Part shown: piece after piece, positions 1 through 64,000 of the stretch
How positions within the stretch are numbered: the stretch's first letter is position 1
How the letters are laid out: each line of letters opens with the position of its first letter
NCBI GenBank assembly: GCA_963652495.1
Contig: CAVJTU010000005.1
Coordinates: forward strand, 1,982-65,981
DNA: 64,000 bases
Direction: 5' to 3'
DNA from: an uncultured Oscillospiraceae bacterium
GTDB taxonomy: Bacteria > Bacillota > Clostridia > Lachnospirales > Lachnospiraceae
Program-made: the position numbers and the translations under genes
The notes under the pieces: generated by a model
Databases searched by the model: none
Seen by the model: only the letters and a program-made list of their open reading frames with translations
What the model was told of the DNA's origin: nothing

Positions 1-22
1 GACATTGTCAGGAATATCTGAA

Positions 23-1387
23 ATGTCGAAAAATCCACTTCGGCAGATAAAAAAGTGGATGGCAGCCACCGCCGCAGCGACCATGATGCTGCCGGGTGCG
101 ATGGCTGTACCGGCTGTTGAAACCACACAGAGCGATCTGCCACAGGAAGAATTGACCGTTCATTTCATTGATGTCGGTCAGGGACTTGCAATCATGGCTC
201 AGGCTGGAGATGACGTGCTGGTATACGATGGCGGAAATTCCGATGCCGCATCTTATTTTGTTTCGTATTTACAGCAGGAAGGCGTTGAGGATATTGACTA
301 TATGATCGCGTCCCACTACGATGCCGATCATTTAAATGGTCTTGTCGGCGCACTTTGTGCATTTGATACCGAGACAATTATCGCACCGGATTACGAGCAT
401 GACTCTAAAATTTATACTTCATTTTACGATACACTATCGTCTCAAGAAAAAGAAGTAACATACCCGAAGGTCGGTGAAGAGTACCCCTTTGGCGAGGGCA
501 GCTTTACCATTCTTGGACCGACACAGATTCAGGATGATTCCAATAACAATTCCGTGGTGATTCGTCTTGACTACGGCGAGACTTCATTTTTGCTTACAGG
601 CGATGCCGAAGCCAAGGAAGAAAAGGACATCATTGCGGCAAACGAAGATCTGGACTGTGATGTATTGTCAGTTGGTCATCATGGTTCCGCAAGTTCTACC
701 AGCTGGGATTTTCTGGAAGCTGTTCTTCCGGAATATGCAGTCATTTCCTGTGGTGTGAACAATTCCTACGGCCATCCAGACCCAGATACCATTGAAAAAT
801 TAGAGTCTGTTGAGGCACAAATTTTCAGAACCGATCTTCAGGGAAACATCATTGCCGTATCCGATGGTGAGACCATCACATGGAATAATGCGCCGAGCAA
901 CGGTGAAGTGCTGTACGCAGCAGATTTTGTATCGGTAAGGGAAGAGCCAAACGATACAAGCAATACCGTCGGGGAACTTGGACCGGGCAATCAGATTCAG
1001 GTATTAAACCGCGATGACGATGGTTGGGCAACAATCATATTTAATGGTGCGACGACCTACATTCCGACATCCTACTTAAGTGACACGGATCCGCAGGCAC
1101 AAACACAGGCAGTAAAACAGGCTCAGGAGACGCAAGCACAGCCGCAGACGCAAGCACAGCCGCAGACGCAGGCACCGTCCACGCAGCCGCAGACTGAAGC
1201 ACCGACACAACCACCACAGACCGAGGCCCCAACTCAGCCGGTAGGCAATATGGTATGGCTGTCTGCAACTGGTTCAAAATATCACAGCAGAAACAACTGT
1301 GGAAATATGAATCCGGCGAATGCGTATCAGGTGACAGAATCGGATGCAATCAATCAGGGATACGGGAAATGCAAAAAGTGCTGGTAA
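23..1387 (+). CDS. Secreted ComEC/Rec2-like MBL-fold hydrolase with SH3b domain, Q/T/P-rich linker and C-terminal Cys/His metal-binding domain
   Basis: HFIDVGQG, SHYDADH, NNNS, GDAE, GHHGS and YGHP motifs; SH3b-like VSVREEP..GW segment; C-terminal KYH..C..CKKC. Start uncertain (23 or 59). Confidence 0.85.
   Translation: MSKNPLRQIKKWMAATAAATMMLPGAMAVPAVETTQSDLPQEELTVHFIDVGQGLAIMAQAGDDVLVYDGGNSDAASYFVSYLQQEGVEDIDYMIASHYDADHLNGLVGALCAFDTETIIAPDYEHDSKIYTSFYDTLSSQEKEVTYPKVGEEYPFGEGSFTILGPTQIQDDSNNNSVVIRLDYGETSFLLTGDAEAKEEKDIIAANEDLDCDVLSVGHHGSASSTSWDFLEAVLPEYAVISCGVNNSYGHPDPDTIEKLESVEAQIFRTDLQGNIIAVSDGETITWNNAPSNGEVLYAADFVSVREEPNDTSNTVGELGPGNQIQVLNRDDDGWATIIFNGATTYIPTSYLSDTDPQAQTQAVKQAQETQAQPQTQAQPQTQAPSTQPQTEAPTQPPQTEAPTQPVGNMVWLSATGSKYHSRNNCGNMNPANAYQVTESDAINQGYGKCKKCW
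1129..1171 (+). repeat. In-frame 18-bp tandem repeat encoding TQAQPQ
   Basis: gacgcaagcacagccgca x2 plus a partial third copy. Confidence 0.9.
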
Positions 1388-1394
1388 AGTCAAA

Positions 1395-1440
1395 GCAGAC
1401 ATTCGTAATCCGCTTCGATATTTGCTTGATTCGGTTAAAA
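1395..1440 (+). repeat. Dispersed hairpin repeat family A, shortest copy
   Basis: gcagacattcgtaatccgcttcg...ttgcttgattcggttaaaa matches both ends of the copies at 3654-3812 (-) and 53927-54013. Confidence 0.8.
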
Positions 1441-1470
1441 AACAGCAATTAATTATAAAGTCTTAACTAT

Positions 1471-1520
1471 AAAAAGCGATCTTAGACTCGAACTAGCAAA
1501 TCTAAGATCGTTTTTCTTTT
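1471..1520. terminator. Bidirectional intrinsic terminator
   Basis: aaaaagcgatcttaga/tctaagatcgttttt stem between convergent genes. Confidence 0.8.
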
Positions 1521-1537
1521 GAATAATTTTTAAAAAA

Positions 1538-2860
1538 TTAAGATTTTGAATTATCCTTTTGAAGTTCTGCTTCCATTTTTGTAATGTGCTGTTTTAGCAG
1601 ATATAGTGTATCTTCCTTTGAGTAGACAAGACCGCTTTCGGGCAGGGAATGAAAGAAGTCAAGAAACAGGCTTCGTATGGATTCTTCTGTAATATGAATG
1701 TTGCAGCAGTAGGAGCCAAAGACAAATTTCAATGTTGTATAAATATGAAATCCGGTCTGAGGATTGGTATAGATAGACAGATAATTTGGCAGATGAAGCT
1801 GCGTTGGGCGGGCAATCAATCCAAGCACCGTTCCGTTTTCAATTTCGATATACAGTTTTTTTAGAAAATTGCAGACATCCTCTTTATCCAGATGCGGAAT
1901 AAATTCCGCCGGCGAGTCATCACAGATACCGGTCTCAATCAAATCCCGTAAGCCTTCTTCAGTAAAAATGGTATAATAATTGTTTTTTACCTGACGAAGG
2001 AATGAGTAGTGGTGGTCAATGAGCGGCAGATACGGATCAAGCGGCATTTGGGAGCGATTCAAGTATTTTTTGATTATGTCGTGCGTGATGTAGCGTCCGA
2101 TACATGGCTGCGGCATAATGATATGCAGAGAATCCGGTACGGCAGCGGAAATATACTCATTTAATACTTCTGTTACATCTGCGCTGCATTGGGTTAACGG
2201 TTCACACTGGAGCAGTAAATTTTTGAAAAAGCTGCGGTAATAGGAAAGCAAATCTTCTGATTCCAGAATCTGTGCAGTAGACAAATCCTCTGAAAATAGA
2301 ATCAGATAATGTGGCGAAATAATGTAGTATCCCATTGGAGAGAGCGATGCTGCTTTTGGCGTCTCGTGAAAATAATAAGGTTTGTATTGACCGCAGGAGG
2401 CGAGACATAATGGGATGACAGAATGTAGCAATTCCAGATTTTTTGCAGCAGAGTTTGTGCCTGATTCAAAGCAAAGCAGTTCATTTACTGCAAATTTGTG
2501 ACCGTCCAGCCAAAATTCCATAAAGTTGATCGTCAGTTTCAGCCTTGTTGGGAGAAACAGGTAAAATTCAGCATTTTCGGTATGCGAAATTTCATAGATC
2601 AAAACGGAACGGATGGCACTTCTGACAGCAAACTCACCCCGGATCAGATGATCCGAAATAGTTAGTGTGGAAACCTCCGGCGGCGGTGCCATGGAAAAAT
2701 CAACTGATGCCAGATTATTTAACAGGCAGCAGACAGCTTGACGATTGTTGTAGTTTTCCTCGCCCTGAAGCAGGATATCATAGAATTGAAAAAAATCCTT
2801 TCGGGCATCTACAGAAAGGTTGAAATGGCGTGCCAGAGACTGAATGGTTTTGTAGGAAAG
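1538..2860 (-). pseudogene. Probably 5'-truncated conserved hypothetical (regulator-like) protein
   Basis: Long open frame with protein-like composition from about SYKTIQSLARHFNL. The upstream part of the ORF call has no RBS and overlaps the leader of the divergent LytTR gene. Confidence 0.5.
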
Positions 2861-2922
2861 GATTATGTATACTAGGCAATAAGAAAGAGCAAGATAAAAA
2901 ATATGGGGGAAGGTGGTCACAA

Positions 2923-3261
2923 ATGAGAGAACAATTGATGCTGTCAATGCGTCAGACAGTGGAACGAATTGACTGCAATGAAATTTACTTTATGGAAAGC
3001 CGTGGGCATAATGTCTATATTTATACAAAAAGTGGAGAAGTTCGTGTCTGTCGCAAATTGGCTGACATAGCACCTCAGCTTCCGAAATATTTTTATCAAT
3101 GCCATAAAAGTTATGTAATAAATTTACAGAAAGTGAATCGTTTTGAACGAACACAGCTTCGATTGACGGATGGAAGAATTGTGCCGATCAGCCGTATCCA
3201 TCAAAGCGAGATAAAAAAGATCTACGGCTGGTATCTGGAAGGATGTCGCAGCTTCAGATAG
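2923..3261 (+). CDS. Stand-alone LytTR DNA-binding domain protein
   Basis: IYFMESRGH and FYQCHKSYVINL..V, VPISR motifs; RBS aaggtgg; no receiver domain. Confidence 0.85.
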   Translation: MREQLMLSMRQTVERIDCNEIYFMESRGHNVYIYTKSGEVRVCRKLADIAPQLPKYFYQCHKSYVINLQKVNRFERTQLRLTDGRIVPISRIHQSEIKKIYGWYLEGCRSFR

Positions 3262-3356
3262 TATTCCAAATACCAGTGCAGTTCTCATAAATCCTTTTTT
3301 AATAATTTAGTATTCCAAATACCAGTGCAGTTCTCATAAATTCTTTTTTAATAATT
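3259..3356. repeat. 49-bp tandem duplication (1 mismatch)
   Basis: 3259-3307 vs 3308-3356: tagtattccaaataccagtgcagttctcataaat(c/t)cttttttaataatt. Confidence 0.95.
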
Positions 3357-3609
3357 CAGCGATATCCTTGTATCGTCCAATAACTGCTTTATAATTTTCT
3401 CTCTTGTGCGGAAATGTACAATTTGTGCAGTCTTTGATGCCACTTGGGAGGTAACGAAACTGCCCTCCGCATTTTTTGCCGAGCGCATATAGCGGACAGT
3501 AACAGAAAAGACAGTTGAAATTGTCCGGATCTGCTTCTTTGTGACAGGGAAAATATTCACATTCGCGATTGCTGAAAAATTGGTAGTGAGTTGTTTTGGG
3601 TCGTTCCAT
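3334..3609 (-). CDS. Cysteine-rich small domain protein
   Basis: CEYFPCH..FNCLFCYCPLY..C..KDCTNCTFPH signature; RBS aaagga. Confidence 0.9.
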   Translation of the reverse strand: MERPKTTHYQFFSNRECEYFPCHKEADPDNFNCLFCYCPLYALGKKCGGQFRYLPSGIKDCTNCTFPHKRENYKAVIGRYKDIAELLKKNL

Positions 3610-3653
3610 AAAAAAATCCTTTCAGACCATGCAAAAAAGCATGGTCAATTTTA

Positions 3654-3812
3654 TTTTAACCAAATCAAGCAAGTCCCCTGCTTCAATTGCGTGAAGCAAT
3701 AAGCAGTGGGTTGGGAATTGCTTGTATCAGGAGTGGTACAAGCCACTCCTGATAAGCTGCGAAGCAGCTATTCGGTTATGAGCAAGTAGCGAAGCGGATT
3801 GCGAATGTCCGC
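3654..3812 (-). mobile_element. Family A longest copy; non-autonomous hairpin element, possibly IS200/IS605-end derived
   Basis: Stacked hairpins (ccctgctt/aagcagtggg, tatcaggagtgg/ccactcctgata, agctgc-gaa-gcagct); homologous to the 1395 and 53927 copies. Confidence 0.6.
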
Positions 3813-3964
3813 ATTATTTCGTATTTCTTCTATTGTACTCCTATTTTCATCGCATAGCAAGTAAACAATTGCGGGAAATGCTTGAACAATCTTTCGGGTC
3901 ATGGTAAGATGAAACAGGAACAAAAGGATAAGTAAGAGTGAAAAAGAAGAAAGAAGGATCTGAT

Positions 3965-5239
3965 ATGGAAATAAAAAATACGAATGCATTTGAAACATTC
4001 CCGGACGGCACTGTGATCGACGGATGGTTTTACGATACAAAGGCACCTTCACTAGAGAGTCTCGGAAAGCAGTATATATTAACTGCGTATGGTATCCTTG
4101 ATGATGGCAAACTTCATACAAAGGAAATTCAGGCATTGATCGATCAGGCAGCGGCAGAGGGCGGCGGTGTGATCGTAGTTCCGGCGGGAACGTACCTGAC
4201 CGGTGCACTGTTTTTTAAGCAGGGAGTTCATCTGTATATCGCGCAGGGCGGCATGTTAAAAGGAAGCGATGATTGTGCGGATTATCCGATTTGTGAGACA
4301 AGAATTGAGGGTGAGAGTTGTCTGTATTTCTCAGCACTGATTAATGCAGACAGTTTAGATGGATTTGTTATGTGTGGATCCGGAACCATCGATGGAAATG
4401 GTCTGCGTTCCTGGAAGGCATTCTGGCTTCGCCGCAGCTGGAATCCCAAGTGTACCAATAAGGATGAGCAGCGTCCGCGTCTTATCTATCTGTCAAATTG
4501 CAAAAATGTGTGGATTGCTGGTTTAAATTTGCAAAATTCACATTTCTGGACAACACATCTGTATCACTGTGACCATGTCAAATATGTAGATTGCCGCATT
4601 TTCTCCCCGGCGGCACCGGTGAAGGCACCGAGTACGGATGCGATTGACATTGATGTGTGTACCGATATTCTTGTGAAAAATTGCTATCTTGAAGTAAATG
4701 ACGATTCTGTTGTATTAAAGGGCGGAAAAGGCCCATGGGCGGATACTGCACCGGAGAATGGCGCAAATGAGCGTATTTTAGTCGAAGATTGTATATATGG
4801 CTTCTGCCACGGCTGTTTGACCTGCGGCTCAGAGTCTGTACACAATAAGAATATCCTGCTTCGCCGCATTAAAGTAGGCAGCGGAAGCAATCTGCTTTGG
4901 TTAAAGATGCGCCCGGATACACCGCAGCATTACGAATATATCACGCTCGAAGAGATCGAGGGCAACATTACAAACTTTATTAATATCAATCCATGGACAC
5001 AGTTTTATGATCTGAAGGATCGAAAAGACATTCCGCTGTCCTATGCGGATCATGTGACAATGAAAAATTGCAAGTGTGAGTGCGAGACTTATTTTAATGT
5101 GGAGCCAAACAAAGCACAGTATGAGCTGTCTGATTTTACTTTTGAAAATCTGGATATTCACGCAGTTAATGATGGCTTTCAGGCAGATGCGGTAGAAAAT
5201 ATGAAGATTGTCAATGTGAAGGTAGTTACCGAGGCTTAA
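3965..5239 (+). CDS. Glycoside hydrolase family 28 (pectin/rhamnogalacturonan hydrolase)
   Basis: GGGVIVVPAGTYLTGAL, IDGNG, RPRL, STDAID, DD, CGSE, KMR beta-helix motifs. Confidence 0.9.
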   Translation: MEIKNTNAFETFPDGTVIDGWFYDTKAPSLESLGKQYILTAYGILDDGKLHTKEIQALIDQAAAEGGGVIVVPAGTYLTGALFFKQGVHLYIAQGGMLKGSDDCADYPICETRIEGESCLYFSALINADSLDGFVMCGSGTIDGNGLRSWKAFWLRRSWNPKCTNKDEQRPRLIYLSNCKNVWIAGLNLQNSHFWTTHLYHCDHVKYVDCRIFSPAAPVKAPSTDAIDIDVCTDILVKNCYLEVNDDSVVLKGGKGPWADTAPENGANERILVEDCIYGFCHGCLTCGSESVHNKNILLRRIKVGSGSNLLWLKMRPDTPQHYEYITLEEIEGNITNFININPWTQFYDLKDRKDIPLSYADHVTMKNCKCECETYFNVEPNKAQYELSDFTFENLDIHAVNDGFQADAVENMKIVNVKVVTEA

Positions 5240-5326
5240 GATAAAAATGCGAATCAGTGAGCCAATGACGAAAGCGCAGCTATCAATAAAGAGAGATTAA
5301 GAACAACGAAGAAAGGCAGAAAAGAT

Positions 5327-5560
5327 ATGGTAACAGAAAAGGAAATTGCCAGAATCAATGAACTGGCAAAGAAGCAGAAAGAAGGAACGTTAACAGAGGC
5401 TGAGAAGGAAGAACAGCAGGCACTTCGTCAGGAATACCTCAGAGCGATCCGTGAGAATATGAGAAGTTCTCTTGATCAGATGAAGATTCAGAATCCGGAT
5501 GGTACCATCACAAATGTGAAGGATCGCCGTAAGGATTGGCTGAATAAAATTAAAGAGTAA
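5327..5560 (+). CDS. DUF896 (YnzC-like) protein
   Basis: [32 protein letters not shown]. Confidence 0.9.
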
Positions 5561-5662
5561 CGAAAGATATTCCATTAAAAAGAAAGGATAATTCCTTTTG
5601 GGAAGCAGCAAAACATGATATACTGACAGAGAGGATAATTTATAGAAGGGCAAGGTGATATT

Positions 5663-6793
5663 ATGAATTACAGAAAATTCGGCAACACAGGTGAAAGCAT
5701 TTCGGCACTGGGTTTTGGCTGCATGCGTTTTCCGGAGTTTGAAAAGGATGGAAAGATGCATGTCGATCAGGACAAGGTAGATGAGATGGTGGCAGAAGCA
5801 TACCGTCAGGGTGTCAACTATTTTGATACTGCACCAAAGTATTGCAATTGTAACAGTGAAGAGGCAGTCGGAAAGGCTGTAAAGAGCTTTCGTGACAAGA
5901 TTTTGATCTCGACAAAGATTCCGCTAGATGTCTGTAAAAAGCCGGGCGATTACCGCCGTGCACTTGAGCATAGCCTGGATAAGCTCGGAACCGATCACAT
6001 TGATTTTTATCATTTCTGGGGAATCAACCGCAAGGAGTTTGATGAGAAAATCATGGCGCAGGATCTGTTAGCAGATGCAGCAAAGGCAAAGGAAGAGGGA
6101 TTGATTCGCCACATTTCTTTCTCTTTCCATGATGATCCATCTGCAATTAAGTACATCATTGATCGTTCCGAGGAGCGCGGTATCCCGATGGAGAGTATGC
6201 TTGTCCAGTACAATCTGCTCGATCGAAGCAATGAAGAGATGCTTCACTATGCATCGTCTAAAGGACTTGGAACAGTAGCAATGGGACCGGTAGGCGGCGG
6301 AAGACTGGCAGCACCGACTGAGTTATATGCAAAGCTGACAGGAAAGAAGTCCATTGCGACATATGAATTGGCATTTAAGTTTGTTCTGGGAAATCCGGAT
6401 TTGAACTGCGCACTGTCCGGTATGCAGACACTTGATATGGTAAAACAGAATGCGTCACTTGCGTCTGACAGTACCGGATTTTCAAAGGAAGAGTGGCAGC
6501 AGCTTGGCGAGGCGATGGAGCAGTTAAAGAAGTTCAGCGAACTGTATTGCACCGGATGCAAATATTGTCAGCCATGTCCGGCGGGAATTGAGATTCCAAA
6601 GATCTTCAACATGTTTACCTATTATAATGTGTACGGACTGAAGGAACATGCAAAGAAGATGTATGAGCGTTATACAAATGACGGCGGCAAGCTGATTGCA
6701 GACTGCAAGAACTGTGGTTTCTGCGAACGTCATTGTCCACAGCATTTGAAGATCCGTGCTGAGTTAGAGCGTGTAGAAAAATTATTTCGCTAA
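5663..6793 (+). CDS. Aldo/keto reductase with C-terminal 4Fe-4S dicluster domain
   Basis: LGFGCMR, GVNYFDTA; CTGCKYCQPCP and CKNCGFCERHCP. Confidence 0.92.
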   Translation: MNYRKFGNTGESISALGFGCMRFPEFEKDGKMHVDQDKVDEMVAEAYRQGVNYFDTAPKYCNCNSEEAVGKAVKSFRDKILISTKIPLDVCKKPGDYRRALEHSLDKLGTDHIDFYHFWGINRKEFDEKIMAQDLLADAAKAKEEGLIRHISFSFHDDPSAIKYIIDRSEERGIPMESMLVQYNLLDRSNEEMLHYASSKGLGTVAMGPVGGGRLAAPTELYAKLTGKKSIATYELAFKFVLGNPDLNCALSGMQTLDMVKQNASLASDSTGFSKEEWQQLGEAMEQLKKFSELYCTGCKYCQPCPAGIEIPKIFNMFTYYNVYGLKEHAKKMYERYTNDGGKLIADCKNCGFCERHCPQHLKIRAELERVEKLFR

Positions 6794-6826
6794 CGCTTGC
6801 TGAAAAAAGTTTCCATAGAAGATAAG

Positions 6827-6865
6827 AAAGATCAGGCAGCATTTTCAACTGTCTGATCTTTTTTA
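6827..6865. terminator. Intrinsic terminator between convergent genes
   Basis: aaagatcaggcag/ctgtctgatcttt followed by a T run. Confidence 0.75.
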
Positions 6866-6871
6866 AATAAA

Positions 6872-7462
6872 TCAAATGATGTTGGGGTCAAAAGGTGTTT
6901 TCTCTTTCTTTGGCAGTTTCGCATTGACAAATATACGAATCAAAAGCAAGGCAGCAAAATCCACAGCGGCGGTCGTGATCAATGCGATACCAGAGAAAGT
7001 CCAGGTAGTATTAACGGATGGAAATGGATTTCCAATGATTAGCAAAGCAAATAGAATTGTCAGTGCAGCATTTACAGCACCCATCCACCAGCGCTTTTCC
7101 TTCTGACGGAGAAGATCAATGCTCCACTGGGCTTTATAGAAGCCGGATACTAACAAAAGAACGCCATAAAGAAAAGAGAGCAGCATAAAAGTCTCCCAAA
7201 ACCAGTGAGAGAAACAGGTACAAAACAGACCGACGGAAACACTTGCAAGACCCTTCATCAGGTACAGGCGAGACATCGCTTCAGCAAATGGCTTTCGCCA
7301 GTAAAAGACGATCTGAACGATACCAACGATCAGGCAGATCACACCAAATGCGATGATAATGCCAGCTGTAAAGCCGGTAGGGTTGATGAGCAGCAAAATT
7401 CCTAACGCAAGCTCACAAAGGCCGATCAGCAGATTGACGGAATTTTTTTTCAGGAATGTCAT
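6872..7462 (-). CDS. DUF308/HdeD-like membrane protein
   Basis: About six hydrophobic helices with GILLLINP and GNPF patterns. Confidence 0.8.
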   Translation of the reverse strand: MTFLKKNSVNLLIGLCELALGILLLINPTGFTAGIIIAFGVICLIVGIVQIVFYWRKPFAEAMSRLYLMKGLASVSVGLFCTCFSHWFWETFMLLSFLYGVLLLVSGFYKAQWSIDLLRQKEKRWWMGAVNAALTILFALLIIGNPFPSVNTTWTFSGIALITTAAVDFAALLLIRIFVNAKLPKKEKTPFDPNII

Positions 7463-7595
7463 GAAAACCTCTTTTCTCTGTGCCTTTCGCAGACCGGGCT
7501 GGCACAGCAGCTCATTTTTGTTATGAAACATAGATACAGATGTCTAGATTATAGTGGATAAAATGGAAAAAAACAACTATTTTCCATAAAATGGG

Positions 7596-7624
7596 TTGCA
7601 TTTTAAAAACGTGCAGCGTATAAT
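7596..7624 (+). promoter_or_regulatory. SigA promoter
   Basis: TTGCAT-17-TATAAT. Confidence 0.75.
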
Positions 7625-7775
7625 TAACTTCTAGTGTAGTAAGTTGCACGTGTGAATGCAAAAACAATGCATTTTGTGTTGCTGTTCATGCGAACAGGAA
7701 TCATCTTGTATCGCAGCATTCATACATCATATATAGAAAATATTGGAAATATGCCAAAATGGGAGGAGTATGCAT

Positions 7776-8051
7776 ATGGCAGCAAGAGCAAATAAGGAAA
7801 CTGCAGCAGTTGCAGAGACAAAGGGAACTGTAAAGAAGGCTACTGTAAAGAAGACCAGAGAAGTTTATCTGCAGTGGTATGGCAAGGAAGTTACCGTTAG
7901 CAGCATCACCGCACGCATTGAGGAGATGTGGAAGAAGGAGATGAAGAGAAAAATCTCCGAATTGGTTGACTTAAAGGTATATGTAAAGCCAGAGGAAGGA
8001 AAGGCTCATTACGTAATCAACGGCGAGATTACTGGAAGCATTGATCTGTAA
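7776..8051 (+). CDS. Small basic conserved protein (DUF6465-like)
   Basis: K/A/T-rich N-terminus, then VYLQWYGKE...VYVKPEEGKAHYVING; RBS ggaggag. Confidence 0.8.
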   Translation: MAARANKETAAVAETKGTVKKATVKKTREVYLQWYGKEVTVSSITARIEEMWKKEMKRKISELVDLKVYVKPEEGKAHYVINGEITGSIDL

Positions 8052-8232
8052 TTGGTTGCTCCATTGTAATCTGTGCATTGCAATTTCGTATCAGTATAAA
8101 AATGTAGAAGGCAGGTCTTTGTGTGTACACAGAGGCCTGTTTGTTTTAGGAAAAAATAAAAAAATTCCTACAAAAATGCGATGATGTGTGTTATACTATA
8201 AGAGAACAAGATCCGTAGAGTGAGGTGGACGC

Positions 8233-8670
8233 ATGATCAGTGAGGAAAAGATCCGCATGATGACACAGGCGGCAATGATGAGCAAGAGAGAAGAATGCCG
8301 TGCGATTGAGATTTGCGGGTATCGGAAAAGAGATTATGTGTCTTTTCAGATGATTAAGATCTGGATCAGTTATACCGCAGCTTATCTGCTGTTGACGTTT
8401 ACAGGACTTGTCTGTATGGGAAGCGATATGAAGACGGTTTCAATTTCTGAACGTACACTGCTCACGATTGTGTGTATCTGGATTATTGCGTATCTGGGAG
8501 TTCTGATGGCGGTGCTTGTGACAGCGAGACATTGCTATAGCAGGCGTTACCGTACAGCAGCTGTTTTGGTGCGCGAGTATCGAAAGCAATTGATGGCACT
8601 TGAGGATTATTATACAGAAAGGAGCCAGGCGAATGACAGCTCTGCTGGAGCTTCGGCAAAAAATAAGTGA
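8233..8670 (+). CDS. Hypothetical two-TM membrane protein
   Basis: RBS gaggtgg; two hydrophobic segments; overlaps the next gene. Confidence 0.8.
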   Translation: MISEEKIRMMTQAAMMSKREECRAIEICGYRKRDYVSFQMIKIWISYTAAYLLLTFTGLVCMGSDMKTVSISERTLLTIVCIWIIAYLGVLMAVLVTARHCYSRRYRTAAVLVREYRKQLMALEDYYTERSQANDSSAGASAKNK

Positions 8671-9628
8671 AGTTTACGGCTGGTATGAGGCGTACGTGCG
8701 TGTGTGTACAAAGTGTCTGCTGGCATTTTTAGTATTTTATATGGTTCATCGGCAGCTTGTGAGCAGCATGCAGCCTCGTGCATGGATAGAGGTTGCGGTC
8801 TTTACGATGGTGGCAGTGGTTGTTCCTATTGGGGTGCTTTCTCCTTTGCTGGCCGTTTTTGTGATTATTCATATGGTAATGATCTCTGTTGAGGCAGGTG
8901 CGGTTGCAGCAGTATTTTTTGTGTTTTTGATACTGACATATTTTATATTTAAACCCAAACAGTCGGTGCTGATTGCAATTATGTGTCTGGCAGGAATGCT
9001 GAACCTGACTGGTGCGGCGGCGATTCCGATTGGTCTTTTATGCAGTCCGGCAGCGGTTATTCCGGCAGCGGCAGGCACATTTGTGTATGGTATGATTCTA
9101 ACGCTTCGTCAGAACAGTTCTGTATTGGAGACAGCGGCGGTGCGGCTGACTTCAATGGAAAAGGCAGCTTATTTTGTGAAGATAGTATGGAGCAATGAGC
9201 GGCTGCTGTTACTGGTAGCGGCTCTGATCATTACGGTCATTGTTGTGTACCTGATCCGAAAGCTCCCGTATTCGTATGCATGGGCGATCGCTATCGCAGC
9301 GGGAACTGCGTGTTATGTGCTGATTGTGCTGGTAGGCAATGTAGTATTCGGTGTAACGGTCAATCTGCTGTATTTAAGCAGTTCTGTTTTTATGGGTATT
9401 TTAGTTGCCTGTGTGCTCCATGTGTTCCGATTCCTTTTGGACGGAGCGCATACCGAGTTTTTGGAGTATGAAGATGAGAATTATGTGTATTATGTAAAGG
9501 CGATTCCGAAATATTCCGTTGCCCGCACCGAAAAAAAAGTAACTATGATAACAAGGCCAGGGGAAGCAGACCCGGATGGAGATTTCTCGGAGGATGCGCG
9601 CAGCCTGGATGATTACTTCCACGAATAA
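8633..9628 (+). CDS. Conserved multi-pass membrane protein
   Basis: About nine TM segments; C-terminal EYEDENYVYYVKAIPK. Confidence 0.85.
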   Translation: MTALLELRQKISEVYGWYEAYVRVCTKCLLAFLVFYMVHRQLVSSMQPRAWIEVAVFTMVAVVVPIGVLSPLLAVFVIIHMVMISVEAGAVAAVFFVFLILTYFIFKPKQSVLIAIMCLAGMLNLTGAAAIPIGLLCSPAAVIPAAAGTFVYGMILTLRQNSSVLETAAVRLTSMEKAAYFVKIVWSNERLLLLVAALIITVIVVYLIRKLPYSYAWAIAIAAGTACYVLIVLVGNVVFGVTVNLLYLSSSVFMGILVACVLHVFRFLLDGAHTEFLEYEDENYVYYVKAIPKYSVARTEKKVTMITRPGEADPDGDFSEDARSLDDYFHE

Positions 9629-9647
9629 ACAGGAGAAAGGACGGAAA

Positions 9648-10514
9648 ATGGAAGCCATCAAAGAATTTTATGAAAATTATATACGCTGGTCGGCGGCTTC
9701 CATGACATGGAGTGATGTTCTGGAGATCGCAATTTTTGCGTATCTGATTTACCATATTATCTTATGGATCAAACAAAGCAAAGCATGGATTCTGTTAAAG
9801 GGTGCGGCGGCGATTTTTGCTATGTATATTCTGGCAGTCGTGCTGCAGTTGAACGATATTGTGATGGTATTTAATCGGATTGCCCCATATGTGGCGACGG
9901 CACTTCTGGTGATCTTTCAGCCGGAGATTCGACGGGCACTCGAACAGTTGGGTACAAATCACTTATTTGAATTGATCTCTATTTCGGGAACGAAGGACAA
10001 GGTTTTTGAAAATGAGGATGATACGATTGATGCGATTGTACGGGCGTCGTTTAGTATGGGACGTGCGAAAACCGGTGCATTGATCGTTATCGAACGGAAA
10101 TTTGTGCTGAACGAGTATATTGCGACTGGAATTTTATTGGATGCGCTTGTCAGTGCACCGCTTTTGGTGCAGATCTTTGAACATAATCTTCCGCTTCACG
10201 ATGGTGCAGTTGTGATTCGTGGAAATCGCATCGCGGCGGCCACCTGTTACCTGCCATTGTCGGAGAACAAGACGATCAGCAAGGAACTTGGAACAAGACA
10301 CCGCGCCGGGTTAGGCATCAGTGAAGTGACGGATGCGCTGACAGTGATCGTATCGGAGGAGACCGGTCAGGTTTCTCTGACAAAGGATGGCCGGCTGTAT
10401 CAAGACCTCGACAGTGACCGGCTTCGGGAATTGCTTGGCGGAGAGAAAAAAGAAGAACAATCAGCAACGTTGTGGGACAAGTTGAAGAAAGGAAGGAAGC
10501 GGCATGAAAAATAA
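9648..10514 (+). CDS. cdaA: Diadenylate cyclase CdaA
   Basis: Three N-terminal TMs, FQPEIRRALE, PLHDGA and GTRHRA catalytic motifs. Confidence 0.95.
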   Translation: MEAIKEFYENYIRWSAASMTWSDVLEIAIFAYLIYHIILWIKQSKAWILLKGAAAIFAMYILAVVLQLNDIVMVFNRIAPYVATALLVIFQPEIRRALEQLGTNHLFELISISGTKDKVFENEDDTIDAIVRASFSMGRAKTGALIVIERKFVLNEYIATGILLDALVSAPLLVQIFEHNLPLHDGAVVIRGNRIAAATCYLPLSENKTISKELGTRHRAGLGISEVTDALTVIVSEETGQVSLTKDGRLYQDLDSDRLRELLGGEKKEEQSATLWDKLKKGRKRHEK

Positions 10515-11901
10515 AAGTCAGAAATACTTTCTTACGAATATCCCGCTTCGACTCCTCGGTATTGTCCTGGCAATCCTTCTGTGGTTAGTATTAAGCAATA
10601 CGCAGGATCCGGTTATCACTAGCAGTGTAACCGTCCCGATCACATATGATGAGAGCGGACTGGCAGATAAAAATATGGTGGCGATTACAAAGCCCGCTTC
10701 GATTACAATTCCGGTGAAGCTGCATCGCAGTCGTCTGCGTTATCTTTCTTCTGATGACTTCACTGTGACTGCGGATCTGACAGAGGTAATTGGTGACATC
10801 AAAGAAGCACCTGATACGAGCAAGGTCAGTATTGAGATCACTAAAACATCATCTGCCAACTATATTCAGAGCTGGGAGTATCCGCAATCACAAGGGTATA
10901 TCAGAGTGGTGCTCGATACCTTAAAATCTGCCACTTATTTGGTTCAGTTTAATATTACAAAGGAACTGCCGGAGGGGTATCAGGTTGGAACACTGTCAAG
11001 CGATCCGTCGCGTGTTACTGTAAGCGGACCGACAAGTGCATTTTCTAATTTGGCATCGGTGAAAGCAAATGTGGATTTGAGTACAATTACCGACAGCAGC
11101 AGCGTCACTGCATCGCTTGCGCTGTACGATGGCAACAATCGTGTTCTTACAGGAAGCGGCCTTACGATCAGTCAGGAAAGTGTGGAAGTGACTGTCGGGT
11201 TAAACCAGACAAAAGAGATCAGCATCAGCATTGCGGGAAGCAGTGGGACACCGGCAGATGGATATGTGGTTAGCAAAGTGGATTACACGCCGAAGCTTTT
11301 GACAATATCCGGTTCAAAAACAGCTCTTGCTAATATTTCAACGATCAGTATTCCAAGTGAGGAACTGGATATCACGGGAGCTAGTGAGAATCAGACGTTT
11401 GAAATCGCGATTGATCCGTATCTTCCGGAGGGTATCACAGTATCGGAAGGACAAAGCGGTACGATTTTTGTAACGATTGAGTTGGAACAGCTTCAGACCA
11501 AAAGCTTTCAGGTCGATGTTGAGCAGTTTCAGTTAATCAACACAAAGGATGAGTACGAATATGAGATAATTGATCCTACACTGACGGTAACGCTGCAGGC
11601 TTTGCAAGCTGATCTGGACATTTTAGATCCGGAGACACTTCAGGGAACAATTGATGTTGGAGGACTTGGCGCAGGTGAGTATATTAATGTGCCGGTTACG
11701 CTTGCACTGGACAGTGCATACACATTGACGGAGGAACTGATCGCATCCGTGCGCATCATTGATAAAGCAGCAACCGTGGAATCATCGGAGAGTATGGATG
11801 AAGAATCAGACAGTACGAGTATCGAGAAGTCGACGGATGAAACGACGCAGGAAAGTACTGGTGAACAGGAGCATTCTTCGATGCAGGAGGAGAACTCGTA
11901 A
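10504..11901 (+). CDS. cdaR: CdaR / YbbR-repeat regulator
   Basis: N-terminal TM plus repeated P..VTVSG YbbR-like units; overlaps cdaA. Confidence 0.88.
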   Translation: MKNKSQKYFLTNIPLRLLGIVLAILLWLVLSNTQDPVITSSVTVPITYDESGLADKNMVAITKPASITIPVKLHRSRLRYLSSDDFTVTADLTEVIGDIKEAPDTSKVSIEITKTSSANYIQSWEYPQSQGYIRVVLDTLKSATYLVQFNITKELPEGYQVGTLSSDPSRVTVSGPTSAFSNLASVKANVDLSTITDSSSVTASLALYDGNNRVLTGSGLTISQESVEVTVGLNQTKEISISIAGSSGTPADGYVVSKVDYTPKLLTISGSKTALANISTISIPSEELDITGASENQTFEIAIDPYLPEGITVSEGQSGTIFVTIELEQLQTKSFQVDVEQFQLINTKDEYEYEIIDPTLTVTLQALQADLDILDPETLQGTIDVGGLGAGEYINVPVTLALDSAYTLTEELIASVRIIDKAATVESSESMDEESDSTSIEKSTDETTQESTGEQEHSSMQEENS

Positions 11902-11985
11902 AAGTACTGCGCAACAAGCGTGCAAGTATGTACAGAGGGACAGTATTATCTGTTCTATGTTACAATGAAAGGAAGAGGAAGAAGT

Positions 11986-12249
11986 ATGGTAAGTCAGAAG
12001 ATCACAGTAAAAAACATGACAGGATTTCATTTGAGACCAGCAGGGATCTTATGCAAGATCGCAATGAACTACAAATCAAAGGTTCAGTTTCAGTTTAACA
12101 GCGTTACTGCAAACGCAAAAAGCGTGCTCAGCGTACTTGGTGCAGGTGTGAAAAACGGGGATGAGATTGAAGTTGTCTGCGATGGTGTTGATGAGGAAGA
12201 GGCATTAAAGGCCGTGATAGCGGGAATTGAAAATGGTCTTGGCGAATAA
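11986..12249 (+). CDS. ptsH: HPr phosphocarrier protein
   Basis: GFHLRPA (His15) and NAKSVLSVL (Ser46). Confidence 0.9.
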   Translation: MVSQKITVKNMTGFHLRPAGILCKIAMNYKSKVQFQFNSVTANAKSVLSVLGAGVKNGDEIEVVCDGVDEEEALKAVIAGIENGLGE

Positions 12250-12250
12250 C

Positions 12251-13636
12251 ATGGGGGGCAGAGGCAGTAAGGTGCTTCTGCCTTATGCCGTGTATGGCAC
12301 TTTTGTCATAATATCGGCAGTATGTGAAAAAAACGGCAGCTTTGTGGCAGCAGGATGTGTGCTTATTGCGGCAGCTGTGGCGATGAGCAGTTATTTTTAT
12401 TACCTGGATCAAAGCCTTGTATCGTTTCGATTTTTAGTATCCTTTTTTTGGACGGCTGGGGAGGGGCTGGCTGTTATGCAGCTAAGTCGTTTGCAATCCT
12501 CATGGCTTCTTCAGACATGGCTTTCCTTCAGCGGCTTTTATTTATTCTTTTTGGCAGGCTATGAGATCATGGAGTACAGGCACCAAAAATATATACCTGA
12601 TTACAGCAATGAAATATCCTCAAAATATGAACAACAGGCTGTTCTCAATCCGGGGCAGGAAGCAAGCTTTCAGAAAAGACTCTTTACCTGTATTCGTATT
12701 GTTGCGCTGGTCACATTTGCAACTTTCATTGCGGAGGCATGTATCCTTGGCTATATTCCTCTTTTTTCGAGTGAGACACATGCGTATGACCATTTTCATA
12801 TCACTGGTGTGCATTATTTTACTGTCAGCTGCATGTTTACGCACTCATTGACACTGATCTATCTGTTAAAGTACCGCCAGAAGGGAACACCGCTTGGAAG
12901 AAGCAAAACGATTCAGCTGATTGTATACAATATATTGTCAGCATCCATCCCAATCTTAAGTGTCTCAAAGTTTCAGTTCATTCTGACACTGGCACTTCCG
13001 ATGCTTATCTTTCTTCTGATGCGTCCAAATGTCAGCAAAAAGAAACTTTTTGCTGCCTTCGTTGCGATTGCAGTGGTTGTCATTGCAGCAGCAGTCTTTA
13101 TGACCGTCAGACGAAACTACAAACCAGGATACTTAAACAGCATTTTTCAGATGAAAAATGAGAATATGCCGATCTTTGTGCAATATGTGTATATGTATAT
13201 TGCAAACAACTATTCCAATTTTAATTGCCTGACGCAGGCGCTTGCACAGGGAACGCTTGCACATTCCTACGGTTTAAAACAGTTGTTTCCGGTGTTTGCA
13301 CTCACAGGCATGAAATTTATCTTCCCGTCACTCGTTGCATTTGAGATGCCGGTTACGATCACGGAACTCAATACACTAACGTTAATTTATGATGCGTACT
13401 ATGATTTTGGATTGGTTGGTGTTCTTTTGTTTGGTTTTATTCTCGGAGCAGTCTGTGCGGTTCTTGTCCGGAAAGTAAAACAGAGCAGCAATCCAATTCT
13501 ATATCTGTTTTATGCACAGATTGCACTGTATCTGGTGCTGTCGTTCTTCTCAGCATGGTTCACTGTGCCGACAACGTGGTTTTGGTTTGCATTGACGGGA
13601 GTGCTGTACTGGTATATGAATCGAGCTGTCGTGTAA
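12251..13636 (+). CDS. Wzy-like oligosaccharide repeat-unit polymerase
   Basis: About 11 TMs with a large loop; YDAYYDFGLVG motif; start uncertain. Confidence 0.75.
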   Translation: MGGRGSKVLLPYAVYGTFVIISAVCEKNGSFVAAGCVLIAAAVAMSSYFYYLDQSLVSFRFLVSFFWTAGEGLAVMQLSRLQSSWLLQTWLSFSGFYLFFLAGYEIMEYRHQKYIPDYSNEISSKYEQQAVLNPGQEASFQKRLFTCIRIVALVTFATFIAEACILGYIPLFSSETHAYDHFHITGVHYFTVSCMFTHSLTLIYLLKYRQKGTPLGRSKTIQLIVYNILSASIPILSVSKFQFILTLALPMLIFLLMRPNVSKKKLFAAFVAIAVVVIAAAVFMTVRRNYKPGYLNSIFQMKNENMPIFVQYVYMYIANNYSNFNCLTQALAQGTLAHSYGLKQLFPVFALTGMKFIFPSLVAFEMPVTITELNTLTLIYDAYYDFGLVGVLLFGFILGAVCAVLVRKVKQSSNPILYLFYAQIALYLVLSFFSAWFTVPTTWFWFALTGVLYWYMNRAVV

Positions 13637-13718
13637 CTATTTACAAAAAAGCTATATTGTGGTATGCTAAACAAGATTGCCGATAAAAAGTCGTATATCG
13701 GCGGAAATGTGGGTAGAT

Positions 13719-14639
13719 ATGCAAGAAATGAAAACAGTAGATGTAATCATCCCGGTCAATTACCCGGATGAGAAATTTCAAAAGATTTTAGACCGGCTGG
13801 AAAAACAAACCCATCCGGTAGAGCGTATTATTGTGATCAATACTGACGAGGCGGGATTTCCAAAGGATCTTCGCCGTCCGTCCAACATGGAGGTGTATCA
13901 TATTGCACCGGAAGAATTTGATCATGGCGCAACAAGAGATCTGGCAGCGAGAAAATCGACGGCTGATCTGATGCTGTTTATGACGCAGGATGCCGTACCG
14001 GCAGATATGCATCTGGTGGAATACCTGGTGAAGTCATTTGATGATCCGCTTGTTGCTGCGGCATATGCCAGACAGCTTGCAAGAAAGACGGATTCGACGA
14101 TTGAACGTTTAACGAGAAATTTTAATTATCCGGCGCAAGGTGGGATAAAGAGGCAGGCGGATCTTCCGACGCTTGGTATTAAGACGTATTTTTGTTCAAA
14201 TTCCTGTGCGATGTATCGCACTAGCATTTATAAGGAGTTAGGCGGATTTTTGCCGGAAGCGATTTTCAATGAGGATATGGTCTTTGCGTCTACGGCCATC
14301 AATGCAGGTTATTGCATAGCTTATGTGGCAGAGGCGAGAGTGATTCATTCTCACAACTATACAGGTCTTCAGCAGTTCCATCGTAACTTTGATAACGGAG
14401 TTTCACATGCGGACAACGAAGAAATCTTTCGGGATGTGGAAACAGTTGGAGAGGGCAAGCGTCTGGTGCATGACACGGTACGCTATTTGATTCGCCATCA
14501 TGAATATGGTCAGGTGCTCCGTCTGGTATATCTGTCTGGCTGCAAGGCGATTGGTTTTAAGTTGGGAGAAAAATATTATAAATTGCCCAAAAAACTGGTG
14601 CTGTGGTGCACGATGAATAAAAAATACTGGCAGGAATAA
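13719..14639 (+). CDS. GT2 glycosyltransferase, likely rhamnosyltransferase
   Basis: FDHGATR, FMTQDA, YARQ, FNED, HSHNY motifs. Confidence 0.88.
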   Translation: MQEMKTVDVIIPVNYPDEKFQKILDRLEKQTHPVERIIVINTDEAGFPKDLRRPSNMEVYHIAPEEFDHGATRDLAARKSTADLMLFMTQDAVPADMHLVEYLVKSFDDPLVAAAYARQLARKTDSTIERLTRNFNYPAQGGIKRQADLPTLGIKTYFCSNSCAMYRTSIYKELGGFLPEAIFNEDMVFASTAINAGYCIAYVAEARVIHSHNYTGLQQFHRNFDNGVSHADNEEIFRDVETVGEGKRLVHDTVRYLIRHHEYGQVLRLVYLSGCKAIGFKLGEKYYKLPKKLVLWCTMNKKYWQE

Positions 14640-14700
14640 AACGTTTGTCGATGCAAAACAGTGTAGAACAACCTAAAGATGAAAACAGGAGGAAAGAGAA

Positions 14701-15258
14701 ATGGGAAAGATTAAAGTTACAGGCTGCGATATTGAGGGATTGTATGTAATCGAACCTACTGTGTTTAAGGATGAGAGAGGATATTTTGTAGAGACGTATA
14801 ATTATAATGATTTTGCCGAGGCGGGTCTGGATATGAAATTTGTTCAGGACAATCAGTCCATGTCCGTAAAGGGTGTACTGCGTGGTCTTCATTTTCAGAA
14901 ACAGTATCCGCAGGGCAAGCTTGTTCGTGCTATTCGGGGCGGTGTATTTGACGTTGCAGTTGATCTTCGTGCAAATTCAAAAACATACGGAAAGTGGTTT
15001 GGTGTTGAACTGACTGCCGAGAACAAGAAGATGTTCTACATCCCGGAAGGTTTCGCACATGGCTTTGTTGTACTGACCGATGAGGCTGAATTTGCTTATA
15101 AGTGTACCGATTTCTATCATCCGGGTGATGAGGGCGGTGTACTTTGGAGTGATCCAGAGATTGGAATTGACTGGCCGATTCCAGAGGGAGCTGAGCCGAT
15201 TCTTTCAGAAAAAGACAAAAAGTGGTTAGGATTAAAGGATACCTTCCATTTTGAATAA
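14701..15258 (+). CDS. rfbC: dTDP-4-dehydrorhamnose 3,5-epimerase
   Basis: DERGYF, VQDNQS, RGLHFQ, DVAVDLR, GFAHGF. Confidence 0.97.
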   Translation: MGKIKVTGCDIEGLYVIEPTVFKDERGYFVETYNYNDFAEAGLDMKFVQDNQSMSVKGVLRGLHFQKQYPQGKLVRAIRGGVFDVAVDLRANSKTYGKWFGVELTAENKKMFYIPEGFAHGFVVLTDEAEFAYKCTDFYHPGDEGGVLWSDPEIGIDWPIPEGAEPILSEKDKKWLGLKDTFHFE

Positions 15259-15286
15259 AAAGGTGATAGCAGGATAAAGAACGAAT

Positions 15287-16315
15287 ATGAATAAGAAAAA
15301 ATATGATTTACAAAAAGTCAGTATTGTGACAATTGTGGCTGTATTCCTTTTGTTCTGGCTGGTAGATATGATTGCCTGGCCGCAGATTGGATCGAGCCGA
15401 TCAAACATCATCGTGGCAGCTGTATTTGAAGCGGCAGTTTTACTTGCACTTGCACTCTACGGTGTACGCATGGTCAGTCGGGAAAAGAAAGGATTGGAAA
15501 CAGCAGGAGGTTCTTTTGTTCAGACAATCGCTAAATATGAATTTCTGATGGAACAGCTGATCTCAAGAGATTTTAAAATCAAGTACAAGCGTTCCGTACT
15601 CGGTGTGTTCTGGAGCTTTTTAAATCCGTTGTTGATGATGCTTGTTCAGTATACAGTATTTAATACTTTGCTTGGTGCGCGCGGTGCAGGTGTGGATCAT
15701 TATGCGATCTATCTGCTGTGTGGTATTGTCATGTTCAACGGTTTTACAGACTGCTGCAATCAGGCTATGCGTGCGATCACCAGCAATGCATCACTGATTA
15801 CAAAGGTATATGTGCCAAAGTACATTTACCCGGTTACAAAGGTGCTTTCTGCAAGCATTAATATGGTGTTGTCGATGGTTCCGCTTCTGTTGGTTACTGT
15901 TTGCTATGGTCTGTTTAATGGTCTGTATCTGCACTGGTCTGTTCTGCTGCTTCCGTTGGCGCTGATCTTTGTGATCTCCTTTGCAGTCGGCATGGGATTC
16001 TTACTCTCAAGTCTTATGGTATTTTTTCATGATATTGAGTTTTTATGGGGCGTTATCTCCACGATGTGGATGTATGCGACACCAATCATTTATAGTACCA
16101 GTATGCTGGAGAACAGTGGCGCGGAGTGGCTGGCGAAACTGATGCAGTTTAATCCGATGTATCATTATGTAACATTTTTGCGTACGATCATTATCGACGG
16201 ATGTTCCCCGGCGATCAGCGAATATTTCATTTGTGCGCTTTGCTCACTTGTCATGATTCTGATCGGCGGAACTGTGTTTAAGAAGACACAGGATCAGTTT
16301 GTATTGTATATCTAA
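15287..16315 (+). CDS. Wzm-type polysaccharide ABC permease with N-terminal extension
   Basis: RDFKIKYKRSVLGVFWSFLNPL; YATPIIY; FNPM. Confidence 0.92.
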   Translation: MNKKKYDLQKVSIVTIVAVFLLFWLVDMIAWPQIGSSRSNIIVAAVFEAAVLLALALYGVRMVSREKKGLETAGGSFVQTIAKYEFLMEQLISRDFKIKYKRSVLGVFWSFLNPLLMMLVQYTVFNTLLGARGAGVDHYAIYLLCGIVMFNGFTDCCNQAMRAITSNASLITKVYVPKYIYPVTKVLSASINMVLSMVPLLLVTVCYGLFNGLYLHWSVLLLPLALIFVISFAVGMGFLLSSLMVFFHDIEFLWGVISTMWMYATPIIYSTSMLENSGAEWLAKLMQFNPMYHYVTFLRTIIIDGCSPAISEYFICALCSLVMILIGGTVFKKTQDQFVLYI

Positions 16316-16380
16316 GCATACGAAAAACGCATTCAACGGTATTGAAAATGTTGCAGGTTATGGAAAGGCATAGTTAAAAA

Positions 16381-17118
16381 ATGGCAGATGAGAACAACAC
16401 GATAATCCGCGTCGAAAATGTGTCTATGCGTTTTCGCATGGCAAATGACCGGGTTACAAGTATCAAAGAGATGGTGACAAAGATGCTGAAGCGCCAGGTA
16501 GAGTACAAAGACTTCTGGGCGCTTAAGGACGTGTCATTTGATGTAAAACGAGGTGAGGTTATCGGCCTGATTGGCCGTAACGGAGCTGGAAAAAGTACAA
16601 TTTTAAAGATTATATCCGGTATTTTAAAGCCGACCATGGGCAGTGTGTACCGTGGCGGCGGTATCGTGCCAATGCTGGAGTTAGGCTCCGGTTTTGACTA
16701 TGATTTGACCGGAAGAGAGAATATTTATTTAAATGGCGCGGTTCTTGGATATTCAAAAGAATTTCTGGAATCACGCTACAATGATATACTGGAGTTTTCG
16801 GAGTTGGGTGAGTTTATCAATACCCCCATCCGAAATTATTCCTCTGGTATGCTGATGCGTCTGGCTTTCTCTATAGCGACGGTAGTGAATCCTGAGATTC
16901 TGATTGTTGATGAGATTCTTTCTGTTGGAGATGAAAATTTTCAGAGAAAGAGCCATGCGCGCATGATGGAATTGATGGCGGGAGGAACTACAGTGTTGTA
17001 TGTATCCCATAATCTTGAACAGATCCGACAGATGTGCAACCGTGTTGTATGGTTGGAAGATCATACGGTCAAGATGGTTGGAGATGTCAAGGAAGTATGT
17101 GACGCATACAAGCTGTAA
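16381..17118 (+). CDS. Wzt-type polysaccharide ABC ATPase (no C-terminal CBM)
   Basis: GRNGAGKST, YSSGM, LIVDE; 245 aa. Confidence 0.95.
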   Translation: MADENNTIIRVENVSMRFRMANDRVTSIKEMVTKMLKRQVEYKDFWALKDVSFDVKRGEVIGLIGRNGAGKSTILKIISGILKPTMGSVYRGGGIVPMLELGSGFDYDLTGRENIYLNGAVLGYSKEFLESRYNDILEFSELGEFINTPIRNYSSGMLMRLAFSIATVVNPEILIVDEILSVGDENFQRKSHARMMELMAGGTTVLYVSHNLEQIRQMCNRVVWLEDHTVKMVGDVKEVCDAYKL

Positions 17119-17153
17119 AACAGATGTCAAAGCTTGGGGCGGAAAGGATTCGT

Positions 17154-19289
17154 ATGAAAAGTTCGTTTGACTCAGTGGTATATCTTAATGGGAAGGTGGC
17201 TTGTGCCGGATGGGCGGCACCTGAAACGGCAGGAGATGAGCTCTGCCTGGTGGTAAAAAAAGAGGATGGAACCATTCTTGAGGCATCAGTAACAAGAAAC
17301 AGACGCGCCGATGTAGGTGAGGTCATTTATGGTGATGCTTCGTTTGAACAGTATGGAATTGCATTTTCGTTTGAGCCGGGTGAGATGACCAACTGCTATG
17401 CCGTATTTATGAGCAAGGAGCATCCGGAGGACAGATTGGAAGTCTTAGTGGACTGTCCGGGCTTGCTTGCCGCATATCGTTACCAGCATGGTATCAAGGG
17501 ACGCATCCGCAGGCTTCAGCACGCGAAAAGTATCAGGGAATTTTGCCTTGAGGAAAAATATTTAGACTGCGAGCCGGATGAGAAGCGTTATGCGATTTGG
17601 TACGAAGAAAATTGTCCGGGTGTGGTTGAGCGCATGAAGGAAAAGATCACTCACTTTGCACTTCATCCTAAATTTTCAATCATCGTTCCACTGTACCATA
17701 CGCCGACAAACTTTCTTGTGGATATGGTGAACAGTGTGAAGAAGCAGACCTATGAGAACTGGGAACTGTGTCTGGCAAATGGAAGCCCGGAGGATGAGAA
17801 ACTTGATGCGCAGGTAAAGAGTCTGATGAATGGAGAGCCACGTATCAAGTATGTGAAGCTAAAGGAAAACTTAGGCATTGCCGGTAATACAAATGAAGCG
17901 TTGGCACTGGCAACAGGTAGCTACACGGCACTGTTGGATCATGATGATTTTCTGGCACCGAATGCCCTCTTTGAGTTTGTCAAGGCAATCAATGAGCATG
18001 GAGATGCCGACTGTCTATACAGCGATGAGGACAAGGTTGATCAGGATGGAAAGTTCCATTATTTCCCTCATTTTAAGTCGGATTACAACCCAGACCTTCT
18101 TCATACAAATAATTATATTTGTCACTTCTTTGCAGTGAAGACTTCGATCATCAAGAGGGTTGGTGGCTTCCGTCCGAATTTTGATGGTGCGCAGGATTTT
18201 GACTTGGTGCTGCGCTGCGTCGATGAGAGCAAAATAATTGTCCATGTGCCAAAGATTCTCTACAGTTGGCGCTGTCACAAGGATTCCACATCGGCGAATA
18301 CCGACAGTAAGGGCTATGCATTTGAGGCAGGAAAGCGTGCATTGCAGGAGTATTATGACCGTCATGGCATTGAGGCAGTAGTGGAAAGCACATCGCTTCC
18401 GGGCTATTACAAGACGATATATCAGTATCGGGAGCGTCCGCTTGTGACAATTATCATTCCGAACAAGGATCACATTGAAGATCTCGATCGCTGTGTGAAA
18501 TCTCTTCTTGAAAAACAGGTTTATACAAATTTTGAGATTTTGATTGTGGAAAATAATAGTGAAGAGGTGGAAACGTTTGGCTACTATGAGACAATCAAAA
18601 AGCTTGATCCGCGTATCCGCGTGGAAGTCTGGAAGGCAAATGATGATGGACGCCACTCAAAGAAAACAGGCTTTAATTATGCAGCCATTCAAAACTTTGC
18701 AGCAGCGAGAGCAAATGGTGAGTTCCTGCTCCTGTTAAATAACGATACAGAAGTGATTGATCCTGATTTTTTGATCAGTATGGTCGGTTATGGAAGACGA
18801 AAAGAAGTCGGTGCTGTGGGAGCCAAGCTTCTGTATGAGAACGATACGGTTCAGCATGCGGGCGTAATCGTCGGCGTAGAGGGCGTGGCATTCCATCAAT
18901 TTCTGGAGTATCCACAGCACGATCCGGGTTATATGGGACGAGCTTCCTTCTCACAGGATGTCTCAGCCGTGACCGGTGCATGTCTGTTAATCCAAAAAGC
19001 AGTCTACGAGGAAGTGGGCGGCATGGATGAACATCTGGCTGTTTCTTACAACGATGTGGATTTGTGTCTGAAGCTTCGCGAGAAAGGATATCTTGTCGTG
19101 TATGATGCATTCGCGCATCTGCATCACTATGAGTCGCGCTCAAGAGGTTATGAGGATTCACCTGAGAAGCAGGCAAGGCTTGCAAGAGAAGCCGAATATA
19201 TGAAAAATAAGTGGAAGCATGTGATGGGGTCTGACCCATATTACAATAAAAATCTTTCACTGAAAAACGGTTATTACAAGCTGCCATAA
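17154..19289 (+). CDS. Dual-domain GT2 glycosyltransferase
   Basis: Two GT2 modules (FSIIVPLY..LDHDD; VTIIIPNKDH..LLNND..YNDVD). Confidence 0.92.
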   Translation: MKSSFDSVVYLNGKVACAGWAAPETAGDELCLVVKKEDGTILEASVTRNRRADVGEVIYGDASFEQYGIAFSFEPGEMTNCYAVFMSKEHPEDRLEVLVDCPGLLAAYRYQHGIKGRIRRLQHAKSIREFCLEEKYLDCEPDEKRYAIWYEENCPGVVERMKEKITHFALHPKFSIIVPLYHTPTNFLVDMVNSVKKQTYENWELCLANGSPEDEKLDAQVKSLMNGEPRIKYVKLKENLGIAGNTNEALALATGSYTALLDHDDFLAPNALFEFVKAINEHGDADCLYSDEDKVDQDGKFHYFPHFKSDYNPDLLHTNNYICHFFAVKTSIIKRVGGFRPNFDGAQDFDLVLRCVDESKIIVHVPKILYSWRCHKDSTSANTDSKGYAFEAGKRALQEYYDRHGIEAVVESTSLPGYYKTIYQYRERPLVTIIIPNKDHIEDLDRCVKSLLEKQVYTNFEILIVENNSEEVETFGYYETIKKLDPRIRVEVWKANDDGRHSKKTGFNYAAIQNFAAARANGEFLLLLNNDTEVIDPDFLISMVGYGRRKEVGAVGAKLLYENDTVQHAGVIVGVEGVAFHQFLEYPQHDPGYMGRASFSQDVSAVTGACLLIQKAVYEEVGGMDEHLAVSYNDVDLCLKLREKGYLVVYDAFAHLHHYESRSRGYEDSPEKQARLAREAEYMKNKWKHVMGSDPYYNKNLSLKNGYYKLP

Positions 19290-19322
19290 GGCAGAATGGT
19301 ACGAAAAGCGAAAGGAAAAGCA

Positions 19323-21482
19323 ATGGAATATTGTTTTGATTCGATATTTGTAAAGAACGGAAAAATATTTGCAATCGGCTGGGCCGTAGCATCTGTCGAG
19401 GAAAATGAAGTGGAGATCACGGTGACGGATGAGAAAAAGGCACCTGTGGAGGCAGCGGTCACGTGGGCTGCCAGACCAGATGTCGGTCTGGCTAAGTATA
19501 ACGATCCAAAGGCCGGACAGGTAGGAATTTTCTTAGAAATTCCGTCACACGGACAGCACCCGGTTACAGTTCATTTTAAGGAAAAGGATGTCACAGGCAG
19601 TATTATTGCCGAGCAAAGTCTTTTGTTAAACCCGGCACTGATTGCGACAAGACGCTTCTTAAAGGAGAGCAAGGCGCAGTATGTGAGAACAAAGAAAAAT
19701 CTGGTCTGGCTGAAGAAGAAGCTTACGAAGAACGAGTATGCGGATTACGATACATGGCTTCGCATCATGCGTGTCAGCAGACAGGAACTTTTTGAACAGA
19801 AAAAGACGAAGTTTTCGTATGCACCGAAGTTTTCCATCGTTGTGCCGCTGTACCACACGCCGGGCAAGTTTTTAAAGGAACTGGTGCGCTCCGTGTTGTA
19901 CCAAAGTTATGCAAACTGGGAACTTTGTCTGGTAAATGCATCACCGGAGGATGAAAAGCTTACATGTTTGTTAGAGAACTGGCGAGTGCGCGATAAGCGA
20001 ATACGTGTTATCACGCTGGAGGGCAATCTGGGAATCGCCGGAAATACGAATGCAGGCATTCAGGCAGCCACAGGTGAGTTTGTTTCGTTTTTGGATCATG
20101 ACGATTTTCTGGAGCCGGATGCATTGTTTTGTTATGTGCAGGCATTAAATAACGACAACTCACTTGATGTCTTTTATAGCGATGAGGACAAGACGGATGA
20201 ATATGGTGCACATTATTTTTATCCGCACTTTAAGTCTGATTTTAATATTGATCTGCTTCATGCAAATAATTACATGTGCCATTTCCTTGCGGTGCGAAAG
20301 AAGCTTGTGGATGCACTTGGCGGTCTGCGTGAGGAATTTGACGGCGCACAGGATTATGATTTCGTTCTGCGCTTGATTGAGCGGACAAGAAAAATTTATC
20401 ACTGTCCGCGCATTCTGTATCACTGGAGATGTTCCGACCAGTCCACAGCAGCCAGCCAGAGCAATAAGACTTATGCGATCAAGGCCGGCAAATCTGCATT
20501 AAATGCTCACTATAAGCGTCTTGGCTGGAATGCCCGTGCGCAGGAGGGAGCAGTGGATGGCTGGTATCAGACGAAATTTACACTTACGAGTGAGCCGCTT
20601 GTCTCTATTTTAATTCCCAATAAGGATCACGCAGATGATCTGGATATTTGCCTGCGTTCCTTTTTTGATCGTGCAGAGTATAGCAATTATGAATTTATCA
20701 TCATTGAGAATAACAGTGTACAGCCAGAGACGTTTGCATATTATGAAAGAATCGAGAAAGAGCATGATAACGTAACGGTTGTATACTGGGAGGAAGGATT
20801 TAACTACTCTGCAATCAACAACTTTGGTTTCAAGTTTGCAAAGGGCGAGTATATCATGCTGTTAAACAACGATATCGAGCTGATCACGCCGGATATTTTC
20901 CAGAGTATGCTGGGATACTGTATGCGTCCGGAGGTTGGCATTGTCGGAGCGAAGCTTCTCTACAATGACCATACCGTTCAGCATGCCGGTGTTCTGGTTG
21001 GTGCCGGAGGACTGGCAGACCATGTCTTTAAGGGATTCCACGAGGATGATCCGGGTTACATGGGAAGAGCAATCTCTTCGCAGGATGTATCGGCAGTAAC
21101 GGCGGCATGTCTGCTGGTGAAGCGTTCCGTTTATGAGGAAGTAGGCGGACTTGAAGAGGAATTTCAGGTTGCCTTTAATGATGTGGATTTTTGTCTGAAG
21201 GTTCGCAAGGCCGGTTATCTGGTTGTGTACGATGCAGACGTGAAGCTGTTCCATTACGAATCGAAGTCCAGAGGCATAGAGGATACGACTGAACGTTTTA
21301 TCCGTTTCGGAAATGAAATGGTGCTTTTAAATTCAAAGTGGGACATTTTGTCTACTTTTATTGATCCGTACTACAATCCGAATTTGTCTTATTTGGAGTA
21401 TTACAAGGAAAACCATACGGCAAAGGAAATCCGCAAGGCCAAACTGATTGCGTTGGGTGAGTATTCTGCAAATAAAAAGTAA
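19323..21482 (+). CDS. Dual-domain GT2 glycosyltransferase (paralog of the preceding gene)
   Basis: Same architecture and many identical motifs. Confidence 0.92.
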   Translation: MEYCFDSIFVKNGKIFAIGWAVASVEENEVEITVTDEKKAPVEAAVTWAARPDVGLAKYNDPKAGQVGIFLEIPSHGQHPVTVHFKEKDVTGSIIAEQSLLLNPALIATRRFLKESKAQYVRTKKNLVWLKKKLTKNEYADYDTWLRIMRVSRQELFEQKKTKFSYAPKFSIVVPLYHTPGKFLKELVRSVLYQSYANWELCLVNASPEDEKLTCLLENWRVRDKRIRVITLEGNLGIAGNTNAGIQAATGEFVSFLDHDDFLEPDALFCYVQALNNDNSLDVFYSDEDKTDEYGAHYFYPHFKSDFNIDLLHANNYMCHFLAVRKKLVDALGGLREEFDGAQDYDFVLRLIERTRKIYHCPRILYHWRCSDQSTAASQSNKTYAIKAGKSALNAHYKRLGWNARAQEGAVDGWYQTKFTLTSEPLVSILIPNKDHADDLDICLRSFFDRAEYSNYEFIIIENNSVQPETFAYYERIEKEHDNVTVVYWEEGFNYSAINNFGFKFAKGEYIMLLNNDIELITPDIFQSMLGYCMRPEVGIVGAKLLYNDHTVQHAGVLVGAGGLADHVFKGFHEDDPGYMGRAISSQDVSAVTAACLLVKRSVYEEVGGLEEEFQVAFNDVDFCLKVRKAGYLVVYDADVKLFHYESKSRGIEDTTERFIRFGNEMVLLNSKWDILSTFIDPYYNPNLSYLEYYKENHTAKEIRKAKLIALGEYSANKK

Positions 21483-21506
21483 GTACAAAGATACGTACAG
21501 AAGGGC

Positions 21507-22499
21507 ATGGGTAGTAAAATGGAAAAAAAGGTGACGATCGTTATTCCAAATTATAATGGAAAACGTTTTCTGGATGACTGTCTTTCTTCGCTGGAGCGTC
21601 AGACCAGTAAGGATTTTGAGACACTTGTTATCGACAATGCATCACAGGATGACAGCGTTCCTTACATGAGAGAGCATTATCCGTGGGTGAAGATTGCAGT
21701 GATGAAGCATAATCTTGGATTTTCCGGCGGTGTCAACGCAGGTATCCGCATGTGTACAACGCCATATGTGCTGTTATTAAACAATGATACGCGTTCCTTC
21801 CCCAAGATGGTGGAGGAGCTGATCAAAACGATGGAATCCTCAGAGGACATCTTCTCTGTCAGTTGTAAGATGATTCAGTTTCATGATCATGAGAAGATGG
21901 ACGATGCCGGTGATTTATATACCTGTCTTGGTTGGGCATTTCAGCGAGGTGTCGGGCAGCCGGTTGGTGAATATCGGCAGCCTGCGGAGGTATTTTCCGC
22001 CTGTGCAGGTGCAGCGATGTACCGCAGAGAACTGTTTTCTAAGGTTGGATTGTTTGATGAGCTTCATTTCGCATATTTAGAGGATCTGGATCTTGGTTAT
22101 CGTGCAAAGATTAGAGGATATCGCAACGTTTACTGTCCGACCGCAAAGGTATATCATGTGGGAAGCGGAACAAGCGGCTCTAAGTATAACAGCTTTAAGG
22201 TAAAGCTGTCTGCGCGCAATTCAGTATATGTCAACTATAAGAATATGCCTCTGCCGCAGCTGATTTTAAATGCACTGCCGTTGGCCGCAGGTTATTTTGT
22301 GAAATGGTGCTTCTTTAAGAAAATTGGCTTTGGAAAGGATTATGTTGACGGCTTAAAAGAGGGCATTGCAACCAGAAAAAAGTGTAAAAAAGTATTTTTC
22401 AGAGGAAGAGACATTCCAAACTATTGGCAGATTCAGAAGGAATTGTGGGCGAATACGTTTACTTATATCTGGGAACTGGCAAAGAGAAAGCTATTATAA
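21507..22499 (+). CDS. GT2 glycosyltransferase
   Basis: IVIPNYNG, LLNND, FAYLEDLD. Confidence 0.92.
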   Translation: MGSKMEKKVTIVIPNYNGKRFLDDCLSSLERQTSKDFETLVIDNASQDDSVPYMREHYPWVKIAVMKHNLGFSGGVNAGIRMCTTPYVLLLNNDTRSFPKMVEELIKTMESSEDIFSVSCKMIQFHDHEKMDDAGDLYTCLGWAFQRGVGQPVGEYRQPAEVFSACAGAAMYRRELFSKVGLFDELHFAYLEDLDLGYRAKIRGYRNVYCPTAKVYHVGSGTSGSKYNSFKVKLSARNSVYVNYKNMPLPQLILNALPLAAGYFVKWCFFKKIGFGKDYVDGLKEGIATRKKCKKVFFRGRDIPNYWQIQKELWANTFTYIWELAKRKLL

Positions 22500-22613
22500 T
22501 CGAATAGTTACGTTTTTCTTACAATTTCAAAATACAGGGAATTTGGGGTTGTACTTTTGGCAATTTTCAAGTATGATATGTACTGCTTAAAAACAGTTCC
22601 TGAAAGGGCTTTT

Positions 22614-24029
22614 ATGAATACAGGAAAACAACAAACTTATACGGCAATCAGCATTGTGATTGATGCAATTGTGTTGGCCGTATCTTATGTGATCAGTTAT
22701 CTGATCCAGTTCGCGCTCCAGAATAATTTTGCACCGTTTGACAGCCGCAATTACTGGTCGCCGCTTGTGATCATCATTATATGCTACATTGTGCTGTATG
22801 CGTGTTTCCATCTATATGGATCTTTTCGTATGACAGGAAGACGAAAGGAAGCCGTGCAGATTGCAAAGGTAAATATTATCGGAGCATTGGTTTTATTTGC
22901 GGCATTTTTTGTTATCTCCAATACAGACGGTTACAGTTGGATTGTAGGCTTCTCACGAATGATGATTTTTTGGATGACTATTTTTAATACGATTTTTATG
23001 GTCATTTGGAGAAATATCTTTCGTGTCATTTTGATGAAATTGGGCAACAGCCGTTTTAATCGGAAACCAGTGCTGATTGTTGGCTTTAGCCAGGCGGCAG
23101 AGGCTTATATTGAGCGTGTTCTGACACATAAGCAGTGGGGGTATGAGATCCTTGGTATTTTGGATGATCATCTGAAGGTCGATGAGTCTGTGCGTGGTAT
23201 TCCTGTGCTTGGACCAATCGGGTATCTGGAAGAGTATCTTTCCAAGAATATAGCAGAAAGCATTATTATTACGCTGAAGCTGAAGGAATATGACCGCTTG
23301 GAGGAGATTGTTCATATCTGTGAGAAGTCCGGTGTTCATACTGAATTTGTGCCGGATTACAATGATATCATTTCAACGAAGCCGTATACGGTTGACTTTC
23401 TTGGACTTCCGCTCATCCACATCCGTCATGTGCCGCTTATGGAAGCAGGAAATGCATTTATCAAGCGAGTGATGGATATTATTGGATCGATTGTCTGTAT
23501 TGTGCTGTTCTCACCAGTCATGTTGGCAGCTGCTATTGCGGTTAAGGCAACTTCACCGGGGCCGCTGATTTTTAAGCAGGAGCGTGTTGGTCTTCATAAC
23601 CGGACGTTCAAAATGTATAAGTTTCGCTCCATGACGATGCAGAAGGCTTCGGAGGAAGTGAGCAAATGGACCACAAAGAACGATGTCCGTGTGACACCGG
23701 TTGGTCGTTTTATCCGAAAGACAAGTATCGATGAGCTTCCGCAGCTCTTTAATGTCTTGAAGGGGGATATGAGTCTGATCGGTCCAAGACCGGAGCGACC
23801 GTTTTTTGTAGAGAAATTTAAGGAAGAAATTCCCCGTTATATGATCAAGCACCAGGTACGTCCTGGCATGACCGGATGGGCGCAGGTAAATGGTCTGCGC
23901 GGGGATACTTCAATCAGAAAGCGTATTGATCTGGATCTCTTCTATATAGAGAACTGGAGTGTCAGCTTTGACATCCGAATTTTGTTTTTGACTATATTCA
24001 AGGGATTTGTAAATAAAAACGCATATTAA
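22614..24029 (+). CDS. Undecaprenyl-phosphate glucose phosphotransferase (WcaJ-like initiating transferase)
   Basis: [47 protein letters not shown]. Confidence 0.93.
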
Positions 24030-24051
24030 ATAGGAAAGGCATGATAAGAAA

Positions 24052-25365
24052 ATGGCTGAAAAACGTTCCTCGATGAAAAAGAAACAAGAGCAGCAGCGCA
24101 AGAAGGCTGCAAAGGCGAGAAGAGTCAGACGAACACTCTTAGTAATTACCGAGTTTTTGCTTGTTTGCGCGCTTTCTATCTGTTGTTATGCCGTCAGCAT
24201 TCTCAATACAATGCAGCGCTCGACAATCAATCAGGATGAAATTTACATTGCAACGTTTGCCAATAATGAGAATAACGGTCAGAATGAGGAGACACAGGCA
24301 GCCGCCCCAGATGATTCAAAGAGTGAAGAGAAAGAGCAGACAAAGGAAAACGAAGCAGAGGTTTCGGGTGAGCAGATCACAGAGTCAAGCTCGGCAGTCA
24401 AGCCCAATGGTGCAATCAACGTAAGCGAGGTTACACAGGCTACGACGGCAGATGATATTTTAAGTCATCAGGAAACCGTAAATGGTTATTGGAACATCCT
24501 GCTTGTCGGTGTAGATGCCAGAGATCAGGCAAATCTTGGCGGTGGAGAAGGAAATCAGTCAGATGTCATGATGATCTGCAGCATTAATGTAAAGACAAAG
24601 GAAGTAAAACTGGTATCAGTCTACCGTGATACGCTGTTAAAGATGTATTCAAGAGATGCGTTTGATCTTGCCAATGCAGAGTACGCAAAGAGCAGTGATA
24701 CCAATATGATCAGTATGATCAATATGAATCTGGATCTTCAGATTCAGGATATGGTTGTTGTCAACTGGGCAGCATTGATTCGTGTCATTGATGCGATTGG
24801 TGGTATTTATCTGGATGTCACTCAGGAAGAGATCGATAAAGGATATATTACCGGTTACATTACTGAGATAGAAGAGGCAACCGGTATCTGGCAGCCGCAG
24901 ATCACTCAGGGAGGTTATCAGCTGTGTAATGGAGTATATGCCGTTGCATATTGCCGCAACCGCTATTCAACCGGTATGGACATGGGGCGTACTAGCCGTC
25001 AAAGAGAAGTCATTGAGAAGATGCTCGAACAGGCAAAGCAGGCTTCGCCATCTGCACTGTTGACAGCAGTGCGTTATGCGTGTCCAAATATCAACACGAC
25101 GTTGACAAACGAAGAATTGTTTGCATTGGCAGCTGATGTAAACAGCTATACCATCGTTGATACAGATGGTTTCCCATACACATACGATCTGACACTTGGA
25201 ACCACTGGCGTATTTGGAGTGAAAGATTCACTGGTTTGCACGGATCTGGTAGGCGATGTAAAGAAGCTTCACACTTATCTGTTTGGTGATGACGGATATG
25301 AGCCGTCTCAGACGGTAAAGGACATCAGCTATACAATTCAGAGTGCATTTGGTCTTATCCAGTAA
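24052..25365 (+). CDS. LCP-family cell-wall polymer ligase
   Basis: TM anchor, ILLVGVD, SDVMMI, SVYRD, R..RQREV. Confidence 0.92.
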   Translation: MAEKRSSMKKKQEQQRKKAAKARRVRRTLLVITEFLLVCALSICCYAVSILNTMQRSTINQDEIYIATFANNENNGQNEETQAAAPDDSKSEEKEQTKENEAEVSGEQITESSSAVKPNGAINVSEVTQATTADDILSHQETVNGYWNILLVGVDARDQANLGGGEGNQSDVMMICSINVKTKEVKLVSVYRDTLLKMYSRDAFDLANAEYAKSSDTNMISMINMNLDLQIQDMVVVNWAALIRVIDAIGGIYLDVTQEEIDKGYITGYITEIEEATGIWQPQITQGGYQLCNGVYAVAYCRNRYSTGMDMGRTSRQREVIEKMLEQAKQASPSALLTAVRYACPNINTTLTNEELFALAADVNSYTIVDTDGFPYTYDLTLGTTGVFGVKDSLVCTDLVGDVKKLHTYLFGDDGYEPSQTVKDISYTIQSAFGLIQ

Positions 25366-25375
25366 CAGAGTCAGG

Positions 25376-25419
25376 ATCCTGCATATCACAGCAAAAGTGG
25401 TGTGCAGGATTTTTTTTTT
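25376..25419 (+). terminator. Intrinsic terminator
   Basis: atcctgcatatcac/gtggtgtgcaggat followed by a long T run. Confidence 0.85.
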
Positions 25420-25582
25420 GTTTTTCACAAATGATTGAAAAAATGTACACAGTTTAAACACAGATGATTGATAGTATATAGACGTAATAAAGAAAGAGAG
25501 CCACAGCGAAAGCAAACAGATCAAAGCGAATGATTCCGATCCGGGTGCTTTCCATAAAGGCTGAAAATATAGGAGGTCTATT

Positions 25583-27004
25583 ATGATGTACCCAGAAAGC
25601 AATTTTAATTATGATAATGACAATAAAGGCAACAGAAAGCAGAGAAGACAGAATAAGCAAAGAAGAAGCCTTCACAAGGCAGCAGCCATTTTAGCAGGCG
25701 TTGCAGTGATCGGAGGAAGCTTCTGGGGAGGTTCTGTACTGACACAGAATACAACAAATACTACTGTTGAGGCTGCCTCTGTAATGAATCTGTCAAAGGA
25801 TGAGACTACACCGGATATTGTAGCATCTTCCCTTAGCGATTATTCTGAGTTAGCAGCAAAATGTCTGCCGCAGGTTGTTTCTGTAACAAATGTCATTGAG
25901 GTGACAAGCACTTCAAGCAGTGGCAACGATATGTTTAACTTTTTCTATGGCAGTCGTGGACAGAGCCAGGGACAGACTTCCACACAGGAGACCGAAGCAT
26001 ATGGTTCCGGTGTTATCATTGGAAAGACGGATGACGAGCTGTTGATCGTAACCAACAACCATGTTGCTGTTTATGATAAGTCTGGCAATACCATGTACTA
26101 TAGTTACACTGCTTCTACCACAGGAAGAAAGGTTACTTTTGTTGATGGAACTGAAGTAGATGCAAACTTAAAGGGTGCCGATGCAGATGCCGACATCGCA
26201 GTTCTGGCGATAAAGCTGTCTGATATCCCGGAGGATACTTTAAATGCCATCTCAGTTGCTACAATCGCTAATTCGGATGATGTAAAGGTAGGTCAGGGCG
26301 TTATGGCAATCGGAAATGCACTTGGTCTTGGTCAGACTACCACGTTTGGTCATGTCAGTGCATTAAATAAGGATGTCACCACATCAGATGATAATGTGAC
26401 CAGAAGCATGATGCAGATTGATGCAGCCATCAACGAAGGCAACAGCGGCGGCGGACTGTTCGATGCAAATGGCAATCTGATCGGAATCAACTCCGCAAAG
26501 AGTTCCGGCGAAGGCGTTGAGGGTATGGGTTATGCAATCCCGATTTCTTCCGTAGAGGATCTGATCAATAACATGATGAACCAGAAGACAAAGGTTCAGG
26601 TTGACGAGGATCAGAGAGGTTATCTTGGTATCCAGGGTGTTGATGTACCGAGTGAGTATGTTGAGAAGTTTGGTATGCCGGAAGGCGCTATGGTAACAAA
26701 AATTACTGCTGGCAGCCCGGCAGAGACAGCAGGTCTTCAGGTGAGTGATATCATTACCGCAGTTGACGGACAAAAGGTATCCAGCTATGATGCACTGAGA
26801 ACGGCACTTTCTTATTATGCATCTGGCGAGAGCGTAACCATTACCGTTCAGAGACCGAGTGGCAACCAGTATACCGAGACTGAGCTTACTGTGACATTGA
26901 CGGATCGCGCTTCCATTACAGACACCACTGAGGCTGATTCTAGTGATGAGACGGAGTCCGAAGAGGAAGCAGAGCAGCAGATTCAGATGCAGAAGGCACA
27001 GTAA
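25583..27004 (+). CDS. htrA: HtrA/S1C serine protease with PDZ domain
   Basis: GSGVI, TNNHV, DIAVL, INEGNSGG, YLGI-PDZ. Confidence 0.92.
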   Translation: MMYPESNFNYDNDNKGNRKQRRQNKQRRSLHKAAAILAGVAVIGGSFWGGSVLTQNTTNTTVEAASVMNLSKDETTPDIVASSLSDYSELAAKCLPQVVSVTNVIEVTSTSSSGNDMFNFFYGSRGQSQGQTSTQETEAYGSGVIIGKTDDELLIVTNNHVAVYDKSGNTMYYSYTASTTGRKVTFVDGTEVDANLKGADADADIAVLAIKLSDIPEDTLNAISVATIANSDDVKVGQGVMAIGNALGLGQTTTFGHVSALNKDVTTSDDNVTRSMMQIDAAINEGNSGGGLFDANGNLIGINSAKSSGEGVEGMGYAIPISSVEDLINNMMNQKTKVQVDEDQRGYLGIQGVDVPSEYVEKFGMPEGAMVTKITAGSPAETAGLQVSDIITAVDGQKVSSYDALRTALSYYASGESVTITVQRPSGNQYTETELTVTLTDRASITDTTEADSSDETESEEEAEQQIQMQKAQ

Positions 27005-27080
27005 TTTTGCAATAGTTTAAGAAGGTTTGATTGGCTTTACCCGGAAGGTTGTGTTGTCCGGAAGGGTTAATACATATTGG

Positions 27081-27119
27081 AAAAGGCACATCAGCTTAGA
27101 AGGCTGGTGTGCCTTTTTT
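27081..27119 (+). terminator. Intrinsic terminator
   Basis: aaaaggcacatcagc/gctggtgtgcctttt followed by a T run. Confidence 0.85.
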
Positions 27120-27226
27120 GTATGTGTCCCGGAAGTTCTATGAAGGTGGACTTCGGCAAGGTTATGATGCATCAGAAGTCCGAATACTACATAAAAATAG
27201 GTAAGGCCATAGAAAAAGAGTCTGGT

Positions 27227-27910
27227 ATGCATTGGTTGCAGGAAAGTAAATTAAAAAAGAATAAATACGTAGTTATGTTGCTATTGACTGCTGTAATATT
27301 TTCCTTTTATGTATTGGCGAAGGGGGAAAATGAATCCATTGTCTGGCAAAAGGATGAAAAAAAGGTCGCAATCACATTTGATGATGGGCCAGATGCAAAA
27401 ACAACTGCTTTACTGCTTGACGGACTGAAAGCGAGAGGCGTGCGCGCCTCCTTTTTTGTAATCGGTGAGAAGGCAGAGCAAAATCCTAAATTGATTCTTC
27501 GCATGAAGAAAGAAGGTCATTTGATAGGAAATCACACGTACAGTCATGTTCAGTTAAATGCGCTAAGCATCAATCAGGCATGTTCGCAGGTAAAGGCTGC
27601 AAATGATGTTATTGAGGGAATTACTGGGCAGGAGGTTATCTATTTAAGGCCGCCATATGGAGAGTGGAATCATAAAAAAGACTGCCCACAGGATATGATT
27701 GTCGTTTACTGGGATGTGGATCCGCTTGACTGGAAACGCACCGATACCGGGCAGATTGCAGCAGATATTTTGCGTCAGGTGAAGCCGGGGGATATTATTT
27801 TATTACACGATATTTATGAGACCAGTGTGCAGGCGGCCTTTCTTGTAATTGATGAATTGTATCGTCAGGGCTACGAGTTTGTTACCGTAGATGAATTGAT
27901 GTTTGTGTGA
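27227..27910 (+). CDS. Polysaccharide deacetylase (CE4)
   Basis: TFDDGP, GNHTYSH, RPPYG, DPLDW, ILLHD; N-terminal TM. Confidence 0.93.
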   Translation: MHWLQESKLKKNKYVVMLLLTAVIFSFYVLAKGENESIVWQKDEKKVAITFDDGPDAKTTALLLDGLKARGVRASFFVIGEKAEQNPKLILRMKKEGHLIGNHTYSHVQLNALSINQACSQVKAANDVIEGITGQEVIYLRPPYGEWNHKKDCPQDMIVVYWDVDPLDWKRTDTGQIAADILRQVKPGDIILLHDIYETSVQAAFLVIDELYRQGYEFVTVDELMFV

Positions 27911-27966
27911 TGGGGGAATTATGCTAAGATATTATGGTTTGCAAGATAAAATCATAACGTAGATTA

Positions 27967-28093
27967 GCGGTGAGATGAGTTGCTTTTACGAGGCGGAACG
28001 TGTGGGAGCGGGCTTACGCAGTATCTAAGACAAAAAGGTGTGTAAAAGGTGCCGCGGGAACAAGTGACGCCGACAAAACAATCGTCGAACCGC
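27967..28093 (+). repeat. Structured repeat family B (long rod hairpin)
   Basis: gcggt..gatga..ttgctttt-acga..gac-aaaacaa.tcgtc..accgc; colinear with 36283-36434. Confidence 0.65.
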
Positions 28094-28204
28094 CTTGTTG
28101 AACTATCGGGTTACACCAAAGGGATTGTCATTTCCATGAAAACGTGCTAAGATTGGAATGCCGGTTCCTAGACCCGGACAAAATGATTTGACAGGACAAC
28201 GCAT

Positions 28205-29530
28205 ATGGATTTATTTGATTATATGAGAGAAACGCAGCAAAAGGAGTCTCCTCTTGCCTCGCGTATGCGCCCAAAGACGCTCGACGAAGTGGTTGGACAA
28301 AAGCACATCATTGGAAAAAACAAGATGCTGTACCGCGCAATCAAGGCTGATAAGCTTAGTTCTGTTATCTTTTACGGCCCTCCGGGAACCGGAAAGACAA
28401 CGCTTGCGATGGTGATTGCCAACACGACCAGTTCGGAATTTACTCAGCTAAATGCAACAGTTGCCGGGAAAAAGGATATGGAAGATGTGGTAAAGCGTGC
28501 GAAGGATTTACAGGGCATGTATGGCCGCAGAACCATCCTTTTTATTGATGAGATTCACCGATTCAATAAAGGACAGCAGGATTATCTGCTTCCTTTTGTG
28601 GAAGACGGAACCATCATTTTGATCGGTGCGACGACTGAGAACCCATATTTTGAGGTTAATCCGGCTTTGATTTCCAGATCAATCATTTTTGAACTGCATA
28701 ATCTGGAAAAAGAGGATATAAGAGAGCTGATTGAGCGCGCCGTGCGTGATCCGGTGCGCGGTATGGGAAGCTATCATGCGGTATTAGAGGCAGATGCCGC
28801 TGAGTTTTTGAGCGACGCAGCAAATGGCGATGCGCGTGCGGCATTAAATGGAATCGAGCTGGCGGTGCTGACGACGGATCGCAGTGAGGACGGCTTGATT
28901 CATATCACACTTGAGACAGCACAGGAGTGCATCCAAAAGCGTGCAGTGCGCTACGATAAGAGTGGTGACAATCATTATGATACGATCAGCGCATTTATCA
29001 AGAGTATGCGCGGTTCGGATCCGGATGCTGCTGTCTATTATCTGGCGCGGATGCTGTATGCAGGTGAGGATATCAAATTTATCGCAAGGCGTATCATGAT
29101 CTGTGCGTCGGAGGATGTCGGGAATGCCGATCCGCAGGCACTTGTCGTGGCGGTGGCTGCATCACAGGCTGTTGAGCGTATCGGTATGCCGGAGGCGCAG
29201 ATTATTTTGTCTCATGCTGCTACTTACGTAGCGTGTGCGCCAAAGAGCAATGCAGCATGTGTGGCAATCTCAGAAGCGATGGATTACGTGCAAAATCATA
29301 AGACACCGCCGATCCCGGATCATTTAAAGGATGCGCATTATAAAAGTGCAGGCAAGCTCGGTCATGGAGACGGATACAAGTATGCACACAATTATCCAAA
29401 CCACTATGTCAAACAGCAATATTTGCCGGATACCGTGGAAAATGAGCATTTTTATCATCCATCGGAGAATGGATATGAAAAGACTATTGTGCAGCACTTG
29501 ACAAGAATCCGTAAAGAGGCAGAGGAATAA
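28205..29530 (+). CDS. rarA: Replication-associated recombination protein A (RarA/MgsA)
   Basis: PLASRMRP, GPPGTGKT, FIDEIHRFNK, GATTENP, SAFIKSMRGSD. Confidence 0.96.
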   Translation: MDLFDYMRETQQKESPLASRMRPKTLDEVVGQKHIIGKNKMLYRAIKADKLSSVIFYGPPGTGKTTLAMVIANTTSSEFTQLNATVAGKKDMEDVVKRAKDLQGMYGRRTILFIDEIHRFNKGQQDYLLPFVEDGTIILIGATTENPYFEVNPALISRSIIFELHNLEKEDIRELIERAVRDPVRGMGSYHAVLEADAAEFLSDAANGDARAALNGIELAVLTTDRSEDGLIHITLETAQECIQKRAVRYDKSGDNHYDTISAFIKSMRGSDPDAAVYYLARMLYAGEDIKFIARRIMICASEDVGNADPQALVVAVAASQAVERIGMPEAQIILSHAATYVACAPKSNAACVAISEAMDYVQNHKTPPIPDHLKDAHYKSAGKLGHGDGYKYAHNYPNHYVKQQYLPDTVENEHFYHPSENGYEKTIVQHLTRIRKEAEE

Positions 29531-29606
29531 GGCAGGAAAGTATCGGTAGAAAGACCGATTGTGACAGTGAGGACGGATAGACAAAAGTAGGATACAGGAG
29601 AAGAAT

Positions 29607-31391
29607 ATGGACGACAAACGAATTAGCACACTACGAGCAATCATGAAGAGCGAAGGAATTGATTATTATTATATTCCGACAGCAGATTTTCATGAGTCCG
29701 AATATGTTGTAGACTATTTTAAGGCAAGAAAATATATGACTGGATTTACCGGTTCGGCAGGTGTTGCCGTGATCGGTCCGGACGAGGCATGGCTGTGGAC
29801 AGATGGACGTTATTTCATTCAGGCAGCTGCGCAGATTAAAGGCTCTGGCTTTGGGCTGATGAAGATGGGACAGGAAGGCGTTCCGACTGTGATGCAATAT
29901 TTAGAGGAAAAGCTTCAGGAGGGAGAATGCATCGGTTTTGATGCGAGAGTGGTTAATACGACAGATGCAGGCGAGTTTGCCAAGATTGCAGCAAAGAAGC
30001 ACGGAAGCTTAAAGACAGATAAGGATCTTGCAGATGAAGTGTGGACAGACCGTCCGGTGCTCATTCATCAGCCAGCCGATATTTTAAAGGAAGAGTTCAG
30101 TGGTGAATCTACTGCATCCAAGCTTGCCCGCGTGCGAAAGAAGATGGAAAAAGAGGATGCACAGTATCATATCGTAAGTACACTGGATGATATTGCGTGG
30201 ATCTTAAATGTCAGAGGCGATGACATTCCGCATGTTCCGGTTGTGCTGTCTTTCCTTATAATCGGAAAAGAGAATGCAATGTGGTTTGTCGAGGAGAACG
30301 CACTTAGCGATGCAATTAAGGCAATGGCAGCAGAGTGCGGCGTCACCATTCGTCCATATGAGGAAGTTTATGCCTATGCAGCGACCATCCCAGAGCACAG
30401 CACTGTTCTTCTTGACAAGAGAAAGGTAAATTATCGCATCACAAATGCATTGTCGGAAACCATTCATATTGTAGATAAGGCAAATCCGTCGCAGCTGATG
30501 AAGGCCATCAAGAATGAGATCGAGTTAGAGAATACCAGAAAGGCTCATCTGCTTGACGGCATTGCTGTAACGAAGTTTATGTATTGGTTAAAGAAGAATG
30601 TCGGAACGATTCCAATGGATGAGGTAAGTGTATCGGATTATCTGCAAAGCCTTCGCGCACAGATGGAGGGCTATCGTGATATCAGCTTTGATACAATCGC
30701 AGGCTACAATGCAAATGCAGCGATGATGCATTATAAGGCAGAGCCAGAGACCGCAGCAAAGCTAGAGCCGCAGGGTATGCTTTTGGTTGATTCCGGCGGA
30801 CATTATGACACTGGAACAACCGATATCACAAGAACCTTTGTGCTCGGACCGATTTCCGATATCCAGAAGAAGCACTTCACAATGGTAGTAAAAAGCAACA
30901 TGAATCTGGCAAATGTGCGCTTCCTCTATGGCTGCAACGGTATTTGCCTTGATGTGATCTGCCGTGAGCCAATCTGGAAGGAGAATCTGGATTACCAGTG
31001 CGGAACCGGACATGGTGTGGGTTATCTGTTAAATGTCCACGAGGGGCCAAACAGCTTCCGCTGGCAGTATCGTCCGGGTTTTGACGCACCGTTTGAGGCC
31101 GGTATGGTAACAACCGATGAACCAGGTATCTATTTGCAGGATCAGTACGGAATCCGTACCGAGAATGAGTTAATTTGTGTTAAGGGCGAGAAGAACCAGT
31201 ACGGTCAGTTTATGGGATTCGAGAACATTACTTACGTTCCGATCGATCTTGATGGCATTGACAAGCAGTATCTGAATGCAGAGGATGTAAAGCAGCTCAA
31301 CGATTATCACAAGATGGTATATGAGAAGATTTCTCCGTACATGACACCAGAGGAGAATGAGTGGCTGAAGGAGTATACGAGAGCAATCTGA
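29607..31391 (+). CDS. Aminopeptidase P (Xaa-Pro) family
   Basis: TGFTGSAG, WTDGRY, DSGG, TDITRT, GHGVG..VHEGP, EPGIY. Confidence 0.94.
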   Translation: MDDKRISTLRAIMKSEGIDYYYIPTADFHESEYVVDYFKARKYMTGFTGSAGVAVIGPDEAWLWTDGRYFIQAAAQIKGSGFGLMKMGQEGVPTVMQYLEEKLQEGECIGFDARVVNTTDAGEFAKIAAKKHGSLKTDKDLADEVWTDRPVLIHQPADILKEEFSGESTASKLARVRKKMEKEDAQYHIVSTLDDIAWILNVRGDDIPHVPVVLSFLIIGKENAMWFVEENALSDAIKAMAAECGVTIRPYEEVYAYAATIPEHSTVLLDKRKVNYRITNALSETIHIVDKANPSQLMKAIKNEIELENTRKAHLLDGIAVTKFMYWLKKNVGTIPMDEVSVSDYLQSLRAQMEGYRDISFDTIAGYNANAAMMHYKAEPETAAKLEPQGMLLVDSGGHYDTGTTDITRTFVLGPISDIQKKHFTMVVKSNMNLANVRFLYGCNGICLDVICREPIWKENLDYQCGTGHGVGYLLNVHEGPNSFRWQYRPGFDAPFEAGMVTTDEPGIYLQDQYGIRTENELICVKGEKNQYGQFMGFENITYVPIDLDGIDKQYLNAEDVKQLNDYHKMVYEKISPYMTPEENEWLKEYTRAI

Positions 31392-31583
31392 AAGTGTTAC
31401 AGTTCACGCGTCATGCGTTGTAGATATAAAAAGGAACTTCAATGCTTTGGCAGGCAAAAGGAGTTCCTTTTTATCCATTTTTATTACCCTGACTTTATAC
31501 ACAAAAGATTTTTTGTATATGTCAAAAAAACACATTATTTGTTATAATAACAAATGTTGAAAGACAAAAAGGAGGAAGTGGAC

Positions 31584-33083
31584 ATGGCTTCATTAGTTGA
31601 AAACGCACAGCATAAAGTAGAAAGAAAAGCTTTTGAGATAATGATCAATGGTATTGTTGGTAAGTTGACCAAGACAGACGATGTCGCAAAAAGACAGGAA
31701 ACATTTCTGAGTCTTATTGACAAGGCGGAGGCTTTCTGGGGAGATGGCACAGATAAGGCGACACTGGATAAGGTTCGAGAGTATATGAAGAATCCGGAAA
31801 ACAGATGGATGAAGTTTTTGAACCGTGTTCTGGATGAGACAAATCCAAACTATGCGAAGAAATTCCTTTTGAATTTGGGATATGAAGCATTTTTCCGTGG
31901 AACAAAGACAATCCGAGCAAACCGAGAAAAGTATAATTGCAATATTCCGTGGCTGATCCTGTTTGACCCGACCGATGCATGCAACATGCACTGCGTAGGA
32001 TGCTGGTCTGGTACATATGGTCACAAGAACAGCATGTCATACGAAGATATGGACAAGATCGTTACACAGGGTAAGGAACTTGGAACGTACCTTTACTTTA
32101 TGACAGGTGGAGAACCTACCGTTCGCAAGGCGGATATTTTAAAACTTGCTGAAAAGCATAATGATTGTATGTTTGGTCTTTTCTCAAACTCCACTTTGAT
32201 TGATGATGCATTCTGTCAGAAGATTGTAGAGCTTGGAAATATCACATTCCTTCTTTCCATTGAAGGAACACCTGAGACAAATGACGGTCGTCGCGGTGAC
32301 GGACATTACGCAGCGGTTATAAAGGCAATGGATCTTTTGAAGAAATATGGTATCGTATTCGGCACTTCGATCTGCTATACTAGAGCGAATGTAGAGGCCG
32401 TTACCGATGAGAAGTTCTTACGTTTCATCGCGGACAAGGGCGCACGTTTCGGATTTTATTTCCATTATATGCCAATCGGACAAAATGCAGCGCCGGAACT
32501 GATGCCGACATTAAAGCAGCGTGAAGAGATCATAAAGAAGATTCGCTGGGTTCGTACCGGAGACAATGATATCGGATTTTTCCCTATGGATTTCCAGAAT
32601 GACGGAGAATTTGTTGGCGGATGTATTGCTGGTGGACGTAATTACTTCCATATCAATGCACAGGGCGATGCAGAGCCTTGCGTATTTATCCACTTCTCGG
32701 ACTCCAATATCCATGACAAGTCAATTCTTGAGATGCTGCAGAGCCCATTGTTCAAGGCATATCATGAGGGACAGCCATTTAACAGAAATCATCTGCGTCC
32801 ATGTCCAATGCTTGAGAATCCAGATTTTTTAAGAGAAATGATCAACAAGACTGGTGCGAAGGGAACGAATGCGGAGGCAGAGGAGACCGTTGAGCATCTT
32901 TGTGCGAAGTGTGACCGCTATGCAGAAGAGTGGGGACCTGTTGCTGATCGTATCTGGTCGGAGCAGAAGCATAAAAAGCTTCCTTATGAGAATTATACAG
33001 AAGAAAAGAGAGAACATCCAGAGCTTGCAGCATTCGAGCATGCAGACGGATCAAATGGACTTCGAGATGAGGACATCCAGTAA
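31584..33083 (+). CDS. Radical SAM protein with SPASM/twitch-like C-terminus
   Basis: CNMHCVGC, TGGEP, GCIAGG..PC..PCP..CAKC. Confidence 0.92.
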   Translation: MASLVENAQHKVERKAFEIMINGIVGKLTKTDDVAKRQETFLSLIDKAEAFWGDGTDKATLDKVREYMKNPENRWMKFLNRVLDETNPNYAKKFLLNLGYEAFFRGTKTIRANREKYNCNIPWLILFDPTDACNMHCVGCWSGTYGHKNSMSYEDMDKIVTQGKELGTYLYFMTGGEPTVRKADILKLAEKHNDCMFGLFSNSTLIDDAFCQKIVELGNITFLLSIEGTPETNDGRRGDGHYAAVIKAMDLLKKYGIVFGTSICYTRANVEAVTDEKFLRFIADKGARFGFYFHYMPIGQNAAPELMPTLKQREEIIKKIRWVRTGDNDIGFFPMDFQNDGEFVGGCIAGGRNYFHINAQGDAEPCVFIHFSDSNIHDKSILEMLQSPLFKAYHEGQPFNRNHLRPCPMLENPDFLREMINKTGAKGTNAEAEETVEHLCAKCDRYAEEWGPVADRIWSEQKHKKLPYENYTEEKREHPELAAFEHADGSNGLRDEDIQ

Positions 33084-33110
33084 TTGGTTCTTGTCACCAT
33101 TGGCTTTGAG

Positions 33111-33140
33111 AATGAGGCTTCTTCGGAAGTCTCATTTTTT
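33111..33140 (+). terminator. Intrinsic terminator
   Basis: aatgaggcttc-ttcg-gaagtctcatt followed by a T run. Confidence 0.85.
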
Positions 33141-33255
33141 GTTGTATCGTAGAGTGTTGACGCGGTAAAAAAAGTCTGATATACTTGTGTCCAACGGCGG
33201 TTAACCGTCTAACATAGCAAAATGGCTGCTTCTGCAGCAGAATGTGAGGAAAAGG

Positions 33256-34743
33256 ATGGGAGTATTATACTATAGCACCAGAGGAGACAAACAGGCATAT
33301 ACAGCATCACAGGCAATTCTGCAGGGACTGGCAAAGGACGGCGGTTTATTCGTCCCGGACGCACTTCCAAAGCTTGATAAGACAATGGAAGAACTGTCTG
33401 CCATGGATTACAAAGAAGTGGCCTATGAAGTCATGAAGCAGTTTTTGACTGATTATACAGAAGATGAATTAAAGACCTGCATTCAGAATGCATATAATGA
33501 TCGTTTTGACACACCGGCGATTGCACCGACTGTAAAGAAGGCAGGTGCCTATTATCTTGAGTTGTTCCACGGTCCGACAATTGCATTTAAGGATATGGCA
33601 CTTTCGATCCTTCCTCACTTAATGGTAACAGCAGCAAAGAAGAATAACTGCGATAAGGAGATCGTCATCCTGACTGCGACTTCCGGTGATACCGGAAAGG
33701 CTGCCATGGCAGGCTTTGCGGATGTTCCGGGAACCAGAATTGTTGTCTTTTATCCAAAGGGCGGTGTCAGCGCCGTTCAGGAAAAGCAGATGGTAACACA
33801 GAAAGGCAAGAATGTGAAGGTAGTCGGCATTCACGGAAATTTCGACGATGCACAGAGCCGTGTAAAGGCACTTTTCAGTGATAAGGTACTTGAAAAAGAG
33901 CTTGCAGAGGGTGGATTCCAGTTCTCATCCGCAAACTCCATCAACATTGGCCGTCTCGTTCCGCAGGTTGCTTATTATGCATATGCATATGCAAATCTTC
34001 TGCGTGACGGCGAATTACAGCCGGGAGAGCTGTTAAATGTCGTTGTTCCGACTGGAAACTTCGGAAATATCCTTGCAGCTTACTATGCAAAGAACATGGG
34101 TGTGCCGATTGGAAAGCTGATCTGCGCATCAAACGACAACAAGGTTTTATTTGATTTCTTCAGAAGCGGCAGCTACGATCGAAACAGAGAGTTTATTTTA
34201 ACGACTTCTCCATCTATGGATATTCTGATTTCAAGTAACTTAGAGAGACTGATTTACCGCATTGCAGGCGATGATGCGAGTGTAAACGCCGAACTGATGG
34301 CATCTTTGTCCAAGGATGGAAAATATACTATCACAGAAGAGATGGCAGCAAGACTGGGTGATTTCTATGGAAATTATGCAAATGAGGCTGAGACCGCAGC
34401 ACAGATTAAGGCAGTATATGAGAGTGACGGTTATGTAATGGATACTCATACCGCAGTAGCCTCTGCTGTATATGAAAAGTATAAGGCTGAGACTGGCGAT
34501 ACCACAAAGACACTGATTGCTTCTACCGCAAGTCCATATAAGTTTGCAAGAAGCGTCATGTCTGCAATCGACAGCAAGTACGAGAACGGCGAGGACTTTG
34601 CACTTATTGACGAGCTTTGCCGCATTTCCGGCGTGAAGATTCCGGCAGCAGTAGAGGAGATTCGCAGCGCAGCCGTTCTTCACAACACCGTTGTCGATAA
34701 AGATGCAATGAAGCAGACGGTTCTCGAGTTTCTTGGACTGTGA
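33256..34743 (+). CDS. thrC: Threonine synthase
   Basis: YYSTRG, ELFHGPTIAFKD, ATSGDTG, NSINIGR, PTGNFG, SPSMDI; promoter TTGACG-17-TATACT upstream. Confidence 0.97.
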   Translation: MGVLYYSTRGDKQAYTASQAILQGLAKDGGLFVPDALPKLDKTMEELSAMDYKEVAYEVMKQFLTDYTEDELKTCIQNAYNDRFDTPAIAPTVKKAGAYYLELFHGPTIAFKDMALSILPHLMVTAAKKNNCDKEIVILTATSGDTGKAAMAGFADVPGTRIVVFYPKGGVSAVQEKQMVTQKGKNVKVVGIHGNFDDAQSRVKALFSDKVLEKELAEGGFQFSSANSINIGRLVPQVAYYAYAYANLLRDGELQPGELLNVVVPTGNFGNILAAYYAKNMGVPIGKLICASNDNKVLFDFFRSGSYDRNREFILTTSPSMDILISSNLERLIYRIAGDDASVNAELMASLSKDGKYTITEEMAARLGDFYGNYANEAETAAQIKAVYESDGYVMDTHTAVASAVYEKYKAETGDTTKTLIASTASPYKFARSVMSAIDSKYENGEDFALIDELCRISGVKIPAAVEEIRSAAVLHNTVVDKDAMKQTVLEFLGL

Positions 34744-34835
34744 GTGGCAGCTGCTCAGAATAAAGCAAAATGAGCGTTTTGCGAACAGCAGCAGATGGGG
34801 GATTGAATGTCCCCCATTTCATTATAATGATGTTT

Positions 34836-34916
34836 GATACCAGATTGCTACGTGCTTTGCACTCTCGCAATCTTCAAAAACATTCGGAATCTTGCTCATG
34901 TTTTTGGCGTGGTATC
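34836..34916. repeat. Family C: 81-bp MITE/REP-like element with 7-bp terminal inverted repeats
   Basis: GATACCA...TGGTATC enclosing agattgc/gcaatct and aaaaacat/atgttttt hairpins; partial copy at 49378-49397. Confidence 0.7.
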
Positions 34917-34926
34917 TTTTTATATA

Positions 34927-35610
34927 TTACGACATATATTGTCTTGAATATAAGTATTCATGATTCATACAATGAATCTCGTATGCACCACCAGAAATAC
35001 CAAGCAATTCTGGTGTAATGCTTTGCGCCATCTGTGCTGCATCTTCAAGCTTTTCAAAATATTCATTTAATATGCGCTGACCTGCCATCTGGCTTAGCGG
35101 AACAAGCTTCACAGCATTATTTACAATCGCTGAAATGACATTGTAGCCATACATAATAAGAAGCTGCTGCACTGGAAATTCCAATTCGGCTGCATAAATT
35201 CCAAGCGCAATCGGGTGACAGCCTGCCGCTTTCTTTTCTTTTACCATCTTGCTGTACCAGCAAAGTCCCGGCGTACAATCTCCAATCGCTTCTCTGGCTT
35301 TTATATAACGGCTGCACATTCGGATGCTTCCCTGGCGAATCTCTTTTGCGCTTTTCATCGCTGCAGCAACCTGATCCAGATATAAAATCATTTCATGGTC
35401 CGTATAGTACTTATACGCCAATGCTAACAGGCCAAGATCATTATATGGAAAGATTTGCAGAAAGCCTTCAAGATACGCACTTAATCCTTTTTCTGACCGT
35501 ATGCGATCTCGCACTACATAATCTTCAAGTCCATTCGATAACGTGAATGCTCCAATCGGAAAAAATGCATCGACAGACTGCAATAATTTCAGGAAACTGC
35601 CATTTTCCAT
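34927..35610 (-). CDS. ureF: Urease accessory protein UreF
   Basis: LLQSVDAFFPIGAFTLSNGLE, AVKLVPLSQ, HE..YSR.YMS. Confidence 0.93.
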   Translation of the reverse strand: MENGSFLKLLQSVDAFFPIGAFTLSNGLEDYVVRDRIRSEKGLSAYLEGFLQIFPYNDLGLLALAYKYYTDHEMILYLDQVAAAMKSAKEIRQGSIRMCSRYIKAREAIGDCTPGLCWYSKMVKEKKAAGCHPIALGIYAAELEFPVQQLLIMYGYNVISAIVNNAVKLVPLSQMAGQRILNEYFEKLEDAAQMAQSITPELLGISGGAYEIHCMNHEYLYSRQYMS

Positions 35611-35704
35611 ACACTACTCCTCCTGCGCAATTGTTTTCCTCAGCCTCATAAATTACCGTAAAACCACTCCCACCCAGACAAACCTGCTACAGACAAGGGG
35701 CAAC

Positions 35705-36256
35705 TCAACAAACTTCATTACCATGCTCATGGTGATGGGTATGTTCATGCTCGTGATCACGATGACCTTCGTGTCCATGTACTTCCTCATGGTGATGTTC
35801 TTCATGGTCATGCGTATGCGAGTGTCCATGCGCATGGCATACGGTAAAGTGTGTAAACTTAGCCAGCTTCTTTTCCGGTGCAAATCCAAGCTTTGCAAGA
35901 TAAGCAAATGTTGGCTCATCATATGGTACACTCACTTCATTTTCACCAATGGATAAAGACAAATGACGATTTCCAAGCTCAAAGCACAGACGACCCATTT
36001 CTCTCATGGTATGTACATGCACAACAGTAAGCTCACTTGGAAGAATTTCAACCACGATCACACGGCTGTCATCTGCATACAGCACATCACCATCCTCAAT
36101 CGGATCCGAAATGCGAATTCCAATTTCTTCTTTGCCTGCAGTAGTCTTGCGAAGCAGCTTTTTCTCTGCCTCATACCATTCAATCCCGACGGTGTCGATT
36201 TGTCTTTCTCCAATCGGATATGTCTTTCTATTTCCAATGATTTTTTCTACGATCAT
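35705..36256 (-). CDS. ureE: Urease accessory protein UreE with His-rich tail
   Basis: DGDVL, ELGNRH; 19 His in the C-terminal tail. Confidence 0.93.
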   Translation of the reverse strand: MIVEKIIGNRKTYPIGERQIDTVGIEWYEAEKKLLRKTTAGKEEIGIRISDPIEDGDVLYADDSRVIVVEILPSELTVVHVHTMREMGRLCFELGNRHLSLSIGENEVSVPYDEPTFAYLAKLGFAPEKKLAKFTHFTVCHAHGHSHTHDHEEHHHEEVHGHEGHRDHEHEHTHHHEHGNEVC

Positions 36257-36282
36257 AACAGTCTCCTAATGCGTAAGTAAAT

Positions 36283-36434
36283 GGCCCCGAGGTGAATGTG
36301 CTTTACGAGACGGGACGTTGTAGCGGGCCCGTTGTCAAAATACACTTACGTTAAAAACATGTAGTGGGGACCCGCGGAGTTGGGCCCGTCGACAAAGTCA
36401 CTTCACCGAGTGGACCTTCGTAACCTCCCGGGTC
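36283..36434 (+). repeat. Structured repeat family B, most complete copy
   Basis: ggtgaa.tgcttt-acga-gacggg..gcgggccc..gggacccgc..cccgtc-gac-aaag.ttcacc-gagtggaccttcgtaac. Confidence 0.7.
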
Positions 36435-36437
36435 GCT

Positions 36438-38150
36438 TCAGAAAAGAAAGTACCTCTGCGCCATCGAAAGCTTTTCTGCCGCCTCACACGTAATCAGCTT
36501 GCCATCGACACGCACTTCATAATTTTCCGGGTTGACCTGAATATCCGCAATGACATCATTATTTTTCATGTCCTTCTTTCCGATATTGCGGCAATTATGA
36601 ACAGCCAATACCTGTCTGTGCAGCGACAGCTTCTCTTTGATGCCATCGTCATAGGCTGCCTTTGACACAAATGTAATGCAGCTGTTTGTTCTGGCAAGCC
36701 CGTATGCGCCAAACATCTTCGTATAGACAACCGGCTGCGGTGTCGGAATGGATGCATTGGCATCGCCCATCTTAGATGCAATGATAAATCCGCCCTTTAT
36801 AATCATATCCGGCTTTGCGCCAAACATTGCCGGATTCCACAGCACCAGATCTGCCACCTTGCCCACTTCAACCGAGCCAACATAATCAGAGACACCGTGC
36901 GTGATCGCCGGATTGATTGTATACTTTGCGATATATCGCTTCACGCGGAAATTATCATTTCGCTCACTATCCTCCGGGAGCGGGCCTCTTTGCTTTTTCA
37001 TCTTATCTGCTGTCTGCCAGGTACGAATGATGACCTCGCCGACGCGTCCCATCGCCTGAGAGTCTGAGCTCATCATGGAAAAAATACCCATATCATGCAG
37101 CACATCCTCTGCTGCAATCGTTTCCGGACGGATTCTCGAATCCGCAAATGCAATATCCTCCGGCACCTTTTTGTCTAAGTGATGGCAAACCATCAGCATA
37201 TCCAGATGCTCGTCAAGCGTATTCTTTGTAAATGGCATTGTCGGATTTGTGGAAGAGGGAAGCACATTTGGAAAAGCCGCCGCGCGGATGATATCCGGTG
37301 CATGGCCGCCGCCCGCTCCCTCGGTATGATACGTGTGAATCGTGCGCCCCTTAAAGGCAGCAACGGTATCCTCGACAAATCCAGCCTCATTTAACGTATC
37401 GGTATGGATTGCGGCCTGCACATCATACTTATCGCACATCGTTAAGCATGCGTCAATTGCCGCCGGTGTGGAGCCCCAATCTTCGTGAAGCTTCATACCG
37501 CAGGCACCTGCCTTTATCTGCTCGGCAACCGTATCCACATTTGCCGAATTGCCTTTTCCCAAAAATCCCAGATTGACAGGAAGCTCCTCTGCTGCGCAGA
37601 TCATCTGCTCAATATTGAAGCGTCCCGGCGAGCACGTCGTCGCATTCGTGCCATCTGCAGGGCCTGTTCCTCCTCCAATCATCGTGGTGACACCGCTGTA
37701 GAGTGCCGTCTCGGCCTGTGTCGGGCTGATAAAATGAATATGCGTGTCAAGACCGCCCGCCGTAACGATCAGACCTTCTCCGGCAATCACCTCTGTGGAA
37801 GCTCCGATGATCAGATTTTCATCCACGCCATCCATAATCTGCGGATTTCCGGCTTTTCCGATTCCGCAAATTTTTCCATCCTTAATTCCGATATCTGCCT
37901 TTACAATACCCCAATAATCCACGATTACGGCACTCGTAATAACCGTATCCGGACAATCCTCATCTGCCACCGTACACGACTGACCCATGCCGTCGCGGAT
38001 TGACTTTCCACCGCCGAACTTGCTCTCGTCGCCATAAATGGCATAATCCTTTTCCACTTCAATTAAAAGTGACGTGTCGGCAAGGCGAATGCGATCACCC
38101 ACTGTTGCGCCATACATATCTGCATATTTTTCTCTGCTGATCTTACTCAT
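36438..38150 (-). CDS. ureC: Urease alpha subunit
   Basis: [42 protein letters not shown]. Confidence 0.99.
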
Positions 38151-38835
38151 CACACGTCACCCCCTTAAAGCCTTTTTCCTTTGCCGCCTTCAGCGCATGC
38201 GCCTTTACGGCTGGATCATCCATCTTTCCTTCGACCAATCCGTTCAAGCCATGACCCTCACGACTTCCGCCGATCTCAACAAGATTCACTCGCTTTGTCT
38301 CGCCAGGCTCAAAACGTACCGCCGTGCCTGCCGGGATATCAAGACGCATCCCATAAGCAAGATTTCGGTTAAATTCAAGCGCTTTATTCACCTCAAAGAA
38401 ATGGAAATGGGAACCAACCTGAATCGGGCGGTCTGCCGTGTTGGACACCGCAATCTGTGCCGTATCCTTCCCGACATTTAATTCGATCTCACCCGCCTCG
38501 GTGATTACCTCGCCCGGAATGAGATTGCCATTTCCACAAATCGGATCATGTACCGTGACTAGCTTCGTGCCGTCCGGGAAGGTCGCCTCAAGCTGAATCT
38601 CATGAATCATCTCCGGCACACCGTCCATCACATCTTCACTCGTCAGCATCTGCGCACCCATGCTCATAAGCTCCGTTACACTGTGACCATCCCTCGCCAG
38701 CTCTAAAAGCTCTGCGCTGATATAGGCGATCGCTTCCGGATAATTTAATTTTAATCCGCGCTGCTTTCTTTCCTTGGCCAACTGCCCTGCCAAATGAAGC
38801 ATGAGCTTATCGGTCTCTCTTGGTGTTAAACGCAT
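38143..38835 (-). CDS. ureAB: Fused urease gamma+beta subunit
   Basis: [26 protein letters not shown], then [25 protein letters not shown] in one frame. Confidence 0.96.
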
Positions 38836-38858
38836 ATTTCTCTCCTCCATAAATTCAA

Positions 38859-38919
38859 CGGTCCCTTCACCGACAAAGTCACTCGTCGAAGAATCTTTCG
38901 TAAAACTTGCAGGACACCG
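38859..38919 (+). repeat. Family B partial copy
   Basis: 13-nt identity cgacaaagtcact with 36400-36412, plus ttcgtaa; closed by cggt/accg. Confidence 0.6.
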
Positions 38920-39705
38920 TCAATCCGTCATCATTTTCTGAACTTCCTTCGGATCCATCTCGCTTGTTCTTCCCTTCAGAACAATGCTTCCCTTTTCCAT
39001 TACATAGAGAAAATCCGAAATTCCAAGCACAAAATCAAGATACTGTTCAACGATCAAAACTGATATATCGAGTTCTTTATTGACTCTGCGAATTGCTTCG
39101 CCGATATCCTGAATAATGGATGGCTGAATACCCTCGGTCGGCTCATCGAGAATCAAAATCTTTGGCTTTGCGACAAGTGCTCTGGCAATCGCAAGCTGCT
39201 GCTGCTGGCCTCCGGATAAATCGCCGCCTTTTCTCTTTGCAAACTTCGGCAAGATAGGAAACAGATCAAAAATGTAATCCGGCACGTTATCCTTGATGCC
39301 CTGCGCGCGAAGACCCAACTCAATATTTTCCTGAACAGTCATCTGCGGAAAGATATCTCTTCCCTGCGGCACATAGCCGATTCCGAGACGAACGCGGTCA
39401 TATGTTTTCATATGAATCATGTCGGTCCCATCAAGAGAAATCGCACCCTTTGGTGTCTTGACAAGACCCATGATGCTCTTTAGTGTGGTACTTTTTCCCA
39501 CACCGTTTCGTCCAATCAAACAGGTGATTTCTCCCTTTGCGGCGGTAAGATCAAGACCTTTGCTCACACAGCTCTCACCATAATAGGCATCCAGCTGCTC
39601 GATTTTTAAAATGCTTGGCTTTTCTATTTTTTTCGCCGCATCGTCTGAAAGCTTTTCCACAGCATTTTCTTTTACAAATTCATCTGTCATTGTCTGCTTA
39701 TGCAC
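38920..39705 (-). CDS. urtE: Urea ABC transporter ATPase UrtE
   Basis: GRNGVGKST, YVPQGR, LSGGQQQQL, DEPTEGIQP; start uncertain. Confidence 0.93.
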   Translation of the reverse strand: MHKQTMTDEFVKENAVEKLSDDAAKKIEKPSILKIEQLDAYYGESCVSKGLDLTAAKGEITCLIGRNGVGKSTTLKSIMGLVKTPKGAISLDGTDMIHMKTYDRVRLGIGYVPQGRDIFPQMTVQENIELGLRAQGIKDNVPDYIFDLFPILPKFAKRKGGDLSGGQQQQLAIARALVAKPKILILDEPTEGIQPSIIQDIGEAIRRVNKELDISVLIVEQYLDFVLGISDFLYVMEKGSIVLKGRTSEMDPKEVQKMMTD

Positions 39706-40477
39706 TTCGCTCACCGCCCCTTCCAAGGTAAACCGCCTGAACGGTCTTGTCTGCTAATACATCGTGAATGTCGCCCTCCATCAGCACCTTTCCCTCATGA
39801 AGCACGGTTACACAGTCTGCGATCTGCTTGACAAAATCCATATCGTGTTCTACCACAATGATGGTACATTCCTTTTTGATCTCCTTTAACAGCTCTCCTG
39901 TCTTAAAGGTTTCCGGTTTTCCCATACCGGCTGCCGGCTCATCGAGCATGATGATCTCCGGCTTTTGCACAAATTGCATTGCAATCTCAAGCCACTGCTT
40001 CTCGCCATGCGCAAGTGCTCCTGCCTGAATATCCTTTCGCTCAAGCAGACCTACCTTTTCAAGCGTCTCGTTGATTAGTGCATCCTCTTCCTTGCTTGTG
40101 CGGTGGAAAATGCTCTCCCACACGCCCTTGTTTCCACGCAGGGACAGCTCCATATTTTCATATACCGTCAAATTGACAAATACAGATGGCACCTGAAACT
40201 TTCTGGCAACACCTTCGCCTACGATCTTATATTCCTTCATCCCGGTCAGACGCACCTTTTCTCTGTCCTTCGGATAAAAATTCACATTTCCCTGTGTCGG
40301 CTTTGTCTTCGCGCAGATGATATCAAGAAGTGTGGTCTTTCCTGCACCATTTGGCCCGATAAAGAAATGGATTGTATTTCGTTTTACTTTTACATTGACA
40401 TCGGTTAATGCCTGAAAGCCGTCAAATACGACTGAAACATTTTTTATTTTTAAAACAGTATCGTCTCCTGTCGCCAT
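39698..40477 (-). CDS. urtD: Urea ABC transporter ATPase UrtD
   Basis: GPNGAGKTT, RKFQ, LAHGEKQWLEI, VEHDM. Confidence 0.93.
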   Translation of the reverse strand: MATGDDTVLKIKNVSVVFDGFQALTDVNVKVKRNTIHFFIGPNGAGKTTLLDIICAKTKPTQGNVNFYPKDREKVRLTGMKEYKIVGEGVARKFQVPSVFVNLTVYENMELSLRGNKGVWESIFHRTSKEEDALINETLEKVGLLERKDIQAGALAHGEKQWLEIAMQFVQKPEIIMLDEPAAGMGKPETFKTGELLKEIKKECTIIVVEHDMDFVKQIADCVTVLHEGKVLMEGDIHDVLADKTVQAVYLGRGGERSA

Positions 40478-40510
40478 AGAAATCAACCTGCCTTTCTATT
40501 TTCTCTTTTT

Positions 40511-40561
40511 AACGCCCACTCAGCGAAGCAGCTTTGTCAAAAAGCAGATTCGCTTTTGAAC
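40511..40561 (-). repeat. Family B short copy in inverted orientation
   Basis: Reverse complement reads agcgaa.tgcttt..gacaaag..ttcgct-gagtgggcg. Confidence 0.6.
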
Positions 40562-41686
40562 TTACATTGCTTCCTTTGCCTGTGTCTGACGCTGTCTTGT
40601 CTTTCCTACTCTTTTTCTCTTGTTTAAAAGTGCCGGAATCTGATCTCTGACAATGCCGACAATTCCGCCCTTGAAGAACAGAATCGTAATAATAAACAGA
40701 AGACCGATGATATACTGCCAGCTCTCTGCCATGCTTCCGGAGCTTAAATTGTACTCGCACAGATTGATCAAAAATGCGCCGATTACAGCACCGACCAACG
40801 TTCCTCTGCCGCCGATTGCTACCCAGATTACCATGGTAATGGAGTAGGTGATGGACATCTGTGTCGGTGTGATGGAGCCATTGAAATTGACAAACAGCGC
40901 ACCGGCAATTGCTGCAAAGATTGCAGACAATACATAGACAAAATTTTTATAATTGCTGACACGGTAGCCTGAGAAATATGTGCGATTCTCTCCATCTCGA
41001 ATTGCGATAAGAAGCTTTCCAAACTTACTGCGCACAAGAAATGCTGAGACAACATAGATCACCGCTAATATCGCAAGTGCAATGTAAAATAATACAATCA
41101 AATTTCCCTGATGATCGGCTCCGCGCAGACTTCCAAGCACAGACTGAATCTGGTTGATGCCGACATCTCCGTTTGTATATGGGGAAAGCGCGATGAAAAC
41201 AGAGTATGCTGCCCATGTCAATGCCTGTGAGATAATGGAAAAATAAACTCCCTTGACACGGTTCTTAAAGATAAAGTAACCGATCAGTCCTGATACGAGA
41301 ATCGGAACAATCACAATCATAAGAAACGTTCCGACAGGTGACAAAAACGGCTTCCAGATCAGCGGAAGCTCGCTGAGTCCGCCAACCTGCATGAAATCCG
41401 TGATCTGTCCGTTTGTCTGGACGAGTTTTAAATACATGCCCATGCCATATGCGCCAAGGCAAAAGTAAAGTCCATGACCCAGGCTAAGGATTCCGGTATA
41501 GCCCCAGATCAAGTCAAGTCCGATGGCTACAATGGCAAAGGAAATACACTTTCCAAGGAATAAAACAGTCGTACTTTTTACGGCTCCGCCAAGCAAAAGA
41601 AGCGGCATGACGGCAAGTATAAGCACAATCAGCGTAAAACAGACATGATAGCCATTTTTTTGAATACGTTTTGCGATTGATTTCAT
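40562..41686 (-). CDS. urtC: Urea ABC permease UrtC
   Basis: LDLIWGYTGILSLGH, GVYFSIISQA, AIRDGE.R, WVAIGGRGTL. Confidence 0.93.
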   Translation of the reverse strand: MKSIAKRIQKNGYHVCFTLIVLILAVMPLLLLGGAVKSTTVLFLGKCISFAIVAIGLDLIWGYTGILSLGHGLYFCLGAYGMGMYLKLVQTNGQITDFMQVGGLSELPLIWKPFLSPVGTFLMIVIVPILVSGLIGYFIFKNRVKGVYFSIISQALTWAAYSVFIALSPYTNGDVGINQIQSVLGSLRGADHQGNLIVLFYIALAILAVIYVVSAFLVRSKFGKLLIAIRDGENRTYFSGYRVSNYKNFVYVLSAIFAAIAGALFVNFNGSITPTQMSITYSITMVIWVAIGGRGTLVGAVIGAFLINLCEYNLSSGSMAESWQYIIGLLFIITILFFKGGIVGIVRDQIPALLNKRKRVGKTRQRQTQAKEAM

Positions 41687-41698
41687 TTTCATGTCCTC

Positions 41699-42583
41699 CT
41701 ATTCGTCTAATGCTCTGCTTCTTACAGTAAACAAGCCCTGCGGTTTCTTCTGTAAAAATACAATAATAATCAGCAATACAATCGCCTTGGCAATAGAGGA
41801 CGATGTGATTGTCTCAAATCCGATGCTGGAAAATCCGATTACGGAAGATCCGATTACCGTTCCTGCCAGCTTTCCGACACCGCCAAGTACAACTGCCATG
41901 AACGTATTTACGATATAATTCTGTCCGACAGTCGAATCAACGGAGCCAAGCAGTGCGATGGCACAGCCTGCGATTCCTGCCAGACCGGAACCAAATGCGA
42001 ACGTAATGTTGTCGATTTTTCTCGAATTGATTCCCATACACTGTGCCATGGAACGGTTCTGCATAACGGCACGCATCTGACGGCCGAAATTGCTGCGATA
42101 CATCAGTACCCACACAAGAAGCAGACAGAGCGCAACAAGTGCGATGATAAAAAGTCTTGTAAGGGACAATGAAAAGGAACCAATGCGAATGCTTCCTGAC
42201 AAAATCTTCGGTGTCGTTACAAGAACGCCCTGTGTTCCAAAGATGGAACGCGCTGCCTGCTGCAAAATAAGACTCACGCCCCAGGTTGCAAGCAGGCTGT
42301 CGATCTCTCGCCCGTACAGGCGAGAGACAACCAGCTTTTCAAGCAGTGAACCAAGCAAAAATGTCACTGCAAATGCAGCAATGATCGATACGAAATAGCC
42401 CAGATCAGAGGATACATATTGCTGCAAAAAGCCCTGAACCATGTAGGTCACATATGCACCGATCATCATAAATTCTCCGTGTGCCATGTTAATGACACGC
42501 ATAAGTCCAAACGTGATTGCCAGTCCGAGTGATGCCAGCAATATGATGGAAGATAAGCTCAGTCCGTTAAAGAATATATTCAT
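41699..42583 (-). CDS. urtB: Urea ABC permease UrtB
   Basis: GLAITFGLMRVINMAHGE, LLATWG, PQGLF. Confidence 0.93.
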   Translation of the reverse strand: MNIFFNGLSLSSIILLASLGLAITFGLMRVINMAHGEFMMIGAYVTYMVQGFLQQYVSSDLGYFVSIIAAFAVTFLLGSLLEKLVVSRLYGREIDSLLATWGVSLILQQAARSIFGTQGVLVTTPKILSGSIRIGSFSLSLTRLFIIALVALCLLLVWVLMYRSNFGRQMRAVMQNRSMAQCMGINSRKIDNITFAFGSGLAGIAGCAIALLGSVDSTVGQNYIVNTFMAVVLGGVGKLAGTVIGSSVIGFSSIGFETITSSSIAKAIVLLIIIVFLQKKPQGLFTVRSRALDE

Positions 42584-42715
42584 GAAGCTTCTCCTTTCTC
42601 TTGATCAATAGCCCAATTAACCGACTTCTCGACAGACAATCTACAATACAAGCCTGACCGCTTCGCTTTACGGCATTGTATTTGTAGATGTCTGCTCTCG
42701 AAGTCTTATTTTTAT

Positions 42716-43951
42716 TTACTCCAATGGCTGTACACCTGCCTCTACTGCCCAGTCATAGGTTGTCAGATATGGATCCGGCTTTACCGGGCTGTCGGTTGCG
42801 GATACCTCATAGATCAAACCGTCATCGGCTACTTTTCCGATACGAACGGTCTTGTACAGATGCTGGTTCTCACCATCTACGGTAATGGTTCCCTCCGGTG
42901 CGTCGATGCTCAGTCCGTCAAGTGCCTTTCTGACATCATCGGTAGCGAAGCTTCCTGCCTTCTCACAAGCTGCCTTCCACATATAAACGGCATCGTAAGC
43001 GGCCTCTGCCGGGTCGGATGTCACGCGATCCTCGCCGTACTTTTCCTTGTATGCCTTAACGAACTCGTCATTCTTTTCGGTATCTGTGGTCTGATAGTAG
43101 TTCCAGGAAACGAGATGACCGCTGAGGATATCAGAACCGATGGTCTGAACCTCTTCCTCTGCGATGGAGAAGGACATTGTCATAATGTCATCGGATGTAA
43201 TGTTCTTATCTGCTAACTGCTTGAAGAAGGAAACATTTCCGGTACCGTTTAAGGTATTGATGATAACATCCGGCTGTGCATCCTCGATCTTAGAGATGAT
43301 GGACGAAAATTCGGTCTGATCCATGGACGCATATTCCTCACCGACTACTTCTACACCGTCTACTGCGTCAATCTGTGCGTTGATGATCATGTTTGCTGTT
43401 CTTGGGAATACATAATCCGAACCAAGTAAGAAAAACTTTGTATATCCTTCATCAATTAAATATTCAATTGCAGGAACGATCTGCTGATTCGGTGCAGCAC
43501 CCATGTAAACGATGTTGTCGGAAGACTCCATGCCTTCGTACTGAACCGGATACCATAAGAGATTGTTATAATCCTCAAAGATCTGCTTTACGGCCTTTCT
43601 GGAAGAAGATGTCCAGCATCCGAATACGGTTGCTACTTCATCCTCGCCGAGAAGCTTCTCTGCCTTTGTTGCAAAGGTTGACGGCTGAGATGCGCCATCC
43701 TCTTCAATATATTTGATCTGCTTGCCAAGCACACCGCCTGCCGCGTTGATCTCGTCAATTGCAAGCACCTCGGCATCTCTTACGGAACCTTCGCTGATTG
43801 CCATGGATCCTGTCAGGGAATGAAGCAGTCCGACTGTTACCGTTTCCTGCTCTGATGATTTCTTTGAACCGCATCCTGCCAGTGATGCTGCCGCCAATGC
43901 CGCACATGCTGTAAATACCGCTGCTTTTCTCATCTCTCTTGCTTTTTTCAT
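42716..43951 (-). CDS. urtA: Urea ABC substrate-binding lipoprotein UrtA
   Basis: Lipobox LAGC; HSLTGSMAISE, FGCWTSSSRK, YPVQYEG, PNQQ, GSDYVFPR. Confidence 0.95.
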   Translation of the reverse strand: MKKAREMRKAAVFTACAALAAASLAGCGSKKSSEQETVTVGLLHSLTGSMAISEGSVRDAEVLAIDEINAAGGVLGKQIKYIEEDGASQPSTFATKAEKLLGEDEVATVFGCWTSSSRKAVKQIFEDYNNLLWYPVQYEGMESSDNIVYMGAAPNQQIVPAIEYLIDEGYTKFFLLGSDYVFPRTANMIINAQIDAVDGVEVVGEEYASMDQTEFSSIISKIEDAQPDVIINTLNGTGNVSFFKQLADKNITSDDIMTMSFSIAEEEVQTIGSDILSGHLVSWNYYQTTDTEKNDEFVKAYKEKYGEDRVTSDPAEAAYDAVYMWKAACEKAGSFATDDVRKALDGLSIDAPEGTITVDGENQHLYKTVRIGKVADDGLIYEVSATDSPVKPDPYLTTYDWAVEAGVQPLE

Positions 43952-44004
43952 AATCTTATCCTCTCTTCCTATGCTGTCCATTCCAATGCTGTCATTTATG
44001 GCAT

Positions 44005-44664
44005 TTACTGCTCATTCGCGCCCTCACTTGAATGAAGCTTTGCCATTTTCACATCCTTATAATGTGCAATAATATCAGCACAATCATCGTAGCCAATGCG
44101 GTCGCTGTTTAGCGTCATGTCATATGCCACAGGATCTGTCCAATAGCCGCCGCCCGTGTAATAACTGTAATAGTTGGCACGATAGCGGTCTGTCTGGTAG
44201 ATCATCTGATCGGCTTCCTCTGCTGTAACATCCAGTCTCTCCATGATTGTTGCGCGGCACGCACGTCTTGGAGCCTCGACATAGACACTTACTACATTCG
44301 GATAATCCTTTAAAATGTAGTTGGCACATTTTCCGATAATGATGCAGGACTCGGTCTTTGCAAGCTCTCTCATGATCTTTGCCTGAATATTAAACAAATT
44401 CACATCCGATACAAAATCCTTCTGTGAAGGCTCAGCCAACCGATTGATCTTTGGAAATTTCTTTAATGCCATCGCAATCTTTTTGCCATTTAACTTTTCA
44501 TCTGACTTGACAAACAACGATTTGCTGATTCCGCTGTAATCGGATGCCATCTGCAAAATCTGCTTTTCATAGCACGGAATGCCAAGTTTGGCGGATAGTC
44601 GAAGACCAATCTGCTTGCCTCCGCTTCCGAAGCCTCTGGCAATGGTAATCACATAATTATCCAT
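44005..44664 (-). CDS. Cytidylate kinase-like family protein
   Basis: VITIARGFGSGG, IIGKC, D..R..YY, YD..LNS. Confidence 0.88.
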   Translation of the reverse strand: MDNYVITIARGFGSGGKQIGLRLSAKLGIPCYEKQILQMASDYSGISKSLFVKSDEKLNGKKIAMALKKFPKINRLAEPSQKDFVSDVNLFNIQAKIMRELAKTESCIIIGKCANYILKDYPNVVSVYVEAPRRACRATIMERLDVTAEEADQMIYQTDRYRANYYSYYTGGGYWTDPVAYDMTLNSDRIGYDDCADIIAHYKDVKMAKLHSSEGANEQ

Positions 44665-44727
44665 CCAGCCCTCCTTTCAACAATGCCAATTATTACGTAT
44701 ATCAAAGCGGCATTTCCGAAATAATCG

Positions 44728-44827
44728 AAAGAGGCTGCTTCCCTTTTTAAGGAAAACAGCCTCTTTGCTATTTTTTATCGCTTTGCTTTGATGCGACTAT
44801 GATAGCATATGTTATTTTAACGGACAA
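44728..44827 (-). promoter_or_regulatory. Promoter and leader attenuator with ANTAR-type motif
   Basis: TTGTCC-17-TATCAT (44827-44799); AGCAAAGAGGCT (44769-44758) overlaps the 5' arm of the aaagaggctg/cagcctcttt hairpin. Confidence 0.65.
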
Positions 44828-44926
44828 CCTGACAAAACAGACTTTTCTACCCTAATTTTCCGTCATGCTGCCCATTCACAGACAGTGTGGACCGCCATTT
44901 TAACCGAATCCAGTAAGTTTCCTTCT

Positions 44927-45682
44927 TCAATTGCGAATATCCGCCTGACTTTTTCGGTGCTGCGCCGGTGTATCGCCTGTATATTCCTTAAAGAGCTTCG
45001 TGAAATAATCGGTTGTTTTATATCCGAGACGGTCGCTTATCTCATAAATGCGCTCATCCGTATGAGCGAGCAGATACTTTGCATATTCCATCTTATAGCG
45101 CATCGCGAACGTATTAAAGTTTTCATTCATCTGTCGCTTGAACAGCTTGCCAAAATAGTCATGGCTCAGCATAAATTCATCGGAAATATCTTTCAGATTT
45201 AAATCGACATGCTCTGAAAAATAAGCCATCACTTTTTTTGCAAAACCGGATGACGTATCTGCGCCGCAGACGCGAAAAATTTCCTCTGTAATGTTTTGCT
45301 CTCTCTCATCGTCAAGCTCTTCGCGCACATTTTGCAGACACTCGCGAAGCTCCTCCTCTGTCACAGGCTTCAGCAAATAGTCCATCGCGCCCAGCTTCAT
45401 TCCCTGTCTGACATAATCAAATTCATTATAATTGCTGGCAATGATGCGCGGAGCTGTAATTCCGCGCTCCTTTAACTCCTTTAAAAATTCCAGTCCGTTC
45501 ATGACAGGCATCATCACATCCACCAGATACAGATCAAACTGTTTTGTCTGCATAATTGACAATGCTTCTCTTCCATTTAAGGCCTGTCCGGCAATCGCAA
45601 AGCCTTCCTCCTCCCAGACCTTCATTTTCATATAAAGGCTTTGGTTTGTCCGATCATCCTCTACGATCAAAATCTGATACAT
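44927..45682 (-). CDS. Response regulator (REC + AraC HTH)
   Basis: ILIVEDD, VDVMMP, YLLKP; C-terminal YF.KLFK..G.TP. Confidence 0.92.
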   Translation of the reverse strand: MYQILIVEDDRTNQSLYMKMKVWEEEGFAIAGQALNGREALSIMQTKQFDLYLVDVMMPVMNGLEFLKELKERGITAPRIIASNYNEFDYVRQGMKLGAMDYLLKPVTEEELRECLQNVREELDDEREQNITEEIFRVCGADTSSGFAKKVMAYFSEHVDLNLKDISDEFMLSHDYFGKLFKRQMNENFNTFAMRYKMEYAKYLLAHTDERIYEISDRLGYKTTDYFTKLFKEYTGDTPAQHRKSQADIRN

Positions 45683-48218
45683 AGATACTCACCTCCTTCA
45701 TTGTCTGCTCAAATACCAAAAAGAGCTGTTCGCCGTGCGCTTCATTCCATTTTTGTTTTTTGATGTCCATCAGGCACATCTTCGCTGCAGCTTCAAGCGG
45801 CCGGCACATTAAATTGCCGCTGACACCTTTTATGCGATGCACCTGCATTTCGGCTGCTTCCCAGTCCGTGCGCTTGATGGCTGCTTTTACGTTCTCGCAA
45901 AATGACACATTGTCTTCCAGAAAAATGGTAAGCAGCTCTGCCACCGCCTGCTTGTCCCCATAAAACTGTTTCTCCAGACCCTTAAATGCAATGAACTCAT
46001 CTGTCTGGGCGGCTGTTTCCATGAGTTCGGGCACATGAAGCGTGTGAATGGTCTGCGCCATATAGGTTTCCAGAAGCATTTTTAACTGCTCCATCGGAAT
46101 CGGTTTGGGCAGATATGCATTCATGCCGGCTTCCTTTACTCTTTTCTCTACATCCTCTCCAATATTTGCCGTAAGTGCAACCAGAATCGTATTTTTGAAG
46201 GCTTTTTCTCTTCGTATCTGCGCACTTAACTCATAGCCGCTGATCTTTGGCATTGAAATATCAAGAAATACAATGTCATATGCAGTCTGGCGCATACGCT
46301 CAAGAACCGCCTCCGGGTCGCCCTCTGTGTCTGCGATGTAGCCAAATTTATGAAGCACTTCTGACTCCAGAATCCGATTCACCTTGTTGTCATCCACAAT
46401 TAATATAGAAAGATTTCGCTTGCTTCTCTTATCGGACAGCGTTTCCTTTTTCGACTTTTTCTCCTCCCTGCCATACTCAAAATCCATATCAAAATAAAAA
46501 CAGCTTCCTACGCCTTCCTCACTCTCAAGAAGAAGCGTATATTTTCCCTTGCTCATCTCCTGGACGATCTTTCGGCAGATTGGAAGGCCCAGTCCTGTAC
46601 CGCCGTATTTTCTTGTGATGCTGGCATCCGCCTGCGCAAACGCATCGAATATTCGCTGACGCTGTTCTTTTTTAATGCCGATTCCCGTGTCCTCGACACG
46701 AAACTCAAGCACGCAATGCTTTGCAAAAAAGTGAAGGTTCCTGACAGACAGCGTTACGCCGCCTTCTTTTGTAAATTTAAAGCCATTGTAGATCAAATTG
46801 GTTAATACCTGCTTTAACTTCAGCGGATCTCCGTGAACATATTCCGGCACATCCTCGCCTATATTTACAGTAAATGTTAAATTTCGCTGTTCTGCTTCAT
46901 TCTCCAGGATTCCTTTTAGTGCATCCGTCAGCTGATACAGGCTGAAATTTTTATTTTCAAATGTCATTCGCCCGGACTCCAACTTAGAATAATCCAGAAT
47001 CTCATTGATCTCCTCCAGCAAAATATCAGCAGCCAGATGAATATTTTCCATATAGCGTCGCTGCTCGCCTGACATTCTGGTATCTTCAAGCAAAAACAGA
47101 TAGCCCGATATCGTGCTTAACGGTGTACGAAGTTCATGCGACATCTGCGTAAGAAATTGCGTTTTGACTTTGTTTGCTTTCTCGGCCTGGCGCTTTGCGT
47201 CCATCAGTTCCTGCTCGATCTTTTCCGATTTGACAAGCTCAGAAAGCATGTCGGCAGACAGTGCATTAAACTCACGCGCAAACTCCTGCAGCTCCCATAC
47301 ACCCTCCGGCTCCACAAACATGCGGCGGCGGCCATGCTGGTGCTCGATTGTCTTTTTATAGCGGATAACAGGCTTGATGTACCACCTCTGGAAAATCACA
47401 AGAATGAATACCATAACTGCAATCTCTCCGATGCCAAAGAAAATCTGCAAAAATATGGCCTGCTGTGATCTGCGGCGTGCACTCAAAACTTCTTTTGCAA
47501 GCCTCGTATTCAATGAAGTCTGGAATTTTTCAATGTTGGTGTCAATCAACCCCTTATACGCATCGTAGGCACTTCCATAAAGCATCAGCAGTGCCTTGTG
47601 CGCCTTTTGATTATTCAGTTCATCGCTGATGAGTCCACTGTCTTCCAATTGATAGTCACTTTCGAGTGGATATTCCTTCACATAACGGATGCATTCTGCA
47701 AGAAATGCATTTTGTTCCTCATCGCTTTTTTCATTCTGATTCTTGTCTTTTGTATCTATGGTATCCCATTCTGTCGGATCCATCGTCTCTAATACAAGAC
47801 GCATCGAGCTGATCTCAATATGCATCAGCGTATCGGAATAATATTTTGCCAGCTCTAAGCTTCGCTCCTCTGATGCGGGAATGTCTGCCGCTTCGATCTG
47901 AGCGATGATTTTTTCCCGATGCATCTGAAGTTTGGCTTCATTCCAATAATTTTCAAAATATTGCATATCCTGCGTTACGGCAAATTTACGCACCTCGCTC
48001 GTCAAATAATCGGAATACCTTCCAAGCTCCAACGCAAGTGTGCGATACATAAGCTGATTGCTGTAGGCTTTTTGGAGTGTTTCGGTGCTTGACTTTTGCA
48101 GCCACACACCCTCAAAGATCATTGCCATCTGAGCGATTGCAAGAATCAAAATCACTCCGATAATATAATTTGATTTTTTCCATTTATCTTTTAATCGCAA
48201 TCCAACGTGTTTTTGCAT
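45654..48218 (-). CDS. Hybrid sensor histidine kinase (2 TM, HisKA, HATPase, REC, Hpt)
   Basis: SHELRTPL, NLIYNGFKF, DTGIG, GGTGLGL, VDDN..LDISMP..KP, HRIKG. Confidence 0.93.
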   Translation of the reverse strand: MQKHVGLRLKDKWKKSNYIIGVILILAIAQMAMIFEGVWLQKSSTETLQKAYSNQLMYRTLALELGRYSDYLTSEVRKFAVTQDMQYFENYWNEAKLQMHREKIIAQIEAADIPASEERSLELAKYYSDTLMHIEISSMRLVLETMDPTEWDTIDTKDKNQNEKSDEEQNAFLAECIRYVKEYPLESDYQLEDSGLISDELNNQKAHKALLMLYGSAYDAYKGLIDTNIEKFQTSLNTRLAKEVLSARRRSQQAIFLQIFFGIGEIAVMVFILVIFQRWYIKPVIRYKKTIEHQHGRRRMFVEPEGVWELQEFAREFNALSADMLSELVKSEKIEQELMDAKRQAEKANKVKTQFLTQMSHELRTPLSTISGYLFLLEDTRMSGEQRRYMENIHLAADILLEEINEILDYSKLESGRMTFENKNFSLYQLTDALKGILENEAEQRNLTFTVNIGEDVPEYVHGDPLKLKQVLTNLIYNGFKFTKEGGVTLSVRNLHFFAKHCVLEFRVEDTGIGIKKEQRQRIFDAFAQADASITRKYGGTGLGLPICRKIVQEMSKGKYTLLLESEEGVGSCFYFDMDFEYGREEKKSKKETLSDKRSKRNLSILIVDDNKVNRILESEVLHKFGYIADTEGDPEAVLERMRQTAYDIVFLDISMPKISGYELSAQIRREKAFKNTILVALTANIGEDVEKRVKEAGMNAYLPKPIPMEQLKMLLETYMAQTIHTLHVPELMETAAQTDEFIAFKGLEKQFYGDKQAVAELLTIFLEDNVSFCENVKAAIKRTDWEAAEMQVHRIKGVSGNLMCRPLEAAAKMCLMDIKKQKWNEAHGEQLFLVFEQTMKEVSIYVSDFDRRG

Positions 48219-48302
48219 CTGCATCCCTCCCGAAAATGGCAAAGAGCAGAACACATCGCCATTGATGCATCTGCTCTTCTTTCTTTTTTCGTTTTGATCC
48301 GA

Positions 48303-49313
48303 CTAAAGCGTGCGCACACTCTGCCCCTCGATCAGCTGTCCGCTGATGACACTTAATCGGCCGGGGCCCTTATCAAGTCTTTTTACTCTGGAAATGATGC
48401 GCTCCGCTGCGGCCTTCGCCATCTCCGGCATATCCACGCCATATGTAGTGATTGCGATATCACATACCGGCATAAATAGGAAGTTGTCATAACCTACGAC
48501 AGACACATCCTCCGGCACACGATATCCTCTGCTTTCGAGCCCGCGTATCAGCATACTGGCAGTCTGATCACAATTGCATACAAATGCTGTCGGCATATCC
48601 TTTGGCAAATCCGGCTCTATGATCTCCATGGTTCCCGGCACGCGATCCTCTATAATCCAGTCCTCACGCTCCTCAATATCATATTGACGTATTGCCTTTA
48701 AATAGCCAAAATAGCGGTCAACAATACTGCTGTTTGACTTTATGCTTCCTACATATGCAATTTTTTTGTGTCCCTTCTTTATCAAATGCCTTGTCGCAGT
48801 ATACATGCCATAAAAGTTATTGGAAATGACACAGTCCACATCAAACTCTGCTGCATAAAAATCCAGAAATACCATCGGCATACCGGACTCTTTCTCAAGC
48901 TTTCGCAGATAGGCTCTGCTGACTTCCCCCATCACGATCAGTCCGTCTATGCGATGATCGCTTACCATAACCGGAATTTCGATATTTTTTTCTTCACTTG
49001 GTTTTAATACGCAGAATGCCAAAAGACAATTATGTGCAGCACAAGCGACCGCCAACTCCTGATAGAGCCTCCAGTAAAAGGAAGAACCATTTCCAAGGTA
49101 GCGTTCCTGAACGAGTACACCTATATTCACTGCTGTCTTTGACGATGCCTGTGAACCCGGTGCATGATACCCCATCTCTTCTGCCATCGCCTTGATTCGC
49201 TCACGAAGCTCTTCGCTGACACCGCGCTGGTTGGCAAGCGCGTTGGAAACCGTTACGGTACTGACACCGAGTTTTTCTGCTATATCTGACAGACGTACTG
49301 ATTTTCTTGCCAT
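48303..49313 (-). CDS. LacI-family transcriptional regulator
   Basis: DIAEKLGVSTVTVSNAL HTH; VPEDVSVVGYD. Confidence 0.93.
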   Translation of the reverse strand: MARKSVRLSDIAEKLGVSTVTVSNALANQRGVSEELRERIKAMAEEMGYHAPGSQASSKTAVNIGVLVQERYLGNGSSFYWRLYQELAVACAAHNCLLAFCVLKPSEEKNIEIPVMVSDHRIDGLIVMGEVSRAYLRKLEKESGMPMVFLDFYAAEFDVDCVISNNFYGMYTATRHLIKKGHKKIAYVGSIKSNSSIVDRYFGYLKAIRQYDIEEREDWIIEDRVPGTMEIIEPDLPKDMPTAFVCNCDQTASMLIRGLESRGYRVPEDVSVVGYDNFLFMPVCDIAITTYGVDMPEMAKAAAERIISRVKRLDKGPGRLSVISGQLIEGQSVRTL

Positions 49314-49483
49314 AAATACGCCTCCATTCTATATTTAATGATGTAATGATGTTGGTGTCAAAAGGCACTTTGACCCCTTTGATACCAGATTGCTACGATG
49401 CAAATATAACAGTTCTTAATTGCGTTATTTATCGACCCGCTATCGTCTGAATCTGCATCATCACATTTTCTTAATTTATTTTA

Positions 49484-49512
49484 AGTATAGAATGCTTTAA
49501 TAATTCTGTCAA
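49484..49512 (-). promoter_or_regulatory. SigA promoter of the LacI-kinase-regulator unit
   Basis: TTGACA-17-TATACT. Confidence 0.8.
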
Positions 49513-49524
49513 GTCAATTTAACC

Positions 49525-49695
49525 GGATCCAGCAAGCAGCCAATTCCTCTTTTGTCCAGAAAATCAGGACTCTGCTCAATCCATCCCGGAACTATCATCC
49601 GATACTGTTTTTTTGTTTTCTTCCACTGTAAAGTCCCAAAGACATTCCAACTCGGTACTGATCCGAACTTCATGTATTTTAAATAAGCGAAGCAT
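49525..49695 (-). pseudogene. Frameshifted N-terminal remnant, probably of a GH2 (beta-glucuronidase-like) gene
   Basis: GGAGG RBS, MLRLFKIHEVRISTELECLWDF, frameshift at an A7 run, then QYRMIVPGWIEQSPDFLDKRG. Confidence 0.6.
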
Positions 49696-49704
49696 GTTTC
49701 CTCC

Positions 49705-50883
49705 TTACTCGTGTTCTACTCTCACGTTCTCCATCTGAATGCTGTCCGTATCCAGTACCGTCATTCCTTTTTTTGCCTTTAAATCAATATCCTTTAACAC
49801 AATATTTTTCAGCGGTTTTTCCGGAAGACCTTTTATCTGAATTGCCTGGTCTGCACCGCAGCCGTGTACACGCTCAATCGTAATGCCGTCCAACTCGGAT
49901 GGTGTGTCCGTAAGCGGCACTACCGTGCTGGATTCATAAAATGAATTGATCTGGATTGCCTGACGTGACGCATCGTTGATCTCAATATCGGAAAATGATG
50001 CATTCTTGATAAAGCCTCCTCTGCCGCGCATTGTCTTGATTCGTATGCCCTGCATCGTATTTTTCATGTTGCAATGCGATACATGAATGGATTCGACACC
50101 GCCGGATACTGCACTTCCAATTACAACGCCGCCGTGACCGCCGCTCATCGTGCAATTTCGGATCGTAATGTCTCTGCATACGCGTCCTACGCGCCAGCCA
50201 TCCTCGTTCATACCTGCATTGATTGCAATACAGTCATCACCTGTCTCAAAATGACAGCCTTCAATCAGAACGTCATTGCACGAATCCGGATTTAATCCAT
50301 CCGTATTTGGGCCCTTCGTGATGACATTTACATTGCGCACCGTTACATGCTCACAATATACAGGATGAATTGTCCACTGCGGGCCATCCTGTATCGTGAA
50401 GTCTGATAAGAGTACGTTGCTGCATCCGATAAATTGGATAAAGGACGGGCGAAGCGCTGCCTTTTCGGTTGCATAGACTCTGTTTTCGACAGGCACTCCA
50501 TTTGCCTGTGCATAACACAGCTCATTTGCTGCCGCCTGCTGCAGCTTTTTCCATGGCCACCACTTTTCTCCGCTTCCGTACAGCATACCGTCACCTGTTA
50601 TGCTGATATCCTCACACTGATACGCATAGATAAGAGGCGAATAATTGTAGCACTCAAGTCCCTCCCATCGTGTAAATACTGCCGGAAGATAATCCTCAAA
50701 TACATCGCTGAAAATAAGTTTTGCACCTGTCTCAAATCGGATATGGACATGGCTTTTTAAGTGGATTGGCCCTGTATGCCATTCGCCGATTGGGACGAGA
50801 ACAGTTCCACCTCCAGCTGTTGCACACGCATCAACTGCCATCTGTATTGTATCAAAATCTGTTATTTTATAATTGTTATTCAT
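49705..50883 (-). CDS. Glycoside hydrolase family 28 (polygalacturonase-like)
   Basis: NTDG, GDD, GHGG, RIK catalytic motifs. Confidence 0.93.
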   Translation of the reverse strand: MNNNYKITDFDTIQMAVDACATAGGGTVLVPIGEWHTGPIHLKSHVHIRFETGAKLIFSDVFEDYLPAVFTRWEGLECYNYSPLIYAYQCEDISITGDGMLYGSGEKWWPWKKLQQAAANELCYAQANGVPVENRVYATEKAALRPSFIQFIGCSNVLLSDFTIQDGPQWTIHPVYCEHVTVRNVNVITKGPNTDGLNPDSCNDVLIEGCHFETGDDCIAINAGMNEDGWRVGRVCRDITIRNCTMSGGHGGVVIGSAVSGGVESIHVSHCNMKNTMQGIRIKTMRGRGGFIKNASFSDIEINDASRQAIQINSFYESSTVVPLTDTPSELDGITIERVHGCGADQAIQIKGLPEKPLKNIVLKDIDLKAKKGMTVLDTDSIQMENVRVEHE

Positions 50884-51037
50884 AAAAACCTCCTGGCTGC
50901 ATTGCTTTCTTGTTCCGTATTTCTATTTTTCAAAATTTACTAAGCAAAAAAGGGCAGCTATTTTTTGTTTGATTTCATGTTATCATTTTTAGGGGATTTT
51001 TTTCTTTATTTATTGCTTTTTTATGATGCATTTTTCT

Positions 51038-51880
51038 TTATTTATTGTCTTTTTCGTTTTTCTCTTTTTGTTTGATTTGCATAGGCGTGGCAGCATATAT
51101 TTTTTCAAATGCACGCTCCATTGCTCCATAGTTGGCAAAACCTGATTTCTGCGCCGCCTGCTCTACGTTCATTCCAAGCATATTTAAATAATAGTATGCC
51201 TTTTGCGCTCGAACATGCATGAGATAATTCATGACAGAAATGCCCATATTCTTTTTAAATGAATGACTCAGATAATATTTATCAATGTGAGACTGCATTG
51301 CGATTTCATCCAATGTAAGCGATTTTTCATAATTATTATTTATATAGTCAACTGCGCATGCAAGCGTACCCGAAAGCCGGTGTGTCTGCGCTTCCTGCTC
51401 TTTGCAAAAATCGGCAACCCGTGAAAGAATCAATACAAGCTCACAGCAAAAGAGTTTTTCGTCCAACACATTTCTCTTCTTTTTTCGGCTGTATAAATCT
51501 TGAAATAATACCTCCATCTGCATGCTCTGTTCCTTTGTCAGCGTCATCACACCTGTATGAAGACCCGAAAGCAAGCTCTTTCCCTCATCACCCAGAACGG
51601 TTTCAAGATAATTTCCCTTAAAATTAACGGTATAACGCTCGTAGTAGGTCTGCTGCGCACTCTCACCATAATGGAGCTCATATGGAAGCATTACAGCAAT
51701 ATCACCTTTTTTTAACAGATATTGCGTATCCTTTAAAAAGAGAATACGGCTTCCATCTGCCTGAAAATAAATTTCATACCCTTCATGATAATGCTTCACT
51801 GTCATATCATGCGGTTCAACGCTTTTTACGTAACTGATATCAACGTTGCCATGCAATGAAATTCCCGTTCGTTTTTCCAT
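51038..51880 (-). CDS. AraC-family regulator with cupin sensor domain
   Basis: HYHEGYE..H cupin; YLSHSFKK..G, SGF..FEK..TP. Confidence 0.9.
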   Translation of the reverse strand: MEKRTGISLHGNVDISYVKSVEPHDMTVKHYHEGYEIYFQADGSRILFLKDTQYLLKKGDIAVMLPYELHYGESAQQTYYERYTVNFKGNYLETVLGDEGKSLLSGLHTGVMTLTKEQSMQMEVLFQDLYSRKKKRNVLDEKLFCCELVLILSRVADFCKEQEAQTHRLSGTLACAVDYINNNYEKSLTLDEIAMQSHIDKYYLSHSFKKNMGISVMNYLMHVRAQKAYYYLNMLGMNVEQAAQKSGFANYGAMERAFEKIYAATPMQIKQKEKNEKDNK

Positions 51881-52117
51881 ATATTCTCCATCAACTTTCC
51901 TGCTTCTTATATTTTTTACAAGTATAGCACAGCGTTCGATATTTTGCCAGCGAAAAAGGCTCTTTGCTTTATCATTCATACGAAAGGAAGGAAAAAAATA
52001 AAGCCGATACTGCATATCGCTACAGTACCGACCTTATTCTATTTATCAAACTATCACTAAAAAAGCCTCACAGAGGTGATTTTGCGAATGGTGTTCTGAA
52101 TCGTTACCAATCTTTTT

Positions 52118-52660
52118 TTAATAGTTTTCCTCATGGACCTCGAAGTAACTCTGCGGATGTGCGCATACCGGACAGACCTTCGGTGCCTTTGTTCCGACAA
52201 CGATATGTCCGCAGTTGCGGCACTCCCATACCTTTACTTCGCTCTTTTCAAATACCTGTGCTGTCTCGATGTTCTTAAGAAGTGCGCGATAACGCTCCTC
52301 ATGATGCTTCTCGATCGCGCCAACTGCACGGAATTTTGCTGCTAATGCCGGAAATCCCTCTTCTTCTGCAGTCTTTGCAAAGTCTTCATACATATCCGTC
52401 CACTCGTAGTTCTCGCCATCTGCTGCTGCCGCCAGATTTGCCTTGGTATCACCGATTCCGGCAAGCTCCTTAAACCACATCTTGGCATGCTCTTTCTCAT
52501 TCTCTGCTGTCTTTAAAAACAGTGCGGACATCTGCTCGTAGCCTTCCTTCTTTGCTACAGATGCAAAATACGTATACTTATTGCGGGCCTGTGACTCACC
52601 TGCGAATGCTTCCTGTAAGTTCTTCTCTGTCTGTGTTCCTGCGTATTTGTTTGCTGCCAT
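52118..52660 (-). CDS. rbr: Rubrerythrin
   Basis: [33 protein letters not shown]. Confidence 0.96.
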
Positions 52661-52702
52661 TGTTGTTTCCTCCGTTTTCTTTTCTAATATTTTTCTGACA
52701 AT

Positions 52703-53131
52703 TCATCCCACTACTTTAGAGTGAGAGACTACCTGCTGAGACTGCGCATCCCTGCAGGATGAACAAATTCCCTTAAAAAAAATATCGTAATCCAAAAATT
52801 GCATGCCTTGCATGTCACGAATTTTCTCTCTGAGATCCGGAAGTTCGTCTACATCTATGTCCACATCAAATATTTCCTTACACCTGATACATTTGACATG
52901 ATAATGGTTCTTCAACGTAAAGTCGAAGCGATCTGGTCCATCCGGAACCTCTACCTTTCGGATGGCGCCTTCCTCAACCAGAATTCCCAGATTTCGATAG
53001 ACTGTTCCCTTTCCAATTCTAGGATAATCCTTTTTAATAGATTCATACACTTCTTCAGCAGTCAAATGACGCTTCAATTTCAAAAGAGTTTTTAGAACTA
53101 AATCCTTTTGAATTGTATTTCGTCTTTCCAT
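52703..53131 (-). CDS. Fur-family repressor (PerR-like by context)
   Basis: HLTAEEVY, TVYRNL, HYH.KCIRC, CSSC; upstream of rbr. Confidence 0.9.
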   Translation of the reverse strand: MERRNTIQKDLVLKTLLKLKRHLTAEEVYESIKKDYPRIGKGTVYRNLGILVEEGAIRKVEVPDGPDRFDFTLKNHYHVKCIRCKEIFDVDIDVDELPDLREKIRDMQGMQFLDYDIFFKGICSSCRDAQSQQVVSHSKVVG

Positions 53132-53165
53132 TCGCCCTCCTTATTAGAATTTGTTCTTAATAAGG

Positions 53166-53194
53166 ATTATATTTCATTACAGCACCTTTGTCAA
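53166..53194 (-). promoter_or_regulatory. Consensus SigA promoter of fur-rbr
   Basis: TTGACA-17-TATAAT. Confidence 0.88.
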
Positions 53195-53231
53195 GCAAAA
53201 GAATTATAAAACTTCTTATTTTCCATTCCGC

Positions 53232-53402
53232 TTTCCAGCTCACTCGCGCCACTTCCAATTCGCAAAACCGCACGTTCCGTGCTTATCGCTGCTTCGCAGC
53301 TGTTTTGCTCATTGAGTGGCGCTCCCTTCGTCCGTGCAGTCTGGAAAATCCTCGTGCAAGCACGGGATTCTTCCAGACATGTACGGACGAGTGAGCTGGA
53401 AA
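53232..53402. repeat. 171-bp branched palindromic element with 15-bp perfect terminal inverted repeats
   Basis: tttccagctcactcg/cgagtgagctggaaa enclosing nested hairpins. Confidence 0.8.
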
Positions 53403-53453
53403 ACAAAAAAGCACCGACCCCAGAGCTCTTATGTCTCCAAAACCGGTACTTGA

Positions 53454-53526
53454 TGCGCCTCCAGGGGCTCGAACCCTGGACACCCTGATTAAGAGTCAGG
53501 TGCTCTACCAACTGAGCTAGAAGCGC
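53454..53526 (-). tRNA. tRNA-Lys(CTT), CCA not encoded
   Basis: GCGCTTC acceptor stem, TAGCTCAGTTGGTAGAGC D arm, CCTGA-CTCTTAA-TCAGG, GGTTCGAGCCC; promoter TTGACA-17-TAGTAT at 53586-53558. Confidence 0.98.
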
Positions 53527-53926
53527 TTATTTGTTCGTCACTCACGCGACATTCAGTATACTATCACAGTGCAATGGATTTGTCAACAGTTTTTTGAAAA
53601 AAATTGAAAAAATATTTTAAACATGCATTTTCGACAGTTTCGGCCCATGGAGTTGCTTTTTCACGGATTGTTTTTCTTTTCGCTGCCTTTGTTTTTTTTC
53701 GTTTCTTTCTCGTTATACCTCTTTCCATCAGAGCCGTTCCTTCTGCCGCAGCAGGCAAAAGGACAGTCTGCACATGCTTTGGCGGCAGTCTGAAAGCAGC
53801 GGTACAGGTGAAGGAGTGTGCAGTCAAAGAATGGACAACAGGTGTGGCGGATGATAAATTTACGAAATGGATGACAGCGCATAGAAATCTCCAGACAAAT
53901 ACTACTGTTACAGTATATGCAGTCAA

Positions 53927-54013
53927 GCGGATATTCGCAATCCGCTTCGCTGCGTAGCTCTGCACCGGATAGCTGCTTCACAGCTTATCAGGACTTACTT
54001 GATTCAGTTAAAA
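53927..54013 (+). repeat. Family A intermediate-length copy
   Basis: gcggatattcgcaatccgcttcgc..atagctgcttcacagcttatcagg-acttacttgattcagttaaaa. Confidence 0.85.
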
Positions 54014-54074
54014 AATATATGGGTAAAAATGAGTCGGAAAAAATGGAGACAGACGTATCAGTCTGTCCCCAACA

Positions 54075-54749
54075 TTATTCTATCGCGTTTGTATTCACAT
54101 TTTCTGTCTTTTCATGTACCGCTTCTAATTTATAGATCGGATTTCCTATGGCAGAAAACTTTGCCTCGTACTCAGTCATGATATTGCCTTTGGCAAACTC
54201 GCTGTGGTGCAGATCGCGCGTCTGCATAAGAAGTGTCCAACCGGATTCCTGAACAGATTCAAGGCTAAAGTCAAATAATGGCTGATTGTCTGTCTTAAAC
54301 TCAACGATACCGCCATCGACAAGAATCTGGTCATACAGCGCCAAAAAGCGGCTGCTTGTAAGACGACGCTTTGCATGGCGGTCCTTCGGCCATGGGTCGG
54401 AGAAGTTTAAGTAGATATGAGCGATTTCTCCCGGTGCAAAGATATCAGGAAGGTACTCGGCATCAAAGCGAAGAAACTTTAAATTGGGAAGCTGAAGTTC
54501 CTCCTGCTTTTCAATCGCGCGGATCAAAACAGAAGAGTACTTCTCGATTCCGATATAGTTAATATCGGGATGAAGTGCAGCAAGAGATGTGATAAACTGA
54601 CCTTTTCCCATGCCGACTTCGATAAAGACAGGGTGGTCATTGCCGAAGATTTCAGCGGCCACGCGTCCCTTATATTGCTGCGGCTCTTGAATCACGAACG
54701 GGTTCACTAACATTTCCTCGCGTGCGCCTCTGACATTGCGTAATCTCAT
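54075..54749 (-). CDS. trmB: tRNA (guanine-N7)-methyltransferase
   Basis: EVGMGKG, GIE, NFSDPWPK.RH.KRRL, FKTD, TEYE. Confidence 0.97.
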   Translation of the reverse strand: MRLRNVRGAREEMLVNPFVIQEPQQYKGRVAAEIFGNDHPVFIEVGMGKGQFITSLAALHPDINYIGIEKYSSVLIRAIEKQEELQLPNLKFLRFDAEYLPDIFAPGEIAHIYLNFSDPWPKDRHAKRRLTSSRFLALYDQILVDGGIVEFKTDNQPLFDFSLESVQESGWTLLMQTRDLHHSEFAKGNIMTEYEAKFSAIGNPIYKLEAVHEKTENVNTNAIE

Positions 54750-54759
54750 GGCAGCCCTC

Positions 54760-55383
54760 TCAGTCCTTCATGCGCTCTGCGACGATCGCTTCGATCATCT
54801 CTGCGCACTGCTGATAGGTATAACGGCTTGTATCAAGAACCAGATCATAATTTCTTGCATCCAGCCACTCTTTCCCGGTGAAATGCTTGTAGTAATCACT
54901 CCTATACTTATTCGTCTTTGCAATACGGTCTGCGGCATCCTTCTCGCTGCACTGCATGATCTCCATCTCATGAGCCAGACAATCTTTATAATTGGAATGA
55001 ACAAATACACGTACAAGATAAGGATAGTCCTTTAATACATAATCTCCGCCTCTTCCGATTACAATAAAAGAGTTATCTTTGATAAGTTCCTTCATAACCT
55101 TTGCTTGATAAGCAAATAAGTCATCATTTGTGGCATATTCGCTCTTCTCCGGCAGGATGTGCTCTCCATTGTAAACCCTCTTAAATGCATTAAACAGGGG
55201 ACTCTTTTTCATATCCTCATCGGCAGCTGCAAAGACAGCTTCATTAATACCGCTGTTTCCGGCAGCCAGACGAAGCAGCATGCGGTCATAATATTCGATT
55301 CCATAATGAGCAGAAAGAATCTTTGCAATGGAAGTACCGCCTGCACCGCAGGTTCTGGTAATTGTGACAGCAAAATGTTTCAT
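54760..55383 (-). CDS. Cytidylate kinase-like family protein (second paralog)
   Basis: VTITRTCGAGG, VIGRG, R..YY, YDLVLDT. Confidence 0.88.
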   Translation of the reverse strand: MKHFAVTITRTCGAGGTSIAKILSAHYGIEYYDRMLLRLAAGNSGINEAVFAAADEDMKKSPLFNAFKRVYNGEHILPEKSEYATNDDLFAYQAKVMKELIKDNSFIVIGRGGDYVLKDYPYLVRVFVHSNYKDCLAHEMEIMQCSEKDAADRIAKTNKYRSDYYKHFTGKEWLDARNYDLVLDTSRYTYQQCAEMIEAIVAERMKD

Positions 55384-55581
55384 AATACAAACCTCCCTCA
55401 TGTGAAATTTCTACCTATTAAAGTATATATGAAACATGCGTAAAAGTCAACGAAAGGCAAAAAAAGAGAAAGAAAATTGACAAAAAACAAATGATGAGTT
55501 TGGATTTTTTTTAAAACAATTCGACAATGACAAATTTATAACGATATACTATAATGGTGATGCAAAAAAGGAGGCATGCAT

Positions 55582-55893
55582 ATGAATCAGATCATTCAAA
55601 GATTAAGTGAAGTAGAAGCAGCTGCGACTTCAATTATTGATGAAGCTGCTGCAAAGAAAAAGCAGATGGCCAAAGACCAGGATGCCAGAATTGCAGCCTT
55701 TGAAAAGCAGGTTCATGAAGAGACTGACAAAAAGATCAGCGAGCAGCAGGCAGTGCTTGAGGCTAAGATCGAGGAAGAACTCAAGGCTCAGAAAGAAGAA
55801 CTTGAAAGACAGCTCGCCCACATGGATCGAACTTATGAGGAAAGCCATTCGGCGATCGCCAAGCAGCTGCTGGCAAAGATTACAGCACGATAA
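55582..55893 (+). CDS. V/A-type ATPase peripheral stalk subunit (G/H-like)
   Basis: Charged coiled coil, first gene of the operon, GGAGG RBS. Confidence 0.75.
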   Translation: MNQIIQRLSEVEAAATSIIDEAAAKKKQMAKDQDARIAAFEKQVHEETDKKISEQQAVLEAKIEEELKAQKEELERQLAHMDRTYEESHSAIAKQLLAKITAR

Positions 55894-55943
55894 GTTTTGC
55901 AGTACCATTTATTTATTGTGCCGAAAAAATCTTATGAAATGGG

Positions 55944-56999
55944 GTGATTACTATTTCTGGTATCTTATCTTACAGCGGTATCAGTGCAAAAGCCCGGGCC
56001 ATGGGAGGAAAGCTTCTGAACCGGGAACAGTATGAACAGTTAGCATCCTGTGCCAGTGTCGGAGAAGCAGTTGCCTATTTGAGGCAGTTTTCTGAATATG
56101 AGCCGCTGCTGAGGGACTTTGATGAGCATGACAGCCACAGAGGAATGATCGAGGCGACGCTCATGGGCTCGCTCTACAACGATTACAATCGTCTGTACAG
56201 CTTTGCCAGAGGTGAGCAGAGAGCATTTTTGGATTTTTACTTTCTGCACTATGAGGCAGCATATTTAAAAGGTTGCCTTAGAAAGGTCATTTCCGGTCAG
56301 AGTATCCCAGAGGATCAGGCATACCGCAGGGTGTTTTTTGAGCGTCATTCGCATCTGGACACGGATGTGATTGAGAACAGCACAACGGTGGACGAATTGA
56401 TAGAAGCGTTAAAGAATACGCCTTTTTTCTATCCGCTTGATGCAATACGCCATACCGAAGAGCCAAGCCTGTTTGACTATGAGGGCAGTCTTGACGTATT
56501 TTATTTTAGCTATGTCTGGAAGCAGAAGGATAAGCTTCTCAAAGGAAAAGAAAGACAGATCATTGCGGACAGCTATGGAAGACGTATCGATCTGCTGAAT
56601 ATCCAGTGGCTAATGCGTGCGAAGAAAAACTATCGGATGACAGCGCCAGAGCTGTATGCGATGGTGGTTCCGAGCTATTATCATTTAAAACCGGATGACA
56701 TCAAGGCCATCGTAGAGGCACCTTCCTATGAGGAAGCACGAGCGTTGATTGTAAATGGCTACTACGGTCAGAAATACGCAGACGATTTTGCTGAGATTCG
56801 TTCTGTGGAAAAGATGTACACCGAGCTGGTTGAGCATATTTATGAACTCGCCGGCAGAAAAAATCCATATTCAGTTGCACCGCTCAATGCGCTGCTGTAC
56901 CGCAAAGAGCATGAAATTACACGTATCACATCCATTATCGAGGGGATCCGCTATGGAATCCCATCATCTAAGCTGATGAAATATGCAGTAATGGAGTGA
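55944..56999 (+). CDS. ntpC: V/A-type ATPase subunit C
   Basis: AKARAM..KLL, IDLLNI..RAK, E..I..IIEGIRY; operon context. Confidence 0.88.
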   Translation: MITISGILSYSGISAKARAMGGKLLNREQYEQLASCASVGEAVAYLRQFSEYEPLLRDFDEHDSHRGMIEATLMGSLYNDYNRLYSFARGEQRAFLDFYFLHYEAAYLKGCLRKVISGQSIPEDQAYRRVFFERHSHLDTDVIENSTTVDELIEALKNTPFFYPLDAIRHTEEPSLFDYEGSLDVFYFSYVWKQKDKLLKGKERQIIADSYGRRIDLLNIQWLMRAKKNYRMTAPELYAMVVPSYYHLKPDDIKAIVEAPSYEEARALIVNGYYGQKYADDFAEIRSVEKMYTELVEHIYELAGRKNPYSVAPLNALLYRKEHEITRITSIIEGIRYGIPSSKLMKYAVME

Positions 57000-57116
57000 G
57001 CATGTGGTTGAAGCATGTGCAAAAAAAAGTAAGTCGATTGTAACGTTTGGCAAACCAACAGCACATATGAAGGTACTGAACAGTTACAGTTTATTTAGGA
57101 AAGTCGAGGGGTAACC

Positions 57117-59042
57117 ATGATAGAAAAAATGCAATTCTTAAGCATTACGGGACCCAAAGATGATATTGACAGAGCAATCGAGCAGCATTTGTCCAAGTAT
57201 GAGTTTCAGCTGGAAAGCACAATGACTGAGCTTTCCGAGACAGCCGGACTTAAGCCGTTCATTGAGATCAATCCGTATCGCGAGACTTTAAACAAAGCAG
57301 CCGCGCTGATGTCCGCAATGGGTGCTGAGGAGACAAAGACGGATGGTTCCATGGATGTAAAAGAGGCTGTTGAGTTGATTAACAGTGCAGATGCACAGAT
57401 CAAGGAAGCAGAAAAGGTTCTTGATAAGTTAAACAAGGACAAGGAAACTCTTCAGGAGTTAATGGATCAGATCACTCCGTTTAACAACCTCGGATATGAT
57501 ATTCACAAGCTGCTCGCATTTAAGTCCGTAAAGTACCGTTTCGGAAGAATACCGGTCGATTACGTGGACAAGCTTATGAAGTACACGTACGAAAATGTCA
57601 ATACGATCTTTTACGAATGCAATAAGGATCAGGATTATGTATGGGGCGTTTATTTCAGCCCGAAAAATGAGATCGCCAAGATTGATGCTGTTTATAAGGC
57701 ACTTCACTTTGAACGACTCCATCTCCCGGATGAGTATGAGGGTACTCCGGAGGAGGCGATGACGCGTCTGACAAAGAATATTACAGATCTGGAAGCGCAA
57801 ATAAAGAAAAAGCAGGGCGAGATCGATCATGTTCTTTCTTCAAAGAAGGATAAGATCCTTGCTGCAGTGGCAAAGCTTAAGAAATTCTCCAAAAACTTTG
57901 ATATCAGAAGACTGGCAGCAGTCACAGGTGCAAATAAGAAGAACTTCTATATCATTTGTTTCTGGATGACCGAGCGCGATGCAAAGAAGCTCCAGGCAGA
58001 GCTTGATTCTGATCCGAATGTGATCTGCATCGTACACGATGACAACAAGAAACGCGTCTCACAGCCGCCTGTAAAGCTTCGCAACCCGAAGCTGTTCAAG
58101 CCATATGAGATGTATATCCGTATGTATGGTCTTCCAAACTATAATGAGTTTGACCCGACCATCTTCGTCGCATTGACCTATTCCTTCATCTTCGGATGGA
58201 TGTTTGGTGATGTCGGACAGGGATTGCTGCTCGTCATTGGTGGATTTTTGCTGTATCACTTCAAGAAGATGAATCTTGCAGCCATCATCAGTATGGCTGG
58301 TGTGTTCTCCACCTTCTTTGGATTCATGTTCGGAAGTATTTTTGGTTTTGAGGATGTGATAGAACCGATATGGTTACGTCCAATGAGCAATATGACGGAT
58401 CTTCCGATGATCGGCCGACTGAATACGGTATTTATTGTAGCCGTGGCATTTGGTATGGGACTGATTCTTTTGACTATGGTAATTCACATTATCAATGCAG
58501 CGAAAAATCACAGTCTCGGTGATATGTGCTTCGATACAAACGGAATTGCCGGTCTGGTATTCTATGGACTGCTTGTATTTGCCATCGTGATGCTGATGAC
58601 AGGTCACAGCCTTCCGGGCGGCGCACTGCTTGTTGTATTGTTCATCATACCGCTCATCTGTATTGCATTTAAGGAGCAGCTGACCGATCTTTGTGAGAAG
58701 AAAAAACCGGCCGAGAAGACGGGTGCGGTTATGATCGTCGTACAGGCACTGTTCGAGCTGATCGAGGTACTTCTTAGCTACTTCTCAAATACCATCTCGT
58801 TCGTGCGTATCGGTGCATTCGCTGTCAGCCATGCAGCCATGATGGAGGTTGTCATGATGCTTGCAGGAGCAGAGAGCGGCACACCGAATATTTTAGTCGT
58901 TATTCTCGGAAACCTCTTTGTGTGCGGCATGGAGGGATTGATCGTTGGTATTCAGGTACTTCGTCTGGAATATTACGAGATGTTCTCCCGTTTCTACAAG
59001 GGCGATGGAAGAGAGTTCGAGCCATATAATGCAAAGCAGTAA
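57117..59042 (+). CDS. ntpI: V/A-type ATPase subunit I (a)
   Basis: YGLP.Y.EFDPT, MFGDVGQG, SNTISFVR, LRLEYYE. Confidence 0.95.
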   Translation: MIEKMQFLSITGPKDDIDRAIEQHLSKYEFQLESTMTELSETAGLKPFIEINPYRETLNKAAALMSAMGAEETKTDGSMDVKEAVELINSADAQIKEAEKVLDKLNKDKETLQELMDQITPFNNLGYDIHKLLAFKSVKYRFGRIPVDYVDKLMKYTYENVNTIFYECNKDQDYVWGVYFSPKNEIAKIDAVYKALHFERLHLPDEYEGTPEEAMTRLTKNITDLEAQIKKKQGEIDHVLSSKKDKILAAVAKLKKFSKNFDIRRLAAVTGANKKNFYIICFWMTERDAKKLQAELDSDPNVICIVHDDNKKRVSQPPVKLRNPKLFKPYEMYIRMYGLPNYNEFDPTIFVALTYSFIFGWMFGDVGQGLLLVIGGFLLYHFKKMNLAAIISMAGVFSTFFGFMFGSIFGFEDVIEPIWLRPMSNMTDLPMIGRLNTVFIVAVAFGMGLILLTMVIHIINAAKNHSLGDMCFDTNGIAGLVFYGLLVFAIVMLMTGHSLPGGALLVVLFIIPLICIAFKEQLTDLCEKKKPAEKTGAVMIVVQALFELIEVLLSYFSNTISFVRIGAFAVSHAAMMEVVMMLAGAESGTPNILVVILGNLFVCGMEGLIVGIQVLRLEYYEMFSRFYKGDGREFEPYNAKQ

Positions 59043-59132
59043 AATCAGAGTATTGAGAGAAACGATAAAGTTGAACTGTAAAGTCAGAGAAAAACACATT
59101 TACAAAGCAAAGATAAGAGGAGGATTTTCATC

Positions 59133-59570
59133 ATGTTAGTTAAAATCACATTATTTGCAGCACTGGTATTAAGCATCGTCGTTCCATTCGCATATTTCTT
59201 AAGCGGAACAAAGAATAAGGCACGTTATAAGCTCACAATTGGCACAAATGCAGCAGCATTCTTCGGCATTATGTTAGTCGCTTGCGGTTTCATGTTCAGC
59301 GGAAACGCACAGGCAGCTGAGACAGCAGCAGAGACTGTAAGCGCAGCAGGCGGTCTTTCCACAGGTATGGGTTATCTGGCAGCCGCTCTTGTAACCGGTC
59401 TTTCCTGTATCGGTGGCGGTATCGCCGTAGCAAGTGCAGCAAGCGCAGCATTAGGTGCAATCAGTGAGGATTCTTCCATTCTTGGTAAGTCCTTGATCTT
59501 CGTAGGTCTGGCAGAGGGTGTCTGCCTGTATGGTCTGATCATTTCCTTCATGATTCTTGGTCAGCTGTAA
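59133..59570 (+). CDS. ntpK: V/A-type ATPase proteolipid K (c)
   Basis: IGGGIAV..IFVGLAEGVCLYGL. Confidence 0.93.
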   Translation: MLVKITLFAALVLSIVVPFAYFLSGTKNKARYKLTIGTNAAAFFGIMLVACGFMFSGNAQAAETAAETVSAAGGLSTGMGYLAAALVTGLSCIGGGIAVASAASAALGAISEDSSILGKSLIFVGLAEGVCLYGLIISFMILGQL

Positions 59571-59584
59571 AAAGAGTAAATATT

Positions 59585-59623
59585 GTTCGCGAGTGGGCGC
59601 TTCGTAACAATTCCCCCGCGAGC
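59585..59623 (+). repeat. Family B minimal module
   Basis: gttcgcg-agtgggcgc-ttcgtaac..cgcgagc. Confidence 0.55.
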
Positions 59624-59657
59624 AGTAGCAACAACGTCAGGAAAGGCATAGTTCAAT

Positions 59658-59966
59658 ATGAAGATATATTTGGTCAGTGACAATGTAGACACCCTCGTGG
59701 GCATGCGTCTGGCCGGAATTGAAGGCTGCGTTGTCCATGAACAGGGTGAATTAAAGGAAGCAATAGACCGTGCGCTGGAAGACAAGGAAATCGGTATTCT
59801 GCTGCTGACAGAAAAGTTCGGAAGAGAGTATCCGGAGCTGATCAATAAGGTGAAGCTGGATCATAAGCTGCCTCTGATCATTGAGGTTCCTGACCGCCAC
59901 GGAACAGGCCGCAAGCCTGACTTCATTACTTCTTATGTAAACGAAGCGATAGGATTGAAATTGTAA
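59658..59966 (+). CDS. ntpG: V/A-type ATPase subunit F
   Basis: DTLVGMRLAGI..EVP..AIG. Confidence 0.93.
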   Translation: MKIYLVSDNVDTLVGMRLAGIEGCVVHEQGELKEAIDRALEDKEIGILLLTEKFGREYPELINKVKLDHKLPLIIEVPDRHGTGRKPDFITSYVNEAIGLKL

Positions 59967-60087
59967 TCATACAGGAGACAAAGTGATCTTTTGAACCCAC
60001 CCAGACATGAGGATGCAGTGGTTTCTGTAAGAAACCAGCGATCCGTGGTATGATATAATGTAAACAGAAGAATGGAAGGTGATTTAG

Positions 60088-60678
60088 TTGACACTGGAAG
60101 AGAAATTAAACCATTTTATGGATATATCCGTTCAGGAAGCTACAGTGGAAATGGATGCCTCGCTCAAGGAATATCAGGCTGCGCTTGACGCACAGTTTGA
60201 GGAGCGAAAGGCGATGATCCTTTCTCAGGAGGAAAAGGATCTGGCGGTTGAAGTGGAAGCCGTAAAGAGAAAAGGAAATCAAAAGCTGGCACATGAGCAT
60301 CTTGTGAATAAGCGCGCTTTAAGCCAAAAGGATACAGAGCTTAAGGAGAAGCTGTTTAAAGAGGTTGATGGGCTTGTAGAAGCATATAAAAAGACACCTG
60401 AGTATATTGAGGTGATCAAGAAACAGATCATTGATGCAAAGGCATTTGCAAAGAATGATGACATTATTATTTATCTGGATCCGGCAGATGCATCCAGAAA
60501 GCATGACCTTGAGGAAGAGACAAAGTGCTTTTTGACGATGAGCGAGTATTCTTTCGGAGGCGGCATGAGGGCTGTTATTCCGGCAAGAAATATTCTCATC
60601 GACAATTCCATGGATTCTAAGGTTGCCGAGGCTAAAGGCGAGTTCCAGTTTGACGGAGGTGAATACAATGGCCGCTGA
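60088..60678 (+). CDS. ntpE: V/A-type ATPase subunit E
   Basis: TTG start with RBS gaaggtga; coiled coil, GG..IDNS. Confidence 0.88.
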   Translation: MTLEEKLNHFMDISVQEATVEMDASLKEYQAALDAQFEERKAMILSQEEKDLAVEVEAVKRKGNQKLAHEHLVNKRALSQKDTELKEKLFKEVDGLVEAYKKTPEYIEVIKKQIIDAKAFAKNDDIIIYLDPADASRKHDLEEETKCFLTMSEYSFGGGMRAVIPARNILIDNSMDSKVAEAKGEFQFDGGEYNGR

Positions 60679-62440
60679 TATTAGAGGAATCATCTACGGT
60701 ATTAACGGACCGGTTGTCTACATTAAGGGTCAGACCGCTTTCCGTATGGGTGAGATGGTTTATGTCGGACCGCAGAAGCTGGTAGGAGAGGTCATTCGTC
60801 TGGACAGCTCCAGAACCACCATTCAGGTCTACGAGGAGACGACCGGATTAAAGCCGGGTGATGAGGTTTATTCAACAGGAGCAGCCATCTCCGTAACACT
60901 GGCACCTGGTATCCTTCACAATATCTTTGATGGTATCGAGCGTCCGCTTAGCGAGATCGCAAAGGCAGGCGGCATGTACATCACCAGAGGTCTGAGCGTA
61001 GATGCGCTGGATCGTGAAAAGAAATGGCAGGCGCACATTACCGTAGAGCCGGGACAGCACGTATTTGGCGGAACGATCATAGCAGAGGTTCAGGAGACCC
61101 CGATGATCGTTCATAAGTGTATGCTTCCGCCGGACACAGAGGGTACGGTAGAGAGCGTTGCAAAAGATGGTGAGTATACCATTGATGATACAATTGTTAC
61201 AATCATTCAGAACGATGGCACAAAGAAAGAACTGTCCATGACCCAGAAGTGGCCGATTCGTGTACCAAGACCGACCAACAAGCGTTACTCCGCTTCTGAG
61301 CCGTTAATCACCGGACAGCGTATTCTGGATACCCTGTTCCCAATCGCAAAGGGCGGTACTGCGGCGATCCCAGGCGGATTCGGAACCGGAAAGACTATGA
61401 CACAGCACCAGATCGCAAAGTGGTCAGATGCCGATATCATCGTCTACATCGGATGCGGTGAGCGTGGAAATGAGATGACGCAGGTTCTTGAGGAGTTCTC
61501 AGAGCTGATTGACCCGAAGAGTGGAAATCCATTAATGGATCGAACCGTTTTGATTGCAAATACATCCAACATGCCGGTTGCAGCGCGTGAGGCAAGTATC
61601 TACACCGGACTGACACTGGCTGAGTATTACAGAGATATGGGCTATCACGTAGCCATCATGGCAGACTCCACATCCCGTTGGGCAGAGGCTCTTCGAGAAC
61701 TGTCCGGCCGTCTGGAGGAGATGCCGGCCGAGGAAGGTTTCCCGGCTTATCTGGCATCCAAGCTGTCTGCATTCTATGAGCGTGCCGGTATGATGCACAA
61801 CTTAAACGGAACTGTCGGAAGTGTTTCCATCATCGGTGCCGTATCTCCGCAGGGAAGTGACTTCTCTGAGCCTGTTACACAGAACACAAAGCGTTTCGTT
61901 CGCTGCTTCTGGGGACTGGACAAATCTCTTGCCTATGCAAGACACTTCCCGGCAATCCATTGGCTGACCTCCTACAGTGAGTATATGCAGGATCTGACAC
62001 CGTGGTACAATGCCAATGCCGGAAAGGATTTTGTTGCCAACAGAAACCGTCTGATGGCTATCCTGAATCAGGAAAGTGCTCTGATGGAGATCGTAAAGCT
62101 GATCGGTTCCGACGTTCTTCCGGATGATCAGAAGCTGACACTGGAAATCGCAAGAGTTATCCGTCTGGGATACTTACAGCAGAACGCATTCCACAAGGAC
62201 GATACCTGCGTGCCGATCGAGAAGCAGGCAAAGCAGATGCGCGTCATCCTGTATTTGAACGACAGGGCAAAATCACTTGTCATGATGGGTCATCCGATGA
62301 GCGTCTTAAAGCAGAGCAACATCTTTGACCGTGTCATCAACATCAAGTATGATGTGCCGAATGATCGCCTGGATATGCTCGATCAGTATATGAAGGACAT
62401 TGACACATTCTACGATGAAGTCATTGAGAAAAATGCGTAA
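60668..62440 (+). CDS. ntpA: V/A-type ATPase subunit A
   Basis: [39 protein letters not shown]. Confidence 0.98.
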
Positions 62441-62452
62441 GGAGGAGCCGTT

Positions 62453-63871
62453 ATGGCTATTGAATATTTAGGTTTAAGTCAGATCAACGGTTCTCTGATT
62501 GCCATTGAGGGCATGAAAGATGCCGCATATGATGAAGTTGTTGAAATTGTAGTAGACGGAAAGCAGAAAAAGCTTGGCCGTATTATTGCCTGCTATGAGG
62601 ATAAGGCCATGATTCAGGTATTTGAAGGTTCAGAGAATATGTCTTTGACAAATACTCATACCCGTCTGACCGGTCATCCGATGGAGCTGGCACTTTCTCC
62701 GGATATCTTAGGACGTACCTTTGATGGTATCGGCCGCCCGATTGACGGACTGGGTTCGGTAAATGCTGAGATTAAGCGTGATGTAAACGGACTTCCGTTA
62801 AACCCGGTAACAAGAGAGTATCCGCGTAACTATATTCGTACCGGTATCTCTGCAATTGACGGACTGACTACACTGATTCGTGGACAGAAGCTGCCGATTT
62901 TCTCCGGAAACGGTATGCCGCACGACCAGTTAGCTGCACAGATCGTAAAGCAGGCTTCTCTGGGTGACAACTCCGATGAGAAATTTGCAATCGTATTTGC
63001 TGCTATGGGTGTTAAGTACGATGTTGCTGAGTTCTTCCGCAAGACCTTCGAGGAGAGCGGTGTAAGTGAGCATGTTACCATGTTTGTAAACCTGGCAAAT
63101 GACCCGGTAGTAGAGCGTCTGATCACGCCTCGTATGGCACTGACCGCAGCCGAGTATCTGGCATTTGAGCAGCACATGCACATCCTGGTTATCCTGACCG
63201 ATATGACCTCCTTTGCAGAGGCACTTCGTGAGGTTTCCTCCTCTAAGGGTGAGATCCCTTCCCGTAAGGGTTATCCTGGCTATCTGTATTCGGAGCTTGC
63301 TACCATTTATGAGCGTGCCGGAATCGTGCGCGGCATCAACGGTTCTGTTACCCAGATTCCGATTCTGACTATGCCAAATGATGATATCACGCACCCGATT
63401 CCTGACCTTACCGGATACATCACCGAGGGTCAGATTGTTCTTGACAGAAGCCTTCATGGAAATAACATTTACCCGCCAATCAGCGTATTGCCGTCTCTGT
63501 CCCGTCTGATGAAGGACGGTATCGGTGAGGGCTACACCAGAGCCGACCACCAGTCTGTTGCAAACCAGCTGTTCTCCTGCTACGCAAAGGTAGGAGATGC
63601 CAGAAACTTAGCGAGCGTTATCGGTGAGGATGAACTTTCGGATCTGGATAAGAAGTACCTTGCATTTGGTAAGGCATTTGAGAACCATTTTGTCGGACAG
63701 GGTGAGCATGAAAACCGAAGCATCATTGAGACGCTTGAGATCGGCTGGGATCTGCTTCGTATGCTGCCGAGAGAAGAACTCGACCGTATTGATACAAAGA
63801 TCCTCGATGTTTACTATGACAAGAAAGATGCAGATGCAACAAATGCAGAGGCAAGTGCAAAAGCAAACTAA
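62453..63871 (+). CDS. ntpB: V/A-type ATPase subunit B
   Basis: [35 protein letters not shown]. Confidence 0.98.
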
Positions 63872-63963
63872 TATATTCCTGCTGATGTAAATGCTGATGC
63901 GGCAAAGGGTAACGCTGCAGGCAGTGATAAGAAGCAGGCATAAGCTTTGGAGAGGAAGGCGCT

Positions 63964-64000
63964 ATGAATATTAATATGTTCCCTACAAAGGGAAATTTGA
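63964..64000 (+). CDS. ntpD: V/A-type ATPase subunit D (5' partial)
   Basis: RBS gaggaagg; MNINMFPTKGNL; expected position after subunit B. Confidence 0.8.
   Translation, partial: MNINMFPTKGNL

Follow-up and report, generated by a model that had tools for sequence, protein, structure and literature searches.

The window, by which we mean the whole 64,000-nucleotide stretch of DNA that was analysed, contains genes for a polysaccharide deacetylase, a RarA-like ATPase, urease, urtE and urtC, and subunits of a V-ATPase. Dispersed among them are copies and remnants of family B, a non-coding repeat of about 160 bases that lies between genes at dozens of spots in one group of gut Lachnospiraceae. 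Two of the copies in the window are intact. The first, at 27949..28114 on the plus strand, has an inner module of subtype A and is located between the polysaccharide deacetylase and RarA-like ATPase genes; from left to right it comprises a flank motif, the left arm of helix P1 (27966-27971), a tandem GA, P2, an ACGA/GAC loop, P3 and an inner rod, followed by the right P1 arm (28090-28093) and one tail unit ending near 28116. Its RNA fold has a predicted energy of -44.2 kcal/mol (z -2.26). The second, at 36267..36436 on the plus strand, is of inner subtype B; its P1 pairs 36283-36288 with 36410-36416, its tail ends just before the ureC stop codon, and the strand that folds runs antisense to the mRNA of the urease genes. 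With the covariance model R1 these two copies score 141.9 and 150.4 bits, respectively, which are training-copy scores, as both were among the sequences on which R1 was trained.

The remaining pieces are remnants. At 38858..38919 (plus strand) the start of the left P1 arm is fused to the right half and tail of the element, abutting the urtE stop (R1 on 38835-38917: 13.7 bits, E 0.037). The remnant at 40506..40561 (minus strand), which is in the sense of the mRNA and abuts the urtC stop, is internally deleted and retains P2 with a TTT/AAA helix closed by a short loop (R1 on 40492-40579, minus strand: 10 bits, E 0.35). Between V-ATPase genes, 59583..59626 (plus strand) consists of outer GTTCGCG/CGCGAGC arms, the right P1 arm and the start of a tail, and 59585-59623 is not listed by R1 up to E 10. 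A further remnant at 27124..27170 (minus strand), absent from the original prediction, joins the left flank motif to a tail unit (9.3 bits, E 0.56, plus a tail pattern match), and two loose tail units at 27040..27068 (minus strand) are recognised by sequence, with similar units present at the G004 site. The original prediction listed five copies on an equal footing; all are present and homologous, but only the two described above are intact, and the alleles of relatives, which keep either a full copy (G011) or other pieces of the element (G004 and G010), show that the other three are deletion remnants. The distances it gave, 0-3 nt from the ureC, urtE and urtC stops and 14 nt past the ORF ending at 59570, are correct. 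The gene names ureC, urtE and urtC also stand, whereas the ORF at 59133, which had been called ntpK, lies beside V-ATPase subunit F and has no NCBIfam hit at 1e-15. Two regions had been put forward as degenerate members. One of them, 59975-60050, matches part of a full Clostridiales-1-type element at the same G008 site and, judged by its ATGAG/GCGAAT arms, is a Clostridiales-1 remnant. The other, 35650-35705, has no second copy in the genome.

Orthologous sites in relatives are in various states. At the site of 27949..28114, remnants are found in G004 and G010 and no copy in G001, G002, G005, G008 and G009. At the ureC site, G010 has a full copy with a tail array, G004 only a tail unit, G008 a degenerate tail unit and G003 nothing; the ureC-ureE copy is missing in three of the four relatives that keep the same urease operon. 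Over about 130 nt, this copy shares 97-99% identity with copies located elsewhere in G001, G003, G004 and G008, whereas identity between urease genes is 81-94%. The urtE remnant is identical in G004, reduced to a left arm in G010 and absent from the empty sites of G003 and G008. At the urtC site, different pieces of a minus-strand copy are retained in G004 and in G010. The site at the V-ATPase genes, intact in one of eight relatives, holds a full element in G011, the same remnant in G010 and a bare hairpin in G002, and is empty in G001, G004 and G008. Finally, the remnant at 27124..27170 has a longer version in G004 and a left arm in G008.

Distribution and novelty

Well beyond the five stretches of the original prediction, a covariance model finds 62 matches in this genome (G000), 41 of them at 100 bits or more, and 13-73 per genome in seven of 12 congeners. 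No model match was obtained in the other five congeners or in 150 other genomes of the bacterial family. The element records number 199 and represent 119 distinct sites. Most pattern matches outside Lachnospiraceae-type records fail the model, and a lone IMG/VR pattern match (L046) was rejected as a member, as it gave no score. The exceptions that do score are three contigs, two of them from a bin titled Anaerovoracaceae and a short one from a Bacteroidaceae bin, which may reflect mis-binning or mislabelling. In 72,556 plasmids and 50,697 phages there was no blastn match. The view that the family cannot be assigned agrees with the Rfam comparison, in which no family, whether a known ribozyme or any other curated RNA, matched the window (at the gathering threshold and up to E 10) or 20 further loci (up to E 10). 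Family B is not described in the literature searched, and short family B words were not found in the searchable supplements of PMC2864571 and PMC8040213; some supplement files of these two papers were not covered and may bear on novelty. We take family B to be an orphan structured repeat that has not been described before, and likely a sister of Clostridiales-1. Its covariance model is usable in practice as a clade marker, and repeats of this kind can swell the number of ‘candidate structured RNAs’ listed for gut metagenomes.

Fold, covariation and mosaic structure

The consensus of family B, like most single folds, is an unbranched rod of about 130 nt with at least four helices and purine internal loops. 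Pairing is kept in 93.8% of cells (40-58% in slid controls) and 14 of 19 pairs are altered on both sides. Among 500 shuffles, none reaches the observed covariation on four of five measures, and 39 do so on the fifth, ‘further pair types’. Covariation is likewise seen in 69 distinct copies drawn from other genomes, a set that was aligned to the model and therefore leans towards it. The stems thus change sequence yet still pair, as the original prediction had it, and its description of a structure-selected ssDNA/RNA element family is supported by the covariation in these two sets together with the shell-wise association of arms described below. Its list of fixed motifs fares less evenly: TTYACRAR and GACRAA occur in 108 of 108 copies, an invariance partly selected for since both motifs seeded the searches, but GAGTGG occurs in only 17 and TTCGTAA in 37 of the 108. 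We also considered that TCGTAAA in the tail and TTTACGA in the inner part might act as a switch, an idea we rejected because the two show no covariation (Fisher p 1.0). The conserved purine mismatches lie on one strand, and 36 of 39 copies fold better on this GA-loop strand.

The helices reassort as concentric shells, with a Cramer's V of 0.81-0.98 between the two arms of one helix, whereas P2 and the inner modules give 0.33-0.49. Variability is greatest in the outermost arms, with 103 parsed copies showing 66 distinct P1 arm pairs, most of them still paired; the inner modules are conserved, and a 95-nt inner module is nearly identical across species. The tail motif occurs at least twice, with a spacing of about 20 nt, in 39 of 126 right flanks. 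In 23 of 126 cases the right-end motif is additionally found ahead of the left end, compared with 9 of 126 for a control window and, among random intergenic windows, 169 of 3000. In addition, family B and sister repeats nest inside one another.

Occupancy and orientation of sites

Among 68 copies from relatives, 33 have both flanks syntenic in G000, where nine of the sites have a model match and 24 have none, some of the latter holding remnants; these counts compare presence with absence, irrespective of whether a copy was gained or lost. The sites lacking a match in G000 include urease-operon sites of relatives. Clean empty alleles (L136 and L097), decay of copies by deletion and in-place swaps of inner modules at orthologous sites were all observed. 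The term ‘mobile’ in the original prediction is therefore borne out to the extent that copies come and go at numerous sites, which are empty in some relatives and occupied in others. One young-looking insertion is flanked on both sides by a 33-nt direct repeat (L255 and L270). In general, a direct repeat of at least 16 nt occurs in one of 142 flank pairs, compared with one of 600 control pairs, and there is no excess of flank repeats of 12 nt or more, the range of this test, at element ends that are eroded.

Orientation relative to the mRNA varies, as predicted: at the 119 sites the folded strand is sense in 35 and antisense in 33, the other sites being convergent (15), divergent (10) or undetermined (26). 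By local GC skew, a proxy on draft contigs, copies divide into 55 and 59, with four flat, so that no replication-strand bias is seen. The proposed check for strand bias accordingly gave no preferred direction by either transcript or skew. Transposition of the IS200/IS605 type, which involves ssDNA, would predict a replication-strand bias.

Search for a mobilising enzyme

The enzyme families covered were Y1 transposases, reverse transcriptases (RTs), tyrosine recombinases and IS110; within this range, no gene of the HUH, RT, integrase or IS110 kind shows a consistent association with family B. None of 35 Y1 loci has a copy nearby (the five of G000, all IS200/605-like, and 30 of 45 congener matches; the draft assemblies limit this negative). 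A RAYT-like gene was not found in G000, where the RAYT-like protein of G008 and G010 has no match. The proposal that family B is the substrate of an HUH-type enzyme gains no support from these results. RAYT-like genes occur in six of 20 genomes with at least 15 Clostridiales-1 matches and in 30 of 150 overall, giving no clear link. Of the 48 RT, integrase and IS110 loci scanned with the model, two have a copy, in a single genome each, and four of eight carriers, including G000, have no RVT_1 match. A 190-aa recombinase is present in five of five carriers tested; it was rejected as a partner because it also occurs in three of the 150 family genomes lacking the element, has a similar-sized match in the non-carrier G005 and has no adjacent copy. 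Read by eye, neither 249 neighbour ORFs in 152 clusters nor the ORFs with repeats on both sides include a partner enzyme; by inspection, the neighbours are housekeeping or unrelated genes, and no left or right half of family B was found bracketing an ORF. IS ends coincide with contig breaks, so that some transposases may be unassembled. By record title, the carriers include a cultured species, so that a direct search for the enzyme and the intermediate is feasible.

Relation to known systems

REP-like repeats are known mainly from Gram-negative bacteria, where they have a RAYT partner. By analogy, family B behaves like REP/BIME/REPIN elements, for which ssDNA-circle and rolling-circle models have been proposed: judged against PMC3333891, bioRxiv 10.1101/2021.07.10.451892 and PMC3733652, it resembles them in being extragenic, lineage-specific, present in many copies and near stop codons, in having mosaic units and tandem arrays that differ from strain to strain, in its polymorphism between relatives, and in having a master sequence conserved across the lineage with variable arms that keep their complementarity. 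It differs in lacking a 20-40-nt hairpin with a GTAG/GGAG foot (no tetranucleotide is conserved at the P1 foot in alignments A1 and A2, and GTAG is present within the rod and in some of the tails) and in forming one rod with conserved inner modules instead of an inverted REP doublet around a variable spacer. Moreover, its host is a Firmicute, no RAYT was found in G000 and no copy lies beside any scanned Y1 gene. That a Firmicute has such a family, with a fold that is longer and rich in loops but without a RAYT partner, suggests that there is a further way for non-coding DNA to multiply in chromosomes.

Clostridiales-1 (RF01699), catalogued in Rfam as an RNA (‘sRNA’), occurs in the same genomes, with 75 matches in G000 and with 6-68 where family B is present compared with 0-5 where it is absent. 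It too is randomly oriented to GC skew (13 and 14, with four flat), its consensus has the YGA/CGAR tandem-GA step and 4x3 purine loop seen in family B, and the two share sites, each nesting in the other. In contrast to the unbranched rod of family B, Clostridiales-1 forms a four-stem junction, and it is found in 76 of 150 family genomes, whereas family B is confined to one clade; RF01699 (gathering threshold 48 bits) does not match the window copies or 20 other loci up to E 10. Family B thereby raises the question of whether Clostridiales-1 is a mobile DNA repeat.

The attC sites of integrons have the core consensus RYYYAAC/GTTRRRY. No such core is seen in family B, which is dispersed singly in both orientations and not as consecutive cassettes, and which has no integrase consistently adjacent. 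Like these and other folded-ssDNA sites, family B varies in sequence while pairing and extrahelical bases are kept, and one strand folds better; according to PMC5737381, computation does not readily distinguish ssDNA motifs of this sort from RNA. The ends of IS200/IS605 elements, which are common in G000, are a further example of hairpin-recognised ssDNA mobility, but family B lacks strand bias and similarity to those ends and is not beside TnpA genes.

Possible modes of propagation

Family B is likely a small mobile element, a reading we prefer to that of a regulator of adjoining genes. Specifically, we see about an even chance that it is a non-autonomous element whose folded single strand, probably of DNA, is copied by a trans-acting enzyme, probably through a circular, rolling-circle-like intermediate. 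We favour mobility because there are dozens of copies, present or absent at given sites, without a tie to transcription or GC skew, with reassorting shells, tandem tails and nesting. A dedicated enzyme would recognise and copy the folded form, which would be DNA rather than RNA; new sites would arise by insertion and not just by loss from an ancestral set, and neighbouring mRNAs would be affected, if at all, only incidentally. We count against this explanation that no enzyme, general target duplication or strand bias was found, that cores at several orthologous sites are conserved well beyond nearby four-fold sites (values below), and that folding energies favour RNA.

These energies bear on an alternative we hold to be unlikely, a mobile structured RNA akin to a SINE or retrozyme, whose sense copies would be read through, processed or circularised, and reinserted in either direction by a trans-acting RT. 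For the two intact window copies, z-scores are -1.75 to -3.8 for folding as RNA and +0.7 to -2.0 as DNA, and nearest-neighbour energies favour RNA; the purine-rich internal loops, tandem 3' tail units, partial terminal redundancy, random orientation and the single 33-nt direct repeat would also suit this idea. However, half of the carriers lack an RVT_1 match, no ribozyme or other Rfam RNA was matched, target duplication is not general, G-T pairs are few (28 of 740 and 46 of 1296 cells), and GNRA (17 vs 142) and UUCG (1 vs 12) are not enriched in the genome's pooled repeats (44.8 kb vs 281 kb).

Alternatively, host repair and recombination might spread the repeat and homogenise its copies with no dedicated enzyme, the hairpin causing breaks or stalls that lead to ectopic gene conversion, and copying from arm to arm producing part of the covariation. 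Consistent with this are the failure of the Y1, RT/integrase/IS110 and RAYT searches to find an enzyme, the in-place module swaps and nesting into older hairpins, and the abundance of several unrelated-looking repeat families in the same genome. In one of 108 copies, the GA mismatch has even been corrected to a perfect palindrome. Arm-to-arm copying would, however, erase mismatches, yet 92 of the 108 keep both GA halves; clean empty alleles offer no prior homology to seed conversion, and the near-identity of the 95-nt module across species also counts against host repair, which we consider rather unlikely.

Quite improbable, in our view, is a host-selected mRNA element, either a processing site or a 3' stabiliser, that tunes gene amounts within operons. 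Among co-directional copies, 56 of 68 are closer to a stop than to a start (medians 29.5 and 99 nt), both strands could form a long stem as RNA, and conservation of the core (0.86-1.0) greatly exceeds that of nearby four-fold sites (0.54-0.88) at six of 10 orthologous sites, which also fits selection for a host function. Proximity to stops would, however, also follow from avoidance of promoters and ribosome-binding sites, the mRNA contains the conserved-loop strand in no more than about half of cases (35 vs 33), and neither intact copy has a terminator-like site (0 sites; a GC-rich hairpin plus T run was sought). The pattern of presence and absence, including at the urease-operon sites of relatives and the V-ATPase site, likewise argues against a role in mRNA stoichiometry, and the mRNA-processing module of the original prediction is therefore disfavoured. 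A classical MITE moved as dsDNA by the DDE transposase of a resident IS would account for short, non-coding, randomly oriented copies with inverted arms in large number, and its transposase might be among those unassembled at contig breaks, but this reading is very improbable and largely refuted by the variable ends, the outermost arms having no fixed sequence. In addition, no half-element was found bracketing an ORF, and no fixed-length target duplication was seen among flank repeats of at least 12 nt at eroded ends.

Within the preferred explanation of a folded single strand copied in trans, a more doubtful extension is that family B, Clostridiales-1 and at least four more repeat families might form one superfamily of protein-free folded-ssDNA replicators of gut Clostridia, which would insert into each other's stems and, through recombination in the folded state, exchange helices one concentric shell at a time; the enzyme behind this would be something other than a RAYT, an RT, an integrase or IS110. 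An enzyme swapping folded single-strand segments by shape and not by sequence could be a useful tool. According to PMC13037366, GCGNAGC is a DNA mini-hairpin. An argument from triloops for the preferred explanation rests mostly on sister families and on non-independent copies, because full-length family B copies have AT-rich apical loops and GCGAAGC lies on the folded strand in just three of 62 matches; in the genome's pooled repeats, C-RNA-G triloops are enriched, with 121 in 44.8 kb compared with 97 in 281 kb.

Structure and identity of the repeat

Family B is a genuine interspersed repeat, constrained in structure and found in one Lachnospiraceae clade; in our verdict it was previously uncatalogued. 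It folds into an unbranched rod of ~130 nt, in which the outer helix P1 is followed inwards by a tandem GA step, P2, a bulged helix ending in TTT/AAA, an ACGA/GAC loop, P3, an inner helix and the apex. P1 is free in sequence, with 66 different arm pairs among 103 copies, the inner helix comes in three types and the apex is AT-rich. The left border is a flank resembling TCGTAACC and the right border a tail resembling TTCGTAAnnCTWCCGGGTWRC; some copies are bordered instead by enclosing GTTCACGG/CCGTGAAC arms, common to a sister family, both arms being present in 19 of 150 copies. The covariation claimed in the original prediction is borne out by a 39-copy alignment, in which 93.8% of cells are paired and 14 of 19 pairs changed on both sides, changes that are not independent events because the copies are related. 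None of 500 shuffles matched the observed values on four of five pairing measures, slid controls were 40–58% paired, and 69 distinct copies from other genomes, in an alignment fitted to the model, gave 94.0% pairing with both-side changes in 14 of 19 pairs. The predicted novelty held against Rfam, no family of which matches, and no description was found in the literature and supplements searched, a scope thin on subscription journals.

All five predicted stretches were found in the window; 27949–28114 and 36267–36436 are whole copies, and relatives' alleles show the other three (38859–38919, 40511–40561 and 59585–59623) to be deletion remnants. Of two supposed degenerate members, 59975–60050 is a piece of an element of the Clostridiales-1 type (Rfam RF01699), and 35650–35705 is a GC-rich single-copy insert past the ureE region, present among four relatives in G004 only. 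Across the window's genome (G000; 3.06 Mb, 158 contigs), a profile search seeded by 29 motif-anchored copies converged at 65 matches, with none in the reversed genome. A covariance model trained on 39 copies recovered further members, with 62 matches at E ≤0.01, 41 of them scoring ≥100 bits (39 of these being training copies). Remnants are common: separate arm models gave 75 left and 88 right matches, compared with 3 of each when the sequence was reversed as a control. The ORF at 27077–27910 probably begins later than its TTG at 27077, given the repeat remnant at 27124–27170, a stretch in which relatives vary freely.

Distribution, placement and orientation

Seven of 12 congeners carry 13–73 copies each and five have none by covariance-model search, the alignable non-carriers being distant ones (test-gene identity 71–75%, versus 84–96% in carriers). 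No match was found in 28 other relatives (0/28), in 150 family genomes (0/150; 18 candidates scored per genome) or in the plasmid and phage record collections. A GTDB pattern scan yielded model-confirmed loci in at least a few gut records, most with Lachnospiraceae in the title and Anthropogastromicrobium aceti among them, and 67 of 80 metagenome loci are true copies.

Orientation relative to the mRNA varies as proposed, with 35 sense and 33 antisense copies at co-directional sites; the remainder of the 119 distinct sites are convergent (15), divergent (10) or undetermined (26). No replichore bias was seen, the folded strand splitting 55 versus 59 by GC skew over these sites, and the suggested placement right after stop codons survives as a preference, 56 of 68 co-directional copies being nearer a stop than a start. 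Among 68 copies in relatives, both flanks are syntenic in G000 for 33; nine of these sites have a model match and 24 have none, some of the latter being clean empty alleles and others keeping remnants. The gap between ureC and ureE holds nothing of the repeat in G003, one tail unit in G004, a degenerate one in G008, and in G010 a full copy followed by a tail array. At one site (L105, L064) Clostridiales-1 occupies the place in G000 where two relatives hold family B; this site (C25:11608–11776) lies upstream of a metallophosphoesterase-like gene, SbcD-like by eye.

Mobility or host function

We read family B as, most likely, a mobile element of the non-autonomous kind. The two arms of a given helix are closely associated across copies even when as much as 110 nt lies between them (V 0.81–0.98), P2 is loosely linked to inner modules (V 0.33–0.49) and some adjacent shells remain linked (V up to 0.78), a pattern that could reflect either exchange between folded strands or removal of lopsided recombinants. 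Tandem tail units ~20 nt apart occur in 39 of the 126 right flanks, and in 23 of 126 cases the motif that ends the tail is also seen ahead of the left end, compared with 9 of 126 for a control window, the set including a few near-duplicate rows; both features lend modest support to copying that would use a circular template. Older elements enclose whole family B elements (C17:28371, C17:31996), and sister repeats are nested within family B copies. A 33-nt direct repeat flanks a copy at one site in several strains, and general target duplication was not found (1 of 142 flank pairs). Copies also lie between duplicated 16–33-nt palindromes at two different loci (L255:2935–3180, L270, L297; G000 C4:17656–17772), which we take to resemble parS sites, and at C132:138 and C68:12800 in G000 a hairpin, presumably resembling an IS200/IS605-family end, abuts or truncates a copy.

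At six of ten orthologous sites the core is 86–100% identical, where four-fold sites are 54–88%; at the other four it is 69–77%, because modules were replaced or deleted. Such conserved cores fit selection on individual copies, and hence a possible host role; together with the ureC copy, which is 97–99% identical to copies that other species carry at different loci, they also fit conversion from a conserved pool. Strand-independence and frequent loss argue against a host role as the reason for the fold.

The search for an HUH-type or other enzyme gave the following: G000 has five IS200/IS605-like Y1 genes, and no copy lies near any of 35 Y1 loci. The RAYT-like genes of G008 and G010 are not flanked by copies, and G000 has no match to them; reverse transcriptase is missing from four of eight carriers. 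Among 48 reverse transcriptase, integrase or IS110 loci a copy accompanies two, which both belong to G008, and the orthologous loci examined have none. Judged by eye, the genes beside the copies are of an ordinary housekeeping kind. No dedicated enzyme was thus found among these classes and neighbours, in draft assemblies where IS ends fall at contig breaks and a multi-copy partner could be unassembled. Two recombinase-like proteins were seen: a 190-aa tyrosine recombinase that comprises just the catalytic domain and is encoded divergently to a coiled-coil gene (L224:1447–3216), with a conserved upstream palindrome and present in 5/5 carriers tested and 3/150 family genomes; and a 369-aa protein of integrase fold whose catalytic motifs look degenerate (L239:1222–2331), conserved in G000, G008 and G010.

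Family B behaves like REP/BIME/REPIN elements, for which PMC3333891 describes mosaicism of units, tandem arrays that vary, sequence variation that preserves complementarity, and models based on ssDNA circles or rolling circles, and bioRxiv 10.1101/2021.07.10.451892 a master sequence constant across a species. It is not classed as REP because the defining hallmarks, a GTAG foot and RAYT linkage (PMC3733652 and PMC6006769), were not found. Assembly chimeras occur (L254, L319) and would split left from right; they do not produce the concentric pattern.

DNA or RNA as the folded form

We lean only slightly towards DNA. The fold is independent of transcription, neither intact copy contains promoter-like sites, G–T pairs are few (3.5–3.8% of cells), and C-RNA-G triloops are about eight-fold enriched in G000 repeats, GNRA and UUCG not being enriched; PMC13037366 describes GCGNAGC mini-hairpins as a DNA motif and reports that a related RNA hairpin is much less stable. 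Pointing to RNA are folding z-scores better than those as DNA, internal loops rich in purines, the lack of a replication-strand bias and the scarcity of GCGAAGC, which just three of 62 family B matches carry on the strand that folds. The strand carrying the GA loops is the better folder in 36 of 39 copies, both as RNA and as DNA, and computation does not reliably distinguish the two structures, according to PMC5737381.

Sister repeats and other features

Closest in grammar and habitat is Clostridiales-1, which likewise has no strand bias; unlike its members, family B gives no score against RF01699. PMC2864571 treats Clostridiales-1 as a likely RNA without a cis role, and bioRxiv 10.64898/2026.05.24.727482 names it in associations only. 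With 75 matches in G000, including head-to-tail trimers (C66:14688–15167, C33:25571–26050), it behaves more like a mobile DNA repeat than an sRNA; its Rfam consensus has an R-N-A loop of 3 nt, and one match lies in the window at 34831–34971 (−; 58.2 bits). A third structured repeat of ~21 segments, with GTTCAC/GTGAAC closing arms (window 53237–53397 (−); G000 C17:39260–39449, C73, C96), scores weakly against RF01699 (28.3 bits) and is nested within family B copies. A fourth family, a 53-segment cluster with GCGAAGC loops and ATGAG/GCGAAT arms, lies at 1392–1426, 3653–3824, 44897–44935 and 53915–54001, and a fifth, a small hairpin at ~42625–42703 (also G000 C7, C23), has an apical module common to the short subtype of family B. 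That family B, Clostridiales-1 and at least four more families form one superfamily of folded ssDNA replicators seems to us unlikely.

An Rfam 5_ureB_sRNA match at 37706–37998 (+), antisense inside ureC with many pairs broken, probably reflects coding similarity. Two paralogous ORFs of ~720 aa each, lying 2157 nt apart, occupy 17124–21482, and a near-perfect 49-nt tandem duplication lies at 3259–3356.
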